The position numbers were made by a program, and so were the translations under genes. Below the pieces are notes generated by a model. That model was not told the origin of the DNA. It worked only from the letters and a program-made list of their open reading frames with translations, and did not search any database. From Candidatus Binatia bacterium (GTDB lineage: Bacteria; Desulfobacterota; Binatia; UBA9968), in the NCBI GenBank assembly GCA_046757725.1, contig JBHHYU010000008.1, positions 230 through 64,229 of the forward strand: DNA of 64,000 nucleotides. Direction: 5' to 3'. This document shows, piece by piece, positions 1 to 64,000 of the stretch (positions within the stretch are counted from its first letter, which is position 1; every line of letters begins with the position of its first letter).

Positions 1-1
1 C

Positions 2-367
2 AATAAGATTCCATGCCAATACTGCCATGTGAATGCGCGGCGGTCTTCGGTTGCCGGCATCCCTACCGTCGCACGCTGCATGGGTTGCCACAAGATCACG
101 GCAGCTAAGAAACCCGAAATCAAGAAACTAAAGGGCTACTGGGATAAGAAAGCAGCTATCGTCTGGAGTAAGGTTACCCGGGTGCCGGACTTTGTTTTCT
201 TTGAGCACTGGCCCCATGTCAGGGCTGGGCTCCATTGTCAGACCTGTCATGGTCAAGTTGAGAGCATGGAGAAAGTACGACAGGCAAAGGAGCTTTCCAT
301 GAGTGAGTGTGTGACCTGTCACCGTCAAAAGAAAGCGAGTATCGATTGCCTTACCTGCCACAGGTAA
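2..367 (+). CDS. actA: Multihaem cytochrome c, 5' partial (ActA-like pentahaem subunit of Alternative Complex III)
   Basis: The open frame reaches the window edge. The fragment carries five CxxCH haem-binding motifs (CQYCH, CMGCH, CQTCH, CVTCH, CLTCH) and lies directly upstream of an ActB-like gene. Confidence 0.6.
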   Translation, partial: NKIPCQYCHVNARRSSVAGIPTVARCMGCHKITAAKKPEIKKLKGYWDKKAAIVWSKVTRVPDFVFFEHWPHVRAGLHCQTCHGQVESMEKVRQAKELSMSECVTCHRQKKASIDCLTCHR

Positions 368-465
368 GGCAAAGTCAAAGGCCAATTGTTAGTAAGGAGA
401 CCAGGAAAAAGAAAAGAGACACGAGAGAGCAAGGAGCAGTGAGCGGTGATTGAGGAACTGAAACC

Positions 466-3387
466 ATGACGATGAACCGGCGGGAATTTTTGAAGATCGC
501 GGGCGCGGGAAGCGCCACGGCAGCCATGGTGGGCTGTGCGGCGGAGCCTCCTGAGAAGATTATACCGTACCTTATCCCGCACGAGGAGATCACCCCGGGA
601 AAGGCCACCTGGTACGCGACGACCTGTCGGGAATGTCCCGCAGGATGTGGAATGCTGGTCAAGACGATGGAAGGACGAGCCATAAAAGTGGAAGGTAATC
701 CCGACCACCCGGTCAACCAGGGCCGTCTCTGCGCACGAGGGCAGGCCAGCCTGCAGGGGCTCTACAATCCGGATCGGATTCGCCGGCCCCTAAAAAAAGG
801 GGCACAACACAAACTCCAACCGATCTCCTGGGAGGAGGGCGAAAAATTAGTCGCCGAACAGCTTACGAATCTGAAGGGCCGGGGAAATCGGATCGCATTT
901 GTCACTTCCCTTGTCACAGGGAGCATGGATCGTTTGATAGAAACATGGCTCCAGCAAATGGGAGGAGGCAAACATCTTCGCTACGAAACGATCAGCTATG
1001 AATCTCTCCGGGAGGCAAATCGACTCGCCTTCGGTGTTAAAGCCATCCCTTTCTACGACATCGAGCAGGCCGATCTAGTGTTCTCCTTTGGAGCCGACTT
1101 TCTGGAGACATGGCTCTCCCCGGTAGAATACTCACGCCAGTTTTCCTCAATGCGGACTTACCGGGAGGGTCGGATGGGGCGCTTCGCCTATATCGGCCCC
1201 CGTCTCTCTCTTACGGGAGCAAACGCCGACGAGTGGATCACTCTGCGCCCGGGAACGGAGGGGTTCCTCGCGTTGGGCATGATCCATGTTATTCTCAGGG
1301 ACACGTTGAGGAAATCCCTGCCTGATAAGGAGGACGAGGGACTCCGAAAGCTGACAACTCCCTTTACCCCCAGCAAGGTCGCAGATCTCACCGGGATATC
1401 AGCGGATAAGGTCCAGGTTTTGGCACGAGCTTTTGCTCGGGCACGCCCCAGTCTAGCGTTGGCGGACGGCAAGGGTTCCAACGGAACTGAGACCTGCCTG
1501 GCAGTCAACCTCCTTAACTATGTTGCCGGCAACGTTGGCCGGACCATCCGCTTCGCTAAGACATCAGCGGCAGGCCACCTTTCGTCCTATCACGAGATGC
1601 GAGACCTCATAAAAGCTATGGAGGAAGGGAAAGTCTCCGTTTTACTTCTTGCCGGGGTAAATCCGGTCTTCACGCTTCCGGAAGGAGAACGCTTTAAAAC
1701 CGCGATGGAGAAGGTCCCCTTAGTAGTGAGTTTTTCGAGTTTTCTTGATGAAACGGGGGCCGCAGCCAACCTGATCCTGCCGGATCATACTTTTCTAGAG
1801 AGTTGGGGAGACTACGAGCCCTGGGATGGTGTAACCGGGTTGCAGCAGCCAACCATGCAGCCCTTGTACGATACCAGGAACCTGGGCGACCTGCTTCTTT
1901 CGGTGGCAAAGCGGGCCGGTGCAAAAAATAGCTTCCCGTGGGAAAACTTTCATGCCTACCTGAGAGAGCAGTGGACAAAACGGCACCAGCAGCTCAAACA
2001 TACTGACAACTTTGAGGAGTTCTGGACGGGAACACTTCAGCGGGGCAGCCTTCAAGCCTCTATGGCACCACGAGACGTCCAGCTTAGCCCTGAACTCTTT
2101 CAGAGTCGATTTGAGTCTCCAAAATTTATCGGAGAAAAAGAGGCATTCATACTAACTCCCTATGTCTCACCCCTCCTTTATGATGGGCGCATGGCGAATC
2201 GTCCCTGGCTCCAGGAGCTCCCAGACACATTGACGCAGATTGTCTGGGACAGTTGGCTGGAGATCCATCCCACCGACGCCAAGCGATTGGGGGTGGAAGA
2301 AGGAGGGTTAATTCGACTACAGTCTCCAGCAGGTCACATCCAGCTGGCCTCGCATATTTCGGGTGGTGTACGACCAGGGACAGTGGCCGTACCTGTTGGG
2401 CAAGGACATACTGGTTTTGGCCGTTATGCGGAAGGACGCGGCGCTAATCCGATTCCCCTTCTCTCCCCGGAACCGGAACCGGTTTCCGGGGGGCTTCGCT
2501 GGAACAGTACCCGAGTTTTCGTCTTTCCTACGGGCAAGCGGCGGCCTTTTGCCTCGGTTGAAGGAAGCGCCCGTCCCCATAAGAGAGAGATCATCCAGAC
2601 CGTTTCCCTGGCTACACTGCAAAGAGACGGTCATGGCGAGAAACCTCCGGACCTTCTTCAGATGTATCCGGAGCATTCCCATCCGGAGCATCGTTGGGGC
2701 ATGGCGATCGACCTCAACGCCTGCATTGGCTGTGGAGCCTGCGTAGCTGCCTGCGCCGCTGAGAACAACATCCCTGTCGTGGGGAAAGACGAAGTGCTCA
2801 AGGGACGTGAAATGTCCTGGATCCGGATCGAACGAGTCGACGAAGGGGAGGCCGGCTATCCCGATCAACACTTCCTCCCCATGCTCTGCCAGCAATGCGA
2901 TAAGGCGCCGTGTGAGCCAGTTTGTCCGGTCTACGCGACCTACCACAGTCCGGAAGGACTTAACGCCCAGGTCTACAATCGCTGCGTCGGAACACGATAC
3001 TGTTCCAACAACTGTCCTTACAAGGTTCGAAGATTCAACTGGTTTACCGCAGAGTGGCCTGAGCCGCTACAGCTCCAACTCAACCCGGATGTCACGGTCC
3101 GGACCATGGGGGTTATGGAAAAGTGTACATTTTGCGTGCAGCGTATCCGACACGAGGAGTTGACGGCGAAAGAAGAGGGACGCCGTGTCAAGGATGGTGA
3201 GATCAGCCCTGCATGCGCACAAACTTGCCCAACCCAGGCTATAGTTTTTGGAGATATGAAAGATCCCGGGAGCAGGGTGTCCAAGCAGGCGGCGAGCCCA
3301 CGAAATTATCGAGTCTTGGAGCATCTGAACACGCAACCGGCAATCAACTATCTTAAGAAGATCAAGCCCGGCCCTGTGGAGGATTAG
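466..3387 (+). CDS. actB: ACIII ActB-like subunit: Tat-exported molybdopterin-oxidoreductase-like domain fused to a 4Fe-4S multicluster domain (973 aa)
   Basis: The N-terminus has a twin-arginine motif (RREFLKIAGAG). The large MopB-like domain is followed by four Cys clusters (CIGCGACVAAC, CQQCDKAPCEPVCP, CVGTRYCSNNCP, CTFCVQR...CAQTCP). The gene context is actA upstream and an NrfD-like gene downstream. Confidence 0.75.
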   Translation: MTMNRREFLKIAGAGSATAAMVGCAAEPPEKIIPYLIPHEEITPGKATWYATTCRECPAGCGMLVKTMEGRAIKVEGNPDHPVNQGRLCARGQASLQGLYNPDRIRRPLKKGAQHKLQPISWEEGEKLVAEQLTNLKGRGNRIAFVTSLVTGSMDRLIETWLQQMGGGKHLRYETISYESLREANRLAFGVKAIPFYDIEQADLVFSFGADFLETWLSPVEYSRQFSSMRTYREGRMGRFAYIGPRLSLTGANADEWITLRPGTEGFLALGMIHVILRDTLRKSLPDKEDEGLRKLTTPFTPSKVADLTGISADKVQVLARAFARARPSLALADGKGSNGTETCLAVNLLNYVAGNVGRTIRFAKTSAAGHLSSYHEMRDLIKAMEEGKVSVLLLAGVNPVFTLPEGERFKTAMEKVPLVVSFSSFLDETGAAANLILPDHTFLESWGDYEPWDGVTGLQQPTMQPLYDTRNLGDLLLSVAKRAGAKNSFPWENFHAYLREQWTKRHQQLKHTDNFEEFWTGTLQRGSLQASMAPRDVQLSPELFQSRFESPKFIGEKEAFILTPYVSPLLYDGRMANRPWLQELPDTLTQIVWDSWLEIHPTDAKRLGVEEGGLIRLQSPAGHIQLASHISGGVRPGTVAVPVGQGHTGFGRYAEGRGANPIPLLSPEPEPVSGGLRWNSTRVFVFPTGKRRPFASVEGSARPHKREIIQTVSLATLQRDGHGEKPPDLLQMYPEHSHPEHRWGMAIDLNACIGCGACVAACAAENNIPVVGKDEVLKGREMSWIRIERVDEGEAGYPDQHFLPMLCQQCDKAPCEPVCPVYATYHSPEGLNAQVYNRCVGTRYCSNNCPYKVRRFNWFTAEWPEPLQLQLNPDVTVRTMGVMEKCTFCVQRIRHEELTAKEEGRRVKDGEISPACAQTCPTQAIVFGDMKDPGSRVSKQAASPRNYRVLEHLNTQPAINYLKKIKPGPVED

Positions 3388-4716
3388 ATGTCTCAGCTCA
3401 CATACAGCCAGGTCGATCAGGACATCCTTCGGGTCATGAGGAAACCCGGGTGGCGCTACTACACATTGCTATTTCTCGACCTCATCGTTTTAGGATGGGG
3501 TGCTTATGCCTGGCGATATCAGATAGTGCACGGCATGGGGGTCTCAGGACTTACCCACCCGGTGATGTGGGCGATCTACATTACCAACTTCGTCTTCTGG
3601 GTGGGCATAGCCCATTCGGGGACTTTGATATCAGCTATTCTCTACCTATTTCGCGTTCGGTGGCGAGCCGGCGTTTACCGGACTGCCGAAGCTGTTACAA
3701 TCTTTGCCCTTTTCACAGCCGGCCTCTTTCCGATCATTCACCTCGGTCGTCCCTGGTTCTTTTACTGGCTTCTCCCCTATTCTCAGGTGGGCGGCCTTTG
3801 GATCAACTTTCGCTCCCCTTTGGTCTGGGACGTCTTTGCAGTGATGACCTACATGATTATCAGTATCCTCTTTTTCTTTACCGGTCTGGTCCCGGACATG
3901 GCCATCGCTCGGAACAAGACTACGGGATGGCGGCATCGGCTTTACACCTTTATGGCCCAGGGTTGGCAAGGAACCGACCGGCAGTGGCGTCACTACAAGG
4001 CCGCTTACCTCTTTCTGGCAGCCCTGGCTACTCCACTGGTCATCTCGGTCCACAGCGTAGTCTCCTGGGATTTTGCCCAGACCATTGTCGCAGGTTGGCA
4101 CAGTACTATCTTTGCCCCCTATTTTGTTGCAGGCGCAATCCATTCAGGCCTAGCCATGGTGATCACCCTGCTTATTCCGGTCCGGAGAATCTTCCGCCTC
4201 GATGCCTATATCACTCAGAGACACCTGGAGAATCTGGCAAAGCTGATCATCCTCACCGGTCTCATCGTCGGATACGCCTACGTGGTGGAGACCTATATTA
4301 CCTGGTACAGCAATAACATCCCGGAATGGCAACGCTTCGTTTTCAACGTGACGGGAGCATACGCCATTCCGTTCTGGATCATGATTCTTTTTAACTCTCT
4401 CGTTCCTCTCCTCTTCTTCGTCCAGCGCATCCGCACCAGCACCCCCTGGCTCTTCGGGATTGCGATCCTGATCAATATCGGAATGTGGATGGAACGGTTC
4501 GTGATCATCGTTGGTTCATTGGCCCATGGGTACGATCCCCATTCCTGGGGGCTTTACTTTCCAACCTGGGTGGATATCAGCATCACCCTCGGCAGCTTCG
4601 CCTGGTTCTTTTTCTGGTTTCTCTTGTTCACAAAGTTTCTCCCCGTGGTTTCTATGGTGGAGGTGAAGGAAGAGTTGCCGCCTCCTATAAAGAAGATGGA
4701 AGGAAAGGAGGAATAA
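3388..4716 (+). CDS. actC: NrfD/PsrC-like polytopic membrane quinone-binding subunit (ActC-like)
   Basis: 442 aa, highly hydrophobic with many TM segments. The start codon directly abuts the actB stop (TAGATG), and a GGAGGA ribosome-binding site lies upstream. Confidence 0.7.
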   Translation: MSQLTYSQVDQDILRVMRKPGWRYYTLLFLDLIVLGWGAYAWRYQIVHGMGVSGLTHPVMWAIYITNFVFWVGIAHSGTLISAILYLFRVRWRAGVYRTAEAVTIFALFTAGLFPIIHLGRPWFFYWLLPYSQVGGLWINFRSPLVWDVFAVMTYMIISILFFFTGLVPDMAIARNKTTGWRHRLYTFMAQGWQGTDRQWRHYKAAYLFLAALATPLVISVHSVVSWDFAQTIVAGWHSTIFAPYFVAGAIHSGLAMVITLLIPVRRIFRLDAYITQRHLENLAKLIILTGLIVGYAYVVETYITWYSNNIPEWQRFVFNVTGAYAIPFWIMILFNSLVPLLFFVQRIRTSTPWLFGIAILINIGMWMERFVIIVGSLAHGYDPHSWGLYFPTWVDISITLGSFAWFFFWFLLFTKFLPVVSMVEVKEELPPPIKKMEGKEE

Positions 4717-4717
4717 A

Positions 4718-5233
4718 ATGGCTGCCTTATCGGACGGCCTTGTCGGGAGTTTTGCCCATCTTGATAGCCTGCTTACGGCCATCGAAGGATTGCGTCAAGC
4801 CGGTTATCACGAGATACAAGCCCTCTCTCCCGTCCCTCACCATGCCATCGACAAGGCACTGGAGAAACCGACTAGTCCGGTGCGTGTCTTTACGCTGATC
4901 GGTTGTCTTCTTGGCGCCATCACCGGCTTTGTGCTGACCATAGCCACTTCACTCCATTACCCGCTCATCACCGGCGGCAAACCGATTGTCTCGATCCCTC
5001 CCTTCCTCATCATCGTCTTCGAACTCACGATTCTGTTCGGCGGGCTCCTGACTCTCGGGGGCATGCTTTTGAATGCTCGTCTACCACAGGTACAGATCGT
5101 TCCAGCCTATAATCCTCGCTTCTCAGAGGATCGGTTCGGTTTGTGGGTCCGCTGCGAGACCAACAATTATAACGCCGTAACCGAACTGCTCCGAAACGCA
5201 GGTGCGGAGGAGATACGCCATGCCAAGGATTAG
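4718..5233 (+). CDS. actD: ActD-like small membrane subunit of ACIII (DUF3341-like)
   Basis: 171 aa with two central TM helices. There is a perfect AAGGAGG ribosome-binding site 8 nt upstream, and the position after actC matches the ACIII gene order. Confidence 0.6.
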   Translation: MAALSDGLVGSFAHLDSLLTAIEGLRQAGYHEIQALSPVPHHAIDKALEKPTSPVRVFTLIGCLLGAITGFVLTIATSLHYPLITGGKPIVSIPPFLIIVFELTILFGGLLTLGGMLLNARLPQVQIVPAYNPRFSEDRFGLWVRCETNNYNAVTELLRNAGAEEIRHAKD

Positions 5234-5269
5234 CTACATCGTCAAGAACGACGCCAAGGGAAGGCGCTG

Positions 5270-6550
5270 ATGCAAGAGGGCTTCGAAAAATGTTGGAACA
5301 TAAGGCCTAGGGTCTCCGAGGGATTGACCTGGGGATTGACCGGGTTATTGGGCGTTGGCTTGGTAGCGTTTGGCGCCAGCCTCCAACTTGACCCGATACG
5401 GGCCTGGCAGATCTATCTGGTCAACTTCCTTTTCTGGGCGGGACTGGCCCAAGGCGGAGTGGTTTTCGCTGCAGTTTACCATGTGGTTGGAGCAAAATGG
5501 GGAGCTTCCATAAGGCGCATGGCCGAGGGGTTCGCCGTCTTTCTCCCAGTGAGCCTCATCATGTTCTTGCCGCTCTTCTTCGGTCTCAGATTATTTTTCG
5601 ACCGGGTCCTTGAGCTGAACCCGGACCGTGGTGCATGGTTTGATCCCAGGTTTATATTTATCAGGGGTGTTCTGGGATTAGGATCGATGACGGTCTTAAG
5701 CCTATTTTTCGTTTACTACTCACTCCGGCCCGAGGTGGGGTTGGCCCTTAAACAAAACCTCATGCCTCGCCGCTGGTTCTACGACTGGTTGGCAGAGGAA
5801 TGGGGGGGCGGCGAGCTGATCGAGATTCAGCGAAGTCGCCGGGGAATGAGTGTGCTCGCGGCAGGTGTACTTTTGGCATACCCGATGATCTACAGCTTCA
5901 TGGCCTTCGATCTGATCATGGCGCTGGATCCGTTCTGGTACAGCTCCCTCTTTGGAGGCTACTTTTTTATCAGCACCTTCTATCTCGGCCTCGCCGGCCT
6001 AGCTGTGGTGGCAGTGCTGATCCGGCGGAACCTCGGCATTTCGGTGGTCACTGACGCCCACCTCTCGGATCTGGGCAAGCTCCTCCTGGGATTCGACCTG
6101 ACCTATGTCTCCATGCTCTGGTCACAATACATCGTCATATGGTACGGGAATCTTCCTGAAGAAACCCACTTCATCGTGCTTCGTCTGTGGGAAAGGCCCT
6201 GGGCGTTTCTTTCTTGGGGTGTACTGATTCTCAGTTCTTTGATCCCTTTCCTGGTGTTTCTGAGCAAGCGGGCCAAACAGATACCTTGGATTTTGCTGAC
6301 GGTCAGCCTATTGATCGCAACAGGGTTATGGCTCGAGCGATATGTCCTGATAGCGCCGTCCATAGGGCAACACGGGTCGCTCTCCTTTAGCCTGTTGGAG
6401 ATCGGAGTAACTTTAGGCTTCTTGGGAGCAGCCGGGTTAAGCTACCTTTTCTTTTTAAAGCACTTTCCCGTGCTTCCGCTTATCCAATTGCCGGTTTCGG
6501 CTGTTCCAGGTGAAACAGATGTTGTTGAAGAAGTCTCACCCAATGTTTAG
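5270..6550 (+). CDS. actF: Second NrfD-like membrane subunit (ActF-like)
   Basis: 426 aa polytopic membrane protein with NrfD-like composition. A GGGAAGG ribosome-binding site lies upstream. Confidence 0.6.
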   Translation: MQEGFEKCWNIRPRVSEGLTWGLTGLLGVGLVAFGASLQLDPIRAWQIYLVNFLFWAGLAQGGVVFAAVYHVVGAKWGASIRRMAEGFAVFLPVSLIMFLPLFFGLRLFFDRVLELNPDRGAWFDPRFIFIRGVLGLGSMTVLSLFFVYYSLRPEVGLALKQNLMPRRWFYDWLAEEWGGGELIEIQRSRRGMSVLAAGVLLAYPMIYSFMAFDLIMALDPFWYSSLFGGYFFISTFYLGLAGLAVVAVLIRRNLGISVVTDAHLSDLGKLLLGFDLTYVSMLWSQYIVIWYGNLPEETHFIVLRLWERPWAFLSWGVLILSSLIPFLVFLSKRAKQIPWILLTVSLLIATGLWLERYVLIAPSIGQHGSLSFSLLEIGVTLGFLGAAGLSYLFFLKHFPVLPLIQLPVSAVPGETDVVEEVSPNV

Positions 6551-7130
6551 AAATTTGCCGTTAAGGCTGCCTACCATGGTAGGGAAAACGATAAGGCAGC
6601 TGCAAAGCTGTTCTCGGCGTCGGAAGCGATTTGCTCTCAGAAGGGCCGGATTGTGCTTGGCTACCTTAGCGGGCCTGTTGTGGCTCGGTGTCAGTATGGC
6701 CTACGGATGGCCCTGGAGCACTGACATGGAGAAACAGCCTTCAGTCAAGCCACAGGAGGCACCCCTAGCGCCACCGCCCAACTCGATTCCAAGGAAAGGC
6801 AGAGAGCCGCGCATGAATCGGATTGAGGCGGGAAAGCGGTTGCGCAATCCCATAGACCCAACGGCCATGTCAGTTGAACACGGCAAGAAGCTTTTTCAGG
6901 TCTACTGCGCCCTTTGTCACGGACCCGATGCGAAGGGCGGGGGCCCTGTGGCCAAAAAATTTGTCCCACCTCCCGACCTGACTTTGGAAATATTCCGCAA
7001 GCGAACCGACGGCTTTATCTACGCAACCATTCGAGACGGAGGACCCCTCATGCCCAGCCAAGCGGAGGCCGTTTCTCCAAAAGAAAGATGGGACATCGTC
7101 AACTACCTCCGCACCTTGCAGGAGAAGTAA
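6510..7130 (+). CDS. actE: Monohaem membrane-anchored cytochrome c (ActE-like)
   Basis: Single CALCHG motif and an N-terminal TM anchor preceded by an Arg-rich stretch. The true start is probably an internal ATG (6543 or 6576), because the 6510 start overlaps actF by 40 bp. Confidence 0.55.
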   Translation: MKQMLLKKSHPMFRNLPLRLPTMVGKTIRQLQSCSRRRKRFALRRAGLCLATLAGLLWLGVSMAYGWPWSTDMEKQPSVKPQEAPLAPPPNSIPRKGREPRMNRIEAGKRLRNPIDPTAMSVEHGKKLFQVYCALCHGPDAKGGGPVAKKFVPPPDLTLEIFRKRTDGFIYATIRDGGPLMPSQAEAVSPKERWDIVNYLRTLQEK

Positions 7131-7425
7131 CGTACGTGAGTGCCTTAGAGAGCTTCTCCCTCCCGTTGCAAATCGAATAGTCTTTCGCAAATTTGGGAAA
7201 AGAGAGATTTTTAATTCTCAACCTCCGGAAGCATCACCCTAATCATCACCAGTTTATCCCAAGTTTTAACGTTCAGGTCAGTGGTATGTTTCTTGCGAAC
7301 CCCTCTTTCTAACTACCCGAGCAAAGGACCTCGCGGCATGGTGACCGAAACGTGTTTGGCGGCTAAATTGGATCGTACCGACAGGCACCGGTATCAGAGT
7401 GCAAACCAATGGTGGAGGCTTCTTC

Positions 7426-8154
7426 ATGCGAACAGTAAGATGGTTATTTATGCTCCTCTCGCTCTTTTTTTGGGGGTGGACGTTTTTCCCGAGCGCTGAG
7501 GCTATTGCCTTTGAACGGGACTCCCGATGGAACAGCTCTTACTCAAAGGGGCGCTCACTGTATCTTATTCAGTGCGCAGCCTGCCATGGCAAAAACGGTG
7601 AGGGCGGCGTCAGTCTCCCTCTTAACTTGCAAAGCTTTCTTGCCGTAGCCCCTCCGGGCTACATCCGTCGTTCGATTTTCTACGGGCGACTACCGCGGCC
7701 AATGGCCGCCTTCGGGACTATTCTCAAAAAGGAAGAGATCGAGTCCATCGCCGCCTATGTACGTTCCTGGCAGCTCCAGGATTACAAGGGCATTGACATG
7801 AATCGTGTGGCCGGTTCCGTATCCAACGGCAAGTTTCTCTTTGATGGAATCTGTTCCGGGTGTCACGGGAGGGACGGTGTCGGCGGCCCCCAAGTGGGTG
7901 GCGGTCACGTCACCAGCTCCATTGCCGGATATACCGGGCCCTCACTTAATAACCAGGGCTTTCTGAAGTCGGCCACGGACGGATATATCAAAGCGACCCT
8001 GATGTATGGCCGCGTTGGTACCCCCATGGGTTCCTACCTGAAGGGCAAGCAAGGTTTTGTCGAGCTGAGCGAGGAAGAGATCAGCGACATCGTGGCATAC
8101 ATTCGCTCCTGGGAAAAGCGAGACGCCGGGCCACGAGATCCCTGGAGAGAATGA
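7426..8154 (+). CDS. Dihaem class-I c-type cytochrome (periplasmic, Sec signal)
   Basis: Two CxxCH motifs (CAACHG, CSGCHG) and an N-terminal signal peptide (MRTVRWLFMLLSLFFWGWTFFPSAEA). A GGTGGAGG ribosome-binding site precedes the ATG at 7426. Confidence 0.7.
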   Translation: MRTVRWLFMLLSLFFWGWTFFPSAEAIAFERDSRWNSSYSKGRSLYLIQCAACHGKNGEGGVSLPLNLQSFLAVAPPGYIRRSIFYGRLPRPMAAFGTILKKEEIESIAAYVRSWQLQDYKGIDMNRVAGSVSNGKFLFDGICSGCHGRDGVGGPQVGGGHVTSSIAGYTGPSLNNQGFLKSATDGYIKATLMYGRVGTPMGSYLKGKQGFVELSEEEISDIVAYIRSWEKRDAGPRDPWRE

Positions 8155-8176
8155 ACAATCTTGAGGAGGAATAAAA

Positions 8177-10819
8177 ATGCTTAAGATAAATCGGCGCAAT
8201 TTTTTGCAGACATCCGCGGCTGCCCTGGCCACGGGCCTGGCCATGGGAGGCAGGCTTTTCAGAGACAGGGAGTTGTTCCAGTTTGTCGGGGATGCAGAAG
8301 GCGCAGCGACGGACACGCGCAAGCTGGTCCCAACCCAGTGTCCTTACTGCGGCGTGGGTTGCCATACTTACTTCGTTGTCGAAAAGGGAAAGATAGTGGC
8401 CTCGGTCCCTGACAAGGACTCCCCGGTAAACCAGGGCATGCAGTGTATCAAGGGACTGACGGCTGCGGAAGCGCTTTATGTAGACCGGCTGGATCAGGTC
8501 CTCATCCGCAAAGACATGTCAAACCCCCTGACCGGCCATGTCTCCAAAACCAAGGGGCGTTTTGATGACAGTGTATTCCGCGTTGGAACATGGGAGGAGG
8601 GGGCGGAGATCGTCTCCGACATGCTTCTCCGAGTGCTGAAAAAGCACGGGGGTAACGCGCTCGGGGTCTACCAGTCCGGCCAGCTCACGATGGAAGAACA
8701 GTGGCTGGACAATATTTTCTACAAGGGCGTGCTCCAGTCAAACACCATCGAAGCCAACGCACGGATGTGCATGACCTCGGCAGTTACCGGATACATCCAC
8801 AGTCTGGGCAGCGACCATCCTCCCGGCAATTATGCAGACATCGAAGAGGCGGATTTCATAAACCACTGGGGTCATAATTCACGTGGCTCGCACCCTGTCC
8901 TTTTCTGGCGGGTGGCCGCATCGAAAGAAAAACGGAATATTCCCACTATGGTGGTAGACCCACGTTACACCGGGACCATGGATGGCTACGCTCAGGTTAA
9001 TCCTAGTAACAGCCTTTCTGTCACCATCCGTCCGAACGGCGACATTTCGCTCCAGAACGCCATTGCCCATGTCTTAATGAAGGAATTCCCTCAGAGCGTG
9101 GACAGTGCCTTTATCCGCAAGCATACGGAAGGCTTTGACAGTTACCGTGCCGGCATTATGGCGCGTTACAGTCCCGAGCAGGTAGTCGACCGAACGGGCA
9201 TCGCTCCGTCGGTAGTGCGGCGGATCGCCGGGATCTGGGCAGACGCCACTATAAAGGGTCGACAGCGTGGCCGAGGTGGTGTGCTGACCTTCTGGGGAAT
9301 CGGCTACAACCAATCGGTTCACGGGCAGCATCGGACCATCAATCTGATCAACCTACACCTCCTGACCGGCAACATCGGCCGGCCCGGATGCGGGCCGTTT
9401 TCGATGACGGGTCAACCCAATGCCATGAGCGAGCGTCTCATGGGGGGGCTCACCGGCCGCCTCCCTTTCAATGAGGGAATTAAGAACGCCAAACACCGTA
9501 AGCTGATCAACCAGATGTGGGGCCTGCCGCCGGGACGCCTCGACGTCACCGCTGCCGCTCCAAACAAAGGCATGGCCATTGGCATGTTCGAGCGCGCATT
9601 CAAGGGCGAGGTCAAGGTTATACAGTTCGCCTACGCCACACACATCGACCTGCCTGAGGTCAACACCCTCGTCCGCCCGGCTATCACCAAAACGTTTACC
9701 TATATGAATGAGGCCTATCGCCATGCGCCGAACCTGCTTTACGCGGACGTGGTCTTCCCCGCCGCCACGCACGGGGAGAAGTGGGGAGTGTACCAGAACA
9801 GCGAGCGCCGGATGTACGTCACCGACAAGGCCATGGAGCCGCCCCGGAACTGCCGACCTGACCTCGACGTCACCATCGACGAGGGAAAGCATATCGCTGC
9901 CAAGCTGGGGCTCGATCCGGACAGGGTCTTCCCTTACAAAAAAAAGGCAAACGGCCGGTACGATCCCGAGGATGTCTTTCGCCACATCTGTAGGGCGAGC
10001 AAGGGCTCAGACGCAGATCTCACGGGGATCCTCGAAGTGGAAAAACGCGACCGCATCTCTCCCTATGAGCAGATGCGGAAGCTCAAGGGCATCTTCTATC
10101 CGGCACCCAGTTACGAATACGCGAAGAAGGGAGGCATCCCCCGCAAGTACATGGATCAAGAGGTTGGGTGGAGAAATAAGCCCTATGGCGCCTTTCGGCG
10201 TAAGAACGGCAAGGCTAAATTCAAGCTCACAGAACAGAACTATTCGCGCGCTAGGGAGATCATTTCCAAGTTGGACAAGGTCGGCAAAGATCCAAACTTC
10301 TTCGTAACCGACCATTACGATGTGCTTGTGGCAATGCGCGATAATGCACTGACGCCGGAGCTCCCCGACTTTGATTTTTACGGCAAGTCGATCACGGAGA
10401 CCAAAAGGGCTGATAAGTATCCCTACTGGCTCAGCCTTGGTGTAGTCTTTGAGCACTTTCATACGACCAAGACCATCCGCGCGGCCACGACCCGGCGACT
10501 TGTCCCTGAACAGTACGTTGAGATCAACCCCCGGGACGCCCGCCAGCTCGGCGTCGAGGATGGCGAATGGGTCCGCATTGTCACGCCTCGGGCGAGTTAT
10601 GAGGCACGAGTCAGTATCGGCACCAAGAGCAAGGTCAAACCGGCCCGCAACAAGGTCATGCCTGGCCAGCTCTTTAGTCCATGGAACCTTTCCGTCGCGG
10701 ATAGCGCGGACCCCAAGAAAAACCGTTGGTTGGTCAACGCAGTCTCGCATCGCGCCTTTGACCCTGTCTCCGGGCAGGCGGATTTCAAACACCTGAGAGC
10801 GCGGATCGAAAAGATCTAG
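8177..10819 (+). CDS. Tat-exported molybdopterin oxidoreductase, NapA-like periplasmic nitrate reductase catalytic subunit candidate (880 aa)
   Basis: Twin-arginine motif (RRNFLQTSAAA). The N-terminal 4Fe-4S motif C-x2-C-x3-C-x27-C is followed by ...PVNQGMQCIKGL, which resembles NapA/Nas (DAPVNRGLNCIKGY). A strong GAGGAGGA ribosome-binding site lies upstream and NapG/NapH-like genes lie downstream. Confidence 0.55.
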   Translation: MLKINRRNFLQTSAAALATGLAMGGRLFRDRELFQFVGDAEGAATDTRKLVPTQCPYCGVGCHTYFVVEKGKIVASVPDKDSPVNQGMQCIKGLTAAEALYVDRLDQVLIRKDMSNPLTGHVSKTKGRFDDSVFRVGTWEEGAEIVSDMLLRVLKKHGGNALGVYQSGQLTMEEQWLDNIFYKGVLQSNTIEANARMCMTSAVTGYIHSLGSDHPPGNYADIEEADFINHWGHNSRGSHPVLFWRVAASKEKRNIPTMVVDPRYTGTMDGYAQVNPSNSLSVTIRPNGDISLQNAIAHVLMKEFPQSVDSAFIRKHTEGFDSYRAGIMARYSPEQVVDRTGIAPSVVRRIAGIWADATIKGRQRGRGGVLTFWGIGYNQSVHGQHRTINLINLHLLTGNIGRPGCGPFSMTGQPNAMSERLMGGLTGRLPFNEGIKNAKHRKLINQMWGLPPGRLDVTAAAPNKGMAIGMFERAFKGEVKVIQFAYATHIDLPEVNTLVRPAITKTFTYMNEAYRHAPNLLYADVVFPAATHGEKWGVYQNSERRMYVTDKAMEPPRNCRPDLDVTIDEGKHIAAKLGLDPDRVFPYKKKANGRYDPEDVFRHICRASKGSDADLTGILEVEKRDRISPYEQMRKLKGIFYPAPSYEYAKKGGIPRKYMDQEVGWRNKPYGAFRRKNGKAKFKLTEQNYSRAREIISKLDKVGKDPNFFVTDHYDVLVAMRDNALTPELPDFDFYGKSITETKRADKYPYWLSLGVVFEHFHTTKTIRAATTRRLVPEQYVEINPRDARQLGVEDGEWVRIVTPRASYEARVSIGTKSKVKPARNKVMPGQLFSPWNLSVADSADPKKNRWLVNAVSHRAFDPVSGQADFKHLRARIEKI

Positions 10820-10840
10820 AGAGCGAGCTGGAGGATAGCT

Positions 10841-11437
10841 GTGAGATTGAAATGGAACCGGCGGCGTTTCCTGCGAGCTGCCGGAGGCGCACTGGGAACG
10901 GCAATACTCTGGGTTCTAGCGGGTGCGCGGGTATCCGCGCGGAGTGGGTCGAACTTCGCCAACCTGCTACGTCCTCCGGGGGCGTTGCCCGAACCTGAGT
11001 TTCTCCAGCGCTGCATCCGCTGCACCCGGTGCGCGGGCGTGTGTCCGAACACCGCCATTCGGATGGCCGGTTTCAGCTCTGGGCTCCACAATCTCAATAC
11101 CCCTTACATCATGCCCCGGGTGCAGGCCTGTATGCTCTGCATGAAATGCACCGAAGTCTGCCCGACGGGCGCGCTGCATCAAATCCCGGCGGATAACAAA
11201 CAGATCACTACCCGTGTCAAGATGGGGCGCGCCTATGTGGATAAGTCCATGTGTTATTCCTATCAAAAACGCACCTGCGGGGTCTGTATTCGCGCCTGTC
11301 CGTTCCCCGGTCTCGCCATGAAGACGGGGCTATACGAGCAGCCCATCGTGACCGACTCCTGTGTCGGATGCGGCCTGTGCGAGCGTGCCTGCATCCACAT
11401 TCCGCAGGCGATTCGAATCGTTCGGGAGGAGGCCTGA
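10841..11437 (+). CDS. NapG-like periplasmic ferredoxin (4x 4Fe-4S, Tat signal)
   Basis: GTG start with a GGAGGA ribosome-binding site. The RRRFLRAAGGALG motif is a Tat signal. Four CxxCxxCxxxCP-type cluster motifs are present. Confidence 0.65.
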   Translation: MRLKWNRRRFLRAAGGALGTAILWVLAGARVSARSGSNFANLLRPPGALPEPEFLQRCIRCTRCAGVCPNTAIRMAGFSSGLHNLNTPYIMPRVQACMLCMKCTEVCPTGALHQIPADNKQITTRVKMGRAYVDKSMCYSYQKRTCGVCIRACPFPGLAMKTGLYEQPIVTDSCVGCGLCERACIHIPQAIRIVREEA

Positions 11438-11441
11438 AGTC

Positions 11442-12968
11442 ATGACTCGATGGCCCCGCCGCATGGTGCAAATCTCGGCACTCGCCTTCCTTATCGCGGT
11501 GCCTGCGCTGAACTACGGCGGTGTCCTCTACCAACAGTACGGAAAAAACGGTTACCACAAGATTGCCCTCATGGGGACACTTTTCGAACGCGGGTTATAC
11601 AATCTCTTCTCAGCGATGGCGCGGGTGCTACCCAATCCGGCGGGAAACTCAACGAGTCTTGTGGGGGGATACGGCTCTTTTTCGATATTCGGTATCTCTT
11701 TCCTCGATCCTGTGATTGCCCTCGAGACGGTGCTTCGCGTGCAGGCAGTCTGGACCGCTATCCTCGTAGGGGCTGCGCTGCCACTGCTGCTGGCCGTGCT
11801 GTTGGGGCGGATCTTCTGCGGATGGCTTTGTCCCGTGAACACGGTGCTCGAAGGTTTCGACCTGCTTCGAAAGCGCGCCCTGCCGCGCATTGGCTTCCGG
11901 CCGCTGGACGTGGCAGTGCCGCGCTGGTTGAAGTGGGTTCTCTTGTTCGCCGGTGTGACCGTAGCCGTCCTGGCGGATCTCACCATCTGGACGCACTTAC
12001 TCCCCCATGTCCAGATCGGCCGGGACGTTTTTTCTCTTATCGTGTTCGGTACGACCACGGTGGGCGCTCCTCTCCTCCTAGGAATCATCCTGGCAGAGAT
12101 TCTCTTTTCCCGCAGGGTATGGTGCCGGTCGCTTTGCCCCACCGGGGCGCTACTCGGCCTGGCGGCCCTGGTAGCTCCACTACGAGTGCGTCGGGCGAAG
12201 GAACCGTGCCTTAAAGGCTGTGCGGCCTGTGCCCAGGCCTGCCCCATGGCACTGAATCCCGCAAAGCCGTTCCCGGTAGCTGAATGCTACAACTGCGGGC
12301 TCTGTGTCGCCACTTGCCCGGCTCAGTTGCTCACTCTCGGCTTCCCGCGGCCGCGCTGGGTCGTTGTTCAAGAGATATTTCCCATGTTTAAGCGCATGAC
12401 GCTTTTTGTCCTCACTGCTACCCTGCTTCTCTCCTCACCGGCGGCGGCCCACCACATGCGCGGCCAGCCACACTACGGGTATGCCGAGAACTATCCACAG
12501 GTCCCTACGAAGGAAACCCGCGCGCACATCGGCAACTTTGATATCACGATCGTCAGTTATTTCTTCGAAGGCCTGCGGCGTGACCTCTCGGACACCCCAC
12601 ACGACGTCCAGTTCTATGTAGGTCTTAGTGACAGCCGGACCCATCAGAGCTACATGGGCCCGCTTTCCATTGAGTTGTGGCGTGGGGGGCAGCGCATCGC
12701 CACCTTCAACCACACGCACCCCTTCGAAGAAGCAGTCTATCGCATTCGTCAGGCAGTTCCCGGACCGGGGACATATGAGATTCGCCTCGCAGGGGGTGGG
12801 ATCAGCGGAGTCGTCACCGTGGATGTGGAGGGAGAATCAGCTCAGTTGACGCCTTTCATCCTGACGGGGGCTGCCGCCCTGCTCGGCCTTCTTATTTTCT
12901 TAAACCGCCGACGGAGGCAGAGAAGGAGAGTCTATGTGGCATCTAATGCGCAAAACCATGTCCAATAG
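11442..12968 (+). CDS. NapH/MauN/CcoG-like polytopic membrane ferredoxin with an in-frame ~200-aa C-terminal extension (His-rich periplasmic domain plus terminal TM anchor)
   Basis: TM helices, a GWLCP motif and two C-terminal 4Fe-4S motifs (CLKGCAACAQACP, CYNCGLCVATCP). The frame then continues without a stop through a hydrophobic segment (MFKRMTLFVLTATLLLSSPAAAHHMRGQPHYGY...), a ~150-aa soluble domain and a final TM helix followed by an RRRRQRRR stretch. The ATG at 11442 has a GGGAGGAGG ribosome-binding site. Confidence 0.55.
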   Translation: MTRWPRRMVQISALAFLIAVPALNYGGVLYQQYGKNGYHKIALMGTLFERGLYNLFSAMARVLPNPAGNSTSLVGGYGSFSIFGISFLDPVIALETVLRVQAVWTAILVGAALPLLLAVLLGRIFCGWLCPVNTVLEGFDLLRKRALPRIGFRPLDVAVPRWLKWVLLFAGVTVAVLADLTIWTHLLPHVQIGRDVFSLIVFGTTTVGAPLLLGIILAEILFSRRVWCRSLCPTGALLGLAALVAPLRVRRAKEPCLKGCAACAQACPMALNPAKPFPVAECYNCGLCVATCPAQLLTLGFPRPRWVVVQEIFPMFKRMTLFVLTATLLLSSPAAAHHMRGQPHYGYAENYPQVPTKETRAHIGNFDITIVSYFFEGLRRDLSDTPHDVQFYVGLSDSRTHQSYMGPLSIELWRGGQRIATFNHTHPFEEAVYRIRQAVPGPGTYEIRLAGGGISGVVTVDVEGESAQLTPFILTGAAALLGLLIFLNRRRRQRRRVYVASNAQNHVQ

Positions 12969-13018
12969 GGTCCGGCGCGTCGTCTTCTCTGATAGGGAAT
13001 CGTCACGGGGGTGAATAG

Positions 13019-13615
13019 ATGACCGAGAAGCCTATCGACCGTAAGACCTTTCTACGTAAGGCCCCGTTGGCAATCGCGCGTGCCTTTGCCCAGGCCGTGC
13101 GCGAGGCGCATCCAACCATCCCAAAATCTTCTCTGCCTCTCCTTCGGCCGCCCGGGGGGGCCGCCAAAGAGACTTTCCTCGACTTGTGCTGCGGGACCGG
13201 TGCGTGCGCAGATGTCTGCCCGGCCAAAGCCATCCAGCTCCGCCCGCGTGAGGATACACCTTCGCTTCGCGCCCCGGTTATCATCCCCAACGAGGCTGCC
13301 TGCGTTGTCTGCGACGAACTCGCTTGCATGTCCGCTTGCCCCAGCGGCGCACTTGTGCCGGTCCCCCGAGAGAAGATCCGCATCGGCTTTGCCCGTGTCA
13401 ACACCGAGACATGCGTGGCATGGACGGGGACGGACCCGGGGTGCAACTATTGCGTTGCCCGTTGTCCACTCGGAACACCGGCCATCTCGATAGATAAGAA
13501 AGCAGACGGAAAAGGGCCGGTCGTTAAGGACGCCTGCATCGGCTGCGGTGTGTGCGAATACTACTGCCCGACCCAACCGCCCGCAATCCGCGTGCTTGCG
13601 AGGGAGCAGGGTTGA
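13019..13615 (+). CDS. Second NapG/NapF-like poly-ferredoxin (4x 4Fe-4S)
   Basis: Four Cys-cluster motifs. The N-terminus (DRKTFLRKAPLAIARAFAQAV) resembles a Tat signal but carries RK instead of RR. A ribosome-binding site lies upstream. Confidence 0.55.
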   Translation: MTEKPIDRKTFLRKAPLAIARAFAQAVREAHPTIPKSSLPLLRPPGGAAKETFLDLCCGTGACADVCPAKAIQLRPREDTPSLRAPVIIPNEAACVVCDELACMSACPSGALVPVPREKIRIGFARVNTETCVAWTGTDPGCNYCVARCPLGTPAISIDKKADGKGPVVKDACIGCGVCEYYCPTQPPAIRVLAREQG

Positions 13616-13738
13616 ACCTTTGTGCTTCCAGGATTTCCGCCTACCGGCCTGTGAAAAAGTTTCCATAAGCGGCCATTTTTTTCTTGACAAAGGGTTAGCG
13701 ATGCTTTAAACAGACTCATAAGAGTTAAACGACCTATT

Positions 13739-13749
13739 AGGTCTTTTGA
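13739..13749. promoter_or_regulatory. Exact 11-mer AGGTCTTTTGA, copy 1 (overlaps the Rrf2 RBS region, -17..-7 from ATG)
   Basis: An identical 11-mer recurs at 14258-14268 in the next intergenic region. A CTATTAG/CTAATAG half-site lies just 5' of each copy. Confidence 0.4.
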
Positions 13750-13755
13750 CTCCTA

Positions 13756-14229
13756 ATGAGTGAAATGAAGTTAGGGCGGGAAAGTTCATACGGAATCGAA
13801 GGCCTGTTGACTCTGGCTGCAAGGCCGCGGGGCACTGCGATGCTCTTAAGCGACATTGCCGCCGATAGAGGGATCCCCCAGAGTTTTCTCGCTAAAATCT
13901 TTCAGAAACTCACCAGATACGGAATCGTCCATTCTTTCCGTGGGGTCGTCCGCGGTTACGCCCTCGCTCGGCACCCAAAAGAGATCAAGGTTAAAGAGAT
14001 CCTATTGGCGATCGAAGGGCCTGATCTTTTCGAGCGTTGTATCTTCTGGAGCGATCGCTGTGCCGATCGCAACCCCTGTCCTCTGCATGACCAGTGGAAG
14101 CAATTAAAACATCAGTTCATCGGAGGATTGATGGAACGGACAACCCTGGCCGACCTGATAAAAAAAAGACCAGCCAGGCCTACGACGGCCAAGCGTCACT
14201 TTGTTCAGGACGCAAGGCGGGGAAGTTAA
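13756..14229 (+). CDS. Rrf2-family transcriptional regulator (NsrR/IscR-like, putative Fe-S cluster ligands)
   Basis: The N-terminal wHTH is typical of Rrf2. The motif CIFWSDRCADRNPCP gives C-x6-C-x5-C spacing as in NsrR/IscR. The gene sits between the Nap-like and NXR-like modules. Confidence 0.7.
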   Translation: MSEMKLGRESSYGIEGLLTLAARPRGTAMLLSDIAADRGIPQSFLAKIFQKLTRYGIVHSFRGVVRGYALARHPKEIKVKEILLAIEGPDLFERCIFWSDRCADRNPCPLHDQWKQLKHQFIGGLMERTTLADLIKKRPARPTTAKRHFVQDARRGS

Positions 14230-14257
14230 AAATTTTTGTGTCTCTAATAGACTAAAA

Positions 14258-14268
14258 AGGTCTTTTGA
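14258..14268. promoter_or_regulatory. Exact 11-mer AGGTCTTTTGA, copy 2 (128 bp upstream of the nxrC-like start)
   Basis: This is an exact repeat of 13739-13749. Chance recurrence of an 11-mer within ~300 bp of intergenic DNA is improbable. Confidence 0.4.
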
Positions 14269-14395
14269 ATCATTTGGTACACCCTAAGGAGTGCGGAAAC
14301 GGCATGATTTAATTTCCACGCGCTCATCAGGGACTCAACGAAAATAGAAGTAGGAGACATGAGGCGTTGAGCTAGTCATAGGGAGGAGGTCAGAA

Positions 14396-15976
14396 ATGAG
14401 ACGGTGTTTTTTGTTGATTGCCGGTGTGTTCCTCCTGTTACGTGCAGCAGGAGTCGGGACCTCCGCCGAATTAAAATCTCCTCCCCCTTCACCTAAACTC
14501 CTTGCCCTCGGAAAGCAGACTTACAACAAACATTGTGTCGCGTGCCATGGAGTGAATGGACGAGGAAATGGAGAAGCGGCCTACCTTCTCTATCCCAAAC
14601 CCCGTAATTTTGTGGCCGCAAGGTACCGCCTAGTGTCGACCTGGGAACGCATCCCGACCGACCAGGATCTCTTCAACACGATTTCGCGCGGCATGCCGGG
14701 ATCAGCCATGCCCTCGTGGGGGCATCTCTCGTCAAAGCAGCGCTGGGGGCTTGTTCATTACGTAAAGTCATTTGCTGAAAGGCCACTAACCACCAAGCCT
14801 CAGAGGAGACCAGGGGCTGATGGCAGCGATGGTCAAGGGGTCATCTATGTTGGGCCGGAGCCCTCTTACGATGCCACTGCCAAGGCGCGTGCTAAAGAGC
14901 TTTTCCGAGAGGCGTGTGCCTCCTGTCACGGTGCAACGGCAAAAGGGGATGGCGTGAAAAAGCAGTGGGACGTGGAAGGCTTTCCCACGCGCCCACGTGA
15001 TCTCACAGCCGGCGTTTTCAAGGGAAGTCCGGACCCCTTGCAACTGTACCGCCGCATCATCGCAGGCATTCCGGGTAGCCCCATGCCGATGAACAGCTGG
15101 GCTTATGGTAATGACGCCTGGCACCTCGTTCACTTTATCCGCTCCCTCTCAAGTGATGAGCAACGAGAGCGCGTGGAGATGAAAAAATTTCAGATCGTGG
15201 CCACGCGCGTAAAGAAGGTACCGGACAATCCCGACTCCGGCACTTGGCGTCTCGCCCAACCGGTAAACCTTCATCTGATGCCGCTCTGGTGGCGCTCCCA
15301 GCGGCCGGAAGAATTGACCGTGCGGGCACTCTACGACAGGAAGGAATTGGCTTTACTTTTAGTCTGGGCCGATCAGACGCATGACCATACAGCGATCCGG
15401 CCACAGGATTTCCGGGATGCTGCAGCGGTAGAGTTCTCGCTTACCAGGGATCCTCCTTTTTTCGCCATGGGCGAGAAGGGGAAATCCGTCAATATCTGGA
15501 TGTGGAAATCGGAGCGGCAGGCAGACCTTGAACCTGCCTTTCAGGACCTTGACAAGATCTACCCTAACCTCGGCATCGACTCTTACCCTAATCTATTACG
15601 CTCGCCGGTGGAACAGCCTTCGCGTAACGCGCTCACGCTCAAGTCAGACAAGACCTTCGTGACCGGATGGGGGGCGGGGAATATTGTTTCTGACCCCCAG
15701 CGCAAGAGCCCAGCCGAGGATCTCACGGCGCAGGGATTCGGCACGCTGCGAGCACGACCGCGGATCGACCAGAAGGTCAATGCGAAGGGCATTTATGGTG
15801 TCGGTGCCTACCGGGTCATCTTCCGGCGGGCGTTAAAGCCCAGCGGTAAGCACGCGCCGAAGTTTCAACCCGGCACGGCTGTGCCGGTGGCCTTTGCGGT
15901 CTGGAACGGCAGCGCCGGAGACCGTGACGGAAAAAAATCTGTGACCATCTGGCAGGAGCTGAAGATCGCAAAATGA
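14396..15976 (+). CDS. NxrC-like gamma subunit: Sec-signal, N-terminal dihaem cytochrome c fused to a C-terminal EB_dh-like (type-II DMSO-reductase haem-b subunit) domain
   Basis: Strong GGGAGGAGG ribosome-binding site and a signal peptide. Two cbb3/c552-type haem motifs (CVACHG, CASCHG) are followed by ...WNHLVHFIRSL. The C-terminal ~260 aa ends in VAFAVWNGSAGDRDGKKSVTIWQEL, which recalls from memory the gamma subunits of EbdC/SerC/NxrC enzymes. The gene lies immediately upstream of the alpha subunit. Confidence 0.55.
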   Translation: MRRCFLLIAGVFLLLRAAGVGTSAELKSPPPSPKLLALGKQTYNKHCVACHGVNGRGNGEAAYLLYPKPRNFVAARYRLVSTWERIPTDQDLFNTISRGMPGSAMPSWGHLSSKQRWGLVHYVKSFAERPLTTKPQRRPGADGSDGQGVIYVGPEPSYDATAKARAKELFREACASCHGATAKGDGVKKQWDVEGFPTRPRDLTAGVFKGSPDPLQLYRRIIAGIPGSPMPMNSWAYGNDAWHLVHFIRSLSSDEQRERVEMKKFQIVATRVKKVPDNPDSGTWRLAQPVNLHLMPLWWRSQRPEELTVRALYDRKELALLLVWADQTHDHTAIRPQDFRDAAAVEFSLTRDPPFFAMGEKGKSVNIWMWKSERQADLEPAFQDLDKIYPNLGIDSYPNLLRSPVEQPSRNALTLKSDKTFVTGWGAGNIVSDPQRKSPAEDLTAQGFGTLRARPRIDQKVNAKGIYGVGAYRVIFRRALKPSGKHAPKFQPGTAVPVAFAVWNGSAGDRDGKKSVTIWQELKIAK

Positions 15977-16058
15977 AGAGCGCAGCAGAAATAGAATTCA
16001 CAAAGCGGAATGGGGCAGGGGGTCTTGATGCTGACCAGTGGATTCCAGAAGGAGAGTG

Positions 16059-19000
16059 ATGACCATGAACGATGAAAAACTACAAGATCGGAATCGCTTG
16101 ACGCGCCGGGATTTCCTGCGCTGGATGGGTATCGGGAGCGGCACAGCAGTACTCAGCACAGGGTTGCCGTTGAGGCTTCTGGCTGCTGCGCGCCCCGGCG
16201 AGAATCCCCTCGCTGGTTCGGTGGACCGTAACTGGGAAAAAATATATCGCAATCAGTACAAGTATGATCGTGTTTTCGACTGGGTCTGCTCCCCCAATGA
16301 CACTCATGCCTGTCGAGTACGGGCCTATGTCCGAAATGAGATCGTGACGAGACTCGGATCAACCTACGACTACCAGACTTACGCCGACCTTTACGGTAAC
16401 AAAGCCACCCCGAACTGGAACCCACGGCAGTGCGCCAAGGGCTATACTTTCCATCGGGTGATCTACGGACCCTACCGGCTCAGGCATCCCATCGTCCGCA
16501 AAGGCTGGAAGGCCTGGGCCGACGCCGGCTTCCCTGAGCTGAGACCGGAAAACAAAGCGAAGTACATGTTCGACAACCGCGGCCAGGACGAGTTTGTTCA
16601 GATCTCCTGGGAGGATGCGCTTCAAAGCATCGCCAAGGCCATCGTCGCCATTTCGACACGTTACAGCGGTGAGGGGGGAAAGAGGCGGTTGCTGGCCCAG
16701 GGCTACCAGCCGGAAATGGTTGAGGCTGCCGCGGGTGCCGGCACTCGTTGCGTCAAGATGCGTGGAGGCATGGGCCTTCTAGGGGTCATCGGCAAATACG
16801 GGTTGTACCGGCTCAACAATTCGCTTGCGCTCCTCGATGCGAAGATTCGAGGGGTAGGTCCAGAAAAAGCACTAGCTGGCCGCAACTGGTCTAATTATAC
16901 CTGGCACGGAGATCAGGCGCCCGGCCACCCATGGGTGCACGGACTGCAAACATCGGACTGCGATTTCAACGACTTGCGCTTCACCAAGCTCATTATCTTG
17001 GACGGAAAGAATCTCGTAGAAAATAAGCTACCCGATGCCCACTGGTTCATCGAGTGCATGGAGCGTGGGGGAAAAATTGTCGTTATCGCCCCGGAATACG
17101 GACCTCCTGCAACCAAGGCTGATTACTGGATTCCCATTAGGCCCGAGACCGACACGGCACTCTGGCTTGGTGTTACTAAACTGATTTTCGAAAACAAGTG
17201 GTACGATGAGACATTCGTCAAACGCCATACCGATTTCCCCCTCCTCGTCCGTACCGATACGTTGAGGCGTCTGCGGGCACATGAGATCTTCCCGAACTAT
17301 TCCTCCAACCTCTCCCCTGATGGGCCTTCGATGAAGATCCAAGGTCTTACACGGGAGCAACACTCCAAACTCGGTGATTTTGTAATCTGGGACCAGAAAA
17401 ACAATGGCCCAGCCGCGCTCACGCGAGATGATGTGGGAGAGACGATGGCTAAAAAGAGGCTGGACCCAACCCTGGAAGGAACGTTCAAGGTCAAGCTTGT
17501 CGACGGTAAAGAGGTGGAGGTCGCCACGCTTTGGACGCTCTATCGGACCCATCTTCGGGACTATGACCTTGACACGGTATCAGAGATCACGCATGCACCC
17601 AAGAACCTGATCGAACAGCTTGCCAAGGACATCGGAGCGATAAAACCAGTTGCGATCCACCAGGGCGAGGGGATCAATCACTGGTTCCACGGTACCGAGA
17701 TGAACCGTGCAGCCTACCTGCCACTGATGCTAACCGGCAACATTGGCAGGCCGGGAGCCGGGGGCCATACATGGGCAGGAAATTACAAAGCAGGTCTTTT
17801 TCAGGGTTCCCCATGGACCGGGCCGGGCTTTAAGGGGTGGGTAGCCGAGGACCCATTCCACCCGAATTTGGACCCCAAGGCCCATGGAAAAAACGTAAAG
17901 ATCCATGGCTACACTAAGGGCGAGGAGCCAGCCTACTGGAACCATGGGGACCGGGCATTGATTCTCAACACACCGAAGTTCGGCCGTAAGAATTTTACCG
18001 GCGAGACCCACATGCCAACACCGACCAAAGCCATTATCTTTAACAACGTTAACCTGATCAATAATGCCAAGTGGGCCTACGGGATGATTAAGAACGTCAA
18101 CCCCAACATCGAGATGATCGTCTCGCTGGATATTCAGATGACTGCCTCTATTGAGTATGCAGACATTGCGCTGCCAGCGAATAGCTGGATGGAGTTTGAA
18201 GGGTTGGAGATGACGGCGAGCTGCTCAAATCCCTTCTTGCAGATCTGGAAGGGAGGTATTTCACCGGTGTTTGATAGCAGGGATGACCTGACGATTCTGG
18301 CTGGCATCGCCGGCGAGCTTGCCGAGATTACGGGAGAGAGCCGCTTTCGGGATCATTTTAAGTTCGCTGCGCCCGAACAGCGCGGGATCTATATCCAGCG
18401 CCTGCTCGACACCTGCACGACCACGGCAGGGTATAAACTCAAGGACATTATGGCCGGCAAGTATGGACCCCCGGGGGGCAGCCTGTTGAACTTCCGCACC
18501 TACCCTCGCATCCCCTTCTATGAGCAGATCCATGATTCAGAGCCGTTCCACACGGACACGGGGAGACTCCACGCCTATGCTGATATCCCTGAGGCAATCG
18601 AGTACGGGGAAAACTTCATCGTGCATCGGGAGGGACCAGAGGCTACGCCCTACTTGCCCAACGTCATTGTCAGTTCAAACCCTCACATTCGCCCGGAGGA
18701 TTACGGGATCCCTCTAACCGCGGAACACTGGGATGAACGCACCGTCCGCAACGTCAAGCTTCCATGGAGCAGAGTCAAAGAGACGAAAAATTTCCTGTGG
18801 GAGAAAGGCTTCCATTTCTACTGCCTCACTCCGAAGACACGCCACCGGGTCCACAGTGGTTGGTCAAACGTCGATTGGCACATGCTCTATGACTCAAACT
18901 TCGGCGACCCTTACCGTCTTGATAAGCGTGCGCCAACGGTGGGAGAGCACCAGCTCCATATCAATCCTCAGGCAGCACGGAAATTAGGGATCAACGATGG

Positions 19001-19538
19001 CGATTACGTTTACGTGGATGCCAACCCGGCCGACCGCCCCTACCTCGGCGCAACGCCCAGCGATCCTTTCTACAAGGTATCGCGCTGCATGCTGCGAGTG
19101 AAATACAACCATGCTTATCCCTATAACATCGTCATGATGAAGCACGCCCCGTTCATCGCCACAGAAAAGAGCGTCAAGGCACACGAAACACGCCCCGACG
19201 GCCGCGCCCTATCGGAAAATACCGGCTACCAGGCCAATCTCCGCTACGGCTCCCAGCAATCCGTCACCCGTAATTGGCACATGCCAATGCACCAAACGGA
19301 CAACCTTTTTCACAAGTCAAAGGTCTTTATGGGGTTTATCTTTGGCGGTGAAGCCGACAACCACGCGATCAACACCGTACCGAAGGAAACCCTGGTGCGC
19401 GTCACGAAGGCTGAGGACGGAGGCCTTGGCGCCAAAGGCATCTGGAAACCGGCCACCACCGGCTACACGCCGGACAACGAGAACGACTTCATGAAACGAT
19501 ATCTGGCAGGGGAGCTGGTCAAGGTGCCGGGCAAATAG
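16059..19538 (+). CDS. nxrA: Tat-exported NarG-type molybdopterin oxidoreductase alpha subunit, periplasmic NXR/NarG-like (NxrA candidate, ~1160 aa)
   Basis: Twin-arginine motif TRRDFLRWMGIGSG. The N-terminal Cys/His FS0-type motif is VCSPNDTHACRV. The size matches periplasmic NxrA (~1150 aa) rather than type-II enzymes (~920-980 aa) or cytoplasmic NarG (~1250 aa). A gamma-like subunit lies upstream and a beta subunit downstream. The alternative ATG at 16065 has better ribosome-binding-site spacing. Confidence 0.7.
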   Translation: MTMNDEKLQDRNRLTRRDFLRWMGIGSGTAVLSTGLPLRLLAAARPGENPLAGSVDRNWEKIYRNQYKYDRVFDWVCSPNDTHACRVRAYVRNEIVTRLGSTYDYQTYADLYGNKATPNWNPRQCAKGYTFHRVIYGPYRLRHPIVRKGWKAWADAGFPELRPENKAKYMFDNRGQDEFVQISWEDALQSIAKAIVAISTRYSGEGGKRRLLAQGYQPEMVEAAAGAGTRCVKMRGGMGLLGVIGKYGLYRLNNSLALLDAKIRGVGPEKALAGRNWSNYTWHGDQAPGHPWVHGLQTSDCDFNDLRFTKLIILDGKNLVENKLPDAHWFIECMERGGKIVVIAPEYGPPATKADYWIPIRPETDTALWLGVTKLIFENKWYDETFVKRHTDFPLLVRTDTLRRLRAHEIFPNYSSNLSPDGPSMKIQGLTREQHSKLGDFVIWDQKNNGPAALTRDDVGETMAKKRLDPTLEGTFKVKLVDGKEVEVATLWTLYRTHLRDYDLDTVSEITHAPKNLIEQLAKDIGAIKPVAIHQGEGINHWFHGTEMNRAAYLPLMLTGNIGRPGAGGHTWAGNYKAGLFQGSPWTGPGFKGWVAEDPFHPNLDPKAHGKNVKIHGYTKGEEPAYWNHGDRALILNTPKFGRKNFTGETHMPTPTKAIIFNNVNLINNAKWAYGMIKNVNPNIEMIVSLDIQMTASIEYADIALPANSWMEFEGLEMTASCSNPFLQIWKGGISPVFDSRDDLTILAGIAGELAEITGESRFRDHFKFAAPEQRGIYIQRLLDTCTTTAGYKLKDIMAGKYGPPGGSLLNFRTYPRIPFYEQIHDSEPFHTDTGRLHAYADIPEAIEYGENFIVHREGPEATPYLPNVIVSSNPHIRPEDYGIPLTAEHWDERTVRNVKLPWSRVKETKNFLWEKGFHFYCLTPKTRHRVHSGWSNVDWHMLYDSNFGDPYRLDKRAPTVGEHQLHINPQAARKLGINDGDYVYVDANPADRPYLGATPSDPFYKVSRCMLRVKYNHAYPYNIVMMKHAPFIATEKSVKAHETRPDGRALSENTGYQANLRYGSQQSVTRNWHMPMHQTDNLFHKSKVFMGFIFGGEADNHAINTVPKETLVRVTKAEDGGLGAKGIWKPATTGYTPDNENDFMKRYLAGELVKVPGK

Positions 19539-19572
19539 AGGGAGCTTGCAAGATAGACCGAGGAGAACTCAG

Positions 19573-19869
19573 ATGCCTTATGACGATCCTGATCCCACGG
19601 ATCCCAATATCTTGGTGGGGGTAGCCCTGCCGGCCGATGCGGAAGTAATATGCGAGATGGCCTACGTCTTTGCCGAAGAATTTATCCGAATGGGGTACGA
19701 TCGAGAGCGAGTGCTGCAGGTTTTCAAGAACCCGTTTTACACCGGTCCGCACAATGCTTACCGGGACCTGGGCGAAGAGAAAGTCCAGTCCATTATCGAG
19801 GAGTGTATCCACGCATGGGGCGGTGTCTGTTTTGTTGATTGCGACGACGGAAAGGAGACAGAACCATGA
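19573..19869 (+). CDS. Small acidic Cys-containing protein of unknown function, translationally coupled to nxrB
   Basis: 98 aa with a GAGGAG ribosome-binding site upstream. Its stop overlaps the nxrB start (ATGA). Cys residues include a C-terminal CFVDCDD. It occupies the entire nxrA-nxrB intergenic space. Confidence 0.5.
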   Translation: MPYDDPDPTDPNILVGVALPADAEVICEMAYVFAEEFIRMGYDRERVLQVFKNPFYTGPHNAYRDLGEEKVQSIIEECIHAWGGVCFVDCDDGKETEP

Positions 19870-21131
19870 GTCAGGTTTACAACTGGCAACTCGGCCGCAA
19901 GATGGATTATCCCTTTCCGGCCGCATATCCGAAGCGGCAGTTCGCCTTTGTCTTTAATATCAACCGCTGCATCGCCTGCCAGACCTGTACCATGGCCTGC
20001 AAATCAACCTGGACCTTCAGCAAGGGCCAGGAACATATGTGGTGGGCCAACGTCGAGACCAAACCTTATGGTGGTTATCCCCAGTTTTGGGACATGAAGA
20101 TCCTGCGGCTTCTCGAGGAAGCCAACCCCGGAGGGCAGCAATGGTCGGGAACCCCTTCCGGGAACTCCAAAAACCCCTACGGTCGTTTTGACGGACAAAC
20201 TATTTTTGAGGCTAAGAAAGCGCTTCAGCCCGGGAGCTCACGGGTCCTAGGTTACCTTCCCACCGACGAGGAGTGGAACTTTCCCAACATCTATGAGGAC
20301 AATCCGCTCGGCAAGAAAGGGGTGCCCAACCAATTCGACACAACCGGAGTGGAGCTGCCCGTACACAAGACCTGGTTCTTTTATCTGGCGCGTATTTGCA
20401 ACCACTGTACCTACCCCGGGTGTCTGGCAGCCTGCCCGCGCAAGGCCATTTACAAACGCCCTGAGGACGGCATCGTCCTCATCGACCAGAAGGAGTGCCG
20501 TGGCTACCGTAAGTGCGTGGAGGCCTGCCCTTACAAAAAGGCAATGTATCGGGGCAATACCCGAGTGACCGAGAAATGCATTGCCTGCTACCCACGAGTC
20601 GAGGGTAAAGACCCCGAGAGTGGTGGCCAGCCTATGGAAACGCGTTGCATGGCGGCGTGCGTGGGCCAGATGCGCATGCAGGGCCTAGTCAAAATGAACC
20701 GGGACGGCACCTGGACCGAAGACCGACACAATCCGATCTACTACCTCGTGCATGTGGCCAAAGTAGCCCTACCGCTTTATCCCGAACTCGGCACTTTACC
20801 CAATGGTTACTATATTCCTCCCCGCTGGGTACCGCGACCTTATCTTCGGCAGATGTTCGGTCCAGGCGTTGACAACGCGATCGAGCGTTATATTAACCCG
20901 GACCGAGAACTCCTTGCGGTCCTGCAGCTTTACCGGCGCTCCAACCGAATCATCTTCCGCTATGAAATTAAGAAGGGGCCAAAGATCTATGAGGCCACGC
21001 ACCGCGGCCGGAAAGTGACGCTGTACAACGACACCATTATCGCTTATGGCCGAAACAACAAGGAGATCTTCCGAACCACTGTTGAGGAGCCGGTTTATGT
21101 ACGGTCGAAAAAACATGCCAACTCGATATGA
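19866..21131 (+). CDS. nxrB: NarH/NxrB-type Fe-S beta subunit (4 clusters, NxrB-like insertion), 421 aa
   Basis: The N-terminus MSQVYNWQLGRKMDYPF...FAFVFNINRCIACQTCTMACKSTW resembles periplasmic NxrB. Four Cys clusters are present, including the inserted CIACYPRVEGKDPESGGQPMETRCMAAC. A GGAAAGGAGA ribosome-binding site lies upstream. Confidence 0.75.
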   Translation: MSQVYNWQLGRKMDYPFPAAYPKRQFAFVFNINRCIACQTCTMACKSTWTFSKGQEHMWWANVETKPYGGYPQFWDMKILRLLEEANPGGQQWSGTPSGNSKNPYGRFDGQTIFEAKKALQPGSSRVLGYLPTDEEWNFPNIYEDNPLGKKGVPNQFDTTGVELPVHKTWFFYLARICNHCTYPGCLAACPRKAIYKRPEDGIVLIDQKECRGYRKCVEACPYKKAMYRGNTRVTEKCIACYPRVEGKDPESGGQPMETRCMAACVGQMRMQGLVKMNRDGTWTEDRHNPIYYLVHVAKVALPLYPELGTLPNGYYIPPRWVPRPYLRQMFGPGVDNAIERYINPDRELLAVLQLYRRSNRIIFRYEIKKGPKIYEATHRGRKVTLYNDTIIAYGRNNKEIFRTTVEEPVYVRSKKHANSI

Positions 21132-21217
21132 AGAGATAAAGAGCCCGTATTCCGTTCGTTTTCATTTCCTCCTGCGCAACGTCCGGCGCCTTCAGGTCAC
21201 CCACAGTTCAGGAGATC

Positions 21218-22024
21218 GTGATGAAACCTGAAAATCTGAGAAAAGAACAAGAGGTCAGGGAGGGCGATCTAGCCCTCTGCCGAGCCACTCTGTATAGCGC
21301 GCTGGCGCTCGGCTTCCGACCGCCCACAGAGGAAACATTAACTCGCCTCGCCTCTACGGAGGGTGCAACGGTTTTGGCCGGCGCAGCGGCGCTGCTGGAC
21401 GGACAGCACCAGGTAACCCTCACCTCCGCCGCAGAGGATCTCAGCAAAATAAAAAAAACCTCCGTATCAGAGCTCGAAGTCTCATTCTGGCGCCTATTCG
21501 GCCATACCGTACGCGGCCAGGTACCCCTATATGAAACCGAGTACGGTGTTGATTCTCTTTTCCAGCAACCGCAGGAATTGGCAGACCTATTAGGTTTTTA
21601 CCACGCATTCGGTCTCGCCTTAGACCCGAAAGAACACGAACGGGCAGATCATGTTAGTTGCGAACTCGAGTTTCTCTCCTTTCTTGCCCTCAAAGAGGTC
21701 TACGGCTTGGAGCAACGGGACGACCCTATGCTGGAAGAGACACGTAAGGCCGCGCGCACCTTCTTACGGGATCATCTCGGTCGGTTCGCGCCTGCCTTCA
21801 CCAGGAAGCTTTCTCGTGAAGACCGGGAGGGCTTTTACGGGGCTCTAGGTGAGCTCTGCGCGAGGTTTGTGATCGAAGATTGTACCCGACTCAGCGTGTC
21901 GGTCGGCCCAGAGAGTTTAGGCTTGCGTCCAGCTGCTGAAGATCAAGTGCCGATGGCATGTGACAATGGAGCGGAGTGCACTGAGTTGTCCGGCGCTTGC
22001 GAACAGGAAATAATGGAAAAATGA
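21218..22024 (+). CDS. TorD/NarJ/DmsD-family redox enzyme maturation chaperone (delta subunit)
   Basis: Contains the family motif E-H-E-R-A-D-H-V-S-C-E-L-E-F-L-S-F-L (DHxxxELEFLxxL), typical of TorD/NarJ. The gene lies downstream of the beta subunit. Confidence 0.7.
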   Translation: MMKPENLRKEQEVREGDLALCRATLYSALALGFRPPTEETLTRLASTEGATVLAGAAALLDGQHQVTLTSAAEDLSKIKKTSVSELEVSFWRLFGHTVRGQVPLYETEYGVDSLFQQPQELADLLGFYHAFGLALDPKEHERADHVSCELEFLSFLALKEVYGLEQRDDPMLEETRKAARTFLRDHLGRFAPAFTRKLSREDREGFYGALGELCARFVIEDCTRLSVSVGPESLGLRPAAEDQVPMACDNGAECTELSGACEQEIMEK

Positions 22025-22977
22025 GCCCTGGGGTTCTTCTCAGTTACGACTCCAGTTTAATGGAAGAGGCTGTCTTCCTCGCTTTGCAGGGACATCCGGC
22101 CGCCGTGGAATTTTTCGGTGAGCGCAACAAACTCTACGAAATCAGTGATTCGGAGGAACAAGAGCGTGCCTTTCGGGATTTCCATTGCGCCTGGTTTACC
22201 CGTTTAGAATTCGCCGACCAGATCGAAAAGGCAGTCAACGAACACCCTTTTCTTACTTCCAGTGTCAGGCGCTGTGTCGTAGCTTGCGTCTCAAGAAAGC
22301 AAGATGAAGGAGCTGAACTCTTTGTCGGTTCCCAAGCAGAAAACAGCGAAAAAGAGCGTCGTACGGTGCGAATCCTATTGAGACCTGAATCATTTCTTGA
22401 CTCCCTTACTCTACTAAGACTGCTTCGCCATGAACTTTTGCACATCACGGACATGCTCAGCACTAGCTTCGGCTATGACCCGATCCTACCGAAGGCACCA
22501 GGCGGGCCCGCCTATGACCAATTACTACAAGACCGCTACCGTGTCCTGTGGGATGCAACGATAGATGGTCGAATGGTGCGGCGCGGCTGGGCGCCCGATT
22601 CGATCCGTGTAGAGCGCCTTTGTGAATTCCGCCATGCCTTTCCCATGTTCAGGGAAGCGGCCTCTCAGCTGTTTGATCGCTTTTTCGACCAAGAGCCACA
22701 TACGCATGGCGAATTGGTTACATTCGCCTGCAACCCCATGGCCGCCGTAGATGACTCACCAATGACGCGCAGCCCCGGAAGCCGGTGCCCTCTTTGCGGT
22801 TTTCCAACGTATGCGTTCGAGCCGGCGCCTGAGCACCTGCCTCTAGAGGTCCTCTCTCAGATCACTCAAGACTTTCCGCGGTGGCGCCCAACTCAGGGTC
22901 TTTGCACCCAGTGTGCGGATCTTTACCGGGCACGTTGGGCCTCGTCTCGTGCAGAGAGTCCTTTTCCGGGAACATAG
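22021..22977 (+). CDS. Hypothetical protein with HExxH motif and C-terminal CxxC...CxxC zinc-ribbon, translationally coupled to the chaperone gene
   Basis: The ATGA overlap with the chaperone gene's stop indicates translational coupling. The motif LLRHELLHITD carries HExxH. The C-terminus holds CPLCGFPTYAF...CTQCADLY. I recognise no known family. Confidence 0.45.
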   Translation: MSPGVLLSYDSSLMEEAVFLALQGHPAAVEFFGERNKLYEISDSEEQERAFRDFHCAWFTRLEFADQIEKAVNEHPFLTSSVRRCVVACVSRKQDEGAELFVGSQAENSEKERRTVRILLRPESFLDSLTLLRLLRHELLHITDMLSTSFGYDPILPKAPGGPAYDQLLQDRYRVLWDATIDGRMVRRGWAPDSIRVERLCEFRHAFPMFREAASQLFDRFFDQEPHTHGELVTFACNPMAAVDDSPMTRSPGSRCPLCGFPTYAFEPAPEHLPLEVLSQITQDFPRWRPTQGLCTQCADLYRARWASSRAESPFPGT

Positions 22978-23082
22978 CCACATCCTCGCGTTGATTGACA
23001 GCCGGGAGAAACGCTACCTCGCAGCAACCGCCTTGCTCATTCCAGCCTAGGAATTATCTGTAAAATTATTGTAGTATACAAA

Positions 23083-24612
23083 GTGATGGCTAAGGTCTAT
23101 GTCGCCGGCGTGGGAATGACAAAATTCGGGAAGAGCCCTCAATCGCTGGTTGAGCTTTTTTGTGAAGCTGCTTCCCGCGCCCTCTCAAACTCATCGTTCC
23201 AGGAAATGGATGCCTTGTACATTGGCGCCATGAACCCCGAACAGTTTACGGGAGAGAGCAATATCGCGTCGCATATCGTCGATGCCTTAGGTGGAACCGG
23301 TTTGCCCGCACTCAGGATAGAAACGGCCTCCTCCGCCGGGGCAGCGGCACTGCTCGCCGCATACCAGGCAGTGGCCTCGGGGTATTACCGGCGCGTTCTG
23401 GTGCTGGCTGGAGAAAAAATGACCCATCTCAGCACTAGCGCAACCACTCGGATTCTAGCTGAGGTCATCGACAGGCAAGAGCGACAGTGCGGGGCAACTA
23501 TGCCGGCCCTAGCAGCCATGATCACGGAAAAGTACCGAAAGAGATATCGTCTTTCGGCATCACGTCTGGAGCATATGCTTTGTCGCGTAGCGATGAAAAA
23601 TCACCGGAACGGCTCACACAACCCCCATGCGCAGTTTCAAAAACCTCTTTCGGAAAAGGCATACTTTTCGAGCAAGATGATCTCCACGCCACTCAGGCTT
23701 TATGATTGTGCGCCCATTACCGACGGCGCAGCAGCTGTGATCTTGACCTCGGAACATACGGACCTAGTTATCGCCGGCATAGGGCAGAGCACGGGGCCTG
23801 TCAGCCTTAGAGAGCGAGATTCTTTCACTTCCTTTCCCGCTACCCAGATTGCTGCTGCGAGGGCTTATGAGATGGCTGGTGTCTCCCCTAAGGACATCGA
23901 TTTTGCGGAAGTGCATGACGCCTTTACTCCATTTGAAATCATCGGTACGGAAGACCTAGGATTTTTTCCTCCTGGAAAAGGTGGTGAGGCTGTGGAGGCG
24001 GGAAAAACTGCCTTGGAAGGGTCACTGCCCGTCAACCCTTCGGGAGGTCTCAAATCCCGCGGGCATCCCGTGGGAGCAAGCGGTTTGGCACAGATCGTGG
24101 ATAACGCAGACCGACTAAGGGGAAACTCTGAGGCAAAGTCGCGACGCGAGGCCAAGAGGGCCTTGGCTCAAAGTATCGGGGGCCTAGCCGCCAACAACTT
24201 TGTGACCATCCTCGAGCGCAGTGACAGCTCGACTCAAGTCCAAAACCTATGGCCTCACCGGTACCCTCCCTCTTCCCTTCGGCGTCTTTCCCAACCTAAG
24301 TCGGATCACAAGGCGCCCGGCGATGAGGGTCGCATTGAAACGTTTACAGTTCTTCATGTCACCCCTGATGGCTTCCTTCCTCCTCTGGCACTTGCTCTCA
24401 TTCGTGACAAGCTCGGACGCCTCCATATGGCCCGGGGAGAGGATATCTCCCTTCTAAAAATCGGAAGAGAAGTGTACCTACGTCAAGGGGTGGATGGTTA
24501 TTATTTTACGGTAAAGAGCCACCTGCGTCGAGTCATGGATTCCATAGAAAAAGTTTTAGGGCGGCTTCCTCCATTGCCCCGAAGCAAAAAAACGGCTCAC
24601 GGCAAAAAGTAA
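23083..24612 (+). CDS. Thiolase-like (SCP-x/Ltp2-type) domain fused to a C-terminal DUF35 OB-fold domain; nucleophilic Cys apparently replaced by Ser
   Basis: The N-terminal KVYVAGVGMTKFGK and the GHPVGASG motif mark a thiolase fold. Where thiolases carry CxSG, this protein has ETASSAG. The C-terminal ~120 aa are OB-fold/DUF35-like (GRIETFTVLHV...). Confidence 0.55.
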   Translation: MMAKVYVAGVGMTKFGKSPQSLVELFCEAASRALSNSSFQEMDALYIGAMNPEQFTGESNIASHIVDALGGTGLPALRIETASSAGAAALLAAYQAVASGYYRRVLVLAGEKMTHLSTSATTRILAEVIDRQERQCGATMPALAAMITEKYRKRYRLSASRLEHMLCRVAMKNHRNGSHNPHAQFQKPLSEKAYFSSKMISTPLRLYDCAPITDGAAAVILTSEHTDLVIAGIGQSTGPVSLRERDSFTSFPATQIAAARAYEMAGVSPKDIDFAEVHDAFTPFEIIGTEDLGFFPPGKGGEAVEAGKTALEGSLPVNPSGGLKSRGHPVGASGLAQIVDNADRLRGNSEAKSRREAKRALAQSIGGLAANNFVTILERSDSSTQVQNLWPHRYPPSSLRRLSQPKSDHKAPGDEGRIETFTVLHVTPDGFLPPLALALIRDKLGRLHMARGEDISLLKIGREVYLRQGVDGYYFTVKSHLRRVMDSIEKVLGRLPPLPRSKKTAHGKK

Positions 24613-24616
24613 TTCT

Positions 24617-25294
24617 ATGATTAAGAGACACCCGACCCGCGTAGAGAAGGATTTCAGATCCCTGACGAGACTCCTGACTGAGAAGCTCAAGGACGCAATC
24701 GTGAAAGGGAAATTCTCCCCAGGGGAACGGCTTTCCGAGGAGAAACTCGCGTCGATGCTAAAAGTGAGCCGGGTACCACTGCGGGAGACCTTGCGTCGCC
24801 TGGAAGCTGAAGGTTATATCACCTTTCTCTTCAACAACGAAGTAACGGTCAGCAAACCGCCCGTGGAAGACATTCAAGACTACTACTCCATTGCCAGTGT
24901 CCTCGAAGGATTAGCGGCAAGGCTCGCTGTGGAGCAGGCCCGTCCTGAGGAGATTTCCCGCCTGAAGGAACTACACCAACTCCTGCGGCAGGCTTATCAA
25001 GCAAGGGACCTGGAACGGTACTTTGAAGCCAACAGCAACTTCCATCGCTTTATCGCTGAGATAGCAAGGAACGAGCATCTTTACCGACTCATAAATCAGA
25101 TGAGACACGAAATCCAAAAAGCCAGGATTCTTGCTCTGCAGATACCGCAGCGCCTTGATTATTCAATGCGGGAACACGACCAGATCCTCGACGCCTTCCT
25201 TAAAAAAAATCCTGAGTTAGCAGAAGTAACCGTCGTCAAACATCTGGATAACCAGAAGGACGCAATAAAACAGATGTTAGAAGCGGAAGCCTAG
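24617..25294 (+). CDS. GntR-family transcriptional regulator (HTH + FCD domain)
   Basis: The N-terminal motif SERKLASMLKVSRVPLRETLRRLEAEGYI is a GntR HTH. The C-terminal domain is alpha-helical and FCD-like. Confidence 0.7.
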   Translation: MIKRHPTRVEKDFRSLTRLLTEKLKDAIVKGKFSPGERLSEEKLASMLKVSRVPLRETLRRLEAEGYITFLFNNEVTVSKPPVEDIQDYYSIASVLEGLAARLAVEQARPEEISRLKELHQLLRQAYQARDLERYFEANSNFHRFIAEIARNEHLYRLINQMRHEIQKARILALQIPQRLDYSMREHDQILDAFLKKNPELAEVTVVKHLDNQKDAIKQMLEAEA

Positions 25295-25367
25295 TAGCAT
25301 GATGACTGATTAGGAATCGATTCCAACTCAAAACTACCCCTGAGATCTTGAAGAACAGGCGTTTGGT

Positions 25368-26081
25368 ATGTCAAAGGTTTGGGTTTTACAACATACTCCA
25401 TGTGAAACCCTGGGCACGATCGCAGATGTCTTGGAAACCACAGGAATTTCTTCTCAGACTGTTCGTGTCTTTGAAGGAGCGCCCGTACCCAAAAGCATAG
25501 GCGATGCCAACGGCCTCATCGTCATGGGCGGCCCCATGGGGGTTCATGACCAGTCCCATTGTCCCTTTCTCACAGAAGAAATGCGTCTGATTGGACAGGC
25601 TCTCCAGGAAGAGAGACCTGTGATGGGAATCTGTTTAGGAAGCCAACTATTGGCCGCGACTTTGGGCGCGCCCGTGATCAAAGGGGAAAGAAAAGAAATT
25701 GGCTGGTATTCAGTCACCTTGGGAGAATCGGCTAAATCCGATGTCTTGTGGGCCGACGTCGAGGCCTCCTTTATGGCCTACCATTGGCACGGGGATGTCT
25801 TTGAGTTGCCACGAAATGCGGTGCCGCTGGCATCCTCAAGTTTAACCAGAACTCAAGCCTTTCGGTATGGTCACCATACGTACGGTTTTCTGTTTCATAT
25901 GGAGGTCACCAAAAAGATCATCCAGGGGATGGTTGCGACGTTTACGGATGAGCTTCAAGAGGCGAAGGTGGATGGCGATGAAATCCTCCATCAGGCAGAG
26001 GACTATTTACCCCGCCTTCAGAGAATCGGCAGCTTAGTTTTTAAGCGGTGGGCAAACACAGTCACAAGAGCAAGCTCATAA
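25368..26081 (+). CDS. Class-I glutamine amidotransferase-like protein (GMP-synthase-type GATase domain)
   Basis: The MGICLGSQLL catalytic Cys context and the HxE region (YHWHGD...FHMEV) are typical of GATase1. Confidence 0.6.
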   Translation: MSKVWVLQHTPCETLGTIADVLETTGISSQTVRVFEGAPVPKSIGDANGLIVMGGPMGVHDQSHCPFLTEEMRLIGQALQEERPVMGICLGSQLLAATLGAPVIKGERKEIGWYSVTLGESAKSDVLWADVEASFMAYHWHGDVFELPRNAVPLASSSLTRTQAFRYGHHTYGFLFHMEVTKKIIQGMVATFTDELQEAKVDGDEILHQAEDYLPRLQRIGSLVFKRWANTVTRASS

Positions 26082-26099
26082 AGGCCGGCCTGTGCTTGC

Positions 26100-29000
26100 C
26101 TAGGTCTCATCTCCTCTTGCCATCCCTGATCCCGTGGTATGGCTCGGCTCTTTAGTCGCAATCACATGATCGGCAACCCTTTGCACACCACGAACCCTGA
26201 GATCCAGCCACAACGAATACAAGGCAGGAATGAGAACGAGGGTAAACAGGGTTGAGAGCGCTAGTCCCCCTAAAACGGCAGAGCCCAACCCCCTGTAGAG
26301 TTCGGAACCCGAGCCCCGGGAGAGGACCAAGGGGAGCATGCCAAAGATAGTCGTGGCGCTGGTCATGAAGATAGGGCGAATCCGGCTTCTAACGCTTAGT
26401 AGGAGCGCTTCCTGTGGTGGGTAGTCTTCCCGCATAAAGTTAAGAGCCTGATGAACAATAAGAATCGCATTGTTGACGACGATACCGGTAAGAATAATGA
26501 AGCCTAATATGGTTACAGAATCCATCTTGATGCTCGGTTCACTTGCATGAGATAGGCTAACACCGAGGACACCACCCGTCATCGCTAGAGGCACGCTGAA
26601 CATGATAATTAAGGGGTAAACCCAAGACTCAAAGAGGGAGCACATGAGCAAGTAGGTCACTACGAGGGCCAGAAGGAACGACCATTTCAGCGCGTTCCAG
26701 GCATCAACGAGATTCTGCACCTGACCGCTCACATCAATAGAATAGCCAAGAGGGAGTGCCCGCCGAGCTTTGCGGACAATGTTATGCTCTACCTGTTCAA
26801 GGGCAGCCGCCAACGGAATCTCTTCATGAAAATTAGCAGTTAGCTTGATGGCCCGGTCAAGATCCACATGCTCCACCTTCGTCGGTCCCTGAGCCCGTTT
26901 GATCACGGCAATGTCCGCGAGCTTAACCAACCCTCCGGACGGGCTCGAGAGAACCACCTGACCCAGGTTCTGGGTTCGGGCCATCTCAGGGTCGGGCCCT
27001 TTTAGAACAATGTCTAACTCCTTTCCACCTTCCCGGTAAACCCCGGCTAATGTCCCGTCAACCATCGTCTCCACGACCTCACCCACTTCGGAAACGCTGA
27101 GTCCAAGGGATGCAATCCGCTCTCGATCCACTAGGACCTGAAGTTCTGGATTTCCCCACTCAAACGTCGAGTTGACAAAGTTCACCGCAGAGAGACCTTT
27201 GACCTTGTCTTCGATGCTACCGGCAACACCACGGATAATCCCGAAATCATCTCCTTTGACATCAAGCTCAACATTGCTGCCCCCGAAAAACGCCCCACGC
27301 TGCCGAAAGAGCGGGGACTGTGTGATAAAGACTCCTTCGGTACCGGGAATTCCTTTGGAGCGCTGTCGCATCTCTGTAACGACTTTGCGCATCCCCCTGA
27401 GGTCGGCATGCTCCCGCTTGACACGCCCTCCCATAATCGAGTTGTCCACCCGTACCACCGAAAAGAGCCGTTTCATCTCCGGGATGGCCAGGAATCGGGC
27501 TTCAAGCGTCTTAATGATCTTCTCCTTCTGGTCGATACTCATACCAGGGGGGGTGCGAACAACAACAAAGATGAGGTTGCGGTTTCCCTGCGGCAAATAA
27601 TCTAGCGGAGGAGCAAACCCGTAAGCAACGACCAGCGCTCCAAGAATAATACCGGCCACCATACAAACACGTCGCAGTATCCCCTGCCGAAGCCATCCAA
27701 GCAGCCCTACGATAGCCTCAACAAAGGCCGCACCGGCTCGATCCAGGAGACCGCGACCCGCCCGGAGCCATCGGACCTGGAATCGGGTGCGCCCTGAGGA
27801 AATACGGGCAGATAGCATGGGAACAAACGTCAGGGCAACCACCAGTGATAGTGAGACAGCCACTGAGATCGCGATGGCAATGTCGCGGAAGAGCTGGCCA
27901 GCCTCTTGCTGGATGAAAAGAATCGGGACAAACACGGCAACGGTCGTTAAAGTTGACGCCAGAATTGCCCCCCACACCTCTTGCGCCCCAGCAAGCGCCG
28001 CCTCAAGCGGGCTCTTGCCTATCTCGCGGTGACGGTGGATATTTTCCAGAACGACGATCGCATTGTCCACTATCATTCCGGTGGCAAAGGCGAGCCCAGC
28101 CAGCGTGATGATATTAAGCGACCTTCCCAGGACATCTAAAACGATGAAGGTGGCCACCACAGAAACCGGAATGGCGAGGCCGATCACGAGGACACTGGAA
28201 AGGCTTTGCAGAAAGAGGAGAAGGACCACGATAGCCATGGCAAACGCGTAGTAAATATTACTCGTCACCAAACCAAGGGAGTCCGTGATATACTCCGTTT
28301 CATCATAGACCTGGTTCAGGTGAATTCCCCTATCTTTGTAAAGCTTGTCATTTAGATAGGTTAATTCAGCCTTGATCCCCTTCATCACCTTTACGGTATT
28401 GGCGCCTGATCGGCGAAGCACACCGAGCCCGATGGCTGGACGGCCGTTGTTCCTGACAACAAAATCCCGGTCCTCATGGCCGAAGGCTACGCTGGCAATG
28501 TCTCGGATGTAGACCGGCCCGCTTCGATCCCTGCGGACGATGACATCCTCTATTTGACGGATATCCGTGAACTGGCCCAGGGTTCGGACGACGTGGCGAC
28601 GCCTACCTTCGCTCAGATCGCCACCTTTGATATCCTGGTTTTCCTTGAGGATGGCTGCGCGCACCTCTTTCACGGTGAGCCCTCTGGCAGCCATTGCCTT
28701 CGGATCCAAGGTCACGTGAACCTCCCGATCCTGGCCCCCGAAGCGCCACACCGCCCCAACACCACTGATGCGTTCCAGACGCGGTGCGATGACATCTTCG
28801 ACCTCTTCCCAGATCTCATTCAGGTCACGCGCCGTTTCCACGATGATCCAGGCGATCGGACTCTCTTCGTCGGTGTTGACTGCACGGATCTGGGATTCCT
28901 CGGCATCCGGTGGAATATCTTTGACCAGATCAAGCTTTTCAGACACTCCGAGCCGCGCAACGTCCTTGTTGGTACCCCAGTCAAACTTGAGAATGATCCT

Positions 29001-29267
29001 GGACTTTCCTTCAATAGAATTTGAGGTCATCTCCCGCAGGTTTTCTACTGCATTAAGCTGGTCCTCAAGACGGTCAGTGATCTCTCGCTCGACCTCAAGC
29101 GGACCAGCCCCCTTATACTCAGTCTCGACGGTAATCTCTGGCCGGTCCACGGTGGGAATCATCTGAACCGGCAGGCGCAAGAGCGCAACCCCACCAAAGA
29201 TGAGCGCCAAAAGAACGCCTACTGTTACTGTGACAGGATAACGAACGCAGAACTCGATGAGTTTCAT
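26100..29267 (-). CDS. RND efflux transporter, HAE-1-like inner-membrane pump (AcrB/MexB family), 1055 aa
   Basis: 12-TM architecture with two large periplasmic loops. The TM4 motif GLAFATGMIVDNAIVVLEN is present. It overlaps the membrane-fusion-protein gene by 4 bp. Confidence 0.8.
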   Translation of the reverse strand: MKLIEFCVRYPVTVTVGVLLALIFGGVALLRLPVQMIPTVDRPEITVETEYKGAGPLEVEREITDRLEDQLNAVENLREMTSNSIEGKSRIILKFDWGTNKDVARLGVSEKLDLVKDIPPDAEESQIRAVNTDEESPIAWIIVETARDLNEIWEEVEDVIAPRLERISGVGAVWRFGGQDREVHVTLDPKAMAARGLTVKEVRAAILKENQDIKGGDLSEGRRRHVVRTLGQFTDIRQIEDVIVRRDRSGPVYIRDIASVAFGHEDRDFVVRNNGRPAIGLGVLRRSGANTVKVMKGIKAELTYLNDKLYKDRGIHLNQVYDETEYITDSLGLVTSNIYYAFAMAIVVLLLFLQSLSSVLVIGLAIPVSVVATFIVLDVLGRSLNIITLAGLAFATGMIVDNAIVVLENIHRHREIGKSPLEAALAGAQEVWGAILASTLTTVAVFVPILFIQQEAGQLFRDIAIAISVAVSLSLVVALTFVPMLSARISSGRTRFQVRWLRAGRGLLDRAGAAFVEAIVGLLGWLRQGILRRVCMVAGIILGALVVAYGFAPPLDYLPQGNRNLIFVVVRTPPGMSIDQKEKIIKTLEARFLAIPEMKRLFSVVRVDNSIMGGRVKREHADLRGMRKVVTEMRQRSKGIPGTEGVFITQSPLFRQRGAFFGGSNVELDVKGDDFGIIRGVAGSIEDKVKGLSAVNFVNSTFEWGNPELQVLVDRERIASLGLSVSEVGEVVETMVDGTLAGVYREGGKELDIVLKGPDPEMARTQNLGQVVLSSPSGGLVKLADIAVIKRAQGPTKVEHVDLDRAIKLTANFHEEIPLAAALEQVEHNIVRKARRALPLGYSIDVSGQVQNLVDAWNALKWSFLLALVVTYLLMCSLFESWVYPLIIMFSVPLAMTGGVLGVSLSHASEPSIKMDSVTILGFIILTGIVVNNAILIVHQALNFMREDYPPQEALLLSVRSRIRPIFMTSATTIFGMLPLVLSRGSGSELYRGLGSAVLGGLALSTLFTLVLIPALYSLWLDLRVRGVQRVADHVIATKEPSHTTGSGMARGDET

Positions 29268-30559
29268 TGAGACCTCGGCCCTGGGCCTCGCCGATAATGG
29301 TCCACTACGCGGATCTTTGCCCCGTCTTTGAGCGTTCCATTGCCGAGCACCACGACGGCTTGGCCCGTTTTCAGGGCATGGTGATAAACCTCCATAAGCC
29401 CTTTGACGACACGGCCGGTTGTGACCTTGTACTCCCTTGCCAACCCATCTACGACAACGAAAATCACCTCATCGGCCTCCCGACGCACGACGGCATCCTT
29501 CGGGACGAAGTAACCCTGGCGCTTTTCGCCCACCTTTACAGAAACTCGTGCCAACATTCCGCTTTTAAGACGGCCGTGTGGATTGGGAATGCTGACTTTG
29601 ACGGGGAACGTGCGACTTTGCGGGTCAGCTTGCGGGACAATGTGGGACACAGTGCCACCAAAGCCCTTACCAGGGATAGCATCCACTCGGACCGTAGCGG
29701 ACAGGCCGATTCGAAGAAGACTGATATAGCGCTCTCCCACCGGACCGGAAGCAAAAACGGGGTCAAGGTCGATGAGGTCTGCAATAGCATCACCCGCATG
29801 CACCCAAGTGCCGACATCCACATATTTCTTGATCAAAAAGCCGGTAAGCGGCGAACGCAGAGTGGTGCGATGGAGTTCGTACGCGATCTGGCTGTGGTGG
29901 GCCTCGGCTTCACGCAACTCAGCCCTAGCCTGGGCGATTTCTTCCTTGCGAGGACCTTCCTCTGCCATCCGGAGGGCCGCAAGAACCCTCCTGTGCTTTT
30001 CTTTTGCCGCCAGGTAATTACTTTGGTGCTGCTCAAACTCGGCTAGGCTGATAAGCTCGCGTCGATATAGGCGCTCTGCCCGCCGAAAATCCTGCTCCGC
30101 TCGAGTGAGTAAGGCTTTTTGTTCCTCTGCCTCTGCGCGCCGTTGGGCAATTTCTTCGGACCGGTAACCCCGCCTGAGCTCCTCCCATCTCTGTCTGGCC
30201 TTATCAACGGCTGCTTGACTCTCATTGAGGGCAATCTCTCTCGATGTCCGATCAAGCTGGACGAGAACGGTTTTCCCCAACACCACACGGTCCCCTTCTC
30301 GCACGGTCGCCTGGACAACTTTCCCATCCACCATCGCCCCGACGGTCGTAGCGATATTTGGCTCAATAGTAGCGACAAAGGAGATTTTTTCCTGTACGTT
30401 TCGGGATACTACGGGAGCAACCTCAACCGGAGTCAGAGGAGATTCTGCAAAGGAAGGTGTTGAACCGACTAGGCCCACTAGAGTTACGATCAAACCTAGA
30501 GCATAGGGAACCGATCGATTTTCCCTAACAGAAAAAAAGGTCAACCTATCTTCATCCAT
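29264..30559 (-). CDS. RND membrane fusion (periplasmic adaptor) protein, HlyD/AcrA family
   Basis: Signal or anchor sequence, a long coiled-coil segment (EIAQRRAEAEEQKALLTRAEQDF...), then a beta-barrel and MP domain. It is coupled to the pump gene. Confidence 0.75.
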   Translation of the reverse strand: MDEDRLTFFSVRENRSVPYALGLIVTLVGLVGSTPSFAESPLTPVEVAPVVSRNVQEKISFVATIEPNIATTVGAMVDGKVVQATVREGDRVVLGKTVLVQLDRTSREIALNESQAAVDKARQRWEELRRGYRSEEIAQRRAEAEEQKALLTRAEQDFRRAERLYRRELISLAEFEQHQSNYLAAKEKHRRVLAALRMAEEGPRKEEIAQARAELREAEAHHSQIAYELHRTTLRSPLTGFLIKKYVDVGTWVHAGDAIADLIDLDPVFASGPVGERYISLLRIGLSATVRVDAIPGKGFGGTVSHIVPQADPQSRTFPVKVSIPNPHGRLKSGMLARVSVKVGEKRQGYFVPKDAVVRREADEVIFVVVDGLAREYKVTTGRVVKGLMEVYHHALKTGQAVVVLGNGTLKDGAKIRVVDHYRRGPGPRSQ

Positions 30560-30683
30560 TGACCTTTTAATCTACGCTACTTCCTGAGGTGTCTCAATAC
30601 ATTGAATGGGCTTCAAAAATCGTGAAAGAAAAAGAACTTAGGATCAGAAGGGGCAGGAGGGGAAAATAGAGAACCTGTGAATC

Positions 30684-31385
30684 TTACGATTGGCCTTTTC
30701 CTCTTTTTTGTAATTTTTCCAAGGCCCTTTTGGCAGCCGCCTGCTCAGACTGTTTTTTGCTCCGACCCTCGCCCTCGCCCATCACTTGGCTGCCGATAAT
30801 GATCTCGGTGACAAAACGTTTCTCGTGATCCGGGCCGATCGCCGACACCAATCGATATTTTGGCGGAGCGTGAAAGAGCATTTGGCTGATCTCTTGAAGT
30901 CTGGTTTTGTAATCCTGCCGCCCTAGGTGCCCCTCCTTTATATTGAGTGCAAAAAGCCGCTCTACCAAATGGCGGGTAGGCTCATAGCCGCCATCCCAAT
31001 AGATACCCCCGAGAAGGGCCTCAAAGGCACCTGCAAGAATGGATCGTTTTTTTCGCCCGCCGCTTCGCTCCTCACCCTTTCCCATCCGAAGCAGGGGGCC
31101 AAGATTTAGCGCAGCTCCTTTTTCCGCCAGAGCGGATGAGTTAACAAGAGAGGCACGCATCCTCGAAAGATCGCCCTCACTTTTTTCCGGAAACCGGCGC
31201 ATCAGCAGATCACTGATGGCAAGATCTAAAACGGCATCACCGAGAAATTCAAGGACCTCGTTGTGCTCGCCGCCTCCTTCATGATTGTAAGAGACGTGAG
31301 TGAGACAACGCAGGAGCAGAGCGGGATTCGAGAATGAATAACCCAACTCTCTCTGCAGGAGGAGTAACTGCGGCTCTTTTTCCAC
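30684..31385 (-). CDS. rnc: Ribonuclease III
   Basis: The catalytic RNase III signature ERLEFLGDAVL-like (EVLEFLGDAVLDL) is present, with a C-terminal dsRBD and a Lys-rich tail. Confidence 0.85.
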   Translation of the reverse strand: MEKEPQLLLLQRELGYSFSNPALLLRCLTHVSYNHEGGGEHNEVLEFLGDAVLDLAISDLLMRRFPEKSEGDLSRMRASLVNSSALAEKGAALNLGPLLRMGKGEERSGGRKKRSILAGAFEALLGGIYWDGGYEPTRHLVERLFALNIKEGHLGRQDYKTRLQEISQMLFHAPPKYRLVSAIGPDHEKRFVTEIIIGSQVMGEGEGRSKKQSEQAAAKRALEKLQKRGKGQS

Positions 31386-31426
31386 CGCTACCTGTTAATC
31401 GCTCGCGGCGATCTGGGTCCCGGGCC

Positions 31427-32764
31427 TCACCTGGACGCCACCATTCTCCCCCTCAACCATCCCCCTTCCAGGTCATACAGTTCGACTTTGGTTTCACGAT
31501 TGATTCGGTCGCTGCCGGTGCAAACAACAACGGGAAGGTAGTTTCGGCTATAACCTCTACGATCGCCACTGTTTTTATCGATCTTTGCTTCGATCAAGAC
31601 GGGAACCTCTCGACCCAGAAAACCGCGGTAAAAATCTCTTTTTTTCTTTCCGCCCAGTTCCCGCATTTTTCTAGCACGTTCTTTCTTCACATCGTTGGGA
31701 ACTTGATCGGGCAATGAGGCGGCGAGTGTGCCTTTTCGAATGGAATAGGGAAATACATGAAAATAAGTCAGCGGAAGAGACGCGAAAAATTCCATGGAGC
31801 ACTCGAAGTCCTCGTCCGTTTCGCCCGGAAACCCTACGATGATATCGCTGCCCAGGGCGGCGTCGGGCAGCCTCTGTTTTACTTTGGAGATAAGCTCCCG
31901 ATAGTAGGCCGTGTCATAGTTCCTACGCATTTGCTTGAGCCTCCCGTCCTCACCTCCCTGAGCACAAACATGAAGATGGGGACACAGCACATCGGATTGC
32001 GCGAGGAGGTCCAACAACCTCTCGGGAACCTCCCGTGGGTCCAGCGAACTCAGTCGTACCCGCGGGACGATTCGGCTCTGCGAGATTTTTTCCAGCAAAA
32101 GCGTGAGATCCAGCTTGGGCTTGAGATCATGTCCGTATCCCCCAAGGTGAATCCCCGTCAGGACGATCTCGGCAAATCCCTCCTCTGCAAGCATTCGCAT
32201 TTGGTTTAACACCTCCTCTGGAGGAACGCTCCGACTCCGTCCTCGTGCAGTAGGAATAATGCAGTACGTACAAGAATAGTTACAGCCCTCTTGAATCTTC
32301 AAAAAGGCGCGAGTGTGCCCGGGAAGCCCCTTCGCTCCCAATACAGAGACCCCGTGCTCTCTCCGCACATCACCTACGGCGATTGTCTCGGTTAGGCGCG
32401 GGCCAGACCGGTCCACATACCGCAGCAAATCCTCCAAGCGATTGAGACCGACTACGTAATCGACGCCGGGAACCTGCGCTACTTTCTCCGGACTGACCTG
32501 GGCATAACAGCCGGTCACGAGGACCGTTGATGCAGGACTTGAGCGCTTGGCACGCCGGACAAGCTGCCGTGCCTCCCAATCCGCACGATCGGTAACCGTG
32601 CAAGTATTGATAATATAGCAGTCGGCATGCTGATCAAAAGAGACGAACAAGTGTTCCTTTTCCAAGCGGGTCCGAATCACCGCAGAATCGTACTGGTTGA
32701 TTTTACAACCGAGCGTCGTTATCGCGATACGCACCCTACCCCCGCTTTCTGCCTCTCTTAACAA
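31427..32764 (-). CDS. Radical-SAM methylthiotransferase, MiaB/MtaB family (MTTase N-domain + CxxxCxxC + TRAM)
   Basis: An N-terminal Cys triad (TLGCKINQYDS..., INTC, TGCYAQ), a radical SAM motif CNYSCTYC and a C-terminal TRAM-like domain. Confidence 0.7.
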   Translation of the reverse strand: MLREAESGGRVRIAITTLGCKINQYDSAVIRTRLEKEHLFVSFDQHADCYIINTCTVTDRADWEARQLVRRAKRSSPASTVLVTGCYAQVSPEKVAQVPGVDYVVGLNRLEDLLRYVDRSGPRLTETIAVGDVRREHGVSVLGAKGLPGHTRAFLKIQEGCNYSCTYCIIPTARGRSRSVPPEEVLNQMRMLAEEGFAEIVLTGIHLGGYGHDLKPKLDLTLLLEKISQSRIVPRVRLSSLDPREVPERLLDLLAQSDVLCPHLHVCAQGGEDGRLKQMRRNYDTAYYRELISKVKQRLPDAALGSDIIVGFPGETDEDFECSMEFFASLPLTYFHVFPYSIRKGTLAASLPDQVPNDVKKERARKMRELGGKKKRDFYRGFLGREVPVLIEAKIDKNSGDRRGYSRNYLPVVVCTGSDRINRETKVELYDLEGGWLRGRMVASR

Positions 32765-32832
32765 ACCAGCTCTCCGGCCTCATCTCCTGGATCCTAATCT
32801 CTGAACTACTGGAGCTTCATTATTCCGCCAGA

Positions 32833-33567
32833 TCACCGGCCTAGATTTTTGAGCAGCTGTCTTACCTCACGGAGTGCTTCGTTTTCTTCGTTCTGGCGCT
32901 CTTCCAATCCGCCTTGGCGAGTGCTTAACGCAGTGACCTGTTTCTCCAGCTTCTGGATGTGTTCGGTCAAACTGCCCATGGCCTTGGCGACGGGGTCAGG
33001 CAGCCGGTTGTGATCTAGGTCGATGAGGTGTGCCTGCGGGTCCCGATGGACCCCTTCTCCTTCGACTACCCTCCCGGGTATCCCTACCACTGTGGAGTTG
33101 GGCGGGACCGAGTTGACTACAACCGAGCCGGAACCGATCTTGCTGTTGCGGCCGATGGTCACAGGTCCAAGGATAGTTGCCCGAGCGCCGATGATCACGC
33201 AATCTTCCACCGTGGGATGTCGCTTTTCTTTCCTCCGGCTGGTACCACCCAAGGTCACGCCCTGGTAGATGGTCACGTCATCGGCGATCTCCGTGGTCTC
33301 TCCGATAACGACTCCCATACCGTGGTCAATAAAAAAACGTCGGCCAACCTCTGCAGCCGGATGAATCTCTATGCCGGTGAAAAAACGTCCTACGTTGCTG
33401 ACAAAGCGGCCTAGTGCTTTAAAGCCTTTCAGCCAGATCAGATGAGCGAGCCGATGGAAGAAGAGCGCATGAAATCCGGGGTAGGTAAAAACGACCTCCC
33501 AGACATTACGCGCCGCTGGGTCGCGCTCAAAAACAACCTGAATATCTTCCCTAATGGTTTTCCACAT
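32833..33567 (-). CDS. cysE: Serine O-acetyltransferase with C-terminal coiled-coil tail
   Basis: A hexapeptide-repeat left-handed beta-helix with CysE-typical N-terminal helices ([15 protein letters not shown]) and the [27 protein letters not shown] motif. Confidence 0.8.
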
Positions 33568-33588
33568 AAGCCGATGTCCATGGTGTCG

Positions 33589-35166
33589 TTAGGCTCGTTG
33601 CCTGGAATCCTTATAGAGTTTGTAATCGATACTATCCACAACGGCCTGCCAACTTGCATCGATAACGTTATGGGATACGCCCACGGTCCCCCACCGATTT
33701 GTACCATCACCCGACTCAATTAACACTCGAACTAACGCAGCCGTTCCCTCACCAGAGGAAAGAACCCGGACTTTGTAATCCAGCAGGTCCATCTCCCTAA
33801 GAGACGGATAAAACTTCATTAAGGCCCTCCGCAGAGCTCGGTCCAAGGCATTCACAGGACCATTACCCATTGCCGCTGCATGTTCCATGGTTCCATCCAC
33901 CTCCACCATAATCGTGGCCTCGGAGATTGGAGGTTCTTCTTCTTTCCTCTTTTCATCGATGACCCGAAAACCAACCAGACGAAAGTTTTTTTTCTTCCTT
34001 CCCAATGCATCCTGAATGAGAAGTTCAAAGGATGCCTCCGCCGCTTCAAACTCGTATCCCTGGCTCTCTAGATGTTTAATACGGCGAAGGATCTCATGTA
34101 TCACCCGATCGTCGTTTTTGAGTCGGATACCGTATTCCTTGGCTTTGTATACAATATTGCTCCGACCAGCCAGATCCGACAGCAATACCCGCTGCTGATT
34201 GCCTACAAGCCCGGGGTTGATGTGTTCGTAGGTTTCGCGGTTTTTGAGAATTGCGGCGACGTGCAGGCCACCCTTGTGTGCAAACGAGCTGTCCCCCACG
34301 TAGGGTTGATGCTTGAGGGGATGGATATTTGCAAGCTCATAAAAAAAGTGCGAGACCTCACGCAGCTTCCTCATCTGGTCGGGTTGAATACACCTCTTCC
34401 CCATCTTAAGCTGCAGGTTAGGGATCACGGAACAGAGATTAAGGTTTCCACATCGTTCACCAAAGCCGTTGATAGTTCCCTGCACCTGGCGCACCCCCAT
34501 TTCCACTCCCACCATGGTGTTGGCCACCGCCAGCTCCCCATCGTTATGACAGTGAATCCCCAGATGGCTCGTCATCTCGCTGTTCAATTTGGCGATCGCG
34601 TCACGAATCTCTCCCGGTAGACGACCACCATTGGTATCACAGAGGACAATCCAGTCCGCCCCCGCTTCCTCGGCCACCCAAAGACATTCCAGGGCATACT
34701 CCGGATTCGAGCGATAGCCGTCAAAGAAATGTTCCGCATCAAAAACGACTTCATCCACACGCTTTTTCATAAATGCGATGGAATCCGAAATCATCTCTAA
34801 ATTTGCCTTCTTGCTAATCCGAAGGGCGTCACGCACATGGAGGTCCCAGGTCTTTCCTACCAGGGTAACCACCGGCATATCCGCATCCAAGAGTATCTTC
34901 AAGCTGAGATCCTGAGAGGGTTTGGATGTCGGTTTCCGCGTGGTGCCGAAGGCGGCTATTTTGGTTCCTTGTAACTTAAGCCTTTTGACTTCCTTAAAAA
35001 AATCCGCATCCCTGGGATTGGAACCGGGATAGCCCCCCTCGATATAGTCGATTCCCAACTCCACAAGCTTGTCTGTAATACGCAGCTTATCCTCAAGGGT
35101 AAAGGAAACATCCTCCGCCTGACAGCCGTCCCTCAAAGTCGTGTCATAGATTAAAACGTCTTTCAT
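33589..35166 (-). CDS. cimA: (R)-citramalate synthase / 2-isopropylmalate synthase family (CimA-like, 525 aa)
   Basis: The N-terminal motif YDTTLRDGCQAEDVSF, an HMGL-like TIM barrel and a C-terminal LeuA dimerisation/regulatory domain. The size matches CimA. Confidence 0.7.
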   Translation of the reverse strand: MKDVLIYDTTLRDGCQAEDVSFTLEDKLRITDKLVELGIDYIEGGYPGSNPRDADFFKEVKRLKLQGTKIAAFGTTRKPTSKPSQDLSLKILLDADMPVVTLVGKTWDLHVRDALRISKKANLEMISDSIAFMKKRVDEVVFDAEHFFDGYRSNPEYALECLWVAEEAGADWIVLCDTNGGRLPGEIRDAIAKLNSEMTSHLGIHCHNDGELAVANTMVGVEMGVRQVQGTINGFGERCGNLNLCSVIPNLQLKMGKRCIQPDQMRKLREVSHFFYELANIHPLKHQPYVGDSSFAHKGGLHVAAILKNRETYEHINPGLVGNQQRVLLSDLAGRSNIVYKAKEYGIRLKNDDRVIHEILRRIKHLESQGYEFEAAEASFELLIQDALGRKKKNFRLVGFRVIDEKRKEEEPPISEATIMVEVDGTMEHAAAMGNGPVNALDRALRRALMKFYPSLREMDLLDYKVRVLSSGEGTAALVRVLIESGDGTNRWGTVGVSHNVIDASWQAVVDSIDYKLYKDSRQRA

Positions 35167-36386
35167 AGCTTCCCCTGCTTCTCGATAAACTCCTCGTGCA
35201 GTATCCGAACCGCAAGCTCCGTATATTTTTCCTCCACCACCACGGATATTTTGATTTCGGATGTAGTAATCATTTCTATGTTGATGCCCTGCTGCGCGAG
35301 AAGCTGAAACATTTTTGCCGCCACTCCGGCATGGGTCCGCATCCCCACCCCAATGATAGAGATCTTGGCGATGTTGGGATTCGCCGTAACCCCCTTAGCC
35401 TGGATGGCGGACGCAGTCTTTTTCACTAGAGAGAAGGCCTCCTTATAATCTGCTTTAGGAACAGTAAAAGTCAAATCCGTCGTACCATCCTCGCTGGCAT
35501 TTTGAATGATCATGTCCACAACAATATTCGCCTTCCAGATCGGTGTAAATATTTGTGACGCAAGCCCTGGCCGGTCAGGGACCTTTAAAAGCGTGATTTT
35601 GGTCTCATCCTTGTCATAAGTTACTCCAGAAACCAAAACCGAATCCATATGCTCGTCCTCCTTTACCAGCCATGTTCCTTCAACTTCTGAGAAGCTGGAA
35701 CGAATATGGACGGGTACATTAAATTTTTTGGCAAGCTCGACAGAACGGATCTGGAGAACTTTAGCCCCGGAACTTGCCATTTCGATCATTTCTTCATGAG
35801 AAATCCGACTTAGTTTTTTTGCCGCGGGACAGATAGCCGGGTCAGTGGTAAAGATACCCTCCACATCCGTATAGATTTCACAAACATCGGCCTTCAGGGC
35901 TGCGGCCATGGCTACGGCACTGGCATCCGATCCACCTCGACCCAATGTAGTAATATTATCTTCTTTGTCCACCCCCTGAAATCCTGCAACCACGACGATA
36001 TTTCCACCTTCCAGTGCTTGACTTATCCGAGTCGAATCAATGCTCTGGATACTCGCTTTTCCATAGGTGCTATCCGTCGCAATTCTCACCTGATGCCCGA
36101 GAAAGGAACGTGCGTGAAGTCCCGAATCTTTAAGCGCAAGGGTCAAAAGGGATGCAGAAACCTGCTCCCCCGAGGCCAGTAGCACATCACGCTCGCGTTC
36201 ATCCGGAGTCTCAGAAATCTGTTGAGCCAGGGCCAGGAGTCTGTTTGTTTCTCCAGCCATTGCAGAAACCACCACGACCACACTATGCTTTGCCTGCCTG
36301 GCTGTTTTGATTTTGTTGGCGACGTGTTTAATTTGTTCTACTGTTCCCAGGGAGGTACCGCCATATTTTTGTACGATCATTGCCAT
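35163..36386 (-). CDS. lysC: Aspartate kinase (monofunctional, two ACT domains)
   Basis: The N-terminus MAMIVQKYGGTSLG, a kinase domain and C-terminal ACT repeats. It overlaps cimA by 4 bp. Confidence 0.85.
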   Translation of the reverse strand: MAMIVQKYGGTSLGTVEQIKHVANKIKTARQAKHSVVVVVSAMAGETNRLLALAQQISETPDERERDVLLASGEQVSASLLTLALKDSGLHARSFLGHQVRIATDSTYGKASIQSIDSTRISQALEGGNIVVVAGFQGVDKEDNITTLGRGGSDASAVAMAAALKADVCEIYTDVEGIFTTDPAICPAAKKLSRISHEEMIEMASSGAKVLQIRSVELAKKFNVPVHIRSSFSEVEGTWLVKEDEHMDSVLVSGVTYDKDETKITLLKVPDRPGLASQIFTPIWKANIVVDMIIQNASEDGTTDLTFTVPKADYKEAFSLVKKTASAIQAKGVTANPNIAKISIIGVGMRTHAGVAAKMFQLLAQQGINIEMITTSEIKISVVVEEKYTELAVRILHEEFIEKQGKL

Positions 36387-36549
36387 CTGCGTATCTCTAG
36401 AAACCAGAAATCAAAATTCACGATTCGGGTGCCCACCTCCCTGTGGAATCCTGGCTCCCGGGCTTCAAATTCTGTTTCCTCCCTTGATCCCTTTCCCGTT
36501 TCCAATGCTAGACTTCGTCGAAACTCCGCAGTCCAAAATCTAAACTCCT

Positions 36550-37050
36550 TTATCCCTGATCCTTTAACCCCTTGATGATCTCCTCATAATGCTCGCCATA
36601 AGGCTTCATCGTGACCTTTCGCCGGTTGTCGTTCATTGCAACAAAATCGACTTGCATATACTCCGTAACCTCTTCTGAAGCAAGGTGATTGAACCATTCG
36701 ATCACGCTTACACCCTCGGAGAAGAGGTACTCTCGAAGGTTCAACTCCTCCATCTCCCTCACGCTATTTATCCGGTAAAGGTCGATATGATAGATGGGTA
36801 ACCGTCCACTGTATTCATTGATCAGTGTAAATGAAGGGCTGCGGATCCATGTCTCTTTAGCCACTTCTAGTCCCTTAACCATGCCACGGGCGAAACAGGT
36901 CTTCCCGCTTCCCAACTCGCCCGTAAGTCCAACGATGTCACCTGCCATGAGAAGCCTGCCCAACCTTTCCCCCAAAATTCGCGTTTGCCGTGATGATCTG
37001 GACAGAGTGCTTAAGAATTTTTTGGGCATGAGGCACCATGCATCAGGCAA
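36550..37050 (-). CDS. tsaE: tRNA threonylcarbamoyladenosine biosynthesis protein TsaE (P-loop ATPase)
   Basis: The Walker A motif GDIVGLTGELGSGKT, typical of YjeE/TsaE, in a 166-aa protein. Confidence 0.75.
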   Translation of the reverse strand: MPDAWCLMPKKFLSTLSRSSRQTRILGERLGRLLMAGDIVGLTGELGSGKTCFARGMVKGLEVAKETWIRSPSFTLINEYSGRLPIYHIDLYRINSVREMEELNLREYLFSEGVSVIEWFNHLASEEVTEYMQVDFVAMNDNRRKVTMKPYGEHYEEIIKGLKDQG

Positions 37051-37077
37051 GAGGCATCAAAAAATGTTATCGCTATT

Positions 37078-38691
37078 CTATCTGCCGGTTGCGCTCTTCC
37101 CTCTGCCTTCTGCCAAACTGCGTATTCCCTGAGGCAGCGCCTCCAGTACATCCGATGCGATCATCCCAATCTGCCCCTTAGTTCCAGCCACCTGGTCTCC
37201 AACAAGACCGTGGAGAAAAACTCCTAGCTTGAGCGCATCTTCCATCCTAAAACCCTGAGCCAAGAGACCCGCCAAAATACCCGCGAGGACATCTCCCATT
37301 CCCCCACTCGCCATCCCGGGATTTCCCGTCGGATTGATAGAGACCTCTCCCCTGGGAGTAGAGATCACCGTCCTTGCCCCTTTGAGCACCACATAGCAAC
37401 CATAATCGCATGCAAAGGAGCGTGCCGTGCCAATCCGATCCTTGTTGACAGTGGCATTATCCTGTCTTACGAGCCTCGCCATCTCTCCGGGATGAGGGGT
37501 CAATACCGGAGGGGTTCTTGCACTACGAAGCCGCTCAACGTCTTCAGCTAAACAGTTGAGCCCATCCGCATCAATGACCCAGGGGATCTCCAGATTTCGA
37601 AGGAGCCACCTGAGCGCGTTTCGAACGAAATCCTTGACTCCTATTCCAGGACCCAAGAGTAAAGCTCTTTTTTTATCGATAAGGTGGTACCAGTCTTGGT
37701 CATTTAGAGACTCCACCTCTTCCTCTGAATTTTCTTTCAGTGGTTCGGTCATAACCTCTACCATGGAACCGGCAAAGATATCATTGAGGGAGCGGGGGCC
37801 CGCCAATGTCACCATCCCTGCTCCCACTCGCATGGCCGCCCGACAAGCCATAATAGCAGCCCCTGTCTTTCCCCTGGAGCCTGCCACTACCAGAAGATGC
37901 CCGTAGGTGCCCTTGTGGACATTTGGCTCTCTCACGGGAACGAGCCAGTGGATATCCTTCTTCTCTAAGAGTTCCGTCGGGACATGCAATTGATCCACCG
38001 CCTTGGGATGGATACCTATATCCCCCACGACCAAGTCTCCCACGTAAGAGAGCCCAGGATAGATAACCTGTCCCACTTTAGGGTAACCAAAGGTTACGGT
38101 CATCTCCGCCTGTATCGCTATACCCAAAGGCCTTCCCAACTCCGCATCCAAGCCCGAAGGAATATCCACAGCCACAACAGGAAGACCCGAGGCATTGATG
38201 ACGGAAATGGCATCCGCGTAAAGACCACGAACCTCCTTTTTGAGGCCGGTTCCCAGGATAGCATCGACCAGAAGCCTTTTTCCTTTCAACCTCTGACTAA
38301 AGAGCGCAAAGGAGTCAGAGGTTACCTCAACGATTTTTCCTTTGATCTTGAGAAAAGCACCCAGATTTTCCTTCGCATCGTGAGAGAGTTCTTCCTTACG
38401 GGCCAGCAGAACCACCTCACAGGGTATCTTTTTCTCTTGGAGTTTCCGAGCAACCACCAATCCATCTCCCCCGTTGTTCCCTTTCCCGGCAACTACCAGT
38501 ACTCCTCCTTTTGCGATTCGCCCAAAGGAGCCCATCAGGGCTTTAGTCACACTTTCTCCTGCCCGCTCCATCAAGACCAGACTCGGAACCCCGTACTTCT
38601 GGATTGTCAAGCGATCCAACGTACGCATCTCTTCTGAGGTTACGACCAACATATTTTTCGTGTCTCGTGCTCGCCTATGGCGCGAACACAA
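37078..38691 (-). CDS. nnr: Bifunctional NAD(P)H-hydrate repair enzyme Nnr (YjeF_N epimerase + carbohydrate-kinase-like dehydratase)
   Basis: Two-domain architecture with an N-terminal YjeF_N (GKGNNGGDGLVVAR) and a C-terminal ADP-dependent dehydratase (GPGIG, ...DADGLN). Confidence 0.8.
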   Translation of the reverse strand: MCSRHRRARDTKNMLVVTSEEMRTLDRLTIQKYGVPSLVLMERAGESVTKALMGSFGRIAKGGVLVVAGKGNNGGDGLVVARKLQEKKIPCEVVLLARKEELSHDAKENLGAFLKIKGKIVEVTSDSFALFSQRLKGKRLLVDAILGTGLKKEVRGLYADAISVINASGLPVVAVDIPSGLDAELGRPLGIAIQAEMTVTFGYPKVGQVIYPGLSYVGDLVVGDIGIHPKAVDQLHVPTELLEKKDIHWLVPVREPNVHKGTYGHLLVVAGSRGKTGAAIMACRAAMRVGAGMVTLAGPRSLNDIFAGSMVEVMTEPLKENSEEEVESLNDQDWYHLIDKKRALLLGPGIGVKDFVRNALRWLLRNLEIPWVIDADGLNCLAEDVERLRSARTPPVLTPHPGEMARLVRQDNATVNKDRIGTARSFACDYGCYVVLKGARTVISTPRGEVSINPTGNPGMASGGMGDVLAGILAGLLAQGFRMEDALKLGVFLHGLVGDQVAGTKGQIGMIASDVLEALPQGIRSLAEGRGKSATGR

Positions 38692-38694
38692 TCA

Positions 38695-39420
38695 TCAAGC
38701 ACGAATCAAAAGCTCCTTCATCTCCCTGACCGCTTGTTCCATACCGACCATGATCGCCCGAGCGACGATGCTGTGTCCGATGTTGAGTTCAATGATTTCA
38801 CTGATCCGCGCAATAGAAGAGACGTTATCATAATTCAGGCCGTGGCCGCCGTGTACCTCCAGCCCCAACCTGTGGGCAAGGGCGGCGATGGCAGCGATCT
38901 CGTCAAGCTCCTCGGCTCGATCCCCCAAGGCGTTACAATAGCGGCCCGTATGAAGCTCCACGCTGTTGGCCCCAACAACTTGGCTCGCCTGGATCTGCCT
39001 GTCTTTTGGATCTACAAAGAGACTGACTCGGATCCCTTGTCTCTGGAGCCGCTGCACAGCCTCCCGGACCCCGGCCTGGTGAGCCACGACATCGAGCCCG
39101 CCTTCTGTAGTCAATTCCTCACGGCGCTCAGGAACAAAACAGGCATCATCTGGATGAAGCTTTTCGGCCCGGTCCACCATCTCCGGGGTTACGGCCATTT
39201 CCAGGTTAAGCTTCGTTTTTACTCTCTGACGTAGAATTTCAACATCCCGTTCCTGAATATGGCGGCGATCTTCCCGCAGGTGAACGGTAATTCCGTCCGC
39301 CCCTCCCCTCTCCGCCAAAAGTGCCGCCTCCACCGGATCGGGAACTCCGATTCCCCTAGCTTGGCGCACCGTAGCAACATGATCGACATTGATACCTAAT
39401 CGAGGCATGGCATGGTTCAC
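38695..39420 (-). CDS. pdxJ: Pyridoxine 5'-phosphate synthase
   Basis: The N-terminal motif [16 protein letters not shown] and the TIM-barrel PdxJ signature throughout the 241-aa protein. Confidence 0.85.
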
Positions 39421-40871
39421 CCCAACTGAGACCGGATCTCCTCAGCCACCTCTTGAGCCATTGCGTGGATCCGGTCCTCACTTTCCCCTTCCAACATGAC
39501 CCGTGCCAGAGGTTCGGTCCCTGAATAGCGAACCAAGATCCTCCCGTGTCCGCTTAATTCTTTTTCAATAGCAGCGATCTTCCGACTGAGCCGAGGGAGC
39601 CGGGAAAGGTCTCTCTTTTCTTTCACCCTCACGTTAAGTAGAATCTGCGGGAGCTTGGTCATCACTTTTTTCAATTCCCCGAGTCGCATTCCTTTCTCCA
39701 CCATGATGGCCAGGAGCTGTAACCCCGTGATACAGCCATCTCCGGTTGTATTGTGATCTAGAAAAATGATGTGACCTGACTGCTCCCCGCCGAGGTTATG
39801 TCCTCGTCGCAGCATCTCTTCAACCACGTAACGGTCCCCCACCGCGGTGCGTACCACTTTGATCCCCATTCCGTGAAGCGCAAGATCCAATCCCAAATTG
39901 CTCATGACCGTAGCCACCACTGTCTCACCTTTAAGGGTTCCGTGCTCTTGCATCTCCTTGGCACAGATTACAAGGGCTTGATCCCCATCCAGCACCTCGC
40001 CTTCTTCATCAATGAATATAGCCCGATCCCCGTCCCCATCCAAAGATAAGGCGAGATCCGCGTGATGCTCCAACAATGCCTGCCGAGCCGTTTCCGGATA
40101 GAGAGAGCCGCAATCCTGGTTGATATTTTCCCCATCCGGATGCACCCCAATGGGGATTACCTCGGCCCCTAGTTCCGACAATACCTCAGGCGCAACCCGA
40201 TAGCACGCTCCGTAGCCACAATCCACCACAATTTTTAACCCCTCCAGGGTCAGATGGCGGGGAAAGGTATTTTTAAGATAGACGATGTACCTTCCCACAG
40301 CATCGGAGATACGGAACGCCTTGCCAATCGCAGATGCCGTCGGTTTGTTCCGCTCAGTCTCACCATGTAAAATCATCTCTTCCATGCGGGCTTCGACCCC
40401 ATCTGGAAGTTTGAACCCGTTATAAGAGAAGAATTTTATCCCATTATCTTCATAAGAATTATGAGAGGCGGAGATCACAACACCGGCATCGGCTCTCATG
40501 CTCCGGGTTAGAAAGGCCACACCAGGAGTTGGCAAAGGACCGACAAGCAGGACATCCGCGCCCTTAGAGCAGATTCCGGAAGCTAGGGCTGTTTCGAGCA
40601 TATAGCCTGAAAGACGCGTATCTTTCCCGATCAGGATTTTATGGCGGTGTTTTCCACTGCCTTCTCGCGAGTTCGAGGAGGAAGAGGCACGTTTTTCGCC
40701 GGTTCTGCCGGTAGAACGGGGGAAAGTCTCATGAAGAACGTCGGCTACGGCTCGACCCAGTTTTAATGCCATCTCGGAGGTCATGGGCTCGAGGTTTGCA
40801 ACACCTCGGACCCCATCGGTTCCGAAAAGGTGTCGCTTGTGGTTTTTCTTTTTTACAGGTGCTGATGACAT
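39417..40871 (-). CDS. glmM: Phosphoglucosamine mutase
   Basis: The phosphoserine-loop region [15 protein letters not shown] (SHNP-like), four phosphohexomutase domains, and a position downstream of cdaA-cdaR. Confidence 0.8.
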
Positions 40872-40897
40872 CGCTGTTCACTCCTCTTTCGAAGGAC

Positions 40898-41836
40898 TTA
40901 CTTTTTCGGCTTTAAAATCCTAACCTTAAAACGGTCCGGCTTTTGCTCCAGCACTTCAATCTCCTCGGGGAGATCAAGACCCAGGGCGAGCGTGTGCTTC
41001 CCGGGTTTCAATCCGTTCAAATCCAGGTATACCTGCTCCGCTCCCACTTGTAATTGTTCGATGATGCGCTTGGGACCTGATAGACGGAGGGTAACTCGCC
41101 TAGGGCTTATGCGATAGCTTCCCTCAAAATTTTTTACTTTCACTTCAACGTGACTGAACTCTTTTGTTACCCACTCCTCCTTCACTGTGACTGAAACGGT
41201 AACTCGATCCCGAGAAAGTGAAAAAGATTTTCCCGTAGAGCTGAGATGGACCTCGCGTGATAAACGCTTTTTGATCCCCTCCAGCTTAACAGGCAATGTC
41301 TCCAACGAAATCATCGGGTTGAGCTCACGAGCCGGACCTCTAATCTTGATGGTCTCTGGATCGGTCTCAACATGGGCCACCTTATAGCCAAAAGGGGGTT
41401 TCCCGACAAAGCGAACCGTAACAGGAAGCGAACGTGTGACCATCAATTCCAAAACTAGATTGACCACTGAGGGGCTGATCCGGGTAATTTTTACCCCACG
41501 AGGAGGATTAAAAAAATCAGGACTTAGCCGGAATGTCGAGGTTCCCGGCCGGGCTCCGTCCAGATCCAGGATGACTTTCAGACGATCCGGATCCATAGTG
41601 GAGAGCAGTGCCGGGGGCCCCATCACCCGGACCTCGATTTTTCCAAGCTCCGGATTCCCTACCATCACATTGGAGGGAATATTGCGCAACTCCACGGGAA
41701 CCTCCATAGCCCGCTCTACGGCTTTTTGGCCGGCATTAACATAGAGCCATAGACCGAGAGCAAAGACTAAAGAAAAGAGCTTCAACCCTAGATTGCTACC
41801 CGCCAAAGCCATCATTGCTTTCCAACCGCGCTTCAT
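40898..41836 (-). CDS. cdaR: YbbR-domain CdaA regulatory protein
   Basis: An N-terminal TM anchor followed by repeated YbbR-like beta-rich domains. It overlaps cdaA by 4 bp. Confidence 0.65.
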   Translation of the reverse strand: MKRGWKAMMALAGSNLGLKLFSLVFALGLWLYVNAGQKAVERAMEVPVELRNIPSNVMVGNPELGKIEVRVMGPPALLSTMDPDRLKVILDLDGARPGTSTFRLSPDFFNPPRGVKITRISPSVVNLVLELMVTRSLPVTVRFVGKPPFGYKVAHVETDPETIKIRGPARELNPMISLETLPVKLEGIKKRLSREVHLSSTGKSFSLSRDRVTVSVTVKEEWVTKEFSHVEVKVKNFEGSYRISPRRVTLRLSGPKRIIEQLQVGAEQVYLDLNGLKPGKHTLALGLDLPEEIEVLEQKPDRFKVRILKPKK

Positions 41837-42585
41837 GAGGCAAACAGTCCCTCTAGCAGTTTGCGAAGCTGGAGAGCGTCAAGGTCCTGGGTGACTTTTC
41901 CTTCCACGACCAAAGAGATCTTTCCATGCTCCTCTGAGACGACGATGGCCACCGCGTCAGTCTCCTCCGTCAAGCTAATCGCTGCACGATGGCGGGTCCC
42001 GAGGGCCTTACTCAAGTTGATATCCACGGTAAGAGGCAGAAAGCATCTGACCGCAGCGACCCTTCCTTTCTGGATCACCAAGGCGCCATCATGGATCGGA
42101 GTCCCGGGCAAAAAGACGCTTTCCAGGAGTTCCCGACTCACTTGCGCATCGAGACGCGTGCCCACTTCTATATAATCGTTTAATCCCACCTCCCGCTCGA
42201 GAATCATCAAAGCCCCTATCCTTTCACGGGCGAGAGCGACGGCAGCATTGGTGACCTCTTCGACGACCGGCCCATGCTCAATACGATCGGGGCCTCCGAA
42301 GAGGGGTGCCGTTCCCACCTGTGTTAGGGCACGCCGGATGTCGCTTTGAAAGATCACAACAATAACTAGAATGATAGACCCTAACAGGCTGTCGAGAACC
42401 CAATTGAGTGTAAAGAAACCCCACACCTTGGATGAAACAGAAGCCAAGAGGACCACCACCAGCCCAATGAGCATCTGCATGGCGCGGGTCCCTTTGATCA
42501 TGTAAATCAGCCGATAAATCACAAAGGTGATGACGCCGACATCAACGGCATCTTGCCACCGCAGGTGCGCAAAGATCTCAAGCAT
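41833..42585 (-). CDS. cdaA: Diadenylate cyclase CdaA (c-di-AMP synthase, DAC domain)
   Basis: Three N-terminal TM helices and a DisA_N/DAC domain (DGA...RHRAA-like motifs GALVIQKGRVAAVRC, TRHRAAISL). The start is set at the internal Met (MLEIFAHLRWQD) and the ORF extends further upstream. Confidence 0.75.
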   Translation of the reverse strand: MLEIFAHLRWQDAVDVGVITFVIYRLIYMIKGTRAMQMLIGLVVVLLASVSSKVWGFFTLNWVLDSLLGSIILVIVVIFQSDIRRALTQVGTAPLFGGPDRIEHGPVVEEVTNAAVALARERIGALMILEREVGLNDYIEVGTRLDAQVSRELLESVFLPGTPIHDGALVIQKGRVAAVRCFLPLTVDINLSKALGTRHRAAISLTEETDAVAIVVSEEHGKISLVVEGKVTQDLDALQLRKLLEGLFAS

Positions 42586-43408
42586 CTTGTCTTCCCTTGG
42601 ACTCTGACATCCCAAAACGAAGCGCATCGGCAACTCGTATCGCCCGACAGGCTGTTTTTACATCGTGGATCCGGATCATGTTCGCCCCACGCAGCACAGC
42701 CGCAACGGTAGCTGCCAAGCTCCCTTCCAGACGATCGCCGGGACCAACCTCCAAAATCTCACCGATAAAGGTCTTGCGTGATGGCCCTACCAGAAGTGGG
42801 CGTCCCAAAACATCAAGGGAAGAGAGGTCCCGTAACAATGTCAAGTTATGGTCCAAGTTTTTGCCGAAGCCGATTCCAGGGTCGATGATGATCTGTTTCG
42901 GTTCTACACCCCTTTTCGCAGCAAATCGCATTCGGTCCAGCAAAAAATTTTTCACTTCGTCCAGTACATTCTGATAGTAAGGCTTTTCCTGCATCGTTTG
43001 CGGCTTCCCCTGCATATGCATTAGAATCACGGGAGTCTTTTTCTCCGCAACCAAAGAAACCATACCAGGATCAAACCTCAACGCGCTGATATCATTGACT
43101 ATATCCGCTCCCTCATCCAAGGCAGCCCGCGCCACTTCAGCCTTATAAGTATCGATGGAAATAGGGATGGCCACGGCTTGGCGTAGGCCACGGATAATCG
43201 GCAGGACTCGTTCCATTTCTTCTTGTACCGAGACAGGCCGAGCGCCCGGGCGACTGGATTCTCCCCCAATGTCAATGACGTCCGCCCCACTACAAGCCAA
43301 CTCCACCCCGCGAGCTACTGCTCTCGCCGGGTCTAGGTACTTCCCACCGTCAAAGAAAGAATCCGGCGTGATGTTGAGGATTCCCATCACAGCGGTCCGC
43401 CGTTCCAT
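42578..43408 (-). CDS. folP: Dihydropteroate synthase
   Basis: The motifs MGILNITPDSFFDGG and a pterin-binding TIM barrel (DIGGESSRPGA). The ORF extends to 43510, but the conserved N-terminus begins near the internal Met. Confidence 0.8.
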   Translation of the reverse strand: MERRTAVMGILNITPDSFFDGGKYLDPARAVARGVELACSGADVIDIGGESSRPGARPVSVQEEMERVLPIIRGLRQAVAIPISIDTYKAEVARAALDEGADIVNDISALRFDPGMVSLVAEKKTPVILMHMQGKPQTMQEKPYYQNVLDEVKNFLLDRMRFAAKRGVEPKQIIIDPGIGFGKNLDHNLTLLRDLSSLDVLGRPLLVGPSRKTFIGEILEVGPGDRLEGSLAATVAAVLRGANMIRIHDVKTACRAIRVADALRFGMSESKGRQDA

Positions 43409-43742
43409 GTCAATGTTTCCCCGAGAGGTCGCTAGAATCCAGCCCCGCGGCGGAGCAGAAACCTCTATCGCACTTACGTATTGATTCACACTATGCCTAG
43501 GAGGCTTCATGATCAGCCATCAGTGAAAATTCTTTGGGCAACCAGGTAGTGGCACAATAGGTAGGCTAACCTTTGCCGACACCCTCTTCACTTTTAGACA
43601 ACCCGCTGCTGACCCCTCCCAGCAGCCAATGACGTAAACCCGTCATTTATACCGGTGAGGATCCTGCCCCCACGACTTGCAACAAATGCTTGATTTGAGG
43701 GGTGAAATTTCCGAGGGTTAGCAAATCCTTTGGGAGGCCAAC

Positions 43743-45584
43743 TCAGGCTTGAGCTGTAACGGACGAAGGGGAAAGTGATCCCCCTCCGTTTGCACCAAAC
43801 TCTTGGACTAAGGCATCAATCTCCGCGCCATCCAGGACCTCCTTTTCGAGAAGGTTCTCAGCAATTTTATGAAGAAGCTGAAGATTACTCGCCAGGATAG
43901 CCTTAGCCCGTTGATAGCTCTCCAGCACGATGCGTCTGACCTCAGCATCAATTTCCATAGCGGTGCTCTCCGAGTAATCCTGTTGTTGGGTAAAATCTCT
44001 TCCCAAAAAAATCTCTTGCTCCTTCTTGCCAAAGGTCATGGGACCCAACTTTTCACTCATCCCCCACTCACAAACCATTTGATGGGCTAGCTCCGTTGCA
44101 CGTTCAATGTCGTTACCCGCACCGGTGGTCATATGGTTGAGGACCAGTTCCTCAGCGACGCGCCCGCCGAAGAGAATCGCGAGGTTGTTGAGGAGATACT
44201 CCTTAGGATAGGTGTGCTTTTCATCTACGGGGAGCTGCTGGGTAAGGCCGAGTGCCAGCCCCCGAGGAATGATCGTCACTTTGTGGATCGGGTCAGTTCC
44301 GGGTATGAGCTTGGCAACCAGGGTGTGCCCAGCTTCATGAAAAGCCGTATTGCGCTTTTCTTCTTCGCTGATGATCATACTCTTACGCTCGGAGCCCATC
44401 ATGACTTTATCCTTGGCCAACTCAAAGTCACCCATATTAACCTTTTCCTTGTTATCCCGAGCCGCTAAAAGCGCTGCTTCGTTGACCAGATTCTCAAGGT
44501 CGGCTCCGGCAAATCCCGGAGTGCCTCGGGCCAGAACCTTGACATCAACATCCGGCGCCAAAGGAACCTTCCGGGTATGAACCGACAAGATACCCTCCCT
44601 ACCCTTTATATCGGGCCTGGGGACTACGACTCTGCGATCAAACCGTCCAGGCCGAAGCAGCGCAGGATCCAGAACATCGGGGCGATTGGTGGCTGCAATT
44701 AAAATAACTCCATCATTGCCTTCAAAACCGTCCATCTCCACCAGGAGCTGGTTCAGAGTCTGTTCCCGCTCGTCGTGCCCGCCGCCAAGACCAGCTCCTC
44801 GATGGCGCCCAACCGCATCCAGCTCATCGATAAAGACAATACAGGGAGCATTCTTTTTGCCTTGGATAAACAGGTCCCGGACCCTGGATGCACCGACCCC
44901 AACAAACATCTCTACAAAATCAGAACCGCTGATGCTGAAGAATGGGACCCCCGCTTCCCCGGCGATAGCCCGGGCCAACAGCGTTTTGCCGGTTCCCGGG
45001 GGACCGACGAGCAGGCATCCTTTGGGAATTCTGCCACCTAATCGAGTAAACCTTTTAGGCTCCTTGAGAAAGGCGATGATCTCTTGCAATTCATCCTTTG
45101 CCTCCTCCACGCCGGCCACGTCGTTAAACGTTACCCGTTGTTGATTTTCGGTCAAGAGCTTGGCACGGCTTTTGCCAAAGGACATCGCCTTGCCTCCACC
45201 GACTTGCATCTGACGCATAAAAAAGATCCACACCCCGATTAAGAGAAGCATCGGAAACCAGTTAAGGAGGAGCACCATGTACCAGGGAGATTCGTCCGCG
45301 GGTTTTGCCGAGATCTTAACCTTCTTTTCCCGAAGTGTCTTCACCAACTCCGGGTCATTGGGAGTAAAGGTCTTAAAACGTTCCCCGCTTTTGAATTCGC
45401 CTTGAACGTGACTCCCTTGAATCGTAACCCCTTGGATCTCATCCTTTTCAATAGCCGCCCAGAATTCACTAAAGGCGATCTCCGGTTCTCTACCTTTCTG
45501 CTTGCTAAACAGATTATACAGAAGCAGGAAAACCAAGCCGAGGACCAACCAGAGCGCCAAATTTTTAGACAATGGGTTCAACAA
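43743..45584 (-). CDS. ftsH: ATP-dependent zinc metalloprotease FtsH
   Basis: Two N-terminal TM helices, an AAA+ domain ([12 protein letters not shown]-like), a second-region-of-homology motif, and the protease HEAGH zinc motif. Confidence 0.9.
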
Positions 45585-45665
45585 AAGCCTCCATTAACAC
45601 TAAAACCCAGCAAATTCTAACACACTCAAATACTTAGTTCAATCTATACATGTACAGAGACTCAG

Positions 45666-47099
45666 TCAGCTATGGCCACTTCTGTGATGGGCTGCCAGTC
45701 TCACCCAAAGAAACTTTTTGGTTTCAGGTCTGACTTTACCGATTTCGCTTCTAGCGTATCCGGGAACCCAGAGAATTTCACCTCTGGCCAGGAGCAAAGG
45801 AAGAGTACGGCGAACAGTCTGTGGTACCCGCTTCTCGATAAAGAGATCTTTGACTTTCTTATGCCCCTGCATTCCCAAAGGCTGAAACCGGTCCCCTTCC
45901 CGAAAATTTCGTACCTCCAGGGTACCGGGGAGAAACGAAAGGTCAAAGACGGCTTCCCGGTTCCCCTGACGTCGTACCCTGGGCGAGCGACAAGTCCGCG
46001 AACTTTGTATCCTGATTCTAGCCTCGGGGATGAACAGCACTGCGTCATGCGGCAGGGCATAGGTATAGCGCACCGGTGTCCCTTTTCGCCCTCCTTTTAC
46101 AAGCCGCACACTGTCATAGGTTCGGACTAAGTTCCATCCCCTCGGGACGGACAGGCAACCCTGTGGCGGTCCCTGGGCGATGAGCTTGAGGAAGTCTTCC
46201 ACATGATCGAATCCAATACCTCTCAGGTCACCTAACTTGGCCTCAAGCCAACTACGGATGATCCTTCTTTGCATCGCCTTGTCTTCCTTCAGCAAAAGCT
46301 CCCGCTGCAGTTTACCTCCGTGCACCACCCGCTGGAGATGTTCCCGAGCCGTTTGCTCCAAGATTTTCTCTTCCTGACGTAAAAGGTCTGCCATCTGTGC
46401 CAGTCTCTCATCCAGACCGGGATTTATTCTCTCTCTGAGTTGGGGCAGCAGGTGAAGGCGCAGCCAGTTACGGAGCGGACCTGAGTCCAGATTGGTTCGG
46501 TCCGTCCGGTAGGCAAGACATTGAGCTGTGAGATACTCGACAATCTCCTTTTTCGATACCTCGATCAATGGATGGATGAGCAACGGTCCCGACAGTGCTT
46601 TGCGCGTGGAAGGAGCCAGCTTGCGGACCGGAGGCATACCGCTCAATCCCTTTCTGCCGCTGCCCCGTAAAAGCCACATTAGAAGCGTCTCTACCTGGTC
46701 GTCCCTTGTGTGCCCCGTGGCGATTCTGGAAACCCCGGCCCCGACCGCTACCCTGTTAAAAAAACGATATCTCTCCTCTCTGGCCATAGCTTCGAGATTG
46801 CCCATTCCCCTCTGGGACCTCATCCCTGGAAGATCCACATGCTTGAGATGAAAGGGAAGGGCTAAGCGCTTCGCGAGTTCAGCCACAAACTGGGCGTCTT
46901 GCCGCGCATCTTCTCCCCGGATCCCATGTTGAAGATGAGCGACCTCCAAACGCAAACCCAGTTGCTTGCCGAATCCGGACAAGAGGTGGACTAATGCCAC
47001 CGAATCCGGTCCACCGGAAACGGCCACTAAAACTCCGTCACCGGATGAGAGCATCTTGTATTTTTGAATGGTCTCTCTTACTTTTTCGTCAAGGGTCAT
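45666..47099 (-). CDS. tilS: tRNA(Ile)-lysidine synthetase
   Basis: The PP-loop motif SGGPDSVAL close to the N-terminus and TilS C-terminal domains (477 aa). Confidence 0.8.
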   Translation of the reverse strand: MTLDEKVRETIQKYKMLSSGDGVLVAVSGGPDSVALVHLLSGFGKQLGLRLEVAHLQHGIRGEDARQDAQFVAELAKRLALPFHLKHVDLPGMRSQRGMGNLEAMAREERYRFFNRVAVGAGVSRIATGHTRDDQVETLLMWLLRGSGRKGLSGMPPVRKLAPSTRKALSGPLLIHPLIEVSKKEIVEYLTAQCLAYRTDRTNLDSGPLRNWLRLHLLPQLRERINPGLDERLAQMADLLRQEEKILEQTAREHLQRVVHGGKLQRELLLKEDKAMQRRIIRSWLEAKLGDLRGIGFDHVEDFLKLIAQGPPQGCLSVPRGWNLVRTYDSVRLVKGGRKGTPVRYTYALPHDAVLFIPEARIRIQSSRTCRSPRVRRQGNREAVFDLSFLPGTLEVRNFREGDRFQPLGMQGHKKVKDLFIEKRVPQTVRRTLPLLLARGEILWVPGYARSEIGKVRPETKKFLWVRLAAHHRSGHS

Positions 47100-47283
47100 A
47101 AAAACGTTCGGCTATAGAACGATTCCGTTCACTTTCCTAGTCCAAATCAACGATGGACGTTCCACACGGGTCTAAGGTAAGACCGCGTGCTTGGTTAGGG
47201 AAGTTTCTGAAAGCAGACTAATGCTCGTTCGGAATCTACGTCCTTCCTGTCATGAACTTACCCTATGGCAGTAGAGCCGTCGC

Positions 47284-48372
47284 CTAGATTTTTAACCGTC
47301 CGACATAACCGGTCATCTCCACGTAACCGAGGCCTCCTACGCGATGAGCTCGATAGGTCCCACGAATCTGTACGCTGCCTTCCCAATAAGTGATCTTCGT
47401 GCTCTTGCGGGTATCCAACTCCTGTCCGGGAAAAAAGGGAATAACCTCCAGACTAATCTTCTCACGGGGTATTGTCACCTTCCATTGCATCGGGTAATCG
47501 CCGCCGCTTTTAGGGCTCTTCCATCGCCTCAATGTTTTTATACGGAAGTCGCTGAGAGCAAGATGCCGGGTAGTACCATTCTTATAGACCAGGGTGCCGC
47601 TCGAGTACGGGTCCGGAGATCCATCTTTCCTTCGGATCAGGTAGAGCATGATTTCTGTCTCATTATCAAGTTGAATGCTGAACCAGTCCCACCCCACTTG
47701 ATCCTCTCTTAGCTGGTTGCTGCCAAACTCATGGTCCATCCAGCTTATTCCGTGCACTTTTTGTTTTCTTCCCCCGATCTCCAGCTCTCCTTCGCTCTGA
47801 AGGCGCGTGAATGAATAGTAGTAGGACGCTTTTCCTTCTCCTGCCCCTTTCTGGCTCAAGCCCTCCTTCCCGTGCAAAACCGGCGGCTTAAGGGAAGTTA
47901 ATTGTAATCGCAAAACATAATCCGGATCTTTCACCTCGATCACATGGCTTTTCCCTTTTCCCTCAATTTTCCAGTCCTCATTCCAAACTAAAAAACGGTG
48001 GACTGAGGCCCCCGCCTTCTTTTTGTATCCGCGATTCACTCTCTCGCGATACGAAAACTTTTTCTCTTGCAGATCTGAAAGGGCAAAGTGGGCCATGTAA
48101 AGCTCGGTAAAAAGTGGTGGAACCTTTTTCTCTTCAGTCTGCCTATCACGCAAGCCAAAGCGAAAAAAGGTTACCTGATAACCGTAAGTTTTTCCCGTTT
48201 CCGACTCCAGGTGACCGGTATAGTACCACCACTCGGTTTTAAAATTTGGATGGGAAAAATGGTCTCGAGGAAAAGAGATGCTTCTTCCGGGTAAAGCAAC
48301 TTGATACGTGAAAGCGGAGGCAAGAAAGAAAACACTTAGCAACCAAAGCACTGTCCATCGGTTCTGGGGCAT
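47284..48372 (-). CDS. Secreted lipocalin-like AttH/CrtC-family protein (carotenoid-1,2-hydratase-like fold)
   Basis: A signal peptide followed by the motif DHFSHPNFKTEWWYYTGHL, characteristic of AttH/CrtC hydratase-like proteins. Confidence 0.5.
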   Translation of the reverse strand: MPQNRWTVLWLLSVFFLASAFTYQVALPGRSISFPRDHFSHPNFKTEWWYYTGHLESETGKTYGYQVTFFRFGLRDRQTEEKKVPPLFTELYMAHFALSDLQEKKFSYRERVNRGYKKKAGASVHRFLVWNEDWKIEGKGKSHVIEVKDPDYVLRLQLTSLKPPVLHGKEGLSQKGAGEGKASYYYSFTRLQSEGELEIGGRKQKVHGISWMDHEFGSNQLREDQVGWDWFSIQLDNETEIMLYLIRRKDGSPDPYSSGTLVYKNGTTRHLALSDFRIKTLRRWKSPKSGGDYPMQWKVTIPREKISLEVIPFFPGQELDTRKSTKITYWEGSVQIRGTYRAHRVGGLGYVEMTGYVGRLKI

Positions 48373-48380
48373 GAAGAACC

Positions 48381-49721
48381 TCAGAGATAGGGATTGAGGA
48401 GACGGCTCACTTTCCGGCGGACTCTCTCGGCAACCTCCACCCGCCGGTAACGCTCACTTCCATCAGTGAGAGCCGTAGCATCAATTCCCACCCGGGTCAT
48501 AGTTTTGCCGTGAGCCGATGGATCGATAGCCATCGCCCTACCCCCCGGTTCTACCCACAGATTCTCATCTGCATGGAGGCGGGTAGAGAGGACCCACCAT
48601 AAATCTCCGCCACCCTCTAAGGAAACATCGGCATCAGCCACTACTACATTTTTGGCTATTGGAATAGCCTCCCAAAGTGCCCGGATTAGGGTTTTTACCT
48701 CCGCATGAGGCATCGGCCTAACCGCCGCCAGCACTGTGAGCCCTAAAGTGCGCGGGGGGAAATGGATCCGAACGAGTGAGGGAAATTTCTGCCTAAGATG
48801 CGAGAGGTTTTCAGCCTCCCAGAGAAACTCGATCAGAGTCGAATCTTCTTGGCTAAAAGGCACTAGAGCATGATAGATGGCATCTCTCCTGTGCATTACC
48901 GAGAAGATCCGCCCCACAGGGCTTTCGAAGGTCATATAATAGCCTGACGTTTCGCCAAACGGACCTTCGGTCTCTCTCACACCGGGGAGGATTTCGCCTT
49001 CCAAAACAAACTCCGCATGGGCTGGGACCTCCAAATCGGAGTTGAGACAACTAACTACCTCAATGGCCCTGGAGGCAAGAGCCCCGCCGACAGCGAACTT
49101 CTCCCCCTCTGGTAAGCGGATCACAGAGGAAAGAAAGGTCACCGGGTCGCAACCGATCACCAAGGCTATCGGTAGAGGCTGGGATCGAGCCTCGGCCTTG
49201 CGGAAATAGGCAGCAATAGGAGGATTGTTAAGTAGAATGCCGATCTTGTCTCCTCCTTTAAGCTGCACCCGGTGGATACCGCAGCTCAGTTTCCCCGATT
49301 CCGGGTCACGGGCAATAGCGATGGCACTGGTAAGATACGGTCCCGCGTCGCCCTCATGATGGATCAAGGCAGGAAGAAGCCGAGGGAGGTCAATGCTTTC
49401 CCGCTGGACGACTTCCATAATAGGTCCATCAGTGACTCTGATGGGTGGGATCAGCTCTTTTCGCCTTGCCCCATAAAAGGAGAGAAGATTCTCAGGGTTC
49501 CCGAAGGCTAGGGCGATTCTCCTGCGATTGCCAAGGAGGCTTCCGACAAGAGAAAAGGAATGACCCTCAACCTGCGAGAGGTGGAGTGCCTTCCCTGTCT
49601 TTTCCTCGACCTCACGGATTGCCGCAGAGATCTCTTGATTGCAAGAGACTCCAACAGGCACTTTTAGGACCTCTCCTTCAAGTTGAAGCAGATTGAGAAA
49701 TTCTCGCAGATCACGAAACAT
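48381..49721 (-). CDS. UbiD-family (prenyl-FMN-dependent) decarboxylase
   Basis: The hallmark motif EGPFGETSGYY and overall UbiD layout in a 446-aa protein. No UbiX homologue is adjacent. Confidence 0.7.
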   Translation of the reverse strand: MFRDLREFLNLLQLEGEVLKVPVGVSCNQEISAAIREVEEKTGKALHLSQVEGHSFSLVGSLLGNRRRIALAFGNPENLLSFYGARRKELIPPIRVTDGPIMEVVQRESIDLPRLLPALIHHEGDAGPYLTSAIAIARDPESGKLSCGIHRVQLKGGDKIGILLNNPPIAAYFRKAEARSQPLPIALVIGCDPVTFLSSVIRLPEGEKFAVGGALASRAIEVVSCLNSDLEVPAHAEFVLEGEILPGVRETEGPFGETSGYYMTFESPVGRIFSVMHRRDAIYHALVPFSQEDSTLIEFLWEAENLSHLRQKFPSLVRIHFPPRTLGLTVLAAVRPMPHAEVKTLIRALWEAIPIAKNVVVADADVSLEGGGDLWWVLSTRLHADENLWVEPGGRAMAIDPSAHGKTMTRVGIDATALTDGSERYRRVEVAERVRRKVSRLLNPYL

Positions 49722-49776
49722 ATCTGGCCTCGGGCATGGTTTGAGATACTAGCCAAGCGATGCTATAAGGGCACCT

Positions 49777-50607
49777 ATGGATGATGCAAAATACACCTGT
49801 GCGAAGTTACTCACAACCCCGGCAGAGCTGATAAAAAAGTTGGGACGCCCCGACCTCCGCCTTATCGATACCCGGCCGGCGGAAAGGTTTGCTCAGGGCC
49901 ACATCCCCGGTTCCATCCATTTCGACCTTTTTGGAATAAGCCTCGTTGACACCAGTCCTGCCCCGCTCAAAGCCTTCCTGTCAATGATACGTCATCTTTT
50001 TGAGTTGCGTGGTATAGACCTCGACAAGGAGGTTGTCTTCTACGAAGACGATTCGGGTATGCGGGCGGCCCGCGGGTTATGGTTTCTGGAGTACTTTGGT
50101 CACCAAAGAGTCCATGTGCTTGATGGCGGCATACACGCCTGGGAACGAGCCGGCTACCAGATCACGACCGATACTATCTCACCCGAGCCATCTCAACTGA
50201 TAACGGCAGAGAAACGCGATGTCCTGGCCACAGCCGATGATGTTTTGAGTTCTTTAAAAAAGAAGAGGGTGTGCATAATTGATACCCGTAGCGACGATGA
50301 GTATCTGGGCAGGAATATTCGAGCAGCGCGAGGCGGAGCGATTCCTGGGGCTATACATCTGGAGTGGGTTCAAAACCTTGATCCTTCGGGAAGATACAAA
50401 CCCAATACCGAGCTACGAGAACTCTATTTCAACATGGGGCTCACTCAAGACAAAGAGGTTATCACCTACTGCCAGGGGGGCTATCGTGCGGCCCATAGTT
50501 ATCTAGCCCTAAGACTCCTCGGTTATCCAAGAGTGCGCAATTATCTGGGCTCATGGAGAGAATGGGGGGACCGGCTGGACCTACCGATCGAGAAACCCTG
50601 GGAGTAA
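49777..50607 (+). CDS. Tandem-rhodanese thiosulfate/3-mercaptopyruvate sulfurtransferase
   Basis: Two rhodanese domains, with the active-site loop CQGGYRAAHS in the second. Confidence 0.7.
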   Translation: MDDAKYTCAKLLTTPAELIKKLGRPDLRLIDTRPAERFAQGHIPGSIHFDLFGISLVDTSPAPLKAFLSMIRHLFELRGIDLDKEVVFYEDDSGMRAARGLWFLEYFGHQRVHVLDGGIHAWERAGYQITTDTISPEPSQLITAEKRDVLATADDVLSSLKKKRVCIIDTRSDDEYLGRNIRAARGGAIPGAIHLEWVQNLDPSGRYKPNTELRELYFNMGLTQDKEVITYCQGGYRAAHSYLALRLLGYPRVRNYLGSWREWGDRLDLPIEKPWE

Positions 50608-50711
50608 ACTAAGCCTGTCTGAGCAAGTAGGCAGCGCAGCAGCTAGTAGCGAGGTCAGATACTGGCTACAGCAAACCTACTCGTCATCTCCCGGATTCTC
50701 GGAGGGGGGCA

Positions 50712-51092
50712 TTACGAACAGACAACGTAACTATACTGTAGCGCCCCCCGTAAGGCGACAACAGGAAGGAGCGCGCAGTTCACCCTGCTGCGTGCGGTGG
50801 TCCCCCCCAGGTTTTCTAAAACCTGCTGATCGCTAATCCGTATGATTGCAGCAGGTGTCAACCCTTCGAGAGACTCAAAAAGAATAGACGCCGACGCCTT
50901 GGCAATGGCGCACATCTCGCCGGAAAATTTAGCTTCCAGGACATCGCGCTCTTCTGTCCATCTAATCTCCACCCGGATGCGGTCCCCACATAACGGATTG
51001 ACATGCTCGAATTGGAGATCTGGGTTTGTAATCCTCCCAAATCGTTTTGGGTGTTTCGCATGGTTCAGGATTTTATCACTATACAAACTCAC
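50712..51092 (-). CDS. SufU/IscU-type Fe-S cluster scaffold (NifU N-terminal domain)
   Basis: The motif HAKHPKRFGRI...NPLCGDRI...GEMCAIAKAS and a C-terminal Cys give the three-Cys scaffold pattern. Confidence 0.7.
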   Translation of the reverse strand: MSLYSDKILNHAKHPKRFGRITNPDLQFEHVNPLCGDRIRVEIRWTEERDVLEAKFSGEMCAIAKASASILFESLEGLTPAAIIRISDQQVLENLGGTTARSRVNCALLPVVALRGALQYSYVVCS

Positions 51093-51132
51093 CGGGAACG
51101 TCCTGCGTGGCAGAGGAGAAAATACTGTTTCA

Positions 51133-52251
51133 TTACGAGGTGAGAATACCCTTTGCCGACCTCATGTTTCCACCCGTTCGACCGGTCCGCACCATGAGCA
51201 GCTCGCTCACCACCGCCACGGCCAGCTGTTCCGGAGTTTCTGCCCCAATATCGAGCCCAACAGGAATATGAATTCTGCCGATCTCGCCATCTTCGAAACC
51301 CATCTCTTTGAGCCTCCCGGCCAATGCCACTGCCCGCTTCCGGCTACCCAAAACCCCTATATATCTTGCATCGGACCGAAGCAACACCTTTAAGACCGGC
51401 AAGTCGTGTTTGGCCGCATGGGCGAGAAGCACCGCAAAACTAAACTTGTTAAATACTCGCTCTTGGGCGATCTCCCCCGGAAATCCCACTAGAATTTCGC
51501 TGGCGGTCGGAAAACGCTCCCGATTGGCAAAGATCGGCCTGCTATCGATGACATGGACACGAAATCCTACCTCGGCGCCAAGCCTAGCTACAGGTACCGC
51601 TACCTGACCCGCCCCGAAAACATAGAGATCGGGGCTATAATTAACAATATCAATGAATACTTCTACGGCGGCTGACTTCCCACTTACCGGTTTCCATGTG
51701 CTGTCCAGATCCAGTGATCGGGAAATTCCCTTGGACAATAGATCCTTTGCTACCCGCCAGGCCACCTGGTTGAGCCCTTCCTCGCCAAGGGAACCACAAG
51801 TCTCCCCTTCCGGAGTCACAATGGCCTTTGCGGAGATTTTAACCGAGGAAAGAGAAGAGCGGATAACGGTCAAAAGAGCGAAAGGATTCCCCGTACCTAT
51901 GAGACCCTTGATTCGACCGGAGAGGTCAGGCTCCATCCTGACCGGCTCGACTAAGACCCGTAGGGCTCCCGCACACGTCAGCCCGATCTCAAGCGCATCT
52001 TCTTCGCCGAGCTGCATCCGGAGGAGCTGTGGTATACCCGACCGAGCCACTTCCACTGAAGCCTCCATCACCTGGGAATCCACACAACCTCCGATGGTCA
52101 CTGCACCTTTAAGGCTCTGGCCTCCAATGACAAGCATCTTGGAGCCCTCTTTCCTTGGGGCCGTCCCCTCGGTAGCAACCACCGTAGCCAAACAGGCTTC
52201 AGAAGAACACTCCTCCGAGGCCTTCAGAAGATCATCAAGGAATTGTCTCAT
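51133..52251 (-). CDS. XdhC/CoxI-family molybdoenzyme maturation factor
   Basis: An N-terminal XdhC_CoxI domain (ATVVATEGTAPRKEGSKMLV) plus a C-terminal Rossmann-like XdhC_C domain. Confidence 0.7.
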   Translation of the reverse strand: MRQFLDDLLKASEECSSEACLATVVATEGTAPRKEGSKMLVIGGQSLKGAVTIGGCVDSQVMEASVEVARSGIPQLLRMQLGEEDALEIGLTCAGALRVLVEPVRMEPDLSGRIKGLIGTGNPFALLTVIRSSLSSVKISAKAIVTPEGETCGSLGEEGLNQVAWRVAKDLLSKGISRSLDLDSTWKPVSGKSAAVEVFIDIVNYSPDLYVFGAGQVAVPVARLGAEVGFRVHVIDSRPIFANRERFPTASEILVGFPGEIAQERVFNKFSFAVLLAHAAKHDLPVLKVLLRSDARYIGVLGSRKRAVALAGRLKEMGFEDGEIGRIHIPVGLDIGAETPEQLAVAVVSELLMVRTGRTGGNMRSAKGILTS

Positions 52252-52448
52252 CCGTAGCTGTTCTGCACAAAAATACGCCCCGCATGCAGAGAAACCTTAA
52301 CCGTAGTCATCCAGCTAGTTGTAGTTCCTCAATATTCGCTCAGCTTGTGTTTCGGCTACCTAGACTTCGCCTCTGGAGGTCTGCCGGTTTCCCGATCACT
52401 AAGGTTGCCTTGAAACAAAATATTCCTTCCCCGAATAGCAATCGAGTA

Positions 52449-53048
52449 TCACGAAGGTAAAGCAGAAGAGAGCTTCACGTAGTCTTCCCAGGTATCCATA
52501 TCGCCCGGAAAAGACCGGTCAACCTCGACCTCGCGCACCCACTCCGGATGGGTGGCCAGGAGCTTCCAGACCCCTTTGTCGCCGTGCAAGGCTTTGAGCT
52601 GTTCGAATAGCGCAGCCGCAAAGAGCATCGGGTGCCCCGAGCGACCACGATAGGAAACGCGCACAACCGGCGACTTCATCTCTTGCCAAACCCTCATCAC
52701 CGCAGCTATGGTCTCATGCTCTAACCCAGGCTGATCTGCCAGGATCAAAGCAGCTGCTTCTGCCTTCCGGTCGATCGCCTCAAGACCAGCTCGAATGGAG
52801 GCACTACAACCCTCATGGAAGTCGGTTGCCTCCACGAACCGGGCCCTTTTTACAGTCACGCTGCGCCGAACCTCTTCAGCCTCGTGACCAATCACCACCA
52901 CCACTTCATCAAGAGGCGAAGTCTCTACTTGCTTGATAACCCATTCCAGCACCGTCGTTCCACGCCAGGGAAGGAGTTGCTTAGTTCGTTTTCCAAGCCG
53001 ACTGGAAGTACCGGCAGCAAGAACCAGACCGGAAACAAACGCGCTCAT
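52449..53048 (-). CDS. MobA-like nucleotidyltransferase, molybdenum cofactor cytidylyltransferase (MocA-like)
   Basis: The motif LVLAAGTSSRLG is a GT-A nucleotidyltransferase signature. The gene sits inside the CODH cluster and overlaps the XdhC-YHS gene by 4 bp. Confidence 0.65.
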   Translation of the reverse strand: MSAFVSGLVLAAGTSSRLGKRTKQLLPWRGTTVLEWVIKQVETSPLDEVVVVIGHEAEEVRRSVTVKRARFVEATDFHEGCSASIRAGLEAIDRKAEAAALILADQPGLEHETIAAVMRVWQEMKSPVVRVSYRGRSGHPMLFAAALFEQLKALHGDKGVWKLLATHPEWVREVEVDRSFPGDMDTWEDYVKLSSALPS

Positions 53049-54028
53049 GCCTGCGTATCTGCCGGGAGATACTTTCGGGGGTCTTTTTCAAAGCTTTTCT
53101 TGCAGTGGCTATTGCAGAAATAATACATCGCATTTTGGAATCGGAAGCTGTGCCCCGCCGTCCGAGGATCGACGGTCATATGGCAAACGGGATCCTCTAC
53201 CAAGGCAGCCTTTGCCGGTGTTTCGGAGCTACGCTGCTCCGATGCATTCTTACCTCGGGTCCGCCGAAGAACAACGATTTCCGCCACGATGCTCAGTGCC
53301 ACCTCCTGGAAGGTTCGCGCGGAAATATCCAAACCCGCCGGCCCCTTAACCAACGCCAGTTTCTCCCTGGGAATTCCGTCTTCACACACGTGGTTAACGG
53401 TCTCTTTAAATCTCTTTTTGCTGGCCACAAGACCGAGATATTCTGGAGACAGACCTATTAGCCCTTTTACGGCCTCCTCGTCCCAATTTCCATTGGTAGC
53501 CACGACCGAGTACCGATCCCCCCTCTCCCCTAATTCCTTCTTATCTATTCGATTTAAAATGATGTCGGCATCGGGAAATCTTTCTTTTGTGGCGGCGGGA
53601 TCAATGAGAACGACCTTGAAGCCAACGGCTTTACCTATTTTCACCAGTGCTTCAGCAGCCGGTGAAACACCGCAAACTAGAAGTTCCGGCTCCGGAAGGT
53701 AGGGCTCTACGTAGATCTCCATCGTTCCACCGCTATAACAGCTCATCCGGTAGAGCTCAATTCCCTGCCGTGATTCCTCGTTTAGATTCGGGGTCAGCAC
53801 TACCAGCCTGGGCTCGCCATCCATGATGGCTTTCTGCGCTTCCTGTAGTACGGTGGGCTGGGCACAGGCCCCTCCAACCCACCCCAGAAAATCCCCAGCA
53901 GCGCTAATAATGGCTTTGTCCCCAGGCGCACCCGAAGTAGGTCGTTCTCTCCGGACGACAGTGGCAAGCGCGAACGGCTTTCCCTCAGCCAAAAGCTCGC
54001 TGGCCTTCTTTAAGACAGGGTTATTCAC
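53045..54028 (-). CDS. XdhC-family maturation factor with C-terminal YHS metal-binding domain
   Basis: An N-terminal XdhC_CoxI and Rossmann-like domain, then DPVCHMTVDP...HSFRFQNAMYYFCNSHCKKSFEKDPRKY, a textbook YHS domain. Confidence 0.65.
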   Translation of the reverse strand: MNNPVLKKASELLAEGKPFALATVVRRERPTSGAPGDKAIISAAGDFLGWVGGACAQPTVLQEAQKAIMDGEPRLVVLTPNLNEESRQGIELYRMSCYSGGTMEIYVEPYLPEPELLVCGVSPAAEALVKIGKAVGFKVVLIDPAATKERFPDADIILNRIDKKELGERGDRYSVVATNGNWDEEAVKGLIGLSPEYLGLVASKKRFKETVNHVCEDGIPREKLALVKGPAGLDISARTFQEVALSIVAEIVVLRRTRGKNASEQRSSETPAKAALVEDPVCHMTVDPRTAGHSFRFQNAMYYFCNSHCKKSFEKDPRKYLPADTQA

Positions 54029-54098
54029 GGGACCGCGCTAATGATAGCACGCAGACGAACTGCAAGAAAGGCTTTTCGCTTACAGCCTGCCTAGAATG

Positions 54099-56465
54099 CT
54101 ATTCAGCGGCCCCGTGATCATGGAGGCATTTCCAGACTTTGTCCGGTGTAACGGGGATATCAATGTGGCGCACCCCGAGATGCCAGAGGGCATCCACAAC
54201 AGCATTTACGATCGCTGCAGGGGCACCTACTGTGGCTGACTCTCCCACCCCTTTAGCACCTAGCGGATGATGGGGGGATGGCGTACAGGTTTTGTCGGTT
54301 TCCCATTTTGGCGTCTCCACGGCTGTGGGTAAGAGGTAGTCCATGAAGCTCCCTCCATGTATGTTGCCCTCGGCGTCGTAACTGATCTCTTCGTACATCG
54401 CAGGGGCAAGGCCCATTGTAAGGCCGCCGTGAATCTGCCCTTCTACAATCATGGGGTTGATGATATTGCCGCAGTCATCTACGGCCACGAAGCGCCGGAT
54501 CTTCACCTCCCCGGTGCCTTTGTCAATATCCACCACGCAAATATAGCTTCCGAAAGGGTAGGTGAGGTTCGGCGGATCGTAATAAGAGACCGCTTCAAGA
54601 CCTGCTTCCATGCCTTGTGGATGATTGGTATAAGCGGCGAAGGCAATCTCCTGAATCGTCTTCGCCTGGGAAGGATTGCCTCGTACGAAAAATTTCCCCG
54701 GCTCCCACTCGAGATCAGCCTCGTTGGCCTCCAGCAGGTGAGCAGCAATCTTTTTCGCCTTATCCCGTATCTTGCGTGCTGCCATCGCGCCTGCAGCCCC
54801 TGCCACAGGAGTGCTGCGGCTAGCATAGGTGCCTAGACCATAAGGAGCCGTGTCAGTATCCCCTTCTTCGACCGTGATGTGGTCTACCGGGATCCCGAGC
54901 TCTTCCGCAACAATCTGGGCATAGGTTGTCTCGTGTCCTTGCCCCTGAGACTTGGTTCCGAAACGGGCAATGACTTTGCCCGTAGGATGGATTCTAATCT
55001 CGGCGGAGTCAAACATTTTCAGGCCCAGGATATCAAAGTGTTTGGACGGACCGGCCCCCAGGATCTCGGTGAAGCTGGATACACCGATTCCCATGAACTC
55101 TCCCTTTTTCCGCTTCTCCGCTTGCTCCTTGCGGAGAGCGGCGTAGCCGATCTTTTCCATAGCCAAATCAAGGGCTCGTGAGTAGTTGCCGCTGTCATAT
55201 TCCCAACCTAAAGCTGACTTGTACGGGAATTGTTCGGCCTTGATGAAATTCTTCTTTCTAAAGTCGGTTGGATCCATCTTGAGTTCATGGGCCATAATGT
55301 CCGCCATCCTCTCGATGGCGTGAACAGCTTCGGTCACGCGGAATGAACAACGGTAGGCGATGCCACCGGGTGGTTTATTGGTATAGACACCGTCCACCTC
55401 TACATGAGCCGCTTTGAAGTCGTACGAGCCCGTACAAATGTGGAATAGTCCGGCTGGAAACTTCGACGGGTTAGCCGCTGCATCCGTGTAGCCGTGATCG
55501 GCTATGGTCTTCACGCGCAGTCCGGTAAGGGTCCCATCCTTCTTGGCCGCTAGCTCGCCGGTGATATGGTAGTCACGGGCGAAGGAATCGGCCTGGAGGT
55601 TTTCCATCCGATCCTCGATCCATTTTATCGGCAACCCGGTTACGACTGCGGCAGCGACAGCGATCACATAACCGGGATAGACCGGTACCTTTCCACCAAA
55701 GCCTCCACCGATATCCGGTGAGATAATGCGGATCTTTTCCTCCGAAAGCCCAACATGCCCTGCCACAAGCGCAAAGACGGTACGGATGGCATGGGGCGCC
55801 TGGGTTGTCATCCAGACCGTGAGCTTTCCACTTACCTTGTCGAACTGGGCTACGCAGCCCGGTGTCTCAATGGATGCCACATGAATCCGCGGGAGGTAGA
55901 TATCCTGCTTGACCTTGACATCCGCCTCCTTAAAAGCCTTCTCAGTAGCCGCCTTATCACCAACCTCCCAGTGCCAGATGTGGTTATCTTTCTTGTCCTT
56001 CTTGTCGGTCCGCAGCACCGGCGCCCCAGGCTCTAGTGCCTTGAAGGGATCCACGACCACCGGAAGCGGCTCATACTCCACTTCAACCGCCGCCACTCCG
56101 TCCGCAGCAATATAGCGGTCGGTCGCCACAACGGCAGCCACCTCCTGCGCCTGATACATGACCTTTTCCACGGGCAAAACCATCTGCGTATCCGACATGA
56201 GTGTCGGCATCCAGTGAAGATTATAGCCGGCCAGCGTCTCGCCGGTAATCACCGCCGCCACGCCCGGGATCGCAGTGGCCTTGGAAGTATCAATCTTCTT
56301 AATTTTGGCATGGGCATAAGGGCTCCGAACGATGTCTAAATAGACCATCCCCGGAAGCTTGACATCATCAATGTATGTCCCTTTACCACGGATGAACCGC
56401 GCGTCCTCCTTCCGCTTTACGGAGTGACCCATACCTCCGATTTCCGGGCTTGTTCGAGGCGCCAT
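54099..56465 (-). CDS. coxL: Aerobic carbon monoxide dehydrogenase large subunit, form I (Mo-Cu) active-site signature
   Basis: The xanthine dehydrogenase/CoxL-family Mo-binding subunit carries the loop GIAYRCSFR. Form I is characterised by AYxCSFR, whereas form II has AYRGAGR. It lies downstream of coxM-coxS. Confidence 0.75.
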   Translation of the reverse strand: MAPRTSPEIGGMGHSVKRKEDARFIRGKGTYIDDVKLPGMVYLDIVRSPYAHAKIKKIDTSKATAIPGVAAVITGETLAGYNLHWMPTLMSDTQMVLPVEKVMYQAQEVAAVVATDRYIAADGVAAVEVEYEPLPVVVDPFKALEPGAPVLRTDKKDKKDNHIWHWEVGDKAATEKAFKEADVKVKQDIYLPRIHVASIETPGCVAQFDKVSGKLTVWMTTQAPHAIRTVFALVAGHVGLSEEKIRIISPDIGGGFGGKVPVYPGYVIAVAAAVVTGLPIKWIEDRMENLQADSFARDYHITGELAAKKDGTLTGLRVKTIADHGYTDAAANPSKFPAGLFHICTGSYDFKAAHVEVDGVYTNKPPGGIAYRCSFRVTEAVHAIERMADIMAHELKMDPTDFRKKNFIKAEQFPYKSALGWEYDSGNYSRALDLAMEKIGYAALRKEQAEKRKKGEFMGIGVSSFTEILGAGPSKHFDILGLKMFDSAEIRIHPTGKVIARFGTKSQGQGHETTYAQIVAEELGIPVDHITVEEGDTDTAPYGLGTYASRSTPVAGAAGAMAARKIRDKAKKIAAHLLEANEADLEWEPGKFFVRGNPSQAKTIQEIAFAAYTNHPQGMEAGLEAVSYYDPPNLTYPFGSYICVVDIDKGTGEVKIRRFVAVDDCGNIINPMIVEGQIHGGLTMGLAPAMYEEISYDAEGNIHGGSFMDYLLPTAVETPKWETDKTCTPSPHHPLGAKGVGESATVGAPAAIVNAVVDALWHLGVRHIDIPVTPDKVWKCLHDHGAAE

Positions 56466-56467
56466 CT

Positions 56468-56947
56468 CTATCCTCCTTGCCGCAACTTCTCAGCGGCATA
56501 AAGAACGGACTTCACAATATTTACATAACCCGTGCAACGACAGAGGTTTCCGGATATCGCTACCCTGACCTCATCCTCGGTCGGACTTGGGTTCTCCTTC
56601 AGAAAGGCTGTTGCCGTCATCATCATACCAGGCGTGCAGAAACCGCATTGCAGTCCGTGCTCCTGCCAGAACCCCTCCTGGATAGGATTGAGTTTCCCGT
56701 CTTGTTCCAGCCCTTCAACCGTGGTGATCTCTCGACCATCCGCCTGGACCGCAAAGACCGTACATGATTTGACCGCTTTCCCGTCCAGAATCACACTGCA
56801 AGCCCCACAGTGGGACGTATCACAGCCTATGTGGGTACCGGTGAGGCCCAAGACATCCCTCAGGCAATGAACCAAAAGGAGCCTGGGCTCGACCTCAGCT
56901 TCCCTATCCGCCCCATTGACTTTGATACGGATCTTTTGTGTCGCCAT
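56468..56947 (-). CDS. coxS: CO dehydrogenase small subunit, 2x[2Fe-2S]
   Basis: A plant-type ferredoxin motif [11 protein letters not shown] plus the second-cluster motif [10 protein letters not shown] in a 159-aa protein. Confidence 0.85.
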
Positions 56948-56949
56948 GA

Positions 56950-57825
56950 CTAGATCCCTCCTCGAGCCCGATCCAGGGCACGGTTGAGCGCACGGACCGT
57001 AAGCACTCGGACCACATTCTTTTTATATTCCTCGGATCCTCGCCGATCCTCTATGGGTTGCGACGCCTCGGATGCCAGTTGCCCGGCACGTTTGATGGCT
57101 ACGTCGTCAATTTTCTTGCCCTGCAGCGCGTCTTCTGCTTTCTTCGGCTTCATCGGAGTCGAACCAACATTCGTAAGGCCGATCCCAACCCGTTCGCAAC
57201 TACCATTTTTTCCCAGAGTCAACTGGGCAGCCACTCCGACGGTAGCGAAATCACCCACTTTTCTCTCCAGTTTGAAATATGCCCCGCCGCTACCGGAGGG
57301 GGGGATCGGTATGCGAATTTCAGTGAGGATCTCATCGGACCCGAGAGCCGTATCAAATAGGCCGGTAAAGAAAGCCGTGATAGGAATCACCCGCTCGCCC
57401 TTGGACCCGGTAACTGCCAGCTCAGCCCCTATAGCCAACATGGTGGCCGGGTGGTCGTTGGCCGGATCTCCATGGGCGAGGTTTCCACCCACCGTGGCCC
57501 GGTTACGAACAAGCGGGTCCGCAATAACGGCGCTCGTGTCTAAAAGGATCGGATATTTTGAGCGTATCAGATCAGACTTTTCGAGTTCAGCTTCCTTGGT
57601 AAGGGCGCCGATCCTGAGAAAACCACCGGCCTCCTTGATATACTCCAATCCTGAGATCCGATTGATATCAACGAGATAACGCGGCCCAGCCAGACGCAAC
57701 TTCATCAGAGGAATCAGACTCATGCCGCCCGATAATATCTTCGCTTCCGTTCCATGGCGCTGCAGCAACCCGATGGCCTCATGCACGGTAGCCGGCGCAT
57801 AATAGTCAAAAGAGGGAGGAATCAT
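56950..57825 (-). CDS. coxM: CO dehydrogenase medium subunit, FAD-binding
   Basis: An FAD-binding PCMH-type domain ([15 protein letters not shown]) and a CO_deh_flav_C domain. Confidence 0.8.
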
Positions 57826-57846
57826 GACGTTGCCTCCTTACTGATT

Positions 57847-58713
57847 TTAGAAGTTGATCCCTACATACGGCCCTACCTGCAGGTTGTTCACGTTGATTTG
57901 GTTCCTGTCTTTGTTGAAATAATTGAAGCTAAAGGCCACACCAAGGCTAAACTGCCTTGCCAATACATATTCAACTCCGGCGCCTGAAGTCCCACCCACA
58001 GTTAGATACGTGACTCCATTGGATGGCGGGGAGTTTACCTGGAAGGCTAATCCAACAGGAATGAGGTAAGGTCGAACATTTCGTAACCAAGGAGCGACTT
58101 CTCCCAGATTGTCAAACCGGTATTTAGGTGACACGGCAATCTTGTATAGATTCTGGCTCCCGTTACTGCTCAAACCCAGAATACCGGAGGTTTTGTTACG
58201 CATGCCGCTAAAATCCATGGAGATCTGGCCTACCAAGGTATTGTTAAACCAGGGATCCTTGAGAAGAGGAATATCCAGGGCGGCGCCAACCATCCACCCA
58301 TCCTTGCCGCCATTTGTATTAAAAGCACTTTTGGCAGGACCGTCGAGGTGAGTATATCCACTTCTAAAAGATACCTGACCACCCCACAATTTTTTGTCCC
58401 GCCCAGGTATGCTGGCAGACACCAGAGCGGATGGAACGGCCAGCGGCATTCCGTTATGCCCGTCTCGAGTCGATGCCACGATGGTTCCTCTTCCTGTTGA
58501 AACGAGCTGGGGCCTCGCCGCTAGGCGTGCCTCTATACGCGCCTCCAGTTTTTCGAGTTTTTTGAGCTTAGCGTCAACGCGAGCCTCAAGGGCCTCTAAC
58601 CTTTTAATCTTGGTACCCGCGTCTTGAACCTGAGCCATAGCCCCCTGAGGTAACAAGCTTAGAAACGCTAGCAGAAGAAAACTTTGCAGGAAGTTTTTAA
58701 TTAACTTTCCCAT
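57847..58713 (-). CDS. Putative outer-membrane beta-barrel protein with N-terminal coiled-coil segment
   Basis: A Sec signal (MGKLIKNFLQSFLLLAFLSLLPQGAMA), a coiled-coil stretch (KIKRLEALEARVDAKLKKLEKLEARIEARLA), then an amphipathic beta-rich region ending in the aromatic residue ...GINF. Confidence 0.4.
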   Translation of the reverse strand: MGKLIKNFLQSFLLLAFLSLLPQGAMAQVQDAGTKIKRLEALEARVDAKLKKLEKLEARIEARLAARPQLVSTGRGTIVASTRDGHNGMPLAVPSALVSASIPGRDKKLWGGQVSFRSGYTHLDGPAKSAFNTNGGKDGWMVGAALDIPLLKDPWFNNTLVGQISMDFSGMRNKTSGILGLSSNGSQNLYKIAVSPKYRFDNLGEVAPWLRNVRPYLIPVGLAFQVNSPPSNGVTYLTVGGTSGAGVEYVLARQFSLGVAFSFNYFNKDRNQINVNNLQVGPYVGINF

Positions 58714-59242
58714 AGCGGACCTCCCTTGAACTAACAATAAATGAACTGACAATAAAATTACAAAACGCCATAATCTTAAATTAACTCCAAAAGGCCCCTA
58801 AAAGTTCCTTAAAAAGCAGAAAAAACTCAAAAGATGCAAAAACCGCACATTTAAAAACTGACGGACGCAAGCCCTTCTCCACGGCTATCGTCACCGCACC
58901 GTGATACACTAGGCCCTCTTTCCAGACCACAGGGACAACTGCATAATTCCGAGTTCGGGTTATCGTATCTCTCGCAACCTTGTCAAGAGAAATTCCCCTC
59001 AAATTTGATCTTTCCAACTAATGGAGTATGTGCTAACAACGAAGCCCTAATCACTTGTATTAAAAGGATTATCAATGACCAAAGGCCCTCTCCTAACGTA
59101 CCCATAGGTCTCCCTTACTCAGGGCAGAACTCTTGTCGCGCTAGGCCGGGCCCTGGCCTTGGTATTCCCGCTCAAGCCCTCAATACAAATAAGGAAATAC
59201 GGGAAAACCAGGAGTTGAGGGAGAAGAAAAGGAACTTTCCAA

Positions 59243-59980
59243 ATGAAGATTAAAGACCAGGCTGCCATCGTGACGGGAGGTGGGAGTGGACTCGGTCGCG
59301 CTATGGCCCTGGGGCTAGCCCGTGAAGGGGCCAGGGTTCTCATCGCTGACGCCCGAGAGGCCGAAGGAAGGAAAGTCCTGGCAGAGATTCGATCGCTGGG
59401 TGGTGATGGTGATCTCTTCGTCGGAGATCTCAGCCAAGAGAAAATGGCACAACAGATGGTGAATCTCTCCGTCCAGCAACTAAAAGGTGTGGACATCCTT
59501 ATTAACAACGCCGGCCTGAGAATGGAAAAACATGAGGACCGCATTTACGAATCCTGGAGATGTCTGGAGATGCGACACACCCACGAACTCCCGGTTGAGG
59601 AGTGGGACCTTGTTCTCAACGTCAATCTCAGGGCGGTCTTTCTCTGTACTCACTTTGCTCTTCCATACATGATCCACCAGAGAAGCGGAACCATCATCAG
59701 CATATCGTCCAATGCAGGAAACCGAGGAGTCTCCGGAAAGAGCGCCTACTGCGCCCCCAAACATGCCATTGAGGGTCTTATGAAAACCGTTGCTGAAGAG
59801 GTGCGTCCATACGGAGTCAGCGCTAATGCCATTCATCCGGGCAGCCGGGTCGACGTGGACGGTCGCGGAGGACAATCCCCCGATGTGGTCGTACCCTTGG
59901 TCTTGTTTCTAGCCGAACAGGATAAACCCCTTATGAGCGGAAGAACTATCAACGCAAGGGATTGGAACAAGGAAAAATAA
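59243..59980 (+). CDS. Short-chain dehydrogenase/reductase (SDR) family oxidoreductase
   Basis: The cofactor-binding motif TGGGSGLGRA and the catalytic YCAPKHA (YxxxK). Confidence 0.8.
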   Translation: MKIKDQAAIVTGGGSGLGRAMALGLAREGARVLIADAREAEGRKVLAEIRSLGGDGDLFVGDLSQEKMAQQMVNLSVQQLKGVDILINNAGLRMEKHEDRIYESWRCLEMRHTHELPVEEWDLVLNVNLRAVFLCTHFALPYMIHQRSGTIISISSNAGNRGVSGKSAYCAPKHAIEGLMKTVAEEVRPYGVSANAIHPGSRVDVDGRGGQSPDVVVPLVLFLAEQDKPLMSGRTINARDWNKEK

Positions 59981-60041
59981 AACTGCTATAATCCTGGGAG
60001 AGTATATAAACTCGCGCTGTGAGTCATCGGCGAAACACTTT

Positions 60042-60596
60042 ATGATCCGTGTATCACCAAAATTGTCGGTTAGGCATATTATAATTCTGCTCACTAGCGT
60101 CTGGGTCATTTCGTTAATATTTGGAGGCACAGCCATGGCTATGGAACTCAAAAGCTCTGCGTTTCAGAATAGTGAGAGCATTCCGCGTCGCTATACATGC
60201 GACGGGGCTGATCTGTCCCCTCCCTTGAACTGGCAAAATCCCCCTCCCGGGACCAAGGGCTTTGCGCTGATTGTCGATGATCCGGATGCTCCTATCGGAA
60301 CATGGGTTCACTGGGTCATCTATGACTTGCCTGCAGAAACCAAAGAGTTGGCTGAGGGAATCTCCCCGTCAGAAATCCTACCCAACGGGGCCAAACAGGG
60401 GATCAACGATTTTAGAAAGGTCGGCTACGGCGGCCCATGCCCACCACATGGACCGGCCCATCGTTACTTTTTTAAACTCTACGCTCTGGATGAACAGACA
60501 AACCTAAAGCCCAGGCCCACGAAAGGACAACTCCTTGACGCTATCAAAGGACACACGCTCAGCGAGACCCAACTCATAGGGCACTATAAGCGATAG
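60042..60596 (+). CDS. YbhB/YbcL-family PEBP (Raf-kinase-inhibitor-like) protein with signal peptide
   Basis: A conserved PEBP core (DPDAP...WVHWV...RYFFKLYALD) and an N-terminal hydrophobic signal. Confidence 0.75.
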   Translation: MIRVSPKLSVRHIIILLTSVWVISLIFGGTAMAMELKSSAFQNSESIPRRYTCDGADLSPPLNWQNPPPGTKGFALIVDDPDAPIGTWVHWVIYDLPAETKELAEGISPSEILPNGAKQGINDFRKVGYGGPCPPHGPAHRYFFKLYALDEQTNLKPRPTKGQLLDAIKGHTLSETQLIGHYKR

Positions 60597-60637
60597 GCCC
60601 GGCCTCGCACCCGACGGAGAAATCACAGGCTCTGACT

Positions 60638-61447
60638 TTGGCGCACTACCAACGCCGAGTCTCCAAACGTGCATTTTTTATTGACACCGCGGCGCTTTTG
60701 CAAATACTATCCGGAAGCGGCGCGATAAGACGGAACGCGTTGCGCGGAGATGTTTGGCTACCGCTCGAGTTTAGCAGAATGGGAACACAGAGCTTTGTAG
60801 ATTCAGTCGTCCGGGAAATCATTCAGCCGGGAGTTCAAGGATTAATGGACAGCCGTTACTTCCTTGAGCTTAGGGAAGGGAAGCTCTCCACCCGGAGACT
60901 CCGGGGTTGGGCCCTCCAGCATTATCTTCACAACGTCGCGCTCTGTAAAGGCTTCGCCCTCTGCATGGCGAAACATGCTCATGATCCGTTCCTCTACGAC
61001 TACTTCTCGAAACAGCTGCGCGAGGAACAACCCCATCCGGAGCTGGCCAAGCAATTCGGACTCGCCCTAGGTTTAACGGAAGAGGATTTCGATAACGCCG
61101 TGCCGGTCTACGAATGTCTGGCACATACAAGCGCCGTTATCCGCACTATGTTTTTGGGTTCTCCGGAAGAGAACCGTGCTTCAGCTCTGGTTAACGAAAG
61201 TATGGTCCTGCGTTACTCCGGCGAATTCAACAACTACCTGCGCAAGCACTACGGGCTTAACGACGAGGCCCTGGAGTTCTTTACGGTTCACGCCGTTGCA
61301 GACAAGGAGCACACCGTACAGGCGGCCAGAGTTATGGAACGTTATGCCAGCACTCCTTTGAAGCAGTGCCTGGCACGGGAAACCGCGCATCATATGGTTA
61401 GATTCAAGCTCGGAAAATTCGATGGGATCTACAAGGAATATGCCTAG
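60638..61447 (+). CDS. Hypothetical all-alpha protein, possibly a haem-oxygenase-like fold (TenA/PqqC/CADD-type iron-containing redox enzyme)
   Basis: The composition is helical, and spaced His/Glu residues (HYLHN..., HAVADKEH) recall that fold from memory. The true start may be the Met at 60779. Confidence 0.3.
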   Translation: MAHYQRRVSKRAFFIDTAALLQILSGSGAIRRNALRGDVWLPLEFSRMGTQSFVDSVVREIIQPGVQGLMDSRYFLELREGKLSTRRLRGWALQHYLHNVALCKGFALCMAKHAHDPFLYDYFSKQLREEQPHPELAKQFGLALGLTEEDFDNAVPVYECLAHTSAVIRTMFLGSPEENRASALVNESMVLRYSGEFNNYLRKHYGLNDEALEFFTVHAVADKEHTVQAARVMERYASTPLKQCLARETAHHMVRFKLGKFDGIYKEYA

Positions 61448-62061
61448 GTGTAACGGAAGCCACTGTTTTTTATTTAAGCTCATTCCCCAGTACAGTGCAT
61501 CTGACTCGGAGACGTTATAGTCTAGAGGTCTGTTTGTGTAAGCCTCGTGCTCTGACGATCGCTTCTACGAACGGCTTAGGGTGGCGATCAATACTTACCC
61601 TGCTCATGGCGAGAACCGGTGCCAACGGGGCGTACCTAATCACTAGTGACGTGGATGAAAGGGATCGGCCTTTCCTCATCGGCGAGAAAACAACAGACGG
61701 ATTTTTCAGGACAAGGGGGAGGTTAGAGACGGCTACCGCGAGAGGGTTGGCCTATCCGCTTTATGCTGATATGCTTTCGCGTGAAATGGCGAAACAGGAT
61801 TTGAACGAGCCGAAAAAGTTTGCGGCCAAAATTCTTAGCGAATTTCCATACGGATTTGAGGCCTACAACGGCTTTCCCTCAAGTCCGTGAAGGTAGGATA
61901 CTTCGACAAGGCATTCGGGGGCCGATCACATGGGGGCCTCTTCTATCCTGACTCTTAGGGGGACCACTGAAGACGCACATTTTAGCCGGGATATTAACGT
62001 TGCCGGTATACGGCTTTCAGCGTACCAAAGAATAAATAAACTCAGGGGGTTAAACAAATCT

Positions 62062-63237
62062 ATGATTTCACCGCTCAAACTTCCACAGAGAATTCTTCTA
62101 GGACCGGGTCCCAGCAATGTACACTCGGCGGTACTGAAGGCGCTCTCAGCTCCAGTGGTAGGCCATCTCGATCCCGAGTTCTTTAATATCATGGAAGAGA
62201 ACAAGGAGATGCTTCGGTGGCTCTTCCAAACCAAAAATGAACTCACCTTTCCGGTTTCCGGAACAGGCAGTGCCGGTATGGAGACATGCCTGGTGAACCT
62301 GATCGAGGAAGGAGATCCTGTCCTGGTAGGCATCAACGGGGTTTTCGGTACGCGTATGGCGGACGTCGTCGAACGCTGTGGGGGAAAGCTTATCCGCGTG
62401 GAGGCTCCCTGGGGCGAGATCATCCGGCCCGAACAGATTGCAAGGGTACTTAAACAGAACCCGGTTAAGATCGTAAGCCTCGTTCACGCTGAGACCTCTA
62501 CTGGCATCTGGCAACCCGTGGAGGAAATTTCAAGGATGGTCCATGACGCCGGGGCACTTCTGGTTCTCGATACGGTAACCTCTTTGGGTGGCTGTCCGGT
62601 CACCTTGGATACCTGGCACGTGGATGCCTGTTATAGTGGCACCCAGAAATGTCTTAGTTGCCCTCCGGGACTCTCTCCTGCCTCCTTCAATGATGCAGCG
62701 CGGAAAAAATTTGAAAATCGCAAGAAAAAAGTCAAGAGTTGGTACCTGGATGTCACAATGATCGAACGCTACTGGGGAAAAGAGAGAGTTTATCACCACA
62801 CGGCACCGGTCTCCATGAATTATGGCCTCCACGAGGCTCTGCGTTTGGTCAAGGAAGAGGGACTGAAAGTAAGGTTCCGCCGTCACGAGCTGAACCACAA
62901 AGCCCTTGCAGCCGGCCTCCAAGCCCTGGGAATACAGCTCGCATCGCAGGGCGGCCACCGCCTGTGGATGCTCAATAGCGTAGCGATTCCGGAAGGTGCA
63001 AAAGACTCTGAGGTCCGAAAAAGACTACTCCAAGAATTCAGTATTGAGATCGGTTCCGGCCTGGGATCGTTGGCGGGAAAGACATGGCGCATTGGCCTGA
63101 TGGGAGAATCCAGCAGAAAAGAGTACGTTATTAAATTACTCCGGGCCCTGGGTGATATCCTCCCTGATTACGGTCTCAAGGCTTCTGCCAAGGAGGCAGT
63201 CGCTGCAGCAGAGGAGACTTACCGACTCAATCAGTAA
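62062..63237 (+). CDS. Class-V aminotransferase (serine-pyruvate / alanine-glyoxylate aminotransferase family)
   Basis: The N-terminus LLGPGPSNV, a PLP-fold, and the Lys context SGTQKCLS. The start is set at the ATG at 62062, which has an AGGGGG ribosome-binding site; the ORF track extends further upstream. Confidence 0.75.
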   Translation: MISPLKLPQRILLGPGPSNVHSAVLKALSAPVVGHLDPEFFNIMEENKEMLRWLFQTKNELTFPVSGTGSAGMETCLVNLIEEGDPVLVGINGVFGTRMADVVERCGGKLIRVEAPWGEIIRPEQIARVLKQNPVKIVSLVHAETSTGIWQPVEEISRMVHDAGALLVLDTVTSLGGCPVTLDTWHVDACYSGTQKCLSCPPGLSPASFNDAARKKFENRKKKVKSWYLDVTMIERYWGKERVYHHTAPVSMNYGLHEALRLVKEEGLKVRFRRHELNHKALAAGLQALGIQLASQGGHRLWMLNSVAIPEGAKDSEVRKRLLQEFSIEIGSGLGSLAGKTWRIGLMGESSRKEYVIKLLRALGDILPDYGLKASAKEAVAAAEETYRLNQ

Positions 63238-63289
63238 ACACCCAGGCTGGAATTTGATAACTGGAAAACAGGTGATTTGGGGCTAGGCC

Positions 63290-63907
63290 TCAGTTTCTTC
63301 TCTTGATGAACATGGCGTCGTCCCGGTGTATAAACCCGGGAGGGTTGCCATGCTTGGACCGGACCTCAAGCCACTCTCCAACAGACTTCACGACAGTGAC
63401 CCTTGTTCTCTTTTGGATGGTCATCACTTTTCGGGAAGCCCCCGATGGCCGTTCAAAAACAGTGGTGTCTCGTATAACTTCATAGGTTCCCGGATCAGCC
63501 GACCGCCTACGGAATCCAGGTGATGCGGGTTCCGTACGTCTTTGGGTAGCCCTCCGTCTAGCTTGCATCTGAGTCGCTGTCAATTGCTTTATCGTCTCTT
63601 TTGCCCCTTTTAACCTCTCCCGAGCAGAGGAAAGTGACTCCGCATCCTTTTTCACCCGGGCTTTTAACTGTCCGACCTGTTTTGAGTTCTCCTCCAGTTC
63701 CTTCCGAAGCTCGCTGATCTGAGCATTTCTTTCCTCGATCTGTCTCTCTTTCTTTTCCAGTTCCCCTGTCTTTTCTTCAAGTGATGCAGTGAGTCGTTCA
63801 CTGTCCTCTTGGGTTCCGACCATACTTAGGCCCACCCAGAAAGCTCCCACGGCAACAACCAATACGATGAGAATGTAGCTCCATGTATCCCGGGATTTCT
63901 TTTCCAT
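63290..63907 (-). CDS. Membrane-anchored coiled-coil protein with C-terminal bacterial SH3-like domain
   Basis: An N-terminal TM helix, a long coiled coil (ELEKKERQIEERNAQISELRKELEEN), and a C-terminal VTVVKSVGEWLEVRS...GFIH SH3b-like motif. Confidence 0.45.
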   Translation of the reverse strand: MEKKSRDTWSYILIVLVVAVGAFWVGLSMVGTQEDSERLTASLEEKTGELEKKERQIEERNAQISELRKELEENSKQVGQLKARVKKDAESLSSARERLKGAKETIKQLTATQMQARRRATQRRTEPASPGFRRRSADPGTYEVIRDTTVFERPSGASRKVMTIQKRTRVTVVKSVGEWLEVRSKHGNPPGFIHRDDAMFIKRRN

Positions 63908-64000
63908 ACATTACCTCCCTCAAAAGTACCTTGACATGATTTGCGTTCTCCGTCACAAAAAACCCCCTGAAGTTCTTTATGCTAGGTATCACTCACCTTT

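Follow-up and report, generated by a model that had tools for sequence, protein, structure and literature searches.

The first 23 kb of the window (the 64,000-nucleotide stretch of Candidatus Binatia contig JBHHYU010000008.1 analysed here) hold a genuine block of respiratory genes, yet this block consists of three self-contained modules that this genome alone brings together. What it offers is an instructive mosaic, not a new conserved super-operon. Twenty genes follow one another at positions 2-22977, all on the + strand, in the order actA (cut by the window start), actB, actC, actD, actF, actE, a dihaem cytochrome c gene, a TAT-exported Nap-like molybdoenzyme, a NapG-like, a NapH-like and a second NapG-like gene, rrf2, and an NXR-like operon. 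A preliminary description of this DNA had named these gene types and placed them on one strand, and it was right on both counts: every type was found by profile or PDB matches, and 20/20 genes lie on the + strand. The block may reach past the 5' end of the window. We think it rather probable that three autonomous respiratory modules, each a conserved unit elsewhere, form a mosaic particular to this lineage, and that they are separately regulated. The locus places modules of known kinds next to each other in this lineage, with a probable link via periplasmic cytochrome c; its most novel part is the uncharacterised Nap-like cassette.

Is the block a single unit or several? Short or overlapping junctions had been reported throughout. 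This holds inside the modules, where junctions measure 0-86 bp (the 98 bp between actA and actB excepted), but not between them. The largest spacers (268, 140 and 166 bp) mark the module boundaries, and the DNA there is AT-richer (GC 0.48-0.49). In the spacer between alternative complex III (ACIII) and the Mo cassette (7131..7398; 268 bp, GC 0.478) no terminator-like fold stands out. Scanning and folding of the spacers gave no convincing intrinsic terminator, and counts of predicted sigma-70 promoters and intrinsic terminators were not above those in shuffled sequence. The sequence thus neither shows nor excludes read-through; with all genes on one strand and no convincing terminator in the spacers, read-through transcription across modules is possible.

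Twenty consecutive genes on one strand, with spacers that lack clear terminators, would suit one co-transcribed 23-kb super-operon for a dedicated coupled chain or supercomplex, either from quinol/cytochrome c to nitrogen oxides or for reverse electron transport in nitrite oxidation. It would also suit this idea that type II Mo enzymes, a haem-copper oxidase and ACIII stand in one string in relatives, and that Nar/Nxr genes have been reported beside ACIII-like clusters (PMC10732223). We nevertheless judge such a super-operon unlikely. The window's exact arrangement occurs in none of about 170 related loci, AT-richer spacers of 140-268 bp divide the modules, the NXR unit comes with a regulator and an operator of its own, and the cassette has its own NapGH-like quinol dehydrogenase, so that ACIII is not needed. 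Neither the Mo cassette nor ACIII is upstream in any of 29 NXR-centred contigs, each with at least 5 kb of upstream sequence. Among 17 close relatives of the Mo cassette, no NXR lies near the cassette within the available flanks (13 of them with at least 9 kb downstream), and ACIII does so only in locus L001, where it is downstream and in another order. On a contig common to loci L002 and L161, about 16 kb separate ACIII from the cassette, and the two lie on opposite strands. These findings speak against a tightly co-localised single unit, since the adjacency is not kept and the NXR unit includes an Rrf2 regulator of its own with a conserved operator; the proposed synteny check in relatives revealed no conserved super-operon.

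A looser association does recur. ACIII operons of relatives (65-72% ActB identity) repeatedly adjoin a periplasmic Mo enzyme, one of type II within the DMSO-reductase family or an AioA-like one, together with a haem-copper oxidase; the theme of ACIII plus a periplasmic Mo enzyme is therefore recurrent, whereas the architecture of the window is not. Planctomycetota and KSB1 MAGs have likewise been reported to carry Nar/Nxr/Nap genes next to ACIII-like clusters (PMC10732223). What these share with the window is a nitrogen-oxide molybdoenzyme adjoining an ActABCDEF-type cluster, in some cases accompanied by oxidase genes, but they belong to other lineages and have another order; the window has two Mo systems on one side of ACIII and a dedicated Rrf2 regulator. 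Because relatives' ACIII operons adjoin Mo enzymes or oxidases, and because ACIII or Rieske/cytochrome b genes adjoin the Mo cassette in about 10/80 loci, the proximity of the modules may be selected and not incidental. Of the proposed linked chain from quinol/cytochrome c to nitrogen oxides, what survives is that electron exchange via quinol and periplasmic cytochrome c is plausible and has its parallel in relatives; the chain is not encoded as one conserved unit.

The first module has the features by which ACIII is recognised: ActD, a fused ActB with a TAT signal, two NrfD-type subunits (ActC and ActF), a multihaem ActA and a monohaem ActE. By its sequence it is classed as a quinol:cytochrome c oxidoreductase of the subfamily whose ActB keeps an N-terminal 4-Cys Fe-S motif. 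The 3' part of actA (2..367) encodes a multihaem cytochrome c (Pfam Cytochrome_C7), 71-73% identical to ActA in relatives' ACIII operons; its 5 CxxCH are those of the visible part, the 5' end of the gene being outside the window. ActB (466..3387), with a TAT signal (RREFL motif), joins a molybdopterin-like B1 domain to an Fe-S B2 domain and matches the solved B subunits 8K9E_B, 6LOD_B, 6F0K_B and 6BTM_B at 436-502 bits. It keeps the FS0 cysteines C54/C57/C61/C89, which 119-121 of the 121 aligned sequences retain and the four solved ActBs lack. ActC (3388..4716) is an NrfD-type membrane quinol-binding subunit (Pfam NrfD 86 bits; 9 hydrophobic segments), 85-89% identical in relatives; ActD (4718..5233) scores 160.6 bits against Pfam PF11821 (cut-off 25.7); and ActF (5270..6550), the second NrfD-like membrane subunit, has 6F0K_F ActF as its best PDB match (126.7 bits). 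The monohaem cytochrome c ActE (6510..7130; one CxxCH) matches 6F0K_E, 6BTM_E and 6LOD_E. Its true start is probably near 6636, and from 6654 onward it is 73% identical to the ActE of L161. The six subunit types are those of the ACIII of Rhodothermus marinus (6F0K), Flavobacterium johnsoniae (6BTM) and Roseiflexus castenholzii (6LOD), with strong matches; the window differs from these in its gene order, A-B-C-D-F-E, and in the four FS0 cysteines.

The preliminary description had counted a dihaem cytochrome c as an extra part of this ACIII. The act genes stand, but the cytochrome belongs to the Mo cassette: a cytochrome c gene is upstream of MoA, the catalytic subunit of the cassette, in 65/75 related loci. 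Orthology rules the protein out as an ACIII subunit. Relatives' ACIII operons do have a dihaem cytochrome after actE, but it is only 22% identical to that of the window, and the window has no orthologue of it. ACIII might feed cytochrome c for reduction or, running in reverse, pass electrons from nitrite-reduced cytochrome c to quinone.

The second module is the Mo cassette, cyt c-MoA-G1-H-G2. Its first gene (7399..8154) encodes the dihaem class-I cytochrome c, with a signal peptide, 2 CxxCH and two Pfam Cytochrome_CBB3 domains; orthologues in close (Nitrospinota-labelled) relatives are 68-81% identical and always precede MoA there. The protein does not match NapB and falls in class I (Pfam Cytochrome_CBB3/Cytochrom_C); it is predicted to act as a functional analogue of NapB.

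MoA (8177..10819) is an 880-aa TAT-exported bis-MGD molybdoenzyme with an RRNFL TAT motif. Is it a nitrate reductase? Against the NapA models PRK13532 and TIGR01706 it scores 322.6 and 297.8 bits, about one third of the equivalog cut-offs (904 and 930.55, respectively), and the Fdh-alpha model gives nearly the same score (310.8 bits). With Desulfovibrio desulfuricans NapA the score is 266.6 bits, and NARMCMTSAV of MoA aligns with NPRLCMASAV of NapA. In D. desulfuricans numbering, the equivalents of Cys140, Met141 (120/121), Asp155, Gln346 and Arg354 are invariant or nearly so among 121 family members, Met308 is replaced by Ile in 121/121, and Glu156 by Thr (89), His (30) or Ala (2). Since MoA fails the NapA equivalog thresholds, and since Met308 is Ile and Glu156 is Thr or His, nitrate is not assured as its substrate. 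Formate dehydrogenases have (Se)Cys-His at the Mo-ligand positions; MoA is unlikely to be one, its Mo ligand being Cys-Met as in NapA.

The NapG-like periplasmic polyferredoxin G1 (10841..11437; TAT signal RRRFL) scores 118 bits against the NapG model (cut-off 269). H (11361..12968, with a probable start at 11442) is a NapH-like membrane Fe-S protein (NapH model 110 bits, cut-off 234; 6-7 hydrophobic segments) extended by a membrane-anchored C-terminal domain of about 170 aa; in 10 other loci the counterpart of residues 344-523 is a separate ORF of 207 aa, and the domain gave nothing significant in Pfam and PDB searches. G2 (13019..13615), the second NapG-like polyferredoxin, scores 98.6 bits (NapG cut-off 269) and has no clear twin-arginine motif. 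A NapG-like gene is downstream of MoA in 69/71 loci and a NapH-like gene in 63/65, and a second NapG-like gene follows H in many related loci. Of the earlier designation of a Nap-like enzyme with a NapGH-type quinol dehydrogenase, the Nap-like part is borne out by the NapA-type active-site residues of MoA; NapG and NapH are the best models for its partners, but all lie below the NapA, NapG and NapH cut-offs.

Compared with the NapGH-using Nap systems (Wolinella succinogenes napAGHBFLD, Escherichia coli napFDAGHBC) and D. desulfuricans NapA (2NAP/2JIO), the cassette shares TAT export, bis-MGD, [4Fe-4S], the Cys-Met Mo-ligand motif and the Asp155, Gln346 and Arg354 equivalents, as well as a periplasmic ferredoxin resembling NapG, a membrane Fe-S protein resembling NapH and a cytochrome partner with two haems. 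It differs in that the cytochrome is class I and not NapB, in that napC, napD, napF and napL are not in the cassette, and in having a second NapG-like gene and a NapH fused to an extra domain. Nor does a NapD-like gene recur among the neighbours in 80 loci. If the parts work as NapGH, NapB and NapA do (the roles of NapGH are summarised in PMC12780646), quinol would be oxidised by the H and G proteins and the electrons would reach the Mo enzyme by way of the dihaem cytochrome; the enzyme would then reduce a periplasmic oxyanion, most probably nitrate. A literature search found no paper characterising the cassette, which is not proof that none exists.

The cassette occurs as a unit across many phyla and in many unrelated contexts. 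Beyond its own genes no neighbouring gene family is present in more than about 10/80 loci; the recurrent neighbours are regulators, MoaA, cytochrome b and ACIII, each in at most 10/80, and denitrification genes were not found as conserved neighbours in these 80 loci. This spread raises the possibility that the cassette is a fairly recent horizontal insertion between the ACIII operon and the rrf2-NXR operon and that its position is incidental, a reading compatible with three autonomous modules. Its GC content is 0.584, with its neighbours at 0.546 and 0.555 and the remainder of the window at 0.528, the bounding spacers have GC 0.48-0.49, and the most similar cassettes are in loci of GC 0.58-0.66. 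It also occupies the place of the other dihaem cytochrome of relatives' ACIII operons. The GC difference is modest, however, the cassette borders showed neither mobile-element genes nor repeats, and L001, the locus with the most similar cassette found, also has it close to rrf2 and ACIII, which could mean an older association. We regard a recent insertion as a serious possibility, if somewhat less probable than its contrary.

The composition steps at the module borders, and the differing taxonomic labels of the MAGs that hold the modules' closest homologues, could also be read as signs of an assembly or binning chimera of contigs from different organisms. We consider this very improbable: the spacers are ordinary unique sequence, the flanking housekeeping genes run on smoothly, the independent contig L001 also joins the cassette, an rrf2 and ACIII, and an ActB 100% identical to that of the window is present in an independent assembly (P0121).

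The third module is a putatively Rrf2-controlled seven-gene operon in which rrf2 is followed by an nxrC that fuses c-haem and haem-b parts, nxrA, a gene for 98 aa, nxrB, a chaperone gene and orf326. The regulator gene rrf2 (13756..14229) encodes a three-cysteine cluster motif and matches Pfam Rrf2 at 97.5 bits. Upstream of it is an inverted-repeat operator-like site, GACCTATTAGGTCTTTTGA (13731..13749, + strand), which aligns with the inverted repeat GGACTnAAnTnATCC; in 19 related loci this repeat occurs once each, in register, just upstream of the rrf2 match. A second operator-like copy, GACTAAAAAGGTCTTTTGA (14250..14268, + strand), lies upstream of nxrC. The pattern GACNNANNAGGTC has 4 matches against 0.43 expected, and 3 of the 4 are at the two operator-like sites. 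An rrf2 match stands directly upstream of nxrC in about 30/80 NXR contigs, at 36-75% identity and in 22 of them at 55% or more, and locus L165 has the same rrf2-NXR layout as the window. From this conservation we assign rrf2, with its operator-like site, to the NXR unit. The predicted regulator resembles NsrR and IscR in that its Rrf2 domain is of the winged-helix type, three of its cysteines are clustered, and its inverted-repeat operator overlaps the region of its own promoter, but its scores stay under the equivalog cut-offs for NsrR and IscR and its operator sequence is its own.

The enzyme encoded downstream has the features of a periplasmic NXR: full-length NxrA homology to an NXR whose activity is demonstrated, a TAT signal and, in the same cluster, NxrB, a haem-b NxrC (EB_dh) and a NarJ/TorD chaperone. 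That its gamma subunit is fused to cytochrome c, as the preliminary description had proposed, is borne out. The nxrC fusion (14396..15976) encodes a signal/anchor, two c-type haem domains (2 CxxCH; Pfam Cytochrom_C twice) and a haem-b EB_dh domain; it scores 131.7 bits with the Kuenenia dihaem cytochrome 6H5L_B and 86.9 bits with NxrC 7B04_C, and is 68-83% identical across 80 metagenome contigs. The NxrA-like catalytic subunit (16038..19538; TAT motif TRRDFL) matches Kuenenia NxrA 7B04_B at 1830.8 bits, residues 20-1163 aligning with 2-1146, and has homologues of 80-90% identity in many phyla. The NxrB-like Fe-S subunit (19866..21131; Fer4_11) matches a type II DMSO-reductase beta model at 247 bits and is 77-83% identical in relatives, and the NarJ/TorD-type assembly chaperone (21218..22024) matches Pfam Nitrate_red_del at 71.7 bits and TIGR03482 at 104 bits. 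The series nxrC-A-B-chaperone-orf326 is intact in 19/19 contigs long enough to contain it.

The NXRs of Kuenenia stuttgartiensis (7B04), Nitrospira and Nitrospina share with this enzyme a TAT signal, NxrB, an EB_dh haem-b subunit and a TorD/NarJ chaperone, and NxrC-like proteins with c-haem sites and a haem-b domain have already been described as 'alt_NxrC' in Nitrospina gracilis (PMC3578206). The clade of the window, whose members in Rokubacteria, KSB1, Binatia, Limnocylindrales and Acidobacteriota MAGs are 80-90% identical, differs from these NXRs in adding rrf2, the 98-aa gene and orf326, and the block has no separate unfused nxrC. The clade is spread over phyla without known nitrite oxidisers, and PMC10839748 gives the same caveat on inferring physiological nitrite oxidation. 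We predict that the enzyme exchanges electrons with cytochrome c via the two c-haems fused to NxrC. If the three modules are, as seems most likely, under separate regulation, their only meeting points would be the shared quinone and periplasmic cytochrome c pools.

For nitrite oxidisers of the Nitrospira and Nitrospina types the link between periplasmic NXR and the quinone pool is not yet settled, and this locus and its relatives, with an NXR-like enzyme carrying c-haems on its gamma subunit near ACIII and oxidase genes, provide concrete candidates to test. A bolder proposal, to which we give little credence, has two parts that would hold jointly: that the FS0-retaining ACIII is a reversible cytochrome c/quinone hub, recruited beside cytochrome-c-linked molybdoenzymes and a haem-copper oxidase and linking NXR to the quinone pool in this lineage by reverse electron transport; and that the cyt c-MoA-G-H-G cassette represents a family of its own, made up of periplasmic oxyanion reductases or oxidases that act on a substrate other than nitrate. 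If the modules are instead ordinary and independent, the outcome is better annotation only. Three reusable units, which annotation pipelines now label inconsistently, are in any case delimited: the five-gene Nap-like cassette of many phyla, the seven-gene Rrf2-controlled NXR-like operon, and the ACIII subfamily with an extra Fe-S motif.

The NXR-like operon includes two conserved genes without annotation. The first (19573..19869), in the nxrA-nxrB interval, encodes 98 aa, and its stop overlaps the nxrB ATG. The preliminary description had missed this gene. Its product has no significant Pfam or PDB match, but its sense frame is the best-conserved frame in relatives, it is called in L165 and L166, and it matches 400 cluster representatives at E<=1e-3. 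The apparent 300-bp gap between nxrA and nxrB was also considered as an RNA element, which the conserved 98-aa protein encoded there rules out. The second gene, orf326 (21997..22977), is the last of the NXR unit. It is without a Pfam, NCBIfam or PDB match; its product has a HELLH motif and two C-terminal CxxC pairs, and the gene follows that for the chaperone in 19/19 contigs that reach that far.

The preliminary description of this region as a 23-kb block of ACIII, Nap-like, Rrf2 and NXR-like genes was largely right on gene content, although several corrections are needed. All four kinds of gene lie in a run of 20 consecutive genes on the + strand (2-22977). The first six encode the alternative complex III (ACIII), in the order A-B-C-D-F-E that is also found in relatives. 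ActA has five CxxCH motifs within its 122 visible codons, its 5' end falling outside the window; ActB scores 436-502 bits against the four solved ACIII B subunits; ActC is of NrfD type; ActD matches Pfam PF11821 (160.6 bits); the second NrfD-like protein has ActF of 6F0K as its top PDB match; and the monohaem cytochrome matches ActE chains. Unlike ActB of all four solved complexes, from which the FS0 motif is missing, the ActB of the window (gene 466-3387) retains C-x2-C-x3-C...C at residues 54, 57, 61 and 89, as do 120 homologues (53-100% identity). The Mo-ligand position in these proteins varies (S/A/G/N). Together, these features suggest an ACIII subfamily with one extra Fe-S cluster and without Mo catalysis.

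After a 268-bp spacer comes a five-gene Mo cassette (7399-13615) encoding a class-I dihaem cytochrome c with a signal peptide, a TAT-exported molybdoenzyme of 880 aa (MoA), a NapG-like ferredoxin with a TAT signal (G1), a NapH-like membrane Fe-S protein (H) and a second NapG-like ferredoxin (G2). A genome scan for MoA recovered 80 loci, from Nitrospinota, Myxococcota, Planctomycetota, Poribacteria, Entotheonella, Sericytochromatia and others. A cytochrome c gene precedes MoA in 65 of the 75 loci with enough flank, and MoA is followed by a NapG-like gene in 69/71 and a NapH-like gene in 63/65; outside the cassette genes, every neighbouring family was seen in about 10 of the 80 loci or fewer. 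Because the cassette genes are conserved around MoA, the dihaem cytochrome, previously taken for an extra ACIII component, is reassigned to the cassette. Relatives' ACIII operons do have a dihaem cytochrome trailing actE, which is only 22% identical to that of the cassette and is without an orthologue in the window. The GC content of the cassette (0.584; MoA GC3, 0.705) is higher than that of its ACIII and NXR neighbours and of the rest of the window (0.528), which, with the low-GC spacers on its flanks (0.48-0.49), is compatible with horizontal acquisition. The C-terminal ~170 aa of the NapH-like ORF (12390-12968) form a domain with a signal-like segment, an HHxxGxPHYxYxENYPQ motif and, at the C terminus, a membrane anchor, for which no known family was matched. 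This domain is fused to the NapH-like protein in the window and in close (Nitrospinota-labelled) relatives, and is a stand-alone 207-aa ORF in 10 other loci.

Is MoA a NapA? Its scores are 322.6 and 297.8 bits with curated NapA models (cut-offs 904 and 930) and 310.8 bits with an Fdh-alpha model; by the NapA models it does not qualify as a bona fide NapA. Several features of Desulfovibrio desulfuricans NapA are present in the alignment, namely the Cys140-Met141 motif, Asp155, Gln346 and Arg354. None of the 121 members of the MoA family departs from Cys, Asp, Gln or Arg at these positions, and 120 keep Met141, whereas Met308 is replaced by Ile throughout and Glu156 by Thr or His.

The NXR unit (13756-22977) comprises rrf2, nxrC, nxrA, a 98-aa gene, nxrB, a NarJ/TorD-type chaperone gene and orf326. 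NxrA matches Kuenenia NxrA over its full length (1830.8 bits). The gene 5' of nxrA is a fused nxrC, joining a signal/anchor and two domains for c-haem, which score 131.7 bits against Kuenenia 6H5L_B, to a haem-b domain of EB_dh type, which scores 86.9 bits against NxrC 7B04_C; in Nitrospina gracilis, NxrC variants bearing c-haem had been described before (PMC3578206). When metagenomes were scanned with the fused NxrC, 80 contigs were found; the order nxrC-nxrA-nxrB-chaperone-orf326 holds in all 19 of sufficient length, and an rrf2 match lies directly 5' of nxrC in about 30 of the 80. NxrA homologues with 80-90% identity occur in MAGs of Rokubacteria, KSB1, Binatia, Limnocylindrales and Acidobacteriota. 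The enzyme is a widely transferred NXR-like type that may work towards nitrite oxidation or nitrate reduction; the same caveat on direction was made for non-Nitrospinia Nitrospinota (PMC10839748). The apparent 300-bp gap between nxrA and nxrB (19573-19869) encodes a conserved protein of 98 aa: the stop codon runs into the nxrB start (ATGA), the sense frame is the most conserved among relatives, gene calls place it there at 98 aa in two related loci (L165 and L166), and 400 cluster representatives match it at E ≤ 1e-3. Pfam and PDB searches returned no significant match; this may be a so far unrecognised accessory protein of NXR. The conserved final gene, orf326 (21997-22977), matched no family; it carries HELLH, an HExxH-like motif, plus two CxxC pairs at the C-terminal end, and may be the 'zinc-finger' protein mentioned for NXR clusters (PMC3578206).

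A 19-nt inverted-repeat site lies just 5' of rrf2 (13731-13749), and a second operator-like copy, 15/19 identical, lies 5' of nxrC (14250-14268). The core pattern has four matches in the 64 kb, against 0.43 expected, three of them at these two sites. In 19 related loci GGACTnAAnTnATCC occurs once each, just 5' of rrf2 and in register with 13731-13749, and in relatives only ~20-100 bp separate rrf2 from nxrC. This conserved repeat and the closeness of the two genes argue that Rrf2 regulates the NXR unit, which would thus have a control region of its own. In relatives (loci L084-L146) the GGACTnAAnTnATCC repeat is preceded by a sigma-54-like TGGTAC-N5-TTGC motif; the window has an exact TTGACA at that position.

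The block had been read as one tightly co-localised chain with short junctions throughout, a reading that finds only partial support. Its module borders are in fact its largest spacers (268, 140 and 166 bp; GC 0.48-0.49), in which no terminators were detectable, so that read-through could still occur. Nor is the exact arrangement kept in relatives: neither the Mo cassette nor ACIII lies 5' of NXR in any of 29 NXR-centred contigs whose upstream sequence is 5 kb or longer (in the closest NxrA relative, at 90%, rrf2 is preceded by a nitronate-monooxygenase-like gene), and no NXR lies within the available flanks of the cassette in 17 close relatives (83-90% MoA identity), where the downstream flank reaches at least 9 kb in 13 and the upstream flank at least 8 kb in 10. 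Of the 17, L001 alone has ACIII nearby, downstream of the cassette after rrf2, flavoprotein, cupin and cytochrome c genes. On the contig common to L002 and L161, ACIII and the cassette are ~16 kb apart on opposite strands. Each module belongs to a known kind or is a variant of one, their juxtaposition being, on this comparison, lineage-specific. The parts with most novelty are the Nap-like cassette, as yet uncharacterised, and the ACIII subfamily that retains FS0.

The proximity of Mo enzyme and complex-III-type genes does recur. Relatives' ACIII operons (65-72% ActB identity) typically run COX2-COX1-cytochrome c-actABCDFE-dihaem cytochrome c. In L162/L163 the operon is preceded by an enzyme of type II within the DMSO-reductase family, with an alpha subunit sharing only 37% identity with the NxrA of the window; in L164 and L168 it is preceded by the NarJ-like chaperone of such an enzyme, and in L168 an AioA-like arsenite-oxidase-type gene (Rieske_3 + molybdopterin, 890 aa; 3200-6447) is directly upstream of COX-ACIII. 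A gene of the same type adjoins the Mo cassette in L002 (15392-18994), as do Rieske/cytochrome b genes in Planctomycetota-type loci, and ACIII-like clusters adjoined by Nar/Nxr/Nap genes have been described (PMC10732223). Taken together, these cases show that cytochrome-c-linked periplasmic Mo enzymes near a complex-III-type module are a recurring but architecturally fluid theme, of which the window is one instance, one that may extend upstream of position 1. Going by relatives, genes for a cytochrome c, COX1, COX2 and a cupin, and possibly for a further Mo enzyme, would be expected in that upstream sequence. L162/L163 (20093-22922) and L168 (21951-22922) also carry another, divergent pair of ActA/ActB-like genes (30-34% identity), a few kb 3' of the first ACIII operon.

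From this gene content we infer the following electron flow. ACIII would oxidise quinol and reduce periplasmic cytochrome c. H, G1 and G2 would also oxidise quinol (NapGH roles are summarised in PMC12780646), passing electrons via the dihaem cytochrome to MoA, which would reduce an oxyanion, most probably nitrate. NXR would exchange electrons with cytochrome c via the c-haems fused to NxrC, and these electrons could go to an oxidase or through a reverse-running ACIII.

A second molybdoenzyme locus, unrelated to the 23-kb block, lies on the - strand (51133-58752). Its genes are one for the large subunit (788 aa) of a Mo-hydroxylase from the xanthine/CO-dehydrogenase family, two adjoining ORFs of 159 and 291 aa, presumably for the small and medium subunits, and a pair for XdhC/CoxI-type maturation proteins, one with a YHS domain. 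Also on the - strand (47284-49721), a UbiD-family decarboxylase gene adjoins one for a CrtC-like lipocalin-domain protein, amid the housekeeping genes for FtsH, TilS, GlmM and PdxJ.

Follow-up and report, generated by a model that had tools for sequence, protein, structure and literature searches.

The window analysed here, 64,000 nucleotides of a Candidatus Binatia bacterium, carries a gene cluster in which a cytochrome c, a NapA-like molybdopterin enzyme and a NapG-like ferredoxin are followed by a napH-like gene that runs on into a further domain, here called X, and by a second ferredoxin, NapG' (Table 1). This order is common to related loci (23 genome loci); the cytochrome c gene is syntenic in 23 of the 23 loci, among 25, whose contig reaches that far, and NapG' follows X in nearly all. 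The closest solved structure to the NapA-like enzyme is Desulfovibrio desulfuricans NapA (E=4e-78), with the equivalents of Cys140, Met141 and Arg354 kept, but its identity to E. coli NapA is 27% and it scores far below the NapA model cut-offs. The operon partners of the NapH family are thus present, the Tat-exported NapG-like protein and the NapA-type catalytic subunit, both below equivalog cut-offs. Unlike known nap clusters, that of the window encodes a class-I dihaem cytochrome c where NapB/NapC would be expected, and no NapD, and the E. coli nap operon has no X-like gene. By its gene content this appears to be a nitrate-reductase-like respiratory cluster, in which a quinol dehydrogenase or nitrate role of the NapH-like core is putative.

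Table 1. Features of the NapH-X locus, with positions in the window. The slash in AAA/HH marks the predicted cleavage site.
Feature	Position	Strand	Basis
Dihaem class-I cytochrome c, first gene of the conserved cluster	7399..8154	+	Pfam
NapA-like molybdopterin enzyme, Tat-exported, 880 aa	8177..10819	+	Pfam/NCBIfam
NapG-like 4x[4Fe-4S] ferredoxin, twin-arginine signal NRRRFLR	10841..11437	+	Pfam/NCBIfam; below equivalog cut-off
Shine-Dalgarno GGGAGGAGG, strong, 9 nt upstream of ATG 11442	11424..11432	+	read from sequence
NapH-X fusion ORF, 508 codons plus stop (ATG 11442, stop 12966-12968; 508 aa)	11442..12968	+	read from sequence
NapH/MauN-like core, aa 1-305	11442..12356	+	Pfam, NCBIfam, hydropathy, K/R distribution, E. 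coli NapH alignment
First CX3CP motif, CGWLCP, aa 126-131, cytoplasmic side after TM2	11817..11834	+	aligns with E. coli NapH
Second CX3CP motif, CRSLCP, aa 228-233, after TM4	12123..12140	+	aligns with E. coli NapH
First [4Fe-4S] motif, C256-x3-C260-x2-C263-x3-C267-P (aa 256-268)	12207..12245	+	conserved in alignment; aligns with E. coli NapH
Second [4Fe-4S] motif, C282-x2-C285-x2-C288-x3-C292-P (aa 282-293)	12285..12320	+	conserved in alignment; aligns with E. coli NapH
Signal-peptide-like segment MFKR-MTLFVLTATLLL-SSPAAA, aa 315-336, predicted signal peptidase I site AAA/HH	12384..12449	+	aligned to N-terminal signal peptides of stand-alone homologues
Hallmark motif HHMRGQPHYGYAENYPQVPTKE, aa 337-358, candidate N-terminal metal site	12450..12515	+	conservation in 180 members
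8-strand beta-sandwich, periplasmic, aa ~356-462	12507..12827	+	AlphaFold2
C-terminal TM anchor LTPFILTGAAALLGLLIFL, aa 469-487	12846..12902	+	hydropathy 2.25
Arg-rich tail NRRRRQRRRVYVASNAQNHVQ, cytoplasmic	12903..12965	+	sequence, hydropathy
Second NapG/NapF-like ferredoxin (NapG'), degenerate Tat-like motif DRKTFLRK	13019..13615	+	Pfam/NCBIfam

The NapH-type core described in an earlier note on this DNA, with its transmembrane (TM) helices, GWLCP motif and two 4Fe-4S motifs, was borne out by family models and by alignment with E. coli NapH. Fer4_5 of Pfam matches the core twice (E=7e-15). The fusion protein reaches 110.6 bits (E=7e-32) with the NCBIfam NapH model NF007013 and 107.5 bits with TIGR02163 (napH_), below the respective cut-offs of 234 and 213.05, and judged by these scores it is NapH-like, not a curated NapH equivalog. 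Residues 56-299 are 27% identical to E. coli NapH, with both CX3CP and both 4Fe-4S motifs aligned, and C126, C130 and P131 are invariant or nearly so in the family alignment. Hydropathy places the core helices at aa 11-29 (TM1), 103-121 (TM2), 166-184 (TM3) and 199-217 (TM4), positions at which AlphaFold2 also predicts helices, and Lys and Arg accumulate at the core N-terminus, in loop 122-158 and behind TM4. The topology predicted from hydropathy and K/R distribution puts both termini of the core in the cytoplasm and a cytoplasmic ferredoxin domain after TM4, so that the two [4Fe-4S] clusters would face the cytoplasm. The same four-TM module, with two CX3CP and two C-terminal cytoplasmic [4Fe-4S] motifs, is found in NapH of E. 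coli and Wolinella succinogenes and in MauN, and as with NapH the gene adjoins those of a Tat-exported NapG-like ferredoxin and a NapA-like molybdoenzyme. E. coli NapH, however, terminates about 10 residues past its last cluster motif, the point from which the window protein continues for another 200 aa.

Beyond the core, hydropathy marks two more hydrophobic segments, aa ~315-333 and, near the C-terminus, aa 469-487, the latter with NRRRRQRRR behind it. The stretch that separates them is a net-acidic domain of ~130 aa with the start AAA/HHMRGQPHYGY. Hydropathy and AlphaFold2 agree with the earlier note in placing an extra periplasmic domain, an extra terminal TM anchor and a poly-Arg stretch after the core. 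In the AlphaFold2 models the X domain is a beta-sandwich with a core pLDDT of 85-91, and the hallmark motif and linker are left at low confidence (pLDDT <50), in the full-length model as well, with no preformed metal site. A TM helix followed by at least two K/R at the C-terminus was found in 166 of the 205 family sequences scanned, and the beta-sandwich itself is poorly conserved across the family. Topology prediction and HMM searches, both proposed at the outset, thus returned the additional segment and the terminal anchor and no FixG_C, cupredoxin or DUF family. CopC, FMN_bind and DUF4198 were likewise without a match when X was run against Pfam and NCBIfam, as was every other curated family, at E<=0.1 for the window and at E<=1 for 10 stand-alone relatives. 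YtkA-like PF13115 appeared below threshold in two distant stand-alone members, P0055 (E=0.007, 17.5 vs 25.9 bits) and P0060 (E=0.15); the window domain matched neither it nor E-set. With the family profile and the motif peptide as queries, no sequence relative of X was found in the PDB, and Foldseek against the PDB gave generic Ig/FN3-type matches only, the best being Helicobacter pylori CrdA at a non-significant E=5e-3. As far as these searches go, X is an uncharacterised family, unmatched in Pfam, NCBIfam and the PDB.

The NapH-X fusion is real and conserved. Of 23 related species genomes, mostly Nitrospinota and with X-domain identities between 29% and 81%, 22 encode the NapH core and X in the same single ORF of ~530 codons. 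In 5 of 7 database homologues of X, the NapH ferredoxin motif likewise lies in frame with X. A stop codon near 12370 in the orthologues had been named as the sign of two separate genes; the reading frame of the window runs through 12360-12400 without a stop, and it is open in those 22 genomes too, and for this reason the fusion is neither chance nor a sequencing artefact, and a missed stop or an assembly error at the junction is ruled out.

It had also been asked whether the C-terminal part belongs to an unrelated, separately encoded family. It is separately encoded in other phyla, as a stand-alone protein of about 200 aa with a signal peptide, but it is not unrelated: in every context examined the X gene lies directly beside napH or is fused to it. 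Many family members have 180-230 aa, made up of signal peptide, HH motif, beta-sandwich and TM anchor, and in 6 of 6 contexts, all of the same cluster type, the stand-alone X start lies 4-14 nt ahead of the stop of a 298-348-aa NapH gene. An exhaustive search collected 75 clusters at 50% identity. The family is spread across Nitrospinota and is also found in MAGs labelled Verrucomicrobiales, Reichenbachiella (Bacteroidota) and other groups. Public sources label X 'hypothetical protein', and no description of the cluster or the fusion was found in the literature on Nitrospinota, Nap, CcoG and NosR. X therefore appears to be a strictly NapH-linked partner protein that was not previously described. 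The other fusions, NapH-X-NapG', NapH-X-Big and X-Big, join genes in the order in which they lie in the clusters; 'Big' is the gene after X in sister clusters, for a NapH-like protein with a His/Met-rich or CxYCGM..C N-terminus, and the window's own cluster lacks it. The naturally occurring NapH-X, NapH-X-NapG' and NapH-X-Big are Rosetta-stone evidence for one complex and offer a clear construct for biochemistry.

The segment after the core, first read as a new TM segment, is indeed hydrophobic, but its anatomy is that of a signal peptide, with a K/R n-region, a short h-region (about 12 residues) and an A-x-A c-region immediately before an invariant HH, and it aligns with the true N-terminal signal peptide of the stand-alone homologues. 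Because X exists as a stand-alone protein with a signal peptide, encoded from a start that overlaps the napH stop, the segment is, on this comparison, an internalised signal peptide. In the window 18 aa separate the last K/R from the site; the corresponding medians are 18 for N-terminal signal peptides and 19.5 for internal ones. Residue -1 is A, G or S in 176 of 180 members (A 145, G 16, S 15); residue -3 is mostly A, V, S or L, with Leu, which is less typical for signal peptidase I, in 25/180. From there on conservation is almost complete: His is found at +1 in 179 and at +2 in all 180 members, and the family motif after the small -1 residue reads HH-x-(K/R)-G-x-P-H-Y-x-Y-x-E-N-Y-P-Q-x-P, with G5, P7, H8, Y11, N14, Y15, P16, Q17, P19 and E22 each present in at least 175 of the 180. 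The domain start had been called His-rich; the leading HH stands, but H337, H338 and H344 are the only conserved histidines. H338, H344, Y345, Y347 and E349, the candidate ligands, are invariant or nearly so, and they lie in a segment with pLDDT <50 and no PDB relative.

These features are best accounted for, in our opinion and with slightly better than even confidence, by a polyprotein that signal peptidase would cut to release a tail-anchored periplasmic domain with a putative N-terminal His-His metal site, acting as partner of a NapGH-type module. The gene product would be a two-part precursor, with Part 1 (aa 1-305) the NapH-type membrane ferredoxin and Part 2 (aa 315-508) X, consisting of a Sec-type signal peptide, the ~130-aa beta-sandwich, the C-terminal TM anchor and the basic tail. 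Part 2 corresponds to the separate, translationally coupled downstream gene of other phyla. The window's lineage would have lost the napH stop codon, whereby the signal peptide became a fifth membrane-spanning segment, presumably oriented from cytoplasm to periplasm, as required of a signal peptide. Signal peptidase I would then cut at AAA/HH, and such a cleavage would explain why X keeps its own C-terminal anchor and has HH exactly at +1/+2. A precedent is the Bradyrhizobium FbcH cytochrome b-c1 polyprotein, in which a polytopic respiratory protein is followed by a C-terminally anchored periplasmic redox protein and the internal signal peptide is cut after insertion. NapH-X likewise would join a polytopic membrane protein to an anchored periplasmic one through an internal signal peptide, but the proteins are different and in NapH-X the cleavage is a prediction. 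NapH-X, if it is cut in this way, would join the rare cases in bacteria of a respiratory polyprotein that is processed at an internal signal peptide.

Cleavage would free the alpha-amino group, which together with H337/H338, H344 and nearby Tyr, Glu, Asn and Gln residues could form an N-terminal-histidine (histidine-brace-like) metal site, with copper as leading candidate and nickel possible. A signal peptide followed by an invariant His1 is described as predicting metalloproteins, Ig-like folds included (PMC12537917). The X family shows this arrangement at the sequence level, and its internal versions keep the geometry. The likeness extends to CopC, YcnI, LPMOs, Ang-1/Ang-2 and DUF4198, which have a signal peptide and then an invariant His1 on an Ig-like beta-sandwich. 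YcnI has a C-terminal TM helix as its membrane anchor, and X is anchored likewise. Neither a sequence match nor a significant fold match connects X with these proteins, however; its motif is a His-His plus a 20-residue invariant peptide, its metal binding is putative, and it is linked to a respiratory Fe-S/Mo module whereas they are linked to copper uptake or polysaccharide oxidation. The signal peptide-His1 pattern, the weak CrdA match and the N-termini of the sister 'Big' proteins speak for a metal; the motif that AlphaFold2 leaves disordered, the generic, non-significant Ig/FN3 matches (E>=5e-3) and the lack of a 'Big' protein in the cluster of the window speak against it. We know of no copper requirement of Nap-type nitrate reductases. 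If X does bind copper or another redox metal, this would be a new cofactor for Nap-like respiratory modules and would extend the signal peptide-His1 metalloprotein rule to respiratory chains.

On the polyprotein reading, X would sit on the periplasmic face of a NapGH-type module that serves the Tat-exported NapA-like molybdoenzyme and the dihaem cytochrome c, perhaps as a metal-dependent redox or metal-handling accessory subunit. The earlier note suggested that the protein could deliver electrons or metal to a periplasmic partner, and a metal or electron role in the periplasm remains our best guess. NapH-type membrane ferredoxins (NapH, NosR, PceC, CcoG, MauN) are widespread, and the locus bears on the question of how electrons or metal pass between their cytoplasmic Fe-S side and the periplasm. 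NapH-like modules pair with varied extracytosolic redox domains (PMC8238504), and NosR, NirI and PceC (RdhC) likewise combine a NapH-type membrane module with a periplasmic accessory domain, fused or encoded by a neighbour (PMC8238504, PMC5928378). Their accessory domain, however, is an N-terminal extracytosolic FMN-binding domain, whereas that of NapH-X is C-terminal and of an unannotated family; Pfam gave no FMN_bind signature or flavinylation motif in NapH-X, and the NosR model NF046105 scored 26.4 bits against 1000. A bolder extension, which we put forward as speculative and rather doubtful, is that X founds a new class of periplasmic redox/metal centre built from its first ~22 mature residues (NH2-His-His...His-Tyr..Tyr.Glu-Asn-Tyr-Pro-Gln), either a copper/nickel His-brace or a site that generates a Tyr/His-derived protein cofactor. 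Such a centre would be the long-sought periplasmic point at which electrons enter or leave NapH-type membrane ferredoxins, and in the Nitrospinota lineage it would be made as a NapH-X polyprotein that signal peptidase processes.

A docking role, or a place in a quinol/proton site, would suit the invariant aromatic/His peptide equally well. The alternative that survives best, unlikely as we hold it, builds on this and makes X a non-metal structural subunit whose fifth TM helix stays uncleaved, so that the HH..PHY.Y.ENYPQ peptide at the membrane-periplasm interface would contribute to the NapH quinol/proton site or provide a surface on which NapG, the cytochrome c or the Mo enzyme docks. The strict napH linkage and the repeated fusion argue for a physical complex, Tyr, His, Asn and Gln, which are typical of quinone/proton sites, abound in the motif, the beta-sandwich is as poorly conserved as a scaffold would be, and AlphaFold2 gave no metal-site geometry. 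However, an h-region of ~12 residues followed by SSP and AAA would make a poor stable TM helix and is typical of a cleavable signal peptide, and the same segment stands at the true N-terminus of stand-alone members. The zero-residue spacing from A-x-A to HH across 180 members is hard to explain unless a free N-terminus matters, and with the segment still attached X would have no need of a C-terminal anchor of its own.

A further alternative is a copper function of another kind, in which NapH-type Fe-S electrons would reduce Cu(II) held by X or by the CX3CP motifs and Cu(I) would be passed to periplasmic or membrane cuproenzymes, as in a CcoG-like cupric reductase, with the Mo-enzyme link secondary. 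We consider this quite improbable. The architecture does recall CcoG/FixG/RdxA, as the earlier note pointed out: in both, a NapH-like polyferredoxin core with two [4Fe-4S] clusters continues into another TM segment and, C-terminally, a periplasmic Ig-like beta-sandwich (PMC7558416). A copper link is possible for both. The N-terminal His-His of X, CrdA as top fold match and the His/Met-rich or YHS/TRASH-like N-termini of the 'Big' NapH-like neighbours in other phyla would suit such a function. But the analogy proved to be architectural only. The CcoG model TIGR02745 gives the fusion protein 15.6 bits against a cut-off of 316.7, with a match confined to aa 104-134, and FixG_C (PF11614) was without a match at the thresholds given above. 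X is set apart by its signal-peptidase-type site, by the invariant HH motif and by having a C-terminal anchor of its own, and no sequence relationship was detectable. The cluster holds no cuproenzyme or cco genes, and no ccoNOQP, ccoGHIS or cbb3 context was found in the 31 contexts examined, all of which are cytochrome c/NapA-like/NapG clusters, the setting being that of a Mo enzyme, not of cbb3 oxidase genes. In CcoG itself the Cu sites are placed in the core and the Ig domain has no known role (PMC7558416). At the level of sequence comparison there is no evidence of CcoG/FixG_C homology, and only the general beta-sandwich fold class is held in common.

The proposal that two proteins arise without proteolysis, from an internal start at ATG 12384 or from an assembly or frameshift artefact hiding a stop near 12370, could draw on the in-frame ATG (MFKRM) ahead of the hydrophobic segment, on the separate napH and X genes of other phyla and on several database entries that begin inside the protein (e.g. 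238-264-aa 'MALNPA...' calls), but it is already largely refuted by the open frame in 22 of 23 independent and divergent genomes, and we hold it to be very improbable. A start at M315 can be dismissed as a general mechanism, since most orthologues lack the Met and no Shine-Dalgarno precedes ATG 12384. The short entries, starting MALNPA or MGVNPA, come from low-coverage contigs with frameshifts within the NapH core, none of them at the junction.

The cluster has ACIII and NXR genes as neighbours, in a genome that resembles that of a nitrite oxidiser.

NapH-X, in which a NapH-like core is joined to a C-terminal domain that we call X (aa 315-508), is real and conserved and is a novel version of the theme of a NapH-like module plus a periplasmic accessory domain. 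The ORF listing and the raw sequence give a single open frame of 508 aa whose ATG, preceded by a strong Shine-Dalgarno sequence, follows closely on the stop codon of the NapG-like gene 5' of it. Residues 1-305 are NapH-like, with two matches to Pfam Fer4_5 (E=7e-15), and alignment to E. coli K-12 NapH (BLASTP, 27% identity, aa 56-299, E=5e-19) places both CX3CP and both 4Fe-4S motifs in register. Since the scores for NCBIfam NapH NF007013 (110.6 bits, E=7e-32) and TIGR02163 napH_ (107.5 bits) fall below the curated equivalog cut-offs of 234 and 213, the core is labelled NapH-like and not NapH, but it carries all the sequence-defined features of NapH and is predicted to work like it. The window protein continues where E. 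coli NapH stops, about 10 residues past the last cluster motif. A Kyte-Doolittle scan places TM helices at aa 11-29, 103-121, 166-184 and 199-217. Of two further hydrophobic segments, that at aa ~315-333 is weaker and that at aa 469-487, which precedes NRRRRQRRR, is strong. The predicted cytoplasmic segments are rich in K/R and aa 331-468 are net acidic. The NapH core, continuing frame, further hydrophobic segment, soluble domain and terminal TM helix with Arg stretch described in the earlier note were all recovered from the sequence, Pfam/NCBIfam matches and hydropathy.

Coordinates of the features discussed (window positions, or positions within related loci, L0xx, of other genomes and contigs)
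Feature	Location	Strand	Remark
Alternative complex III (ACIII) set	466-7130	+
NapA-like Mo enzyme	8177-10819	+
Shine-Dalgarno GGGAGGAGG	11424-11432	+	5' of ATG 11442
NapH-X	11442-12968	+	stop 12966-12968
Second NapG-like ferredoxin (NapG')	13019-13615	+
Rrf2-family regulator	13756-14229
Cytochrome c/haem-b fusion	14396-15976	+	526 aa
NXR-like cluster	16038-22024	+
NapH-X split by frameshift	L001:5748-7272; L002:525-2110; L020:9064-10573		frameshift inside NapH core
NapH-X lacking TM anchor	L023:1474-2862		462 aa
Extra NapH-like + NapG-like pair	L004:10527-12175; L006:9153-10843; L012:10344-12088; L024:9685-11275
Big (NapH-like, 516-599 aa)	L027:7609-9330; L028:7575-9374; L029:6093-7643; L030:8597-10243; L031:8604-10343		right after stand-alone X

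A stop codon near 12370 in orthologues, considered in the earlier note, would make this two genes. The close orthologues have no such stop, and the core and X share one stop-to-stop ORF (about 460-570 codons, mostly about 530) in 22 of the 23 loci found on scanning one genome per GTDB species, mostly Nitrospinota MAGs with others labelled Methylomirabilales, Acidobacteria, Nitrospirae or Deltaproteobacteria. The C-terminal 194 aa used as query found only seven database proteins (54-77% identity), and in five of these the protein runs without a break from the NapH CxxCxxCxxxCP motif into the C-terminal domain. L020 is the sole exception among the 23 loci, and frameshifts split the fusion there as well as in L001 and L002. 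Two of these three loci are low-coverage long-read contigs, and in the two contigs fetched, both low-coverage long-read assemblies, the frameshifts lie in the NapH core and never at the junction; they account for odd MALNPA/MGVNPA starts and for truncated 'ferredoxin' or 'hypothetical protein' entries. Identity of the X domain among loci ranges from 81% down to 29%, which marks the fusion as ancient and maintained by selection. With the window's proteins as tblastn queries, the order dihaem cytochrome c, NapA-like Mo enzyme, NapG-like protein, NapH core with X in-frame and second NapG-like protein was constant wherever the contig extends far enough. In four loci an additional pair, one plain NapH-like gene and one NapG-like gene, separates NapH-X from the last NapG-like gene. 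In L023, a Nitrospinota MAG, the ORF ends after the beta-sandwich, either by real truncation or through assembly error.

The weaker hydrophobic segment (aa ~315-333), taken as a new TM segment in the earlier note, does exist but reads as an internal signal peptide. The window protein has MFKR as a basic n-region, MTLFVLTATLLL as an h-region of 12 residues and SSPAAA as a polar c-region whose residues at -3 and -1 are small; HH follows at once. Among 180 motif-bearing X members, position -1 is A in 145, G in 16, S in 15 and P in 4, and -3 is A in 89, V in 27, L in 25 and S in 23, with few others. His occupies +1 in 179 and +2 in all 180; G5, P7 and Y11 (180/180) are invariant, H8 is kept in 179, and N14, Y15, P16, Q17, P19 and E22 each in at least 175. 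Counted from the last K/R, the site lies 18 residues away in the window, compared with medians of 18 in genuine N-terminal signal peptides (n=118) and 19.5 in internal versions (n=66). The in-frame Met315 is unconserved and has no Shine-Dalgarno sequence. In NapH the C-terminal ferredoxin domain is cytoplasmic, and the segment would therefore span from cytoplasm to periplasm, the direction of a signal peptide. The published description of NapH domains agrees with this topology (PMC5928378).

X also exists as a separate gene, and the second refuting case of the earlier note, that the C-terminal part matches an unrelated, separately encoded family, holds only in that respect, since X is obligately adjacent to napH in the six contexts looked up and in the fusions. 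All six stand-alone genes (one Verrucomicrobiales MAG, one Reichenbachiella MAG and four unclassified metagenome contigs) lie in a cluster of cytochrome c, an 870-912-aa Mo enzyme, NapG, NapH (298-348 aa), X and NapG', five of them with a further NapH-like gene, Big, after X. In all six X starts within the end of napH, with an overlap of 4-14 nt, and fusions follow the gene order: NapH-X-NapG' (P0013), NapH-X-Big (P0017, P0035) and X-Big (P0024, P0042, P0056). Cluster linkage, overlap and order-following fusions together indicate that X is a dedicated partner of the NapH-type proteins in its cluster. In the window's lineage the stop codon separating napH from X has been lost.

Searched exhaustively with HMMER, 1.84 billion representatives gave 75 clusters matching X, 39 at E<=1e-10. 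Among them are NapH-X fusions about 500 aa long and many stand-alone proteins (180-230 aa) in which an N-terminal signal peptide precedes the HH motif, a beta-sandwich, a TM helix and a basic tail. A profile search added 157 members at E<=1e-3, and a TM helix with at least two K/R at the C-terminal end is present in 166 of the 205 family sequences scanned. Those of the added members that public sources name are nearly all called 'hypothetical protein'; Pfam and NCBIfam do not recognise the family, apart from sub-threshold YtkA matches in two distant members, and neither the family profile nor a motif peptide found relatives in the PDB. AlphaFold2 models X as an eight-strand beta-sandwich (core pLDDT 85-91) with a disordered N-terminal motif and a terminal helix. 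Foldseek against the PDB gives only non-significant Ig/FN3-type matches, among which the H. pylori copper protein CrdA ranks first or second (E=5e-3 to 1.4e-2).

NosR/PceC identity of NapH-X was rejected as there is no FMN_bind domain. Despite the likeness raised in the earlier note, NapH-X is not CcoG/FixG: TIGR02745 scores 15.6 bits against 316.7, an HMM search gave no FixG_C match and the gene context is wrong. What the two share is limited to a NapH-like core and a periplasmic domain of the beta-sandwich fold class. The Ig domain of CcoG has no known function (PMC7558416). A literature search found no description of the Nap-like cluster, the NapH-X fusion or the X family.

In the proposed processing, signal peptidase I would cleave NapH-X at AAA/HH, leaving NapH with an additional C-terminal helix and freeing X as a tail-anchored periplasmic protein beginning His-His. 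This reading fits the HH motif being always flush with the site and X retaining its own anchor. Among respiratory polyproteins cleaved at a signal peptide within the chain, the nearest precedent is Bradyrhizobium FbcH. Histidine-brace-type metal sites (CopC, YcnI, LPMOs) are defined by an invariant His1 that follows the signal peptide; X fits the sequence definition of N-terminal-His metalloproteins but has no kinship to any known family. The same trait recently led to new Ig-like Cu/Ni proteins (PMC12537917), and NapH-like modules occur combined with various extracytosolic redox domains (PMC8238504). Big is absent from the window's own cluster; in sister clusters its N-termini give circumstantial support for metal handling, that of L027 being periplasmic and His/Met-rich (its first 110 aa include 13 His and 13 Met) and those of L028, L030 and L031 carrying CxYCGM(I/V)(N/D)CTM, a YHS/TRASH-like motif. 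We therefore propose that X may be an accessory subunit that performs metal-dependent redox chemistry or handles metal at the periplasmic side of a NapGH-type module, with copper as the most likely metal. Residues 330-354 have pLDDT <50 in the full-length AlphaFold2 model, where docking of the HH motif is unreadable. NapH-X exposes an uncharacterised and probably metal-binding protein family, and interest in it would become high if the His-His site were a new redox cofactor.

The module with X would serve the NapA-like enzyme, which keeps the equivalents of Cys140, Met141 and Arg354 of D. desulfuricans NapA, and has Ile at the Met308 position. It shares only 27% identity with E. coli NapA, and its scores fall far short of the NapA cut-offs. 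The Nap-like cluster of the window has no NapD-like chaperone and no NapB or NapC gene. The second NapG-like ferredoxin has RK, not RR, in its Tat-like motif (DRKTFLRK), and may remain in the cytoplasm, as NapF does, docked on NapH's cytoplasmic Fe-S domain. The Rrf2-family regulator separates this cluster from the NXR-like cluster (1166-aa molybdopterin alpha, 430-aa four-cluster beta, NarJ-like chaperone). Directly 5' of the NxrA-like gene, a fusion protein combines two class-I cytochrome c domains with a haem-b domain of the EB_dh/NxrC type (TIGR03477, E=1e-35), a gamma-subunit architecture unusual for a periplasmic NXR-type enzyme. Immediately upstream of the cytochrome c/NapA-like cluster, the ACIII set encodes an ActB-like Mo/Fe-S fusion of 973 aa that bears a Tat signal, two membrane subunits of the NrfD type, ActD and a cytochrome c. 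This suggests a path from quinol via ACIII and cytochrome c that leads to the Mo enzyme or away from it, in parallel with NapGH.

Follow-up and report, generated by a model that had tools for sequence, protein, structure and literature searches.

Predicted paired 31-bp operators of an Rrf2-family regulator beside an NXR-like operon in an uncultured Binatia bacterium

Regulators of the Rrf2 superfamily act as homodimers on palindromic operators, which often lie at their own promoters. The cluster ligands of one member, RsrR, are Cys90, Cys110, Glu8 and His12. The NsrR protein of Nitrosomonas europaea reportedly represses nirK. To our knowledge, little is known about the regulation of NXR-type enzymes, especially in uncultured lineages from groundwater and soil and in nitrite-dependent methane oxidisers. 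With regard to DNA recognition in the superfamily, no bases of the central 7 bp are contacted in the ScNsrR-hmpA1 complex, the wings of IscR contact the DNA on a 29-bp fragment, and the RsrR complex contains a 39-bp DNA fragment (PMC9338935). The fourth cluster ligand of ScNsrR is Asp8 from the partner subunit (PMC5411485). In our full-text literature search, no paper connected NXR-type operons with an Rrf2 regulator, and one paper, PMC3578206, contains no mention of nxr promoters. The Rrf2 subfamily reported here, its 31-bp motif, its link to NXR-like genes and its use with both sigma-54-like and sigma-70-like promoters appear to be undescribed; an autoregulated Fe-S Rrf2 repressor with palindromic operators is itself a conventional, well-known kind of regulator.

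Here we describe such a regulator gene and its flanks in the window, that is, the whole 64-kb stretch of DNA that was analysed. In the window as in related loci, the neighbours of the regulator are Nap-like and NXR-like respiratory genes, not isc or suf genes. We consider it likely (probability roughly 0.78), judging from comparison of the loci, that the gene encodes an Rrf2 repressor which regulates itself and, in addition, the nxr-like operon next to it.

The regulator gene (13765..14229, + strand) has a 154-aa product. Translation from another in-frame ATG, at 13756, would yield 157 aa, but the true start is probably ATG 13765, because the relatives all begin with MKLGRES and a 100%-identical database protein has 154 aa; an exact database look-up of the 157-aa product returned nothing. 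The nearest named relative is a protein from a Binatia MAG with 78% identity. The protein matched Pfam PF02082 (Rrf2) with E = 9e-28 and 97.5 bits against a cut-off of 30, and TIGR00738 (rrf2_super) was the sole family model passed (104.2 bits, cut-off 73.3). The models failed were those for IscR (TIGR02010, 73.2 against 207.55 bits; NF008110, 53.2 against 275), the NsrR equivalog NF008240 (43.8 bits, cut-off 182), RirA (43.4 bits, cut-off 193) and CymR (56.5 bits, cut-off 195). The subfamily is compact, comprising 17 clusters (50% identity) at E <= 1e-30 out of 15,698 Rrf2-like clusters in a search base of 1.84 billion representatives.

An earlier note on this DNA had described an Rrf2 regulator with a C-x6-C-x5-C arrangement of cluster ligands and had called it NsrR-like. 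The arrangement was confirmed as C92-x6-C99-x5-C105 (154-aa numbering). These three cysteines are invariant in 23 family members, as is H108; they align with the cluster cysteines of E. coli IscR (Ala in the crystallised variant), and H108 aligns with IscR His107. The label, on the other hand, found no support, since the NsrR and the IscR cut-offs were both failed and the ligand set is IscR-like. The IscR score of 73 bits is higher than the NsrR score, and residue 8 is Ser in the window protein and Ala in the family consensus, not Asp. The N-termini align without offset (query 3-133 with chain residues 3-132 of 5N07). The AlphaFold model (pLDDT 81, pTM 0.74) has the helices and the two-strand wing in the expected order, and all 38 best matches in a fold search of the PDB were Rrf2 proteins. 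The TM-scores were alike for RsrR, CymR, IscR and NsrR, so that the fold search is unable to separate these four. The predicted structure thus places the regulator in the Rrf2 superfamily, with a modelled winged-helix N-terminal domain and a long dimerisation helix. Three conserved cysteines stand in the loop before the predicted dimerisation helix, which is the trait of the cluster-binding subgroup (IscR, NsrR, RirA type), and the regulator very probably carries an iron-sulfur cluster.

To characterize the motif family-wide, 166 loci encoding relatives of the regulator were collected from genome and metagenome collections, and a position matrix was derived from 70 distinct sites, leaving out contigs identical to the window. 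Such identical contigs occur in the Logan runs SRR29324601-611, and large contigs with a member of the family include CAVSHR010000005.1 (1.1 Mb) and CAWFJP010000011.1 (0.53 Mb). A score of at least 14 bits was taken as presence, and 2000 stretches of 145 nt served as background. The consensus of the 31-bp site is GAGTCAAAAGAC-N7-GTCTTTTGACTC in a 12-7-12 layout. The positions G10, A11, T21 and C22 vary little or not at all; the seven base pairs in the middle are rich in A/T and differ between sites. The site lies 37-49 nt 5' of the start codon in the orthologues. It is present in 92/93 loci whose Rrf2 protein is at least 60% identical to the window protein, in 21/30 loci at 50-59% identity and in 1/40 loci below 50%; none of the 2000 background stretches, each 145 nt long, contained it. 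In 1.1 Mb of related loci, 139 matches reached 14 bits or more, of which 114 precede the Rrf2 start by no more than 80 nt, 22 follow the Rrf2 stop within 250 nt and the remaining three lie 143 nt upstream of the Rrf2 gene. Absence at orthologous loci, named as a refutation in the earlier note, is thus not what was found: almost all orthologues have the motif on their 5' side, and an independent group of loci has a second copy shortly past the stop codon.

The window itself holds two such matches, scoring 34.4/34.7 bits (site 1) and 24.6 bits (site 2) with the matrix trained without the window. The best unrelated position on both strands of the 64 kb (128 kb in total) reached 8.5 bits, and shifted overlaps of sites 1 and 2 scored at most 13.4 bits. 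A half-site scan of the window gave weak extras only, all inside coding regions (at 14550, 30430 and 36559). The two matches bracket the Rrf2 gene and agree with the operator pair that the earlier note had predicted on its two sides.

The pair had been recognized through an 11-mer, AGGTCTTTTGA, whose exact copies stand on the + strand at 13739-13749 and 14258-14268; no further copy was found in the 64-kb window with one mismatch permitted. The first copy serves as right arm in a long inverted repeat with its centre at 13737, and the region of the second aligns in register with the first over 27-31 nt. Since both copies lie in matches to the family-specific matrix, the 11-mers are conserved half-sites in two copies of one 31-bp element. 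CTATTAG and CTAATAG do precede the 11-mers, as had been claimed, but they do not occupy the same register: CTATTAG (13734-13740) forms the spacer in the middle of site 1 and shares 2 nt with the 11-mer, whereas CTAATAG (14244-14250) belongs to the left arm of site 2 and stands 7 nt 5' of the 11-mer. The actual unit is the 31-bp palindrome rather than the combination of 11-mer and heptamer.

Upstream of the Rrf2 gene, a putative -35 hexamer TTGACA (13684..13689, + strand), preceded by a T-run, is followed 17 nt further on by a -10-like hexamer TAAACA (13707..13712, + strand), which together would make a sigma-70-type promoter. A strict scan for the sigma-70 consensus called no promoter, the -10-like box being weak, and the rrf2 promoter was recovered solely through comparison of loci: an exact TTGACA is found at the equal relative position in 20/20 orthologous loci of the sigma-70 class examined, and TAnnnn lies exactly 17 nt 3' of it in 17/20 aligned loci. 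The promoter spacer also contains a conserved CGATG block. The predicted operator 1, GAGTTAAACGAC-CTATTAG-GTCTTTTGACTC (13722..13752, no strand assigned), carries the first 11-mer in its right arm and ends 13 nt 5' of ATG 13765. It begins 9 nt past the -10-like box and so should cover the expected transcription start. It agrees with the family consensus at 22/24 positions and can be extended to an inverted repeat of up to 18-1-18 with 83% complementarity. The first 11-mer had been thought to overlap the ribosome-binding site of the regulator gene; we found no recognisable Shine-Dalgarno sequence there, either in the window or in the orthologues.

Two promoter classes can be distinguished among the loci. 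In the sigma-70-like class (22 loci including the window), TTGAC[AG] ends 23-33 nt 5' of the site, and the site starts 0-12 nt past TAnnnn. In the sigma-54-like class (64 distinct loci), GGYAY-N5-YTGC ends 0-12 nt 5' of the site. In both classes the site would span the expected transcription start, the classic placement of a repressor operator. A simple search of the flanks for motifs of enhancer-binding proteins (GAFTGA, Walker A) was negative except at the loci L107 and L121. These two exceptions belong to the sigma-70 class.

On the other side of the gene, the stop codon and an A/T run, TAAAAATTTTTGTG (14227..14240, + strand), stand directly 5' of the predicted operator 2, TCTCTAATAGAC-TAAAAAG-GTCTTTTGAATC (14241..14271, no strand assigned), whose right arm holds the second 11-mer. 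Operator 2 begins 12 nt past the Rrf2 stop and ends 124 nt 5' of the nxrC-like ATG. It is the second-best scoring position of the whole window and equals site 1 at 20/31 positions in register; its left arm is degenerate, agreeing at 6/12 positions with the right arm when the latter is reverse-complemented. In all the other two-site loci a T7-8 run stands between the stop codon and the second site, and no consistent terminator hairpin precedes the T-run in six loci. The second site lies 10-13 nt past the stop codon and scores 20-33 bits in Methylomirabilota-type loci and in locus L014, whose regulators are 58-62% identical to the window protein. It occurs where 167-466 nt (77 nt in L014) separate the Rrf2 gene from the next gene downstream; loci with a short gap are mostly single-site. 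In L014 the second site ends 21 nt 5' of the ATG of the next gene. Exactly the same site 2 as in the window is found elsewhere only in L085 and L086, which are near-identical copies of the window, so that the conservation of site 2 rests on the more distant loci. The closest relatives, L081 and L083 (76-79% identity), lack a second site, and the enzyme encoded downstream is a different molybdoenzyme.

A search beside operator 2 for -35/-10 and -24/-12 elements, by eye and with a strict scan, gave no convincing promoter, and thus repression, a roadblock, looping or even activation are all candidate modes of action. TGGTAC at 14275-14280 was considered as a -24 element and rejected, as it has no GC at -12. 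A 5'-UTR hairpin had also been proposed just before nxrC, CTCAACG...CGTTGAG (14334..14371, + strand; 7-bp stem, 24-nt loop). Its letters are present, with GACTCAACG at 14332 and CGTTGAG at 14365, but the structure is unsupported: z is -0.78, and 44/200 shuffles fold equally well. Folding of the whole nxrC-like 5' UTR gave z = 0.05 relative to shuffles, and an Rfam search of the proposed hairpin returned no match.

The presumed target operon starts with a gene for an NxrC-like gamma subunit (14396..15976, + strand; Pfam EB_dh and Cytochrom_C), which has two cytochrome c domains and an EB_dh haem-b domain and scores below the cut-off of TIGR03477 (DMSO reductase type II gamma subunit). It is followed, all on the + strand, by the NXR-like alpha subunit (16038-19538) and beta subunit (19839-21131), both of the type II DMSO reductase family according to Pfam/NCBIfam, a NarJ-like chaperone (21218-22024) and an uncharacterised 326-aa ORF (21997-22977) at the end of the NXR-like operon (16038..22977 span). 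This neighbourhood recurs. An NxrC-like gene of 65-78% identity lies 3' of the Rrf2 gene in many loci, and in MAGs of Deltaproteobacteria, Binatia and Methylomirabilota the Rrf2 gene stands directly 5' of NxrC-like/NxrA/NxrB genes or, in an alternative order, is followed by an orf21997-like gene and then by NxrA and NxrB. More distant homologues in Gemmatimonadota precede a distant NarG-like enzyme. In the loci of the sigma-54 class, the identifiable downstream gene is usually NxrC-like or NxrA-like and lies 30-70 nt past the Rrf2 stop; this arrangement makes one operon, mostly with one operator. The module of gene and site is found in at least four phyla and with two promoter types, always attached to the Rrf2 gene. 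Because it fronts NXR-like operons in many uncultured bacteria, the module is very probably a local switch of the enzyme.

On this basis we propose that a dimeric winged-helix Rrf2 regulator would bind the two 31-bp operators of 12-7-12 layout. Occupancy of operator 1 would block the transcription start of the TTGACA-17-TAAACA promoter, giving autorepression, and occupancy of operator 2 would control the nxrC-like/nxrA/nxrB operon, most likely by repression, blocking a promoter nearby or, alternatively, transcription that runs through from the Rrf2 promoter. A change of the cluster would release the DNA and turn on both the rrf2 and the nxr unit. In the relatives of the sigma-54 class, one operator would serve the control of both rrf2 and nxr. 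The sequences show the sites, their conservation across the family at fixed positions, the conserved neighbourhood of Rrf2 and NXR-like genes and the pattern of cluster ligands. We infer the binding by the Rrf2 protein, the direction of regulation, the promoter and the transcription start from sequence; NO, O2 or the redox state, and the Fe-S supply are candidates for the signal. The suggestion of an autoregulatory site and a further site before the nxrC-like gene fits the placement of the predicted operators, operator 1 at the promoter and operator 2 upstream of nxrC. More tentatively, and with somewhat less than even confidence, the subfamily may be a dedicated switch of periplasmic NXR/NAR-type oxidoreductases in uncultured lineages, a cluster-coupled repressor working with both sigma-54 and sigma-70 promoters. 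The lineages concerned would be Methylomirabilota, Binatia, 'Deltaproteobacteria' and related groups. An IscR-like Cys3-His cluster would in that case tie the expression of Fe-S- and haem-rich enzymes to NO, nitrite or oxygen.

Other explanations deserve attention. An exact 11-mer repeat, taken alone, is weak evidence, and it might be a functionless coincidence between two A/T-rich intergenic regions: a shared 11-mer or longer arose in 50/3000 dinucleotide shuffles of the two regions (~1.7%), the window contains 28 other exact 11-mer direct pairs 100-1000 nt apart, and, with one mismatch allowed, at least two matches to AGGTCTTTTGA appeared in 38/100 shuffles of the window. The pair gains significance because both copies fit the 31-bp motif of the whole family, scored at 34.4 and 24.6 bits by a matrix that had been trained on other organisms only; the two sites lead all other positions of the window by 16 bits, and the motif is confined to the flanks of Rrf2 genes across 1.1 Mb of related DNA. 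Coincidence is thereby refuted by the matrix scores, the distribution over 1.1 Mb and the tracking of Rrf2 identity by the motif, and we give it next to no credence. It is also conceivable that the palindromes act as RNA, either as a hairpin in the 5' UTR of the Rrf2 mRNA or as terminators of the Nap-like operon (site 1) and of Rrf2 (site 2). Site 1 would form an RNA stem with 12 of 13 pairs and would lie in the 5' UTR if the transcription start is as supposed above, a terminator scan flagged a weak 5-bp stem in site 1 as its only hit (GACCTATTAGGTC followed by TTTTGA), and a T-run stands 5' of site 2. However, the outer pair 1-31 is non-complementary in 37/70 sites while C31 is retained in 67/70, mismatches occur at pair 4-28 in 29/70 and at pair 12-20 in 33/70, and over the 70 sites the right arm stays conserved where the left arm drifts, so the arms seem to be kept as sequence and not for base pairing. 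Moreover, the full stem of site 1 is not followed by a U-run, site 2 makes a poor hairpin, no hairpin precedes its T-run and no Rfam family was matched, and a role as RNA leaves the strict co-occurrence with a DNA-binding Rrf2 protein unexplained. We therefore regard such a role as very unlikely.

If the sites are operators, they could still be read by a different factor, for example a global anaerobic or nitrogen-oxide regulator with the Rrf2 gene as its target, and the CGATG block conserved in the promoter spacer hints at other factors. Against this, the motif weakens with Rrf2 identity (92/93, 21/30, 1/40), the pattern that co-evolution of an Rrf2 binder and its site would produce, the module keeps to the Rrf2 gene in all the phyla and with both promoter types, and the 12-7-12 geometry is typical of Rrf2 proteins; a foreign reader of the sites is in our view quite unlikely. 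Lastly, operator 2 may only aid the repression of rrf2, for instance through a loop to operator 1 at a distance of 519 bp, leaving nxr uncontrolled. Auxiliary downstream operators are known for other repressors, such as lacO2, no promoter was found beside site 2, and every two-site locus has its pair placed precisely on the two sides of the Rrf2 gene. On the other hand, Rrf2 is the first gene of the nxr-like operon in the 64 loci of the sigma-54 class, so that a single operator there necessarily controls nxr too; second sites are chiefly a feature of loci whose downstream genes make up a unit of their own, and that of L014 lies close (21 nt) to the next ATG. A purely auxiliary operator 2 is thus unlikely, and control of both rrf2 and the nxr-like operon by the Rrf2 protein is the reading we prefer.

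A regulator-operator module of this kind offers a testable handle on the timing of NXR-like enzyme expression, and the 31-bp motif can be used for regulon prediction in MAGs. In the context of the nitrogen cycle, the regulator is also a candidate for a new Fe-S sensor, one whose ligand set resembles that of IscR.

Among the known systems, IscR (PDB 4HF0-4HF2, 4CHU) has the common fold and is the best-scoring named family model (73 bits). Its ligands 92, 98, 104 and His107 correspond column for column to C92, C99, C105 and H108, making up the same Cys3-His1 set, with the difference that five residues separate the first two cysteines in IscR and six in the window regulator (one extra residue). 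IscR is autoregulated via a palindromic operator near its own promoter, as we likewise propose for the window regulator, and touches the DNA over about 29 bp. It is tied to isc/suf genes, whereas the window regulator adjoins an NXR-like operon, and GAGTCAAAAGAC-N7-GTCTTTTGACTC presumably differs from both the type 1 and type 2 motifs of IscR. NsrR (PDB 5N07, 7B0C), an NO-sensing [4Fe-4S] Rrf2 repressor, shares the three cysteines with the window protein. It is autoregulated and controls genes of nitrogen-oxide metabolism, and the window regulator may do similarly; its operator has two arms around a central 7 bp free of base contacts, and two arms with a 7-bp centre are also the layout of the 12-7-12 site. 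NsrR is, however, the weakest PDB sequence match to the window protein (E = 9e-4), and its site has 23 bp against 31 bp here, with a different sequence. The Asp8 of NsrR stands against Ser/Ala in the window family, and the invariant His past the third Cys is an IscR trait. The top structural matches to our model (E = 1e-8) are those of RsrR (PDB 6HSD, 6Y42), a redox-sensing [2Fe-2S] protein from Streptomyces venezuelae, which senses the redox state via its cluster and has a long operator, as here; its sequence identity to the window protein is 25%, and its ligand set differs from C92/C99/C105/H108. The 12-7-12 layout with an A/T-rich centre fits the solved Rrf2-DNA complexes, in which the wings stretch the footprint to about 29 bp or more, and the conserved palindrome, a predicted operator, stands at the regulator gene's own promoter.

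In the related loci (L002-L166, fetched as encoding relatives of the Rrf2 regulator of the window), the predicted Rrf2 operator is accompanied by promoters of different types. In 64 distinct loci among them, a sigma-54-type -24/-12 element (TGGTAT-N5-TTGC; for example, L004 5935-5956, L059 and L077) is followed 0-12 nt further on by the operator, and the nxr-like operon begins with the Rrf2 gene. No gene for an enhancer-binding protein was found within 3-6 kb in these sigma-54-type loci. The lineage of the window and Methylomirabilota carry a TTGACA promoter instead of the sigma-54-type one, so the operator has stayed constant and the type of promoter next to it has been exchanged. The 17 nt that separate TTGACA from the -10-like box (window 13690-13706) include a conserved (C/G)GATG block at a fixed position, which is common to the window, L081, L083, L084, L100, L161 and L165. 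This block may be an additional element involved in regulation, or an extended -10 of unusual form.

The position of the operator also varies. The usual -44 operator is absent in L006, L045 and L120, whose regulators are 68-69% identical to that of the window, and a strong copy (23-29 bits) instead precedes the Rrf2 start by 143 nt. In all loci with a second operator just after the Rrf2 stop codon, a run of 7-8 T directly follows the stop codon and the second operator begins 2-3 nt past the run (window 14227-14240, where the run is AAAAATTTTT; L014 628-642; L017 3560-3572; and other two-site loci). No terminator hairpin was found before this T-run.

The last gene of the NXR-like operon in the window is a 326-aa ORF (21997-22977) with no Pfam or NCBIfam match. 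In loci of the Methylomirabilota type, homologues of it (about 34% identical) separate the Rrf2 gene from nxrA (L014 695-1606; L017 3835-4857). The ORF thus encodes a conserved, uncharacterised NXR-associated protein, whose operon position varies by lineage. Upstream of the regulator, a respiratory block (466-13615) on the same strand as the operon contains alternative complex III genes (ActB-like, 466-3387; NrfD/ActC-like; ActD), three cytochrome c genes, and a TAT-signal NapA-like molybdoenzyme with NapG/NapH-like ferredoxins (8177-13615); none of the genes in this block has the Rrf2 motif upstream. On the minus strand (51133-56465), two XdhC-like maturation genes, one bearing a YHS domain, accompany the gene for a 788-aa molybdoenzyme of the xanthine dehydrogenase family; this group appears unconnected with the Rrf2-operator finding.

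With regard to the oxidoreductase that follows, the regulator's closest named relatives (76-79% identical, from a Binatia MAG) precede a different 709-aa molybdopterin oxidoreductase and an Fe-S subunit (L081 3550-5679; L083 1404-2711), not NXR-like genes, so the Rrf2 subfamily is tied to more than one molybdoenzyme type. Distant Gemmatimonadota homologues (42-47% identical; L038, L040, L042 and other loci) still carry a sequence recognisably related to the motif, GGAC-N7-GTCC then TTTAACTC, some 40 nt before the Rrf2 gene begins, and a distant NarG/NarH-like enzyme is encoded downstream. Thus, the link between regulator and oxidoreductase may be older than the Rrf2 subfamily as defined here.

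Follow-up and report, generated by a model that had tools for sequence, protein, structure and literature searches.

A six-gene operon predicted to encode a soluble periplasmic nitrite oxidoreductase-type enzyme in a Candidatus Binatia genome

Operon structure

The window, a 64,000-nucleotide stretch of DNA from a Candidatus Binatia MAG, carries on its plus strand, at positions 14396-22977, a tight operon of six genes, which code for a gamma subunit, an alpha subunit, a small protein, a beta subunit, a TorD-like chaperone and an HExxH protein, in this order. All six open reading frames were found on that strand where the preliminary description of this DNA had placed them, and its proposal of a six-gene module is borne out by the reading frames, the domain matches and the gene gaps. 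The intergenic distances, in operon order, are 61, 34, -4, 86 and -4 bp, which argues for a single operon; with 2557 homologs of the alpha subunit at E<=1e-50 and synteny of every gene, the arrangement is far beyond chance.

Alpha and beta subunits

The catalytic, NxrA-type alpha subunit (16038..19538, + strand; Mo-bisMGD, molybdopterin oxidoreductase domain) has a reading frame that opens at GTG 16038, but the more probable start is ATG 16059, which follows a GGAG site and yields a protein of 1159 aa. It matches Kuenenia NXR-A (PDB structure: 7B04, chain 7B04_B) with 1830.8 bits, and PcrA, EbdA and NarG with 190, 176 and 115 bits, respectively. Identity to KsNXR-A is 64% over 958 aa with 2 gaps, which is at the level found between accepted members of the NxrA group: among genuine periplasmic NxrAs, those of Nitrospina are 54-55% identical to Nitrospira and 62% to Kuenenia. 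Judged by sequence identity, the Binatia enzyme is as close to the anammox enzyme as that of Nitrospina. Residues C77, N80, D81, C85 and D285 align with Cys67, Asn70, Asp71, Cys75 and Asp275 of KsNXR-A, and the substrate-facing Asn, the 3Cys/1Asp site for the FS0 cluster and the Mo-ligand Asp are all conserved; the last of these, which the preliminary description had proposed to check, is D285. The N-terminal motif TRRDFL, which precedes a hydrophobic segment and AAA, lines up with the signal KLTRRAFL of the Kuenenia protein, and from this we infer export of the alpha subunit to the periplasm via Tat. The Tat signal and the length of about 1160 aa had both been noted earlier, and both hold.

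The NxrB-type beta subunit (19866..21131, + strand, with an alternative reading frame start at 19839; Fer4_11 domain) is, from ATG 19866, 421 aa long, as first described, and overlaps the stop of the small gene by 4 bp. It scores 588.9 bits with Kuenenia NXR-B (7B04_A), and only 195, 185 and 169 bits with PcrB, EbdB and NarH. The 59% identity to KsNXR-B extends over the full, colinear length of the protein, and all 15 Cys of KsNXR-B map one-to-one onto the 15 Cys of the Binatia beta subunit. There is no signal peptide, and the protein is presumably exported together with the alpha subunit. Scores that are about tenfold (alpha) and threefold (beta) higher agree with the earlier assignment of both subunits to the periplasmic NXR lineage over type-II DMSO reductases or NarGH.

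Gamma subunit

The first gene of the operon (14396..15976, + strand) codes for a protein of 526 aa with three Pfam matches, 2 x Cytochrom_C and EB_dh. It consists of a Sec signal peptide, a dihaem cytochrome c (residues ~37-256) and a haem-b domain of the NxrC/EbdC type (~305-523). The preliminary description was right about the gene and its place, but the product is not a plain NxrC, since the haem-b domain is fused to the signal peptide and the dihaem cytochrome. The N-terminal part, with two CxxCH motifs (CVACH at 47 and CASCH at 174), matches a dihaem cytochrome of Kuenenia (6H5L_B, 131.7 bits); the C-terminal part matches NXR-C (7B04_C, 87-89 bits) and the EB_dh family (78.6 bits), and conserves the haem-b ligands Met155 and Lys305 of NXR-C. 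The fusion, with exactly two CxxCH motifs, recurs in all 65 of 65 complete homologs. The only hydrophobic segment of the gamma subunit is at residues 2-24, and inspection of hydrophobic segments in the operon proteins revealed no membrane anchor in any subunit.

Accessory proteins and a candidate regulator

The fifth gene (21218..22024, + strand, 268 aa) codes for a private chaperone of the TorD/NarJ family, as had been proposed; the protein matches Pfam Nitrate_red_del/TorD (Nitrate_red_del, 71.7 bits) and reaches 104.3 bits with TIGR03482, under the cut-off of 152.3, and its gene is syntenic in 66 of 80 loci. The two other accessory proteins match no Pfam or NCBIfam family. One of them, the small conserved protein (19573..19869, + strand; 98 aa from ATG 19573), combines an acidic, Pro-rich disordered N-terminus with a four-helix bundle and has no signal peptide; it is presumed to be a cytoplasmic assembly factor or a small partner. 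The other, the HExxH protein (22021..22977, + strand; 318 aa from ATG 22021), has an invariant H137-E138-x-x-H141-x-x-D144 motif and a C-terminal Cys4 ribbon (C256, C259, C295 and C298), and is presumably a cytoplasmic candidate maturation factor with a putative zincin-like core. NCBI chose the same two starts for the identical proteins ACE5HC_02985 (small protein) and ACE5HC_03000 (HExxH protein). Both proteins are uncharacterised in every genome that carries them.

Outside the core operon, an associated gene (13756..14229, + strand) codes for an Rrf2-family transcriptional regulator, a candidate regulator of the operon. The protein reaches 97.5 bits with Pfam Rrf2, exceeds the cut-off of the superfamily model TIGR00738 (104.2 vs 73.3) and bears a Cys-x6-Cys-x5-Cys-x2-His cluster motif. 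It stays below the cut-offs of the NsrR and IscR equivalog models (43.7 vs 182 and 73.1 vs 207.55, respectively). Of the 80 loci, 18 have a related Rrf2 gene in the vicinity of the cassette, and Rrf2 is the commonest family among the 150 nearest flanking reading frames, with 10 members.

Distribution and genomic context

We found 533 loci and fetched 80 of them. The comparison of synteny across loci that had been proposed with the first description gave a uniform picture: among the fetched loci, every one long enough to show it has the same gene order. The hosts span more than 10 phyla, and the cassette is a compact mobile operon in hundreds of genomes of non-nitrifiers, which behaves as a plug-in module with variable flanks. 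In a neighbor-joining tree, which has no support values and contains no sequences from Nitrospira, Nitrospina or Nitrotoga, the window and the 80 loci form one clade that adjoins Kuenenia NxrA and branches outside Kuenenia.

In the window, the cassette is part of a respiratory island that also has c-type cytochromes and an ACIII-like complex, and 3.5 kb upstream is a NapA-like enzyme with NapG and NapH. Among the compared loci this Nap and ACIII neighborhood is peculiar to the Binatia genome. Genes for terminal oxidases or carbon fixation do not recur among the flanking reading frames of the cassette, and neither do nirK, nirS, nor or nrf.

Relation to known enzymes

The closest characterized relative is NXR-ABC of Kuenenia stuttgartiensis (kustd1700/1703/1704; PDB structure: 7B04; Chicano et al. 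2021, PMC8387239), which is soluble and catalyses both directions in vitro. The likeness extends to homologous haem-b domains in the gamma subunits, to the retention of all named ligands (Asp275, Asn70, the 3Cys/1Asp FS0 site, the 15 beta Cys and the haem-b Met/Lys), to the Tat signal on the alpha subunit and to the absence of a membrane anchor; the Binatia complex is likewise predicted to be soluble. Kuenenia also has unannotated small open reading frames between nxrA and nxrB. Unlike NXR-C of Kuenenia, which has haem b only, the Binatia gamma subunit includes a fused dihaem cytochrome c, and its gene is the first of the operon. The operon is compact, against 15 genes in the Kuenenia cluster, which include those for NXR-T, several cytochromes and a bd-like oxidase; a homolog of NXR-T was not seen with the Binatia operon, and tubule formation is therefore not expected. 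The hosts, a Binatia bacterium and an anammox planctomycete, differ as well.

Nitrospina gracilis and Nitrospira similarly have a periplasmic NxrA with a Tat motif, an NxrB without signal peptide, and predicted soluble gamma variants with 1-3 haem-c sites and a haem-b domain (PMC3578206). In 2013, Lucker et al. (PMC3578206) listed 'alt_NxrC' proteins with haem c and haem b, along with a TorD-like chaperone and a 'zinc finger' protein, in Nitrospina, Nitrospira and Kuenenia; the conserved set of Nitrospina and Nitrospira includes the chaperone and the 'putative zinc finger' protein, which are possible counterparts of the Binatia accessory proteins. The earlier statement that gene order and accessory genes differ from the simple nxrAB arrangement of Nitrospira stands in part: in Nitrospina and Nitrospira the genes for alt_NxrC, the chaperone and the accessory proteins are dispersed or belong to separate clusters (nxrAB/nxrABC order), whereas in Binatia they form one fixed operon. 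Nitrospina and Nitrospira are proven chemolithoautotrophic nitrite oxidisers; the Binatia host is not known as a nitrifier.

A more distant group, the soluble type-II enzymes of the DMSO reductase family (PcrAB, 4YDD; EbdABC, 2IVF; Ser, Clr and Ddh), has the same general design, with Tat-exported alpha and beta subunits, a Sec-exported gamma subunit with an EB_dh haem-b domain and a TorD-like chaperone; all are soluble periplasmic complexes that exchange electrons with c-type cytochromes, as we propose for the Binatia enzyme. PcrAB and EbdABC are, however, far more distant (176-190 bits for alpha, against 1830 with Kuenenia), and have shorter subunits (alpha of 899-976 aa, beta of 333-352 aa); moreover, the FS0 site of EBDH is 3Cys/1His, and not 3Cys/1Asp.

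NXR-like genes have been reported in MAGs of Planctomycetota/KSB1, Rokubacteria/Methylomirabilota and aquifer bacteria (PMC10732223, PMC9562985, PMC8141241). These genes belong to the same enzyme clade, with strong matches to Kuenenia NxrA and hosts that are not nitrifiers; the authors explicitly leave the direction unassigned and use the genes as nxrA/B(C) markers, and the portions of text consulted contain no description of the six-gene cassette, the fused gamma subunit or the two accessory proteins. Two of the 80 loci (L002 and L016) stem from one such dataset. The suggestion of an undescribed variant has to be toned down: we found no paper on the six-gene cassette as such, but the cassette is widespread and its enzymes have already been flagged as NXR or NXR-like.

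Proposed assembly and electron transfer

The operon very probably encodes an NXR-type nitrite/nitrate oxidoreductase. In the scheme that we propose, the alpha subunit would receive Mo-bisMGD and the FS0 cluster in the cytoplasm, aided by the TorD-like chaperone and, possibly, by the small helical protein and the zincin-like/Cys4 protein. Tat would then carry the loaded alpha subunit out, with the beta subunit travelling along, while the gamma subunit would leave separately by Sec and gain one b haem and two c haems. Electrons could pass from Mo to FS0, the four Fe-S clusters of the beta subunit, the Met/Lys-ligated haem b, the two c haems of the gamma subunit and on to periplasmic c-type cytochromes, or in the reverse order. 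As no subunit is a membrane anchor, the NO2-/NO3- pair would exchange electrons with the cytochrome c pool, with no direct link to quinones. Catalysis is expected to be reversible, by analogy with the Kuenenia enzyme.

Direction of catalysis and alternative assignments

The preliminary description held that an oxidase cannot be told from a reductase by sequence; we agree, and the genomic context does not decide the matter either. Our slight preference is for nitrite oxidation as the main role in a facultative aerobe, in which it might feed a cytochrome c oxidase, either as an auxiliary source of electrons or as a means of removing nitrite; under anoxia, the enzyme could also reduce nitrate. 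As the main in vivo direction, nitrite oxidation is proposed tentatively, at just under an even chance, and the explanation as a whole, a soluble periplasmic NXR-type enzyme that tends to oxidise nitrite, likewise stops a little short of being probable. Four considerations lead us there: the only members of known physiology around Kuenenia NxrA are nitrite oxidisers and anammox bacteria; haem-c 'alt_NxrC' proteins have been proposed as acceptors of nitrite-derived electrons; the genome already has NapA-like, NapG and NapH proteins for nitrate reduction; and the commonest neighbor is an Fe-S-type Rrf2 protein, of a family that includes NO/nitrite sensors. On the other side, none of the hosts (Binatia, Methylomirabilota, Acidobacteriota and others) is known as a nitrifier, the Rrf2 protein is under the NsrR cut-off, and there is no recurring gene for a terminal oxidase or carbon fixation.

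Nitrate reduction as the main direction is a possible reading, rated only just behind. The enzyme would then be primarily a respiratory, cytochrome-c-dependent periplasmic nitrate reductase, with electrons flowing from quinol through ACIII/bc1 and c-type cytochromes to the gamma haems and Mo; this, too, we regard as plausible without being probable. Such an enzyme would work in the way that the selenate and (per)chlorate reductases, members of the same superfamily, do. Soluble type-II enzymes with a Met/Lys haem-b gamma subunit, such as SerABC and PcrAB, act reductively, with cytochrome c as donor, which speaks for such a role. So do the spread of the cassette over heterotrophic, facultatively anaerobic phyla with variable flanks, the respiratory island in the window, and the presence of nitrate reducers in the wider NxrA/NarG clade. 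In vitro, with artificial electron partners, nitrate reduction by KsNXR is about 25 times faster than nitrite oxidation, and a metaproteomic study interpreted Binatia 'NarG' peptides as nitrate reduction. Against this, a NapAGH-like enzyme is already encoded next door, the nearest enzymes of known physiology oxidise nitrite, the ACIII adjacency is not conserved, and nirK, nirS, nor and nrf do not recur beside the cassette. The Nap/ACIII neighborhood is in any case weak evidence, because it is unique to the Binatia genome.

That the operon encodes an NXR look-alike, a type-II enzyme of the DMSO reductase family with another substrate (for instance chlorate, perchlorate, selenate or some organic molecule), is improbable. 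For the alpha, beta, gamma and chaperone proteins, the best NCBIfam models are indeed the generic ones named 'DMSO reductase family type II', and the gamma subunit matches EB_dh; yet the scores are far below the curated cut-offs (351.8 vs 984.75 for alpha, 247.3 vs 480.7 for beta), NXR-A and NXR-B are about tenfold and threefold closer than PcrA/B and EbdA/B, and the alpha subunit aligns with KsNXR-A nearly without gaps and shares its active-site Asn, its Mo-ligand Asp and its unusual FS0 site. Membership in TIGR03479/03478/03477/03482 (Clr, Ser, Pcr, Ebd, Ddh) is rejected for the gamma subunit (122.9 vs 169.85) and the chaperone as well. A mis-read cytoplasmic, membrane-bound NarGHI nitrate reductase, suggested by the label 'nitrate reductase alpha subunit' that JGI and other sources give to homologs, is effectively refuted by the equivalog scores (NarG 154.7 vs 1084.15, NarH 174.9 vs 524.05), the Tat motif, the lack of NarI or any membrane subunit and the secreted haem-b/haem-c gamma subunit.

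Implications

Nitrite oxidation is regarded as the sole biological source of nitrate and is credited to a handful of lineages. It is conceivable, though on the doubtful side, that the cassette enables heterotrophs from more than 10 phyla to carry out genuine nitrite oxidation on a facultative basis and that its two accessory proteins are new dedicated NXR assembly factors; if so, soils, aquifers and sediments would harbor a large guild of nitrate producers that has gone unrecognised. The phyla concerned include Binatia, Methylomirabilota, Acidobacteriota, Gemmatimonadota, Latescibacterota, Omnitrophota and Planctomycetota. Should the enzymes oxidise nitrite, nitrate production would be taxonomically much broader than assumed; should they reduce nitrate, metagenomic 'nxr' markers would systematically mis-assign nitrate reducers as nitrifiers. 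Under either reading, counts of nxrA/nxrB in these environments need re-interpretation. Heterologous expression of the anammox enzyme has not been possible so far, anammox bacteria being genetically intractable; the cassette, which comprises just six genes, lacks a membrane subunit and brings a chaperone of its own, is a realistic target for it.

Operon organization

Six open reading frames lie in one direction on the + strand at 14396-22977, and the spacing between them (61, 34, -4, 86 and -4 bp) indicates that they form one operon. Gene starts were refined by ribosome-binding sites and by NCBI calls for identical proteins, and families were assigned with Pfam and NCBIfam. The first gene product, gamma (526 aa), carries a Sec-type signal, two CxxCH motifs, a pair of cytochrome-c domains and a haem-b domain of the EB_dh family. 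It is followed by alpha, a molybdopterin oxidoreductase with the Tat motif TRRDFL (1166-aa ORF; 1159 aa from the refined ATG at 16059); a small ORF (107 aa; 98 aa from ATG 19573); beta, a 4Fe-4S dicluster protein (421 aa from ATG 19866); a chaperone matching Nitrate_red_del/TorD; and a protein with an HExxH motif (326-aa ORF; 318 aa from ATG 22021). The preliminary description had proposed this six-gene module from the DNA alone, including the Tat signal and approximate length of alpha, the 421-aa beta and the TorD/NarJ chaperone, and all of these hold. Beyond the signals of alpha and gamma, no subunit has a further hydrophobic segment. An antisense ORF at 19519-19926 was rejected as an artefact, the conserved one being the sense small ORF. 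Promoter and terminator scans of the window gave background-level signals only, and neither a tRNA nor a riboswitch or further Rfam element was found in it.

Relationship to nitrite oxidoreductases

The subunits were compared with all PDB chains, with identities taken from BLASTP. Alpha scores 1830.8 bits against NXR-A of Kuenenia stuttgartiensis nitrite oxidoreductase (KsNXR, 7B04_B), compared with 190 for PcrA, 176 for EbdA and 115 for NarG; beta scores 588.9 bits against NXR-B, the next values, for the PcrA, EbdA and NarG counterparts, being 195, 185 and 169. Gamma is composite in the same comparison: its C-terminal half matches NXR-C (87-89 bits), and its N-terminal half matches the Kuenenia dihaem cytochrome c 6H5L_B (131.7 bits). 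Alpha is 64% identical to NXR-A over 958 residues with two gaps, and beta is 59% identical to NXR-B over its full length; for comparison, the NxrA of Nitrospina shares 54-55% identity with that of Nitrospira and 62% with that of Kuenenia.

Chicano et al. (2021, PMC8387239) named the functional residues of KsNXR, and alignment shows that they are kept: in alpha, the Mo ligand Asp275, Asn70 and the FS0 ligands Cys67, Asp71 and Cys75; in gamma, the haem ligands Met155 and Lys305 of NXR-C. Each of the 15 NXR-B cysteines has its own counterpart in beta, one to one. The curated NCBIfam cut-offs for type-II DMSO reductases, NarG, NarH and EbdABC were all missed by a wide margin. Judged by these scores, identities, residues and cut-offs, the operon's enzyme is a member of the periplasmic NXR family, the lineage first suggested for it, and an NXR-type identity is highly probable. 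A cytoplasmic NarGHI is ruled out by the missed NarG and NarH cut-offs and the far higher NXR scores, and an enzyme of the Clr/Ser/Pcr/Ebd type by the same scores together with the missed type-II cut-offs.

Distribution and conservation of the cassette

Homologues of alpha are numerous (2557 at E<=1e-50). The closest, at 80-90% identity, are found in MAGs that bear labels such as Binatia, Rokubacteria/Methylomirabilota, KSB1, Acidobacteriota and Limnocylindrales. An exact look-up of alpha gave no match, and the source was recognized by the accessory proteins: the HExxH protein has the same sequence as ACE5HC_03000 and the small protein the same as ACE5HC_02985, both encoded on a contig of 67,452 bp in a 'Candidatus Binatia bacterium' MAG. 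The gene string also occurs in a Logan assembly of SRR29324611. In a species-representative genome collection we found 533 loci, the best 80 of which belong to Binatia/'Deltaproteobacteria', Methylomirabilota, Acidobacteriota, Gemmatimonadota, Latescibacterota, Eiseniibacteriota, Hydrogenedentota, Neomarinimicrobiota, Omnitrophota and Planctomycetota. When these 80 were searched with the window proteins by tblastn, gene order and strand were identical wherever the locus was long enough. Alpha was present in 80/80, the small ORF in 78, gamma and beta in 75 each, the chaperone in 66 and the HExxH gene in 60, and genes missing from these loci correspond to contig ends. Each of the 65 complete gamma homologues shows this same fusion and has precisely two CxxCH motifs.

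A neighbour-joining tree, built without support values and without Nitrospira and Nitrospina sequences, places the window and all 80 loci in one clade. Kuenenia NxrA, 60-65% identical to each clade member, lies just outside, and SAR202/Chloroflexota and Gaiellaceae representatives (43-45% identity) lie further out. One MAG, DATMAM01 (Candidatus Acidiferrales), has two alpha copies on different contigs (loci L031 and L066; 85% and 82% identity to the window), a situation reminiscent of the nxr operon duplications in Nitrospina and Nitrospira (PMC3578206).

The NXR family is already known and structurally characterized, and Lucker et al. (2013, PMC3578206) had already remarked on the haem-c/haem-b architecture of gamma and on the accessory gene set. 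The earlier suggestion of an undescribed variant thus stands only in part: the gene order recurs in the other loci, and what we did not find described, within the open-access part of the literature, is the six-gene cassette as a unit, the clade-wide fused gamma and an analysis of the accessory proteins.

Accessory proteins

The small ORF and HExxH proteins are 'hypothetical' in every source, and neither has a match among the sequence families of Pfam, NCBIfam or PDB; a fold search with the small protein returned weak generic helical matches only. Membership in the operon and the lack of export signals suggest that both may be cytoplasmic maturation factors. In Kuenenia, too, nxrA and nxrB are separated by a pair of ORFs without annotation, kustd1701 and kustd1702, and a 'putative zinc finger' protein belongs to the gene set common to Kuenenia, Nitrospira and Nitrospina (Lucker et al., PMC3578206).

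Genomic neighbourhood

Upstream of the cassette, all on the + strand, lies an ACIII/Qrc-like complex (29-7130; ACIII, Alternative Complex III). It consists of a partial multihaem cytochrome c (29-367), a fused ActB/QrcB and QrcC-like pterin/Fe-S protein of 973 aa (466-3387), an NrfD/ActC protein (3388-4716), ActD (4718-5233), a second, weak NrfD-like membrane protein (5270-6550) and a monohaem cytochrome c (6510-7130). A separate dihaem cytochrome c (7399-8154) precedes a divergent NapA-like Mo-enzyme of 880 aa (8177-10819), whose best PDB matches are NapA (267 bits) and which keeps the Mo-ligand Cys context ARMCMTSAV, while scoring under the NCBIfam NapA cut-off (322 vs 904). Next come a NapG-like ferredoxin and an unusually long NapH-like membrane Fe-S protein of 535 aa (together 10841-12968), and an Fe-S-type Rrf2 regulator (13756-14229). 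ACIII or Nap genes were found within 10 kb of the cassette in none of the best 80 of the 533 loci; they are adjacent in the window only.

A perfect palindrome, GACCTATTAGGTC, is located at 13731-13743, 13 bp upstream of the Rrf2 start, and a related sequence, AGACTAAAAAGGTCT, at about 14249-14263, between the Rrf2 and gamma genes; after each of them comes AGGTCTTTTGA. These elements jointly make up a candidate operator of the Rrf2 regulator. The palindrome is not conserved upstream of gamma, being absent from the 63 other loci checked.

A search for conserved genomic partners by clustering of flank families was set aside, most of the families being antisense-ORF artefacts; besides these it gave Rrf2, CMD, hemerythrin, radical-SAM and MobB-FmdE genes in 5-15 loci. 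GC-rich loci have antisense ORFs of up to 1717 aa opposite alpha and beta (e.g., L062, 9818-13522 and 13596-15059, both on the - strand), and such ORFs were grouped as false 'families' in the ORF survey, which calls for caution with mechanical ORF lists. Pfam profiling of the 150 flank ORFs closest to the cassette revealed no recurrent oxidase, denitrification or carbon-fixation genes. Neighbours that do recur are limited to Rrf2 regulators and the Mo-cofactor genes MoaA, MobB-FmdE and MoeA; genes for CMD, hemerythrin and radical-SAM proteins appear occasionally. Since flanks differ between loci, the cassette is self-contained and sits at different genomic places, a pattern consistent with horizontal transfer between phyla and a degree of vertical inheritance inside each.

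Several local arrangements recur. In seven loci (L005, L007, L008, L010, L014, L018 and L066) a fusion of an FmdE domain, a DksA/TraR-type zinc finger and MobB, linked to molybdopterin-guanine-dinucleotide synthesis, directly follows the HExxH gene, about 7.1-9.4 kb past the alpha start, and MoaA and MoeA genes lie downstream of the cassette in Omnitrophota and Planctomycetota loci; all of these genes are missing from the window. Upstream in L002, L004, L010, L017, L044, L050 and others are hemerythrin-domain, CMD (AhpD-like) and radical-SAM/SPASM proteins and a multi-pass membrane protein without a Pfam match, each in 5-8 loci and often with an Rrf2 gene; they may represent an accessory set related to redox or NO stress. 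Directly 3' of the cassette in the window (23083-25294, +) are genes for a thiolase with a fused C-terminal OB-fold-like extension (509 aa) and for a GntR/FCD regulator. Two other Binatia loci, L018 (12219-14442; ~65% identity) and L051 (10642-12861; 58-63%), have this pair after the cassette as well, which suggests local synteny within Binatia.

Proposed mechanism and direction of the reaction

The encoded enzyme combines a Tat-targeted alpha with the full set of NXR active-site residues, a beta with a complete Fe-S chain, and a secreted-type gamma with one b-haem and two c-haem sites; the operon supplies a private chaperone, and a membrane anchor is absent. Alpha and beta would be exported jointly. 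Electrons would pass from Mo through FS0, FS1-4 and haem b to the two c haems and on to soluble or membrane-bound c-type cytochromes, or in reverse, and the enzyme would link the nitrite/nitrate couple to the cytochrome c pool. The soluble KsNXR-ABC works both ways in vitro with artificial partners, oxidizing nitrite at 61 nmol/min/mg and reducing nitrate at 1.5 umol/min/mg (PMC8387239).

Arguments from sequence and context stand on both sides as to the direction in vivo, in keeping with the initial caution that it is unreadable from sequence. We tentatively favour nitrite oxidation as the main role, at slightly less than even chances. The nearest enzymes of known physiology belong to nitrite oxidizers, and the haem-c-bearing 'alternative NxrC' proteins of Nitrospina and others have been proposed as acceptors (Lucker et al., PMC3578206). 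A Nap-type nitrate reductase is, moreover, already encoded next door in the window. Nitrate reduction is almost as probable: hosts of the cassette are heterotrophs, the cassette acts as a plug-in module, a metaproteome study took a Binatia 'NarG' for a nitrate reductase, and the Ser, Clr and Pcr enzymes, which share the soluble architecture, work reductively. Action on another substrate, or on none, is improbable. The enzyme of Thermogutta terrifontis was rejected as an experimental anchor for direction, as this NarGHI, which has NarI and a bc1 neighbour, branches deeply and is no close comparator; papers on Limisphaera and Lacipirellula held nothing informative on this point.

Other features of the window

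A third Mo-enzyme type of the 64-kb window is encoded on the - strand at 47284-58752, a region with a CrtC-like hydratase (47284-48372), a UbiD-family decarboxylase (48381-49721), an XdhC-like maturation protein (51133-52251) and a large MoCo-binding subunit of the xanthine-dehydrogenase/CO-dehydrogenase family (54099-56465). The window has a GC content of 50-58% over its whole length, and the cassette does not stand out as a compositional island. From about 26 kb onward (26000-64000) the GC skew stays negative, reaching -0.20 per 2-kb bin, and this coincides with a switch to mostly minus-strand genes.
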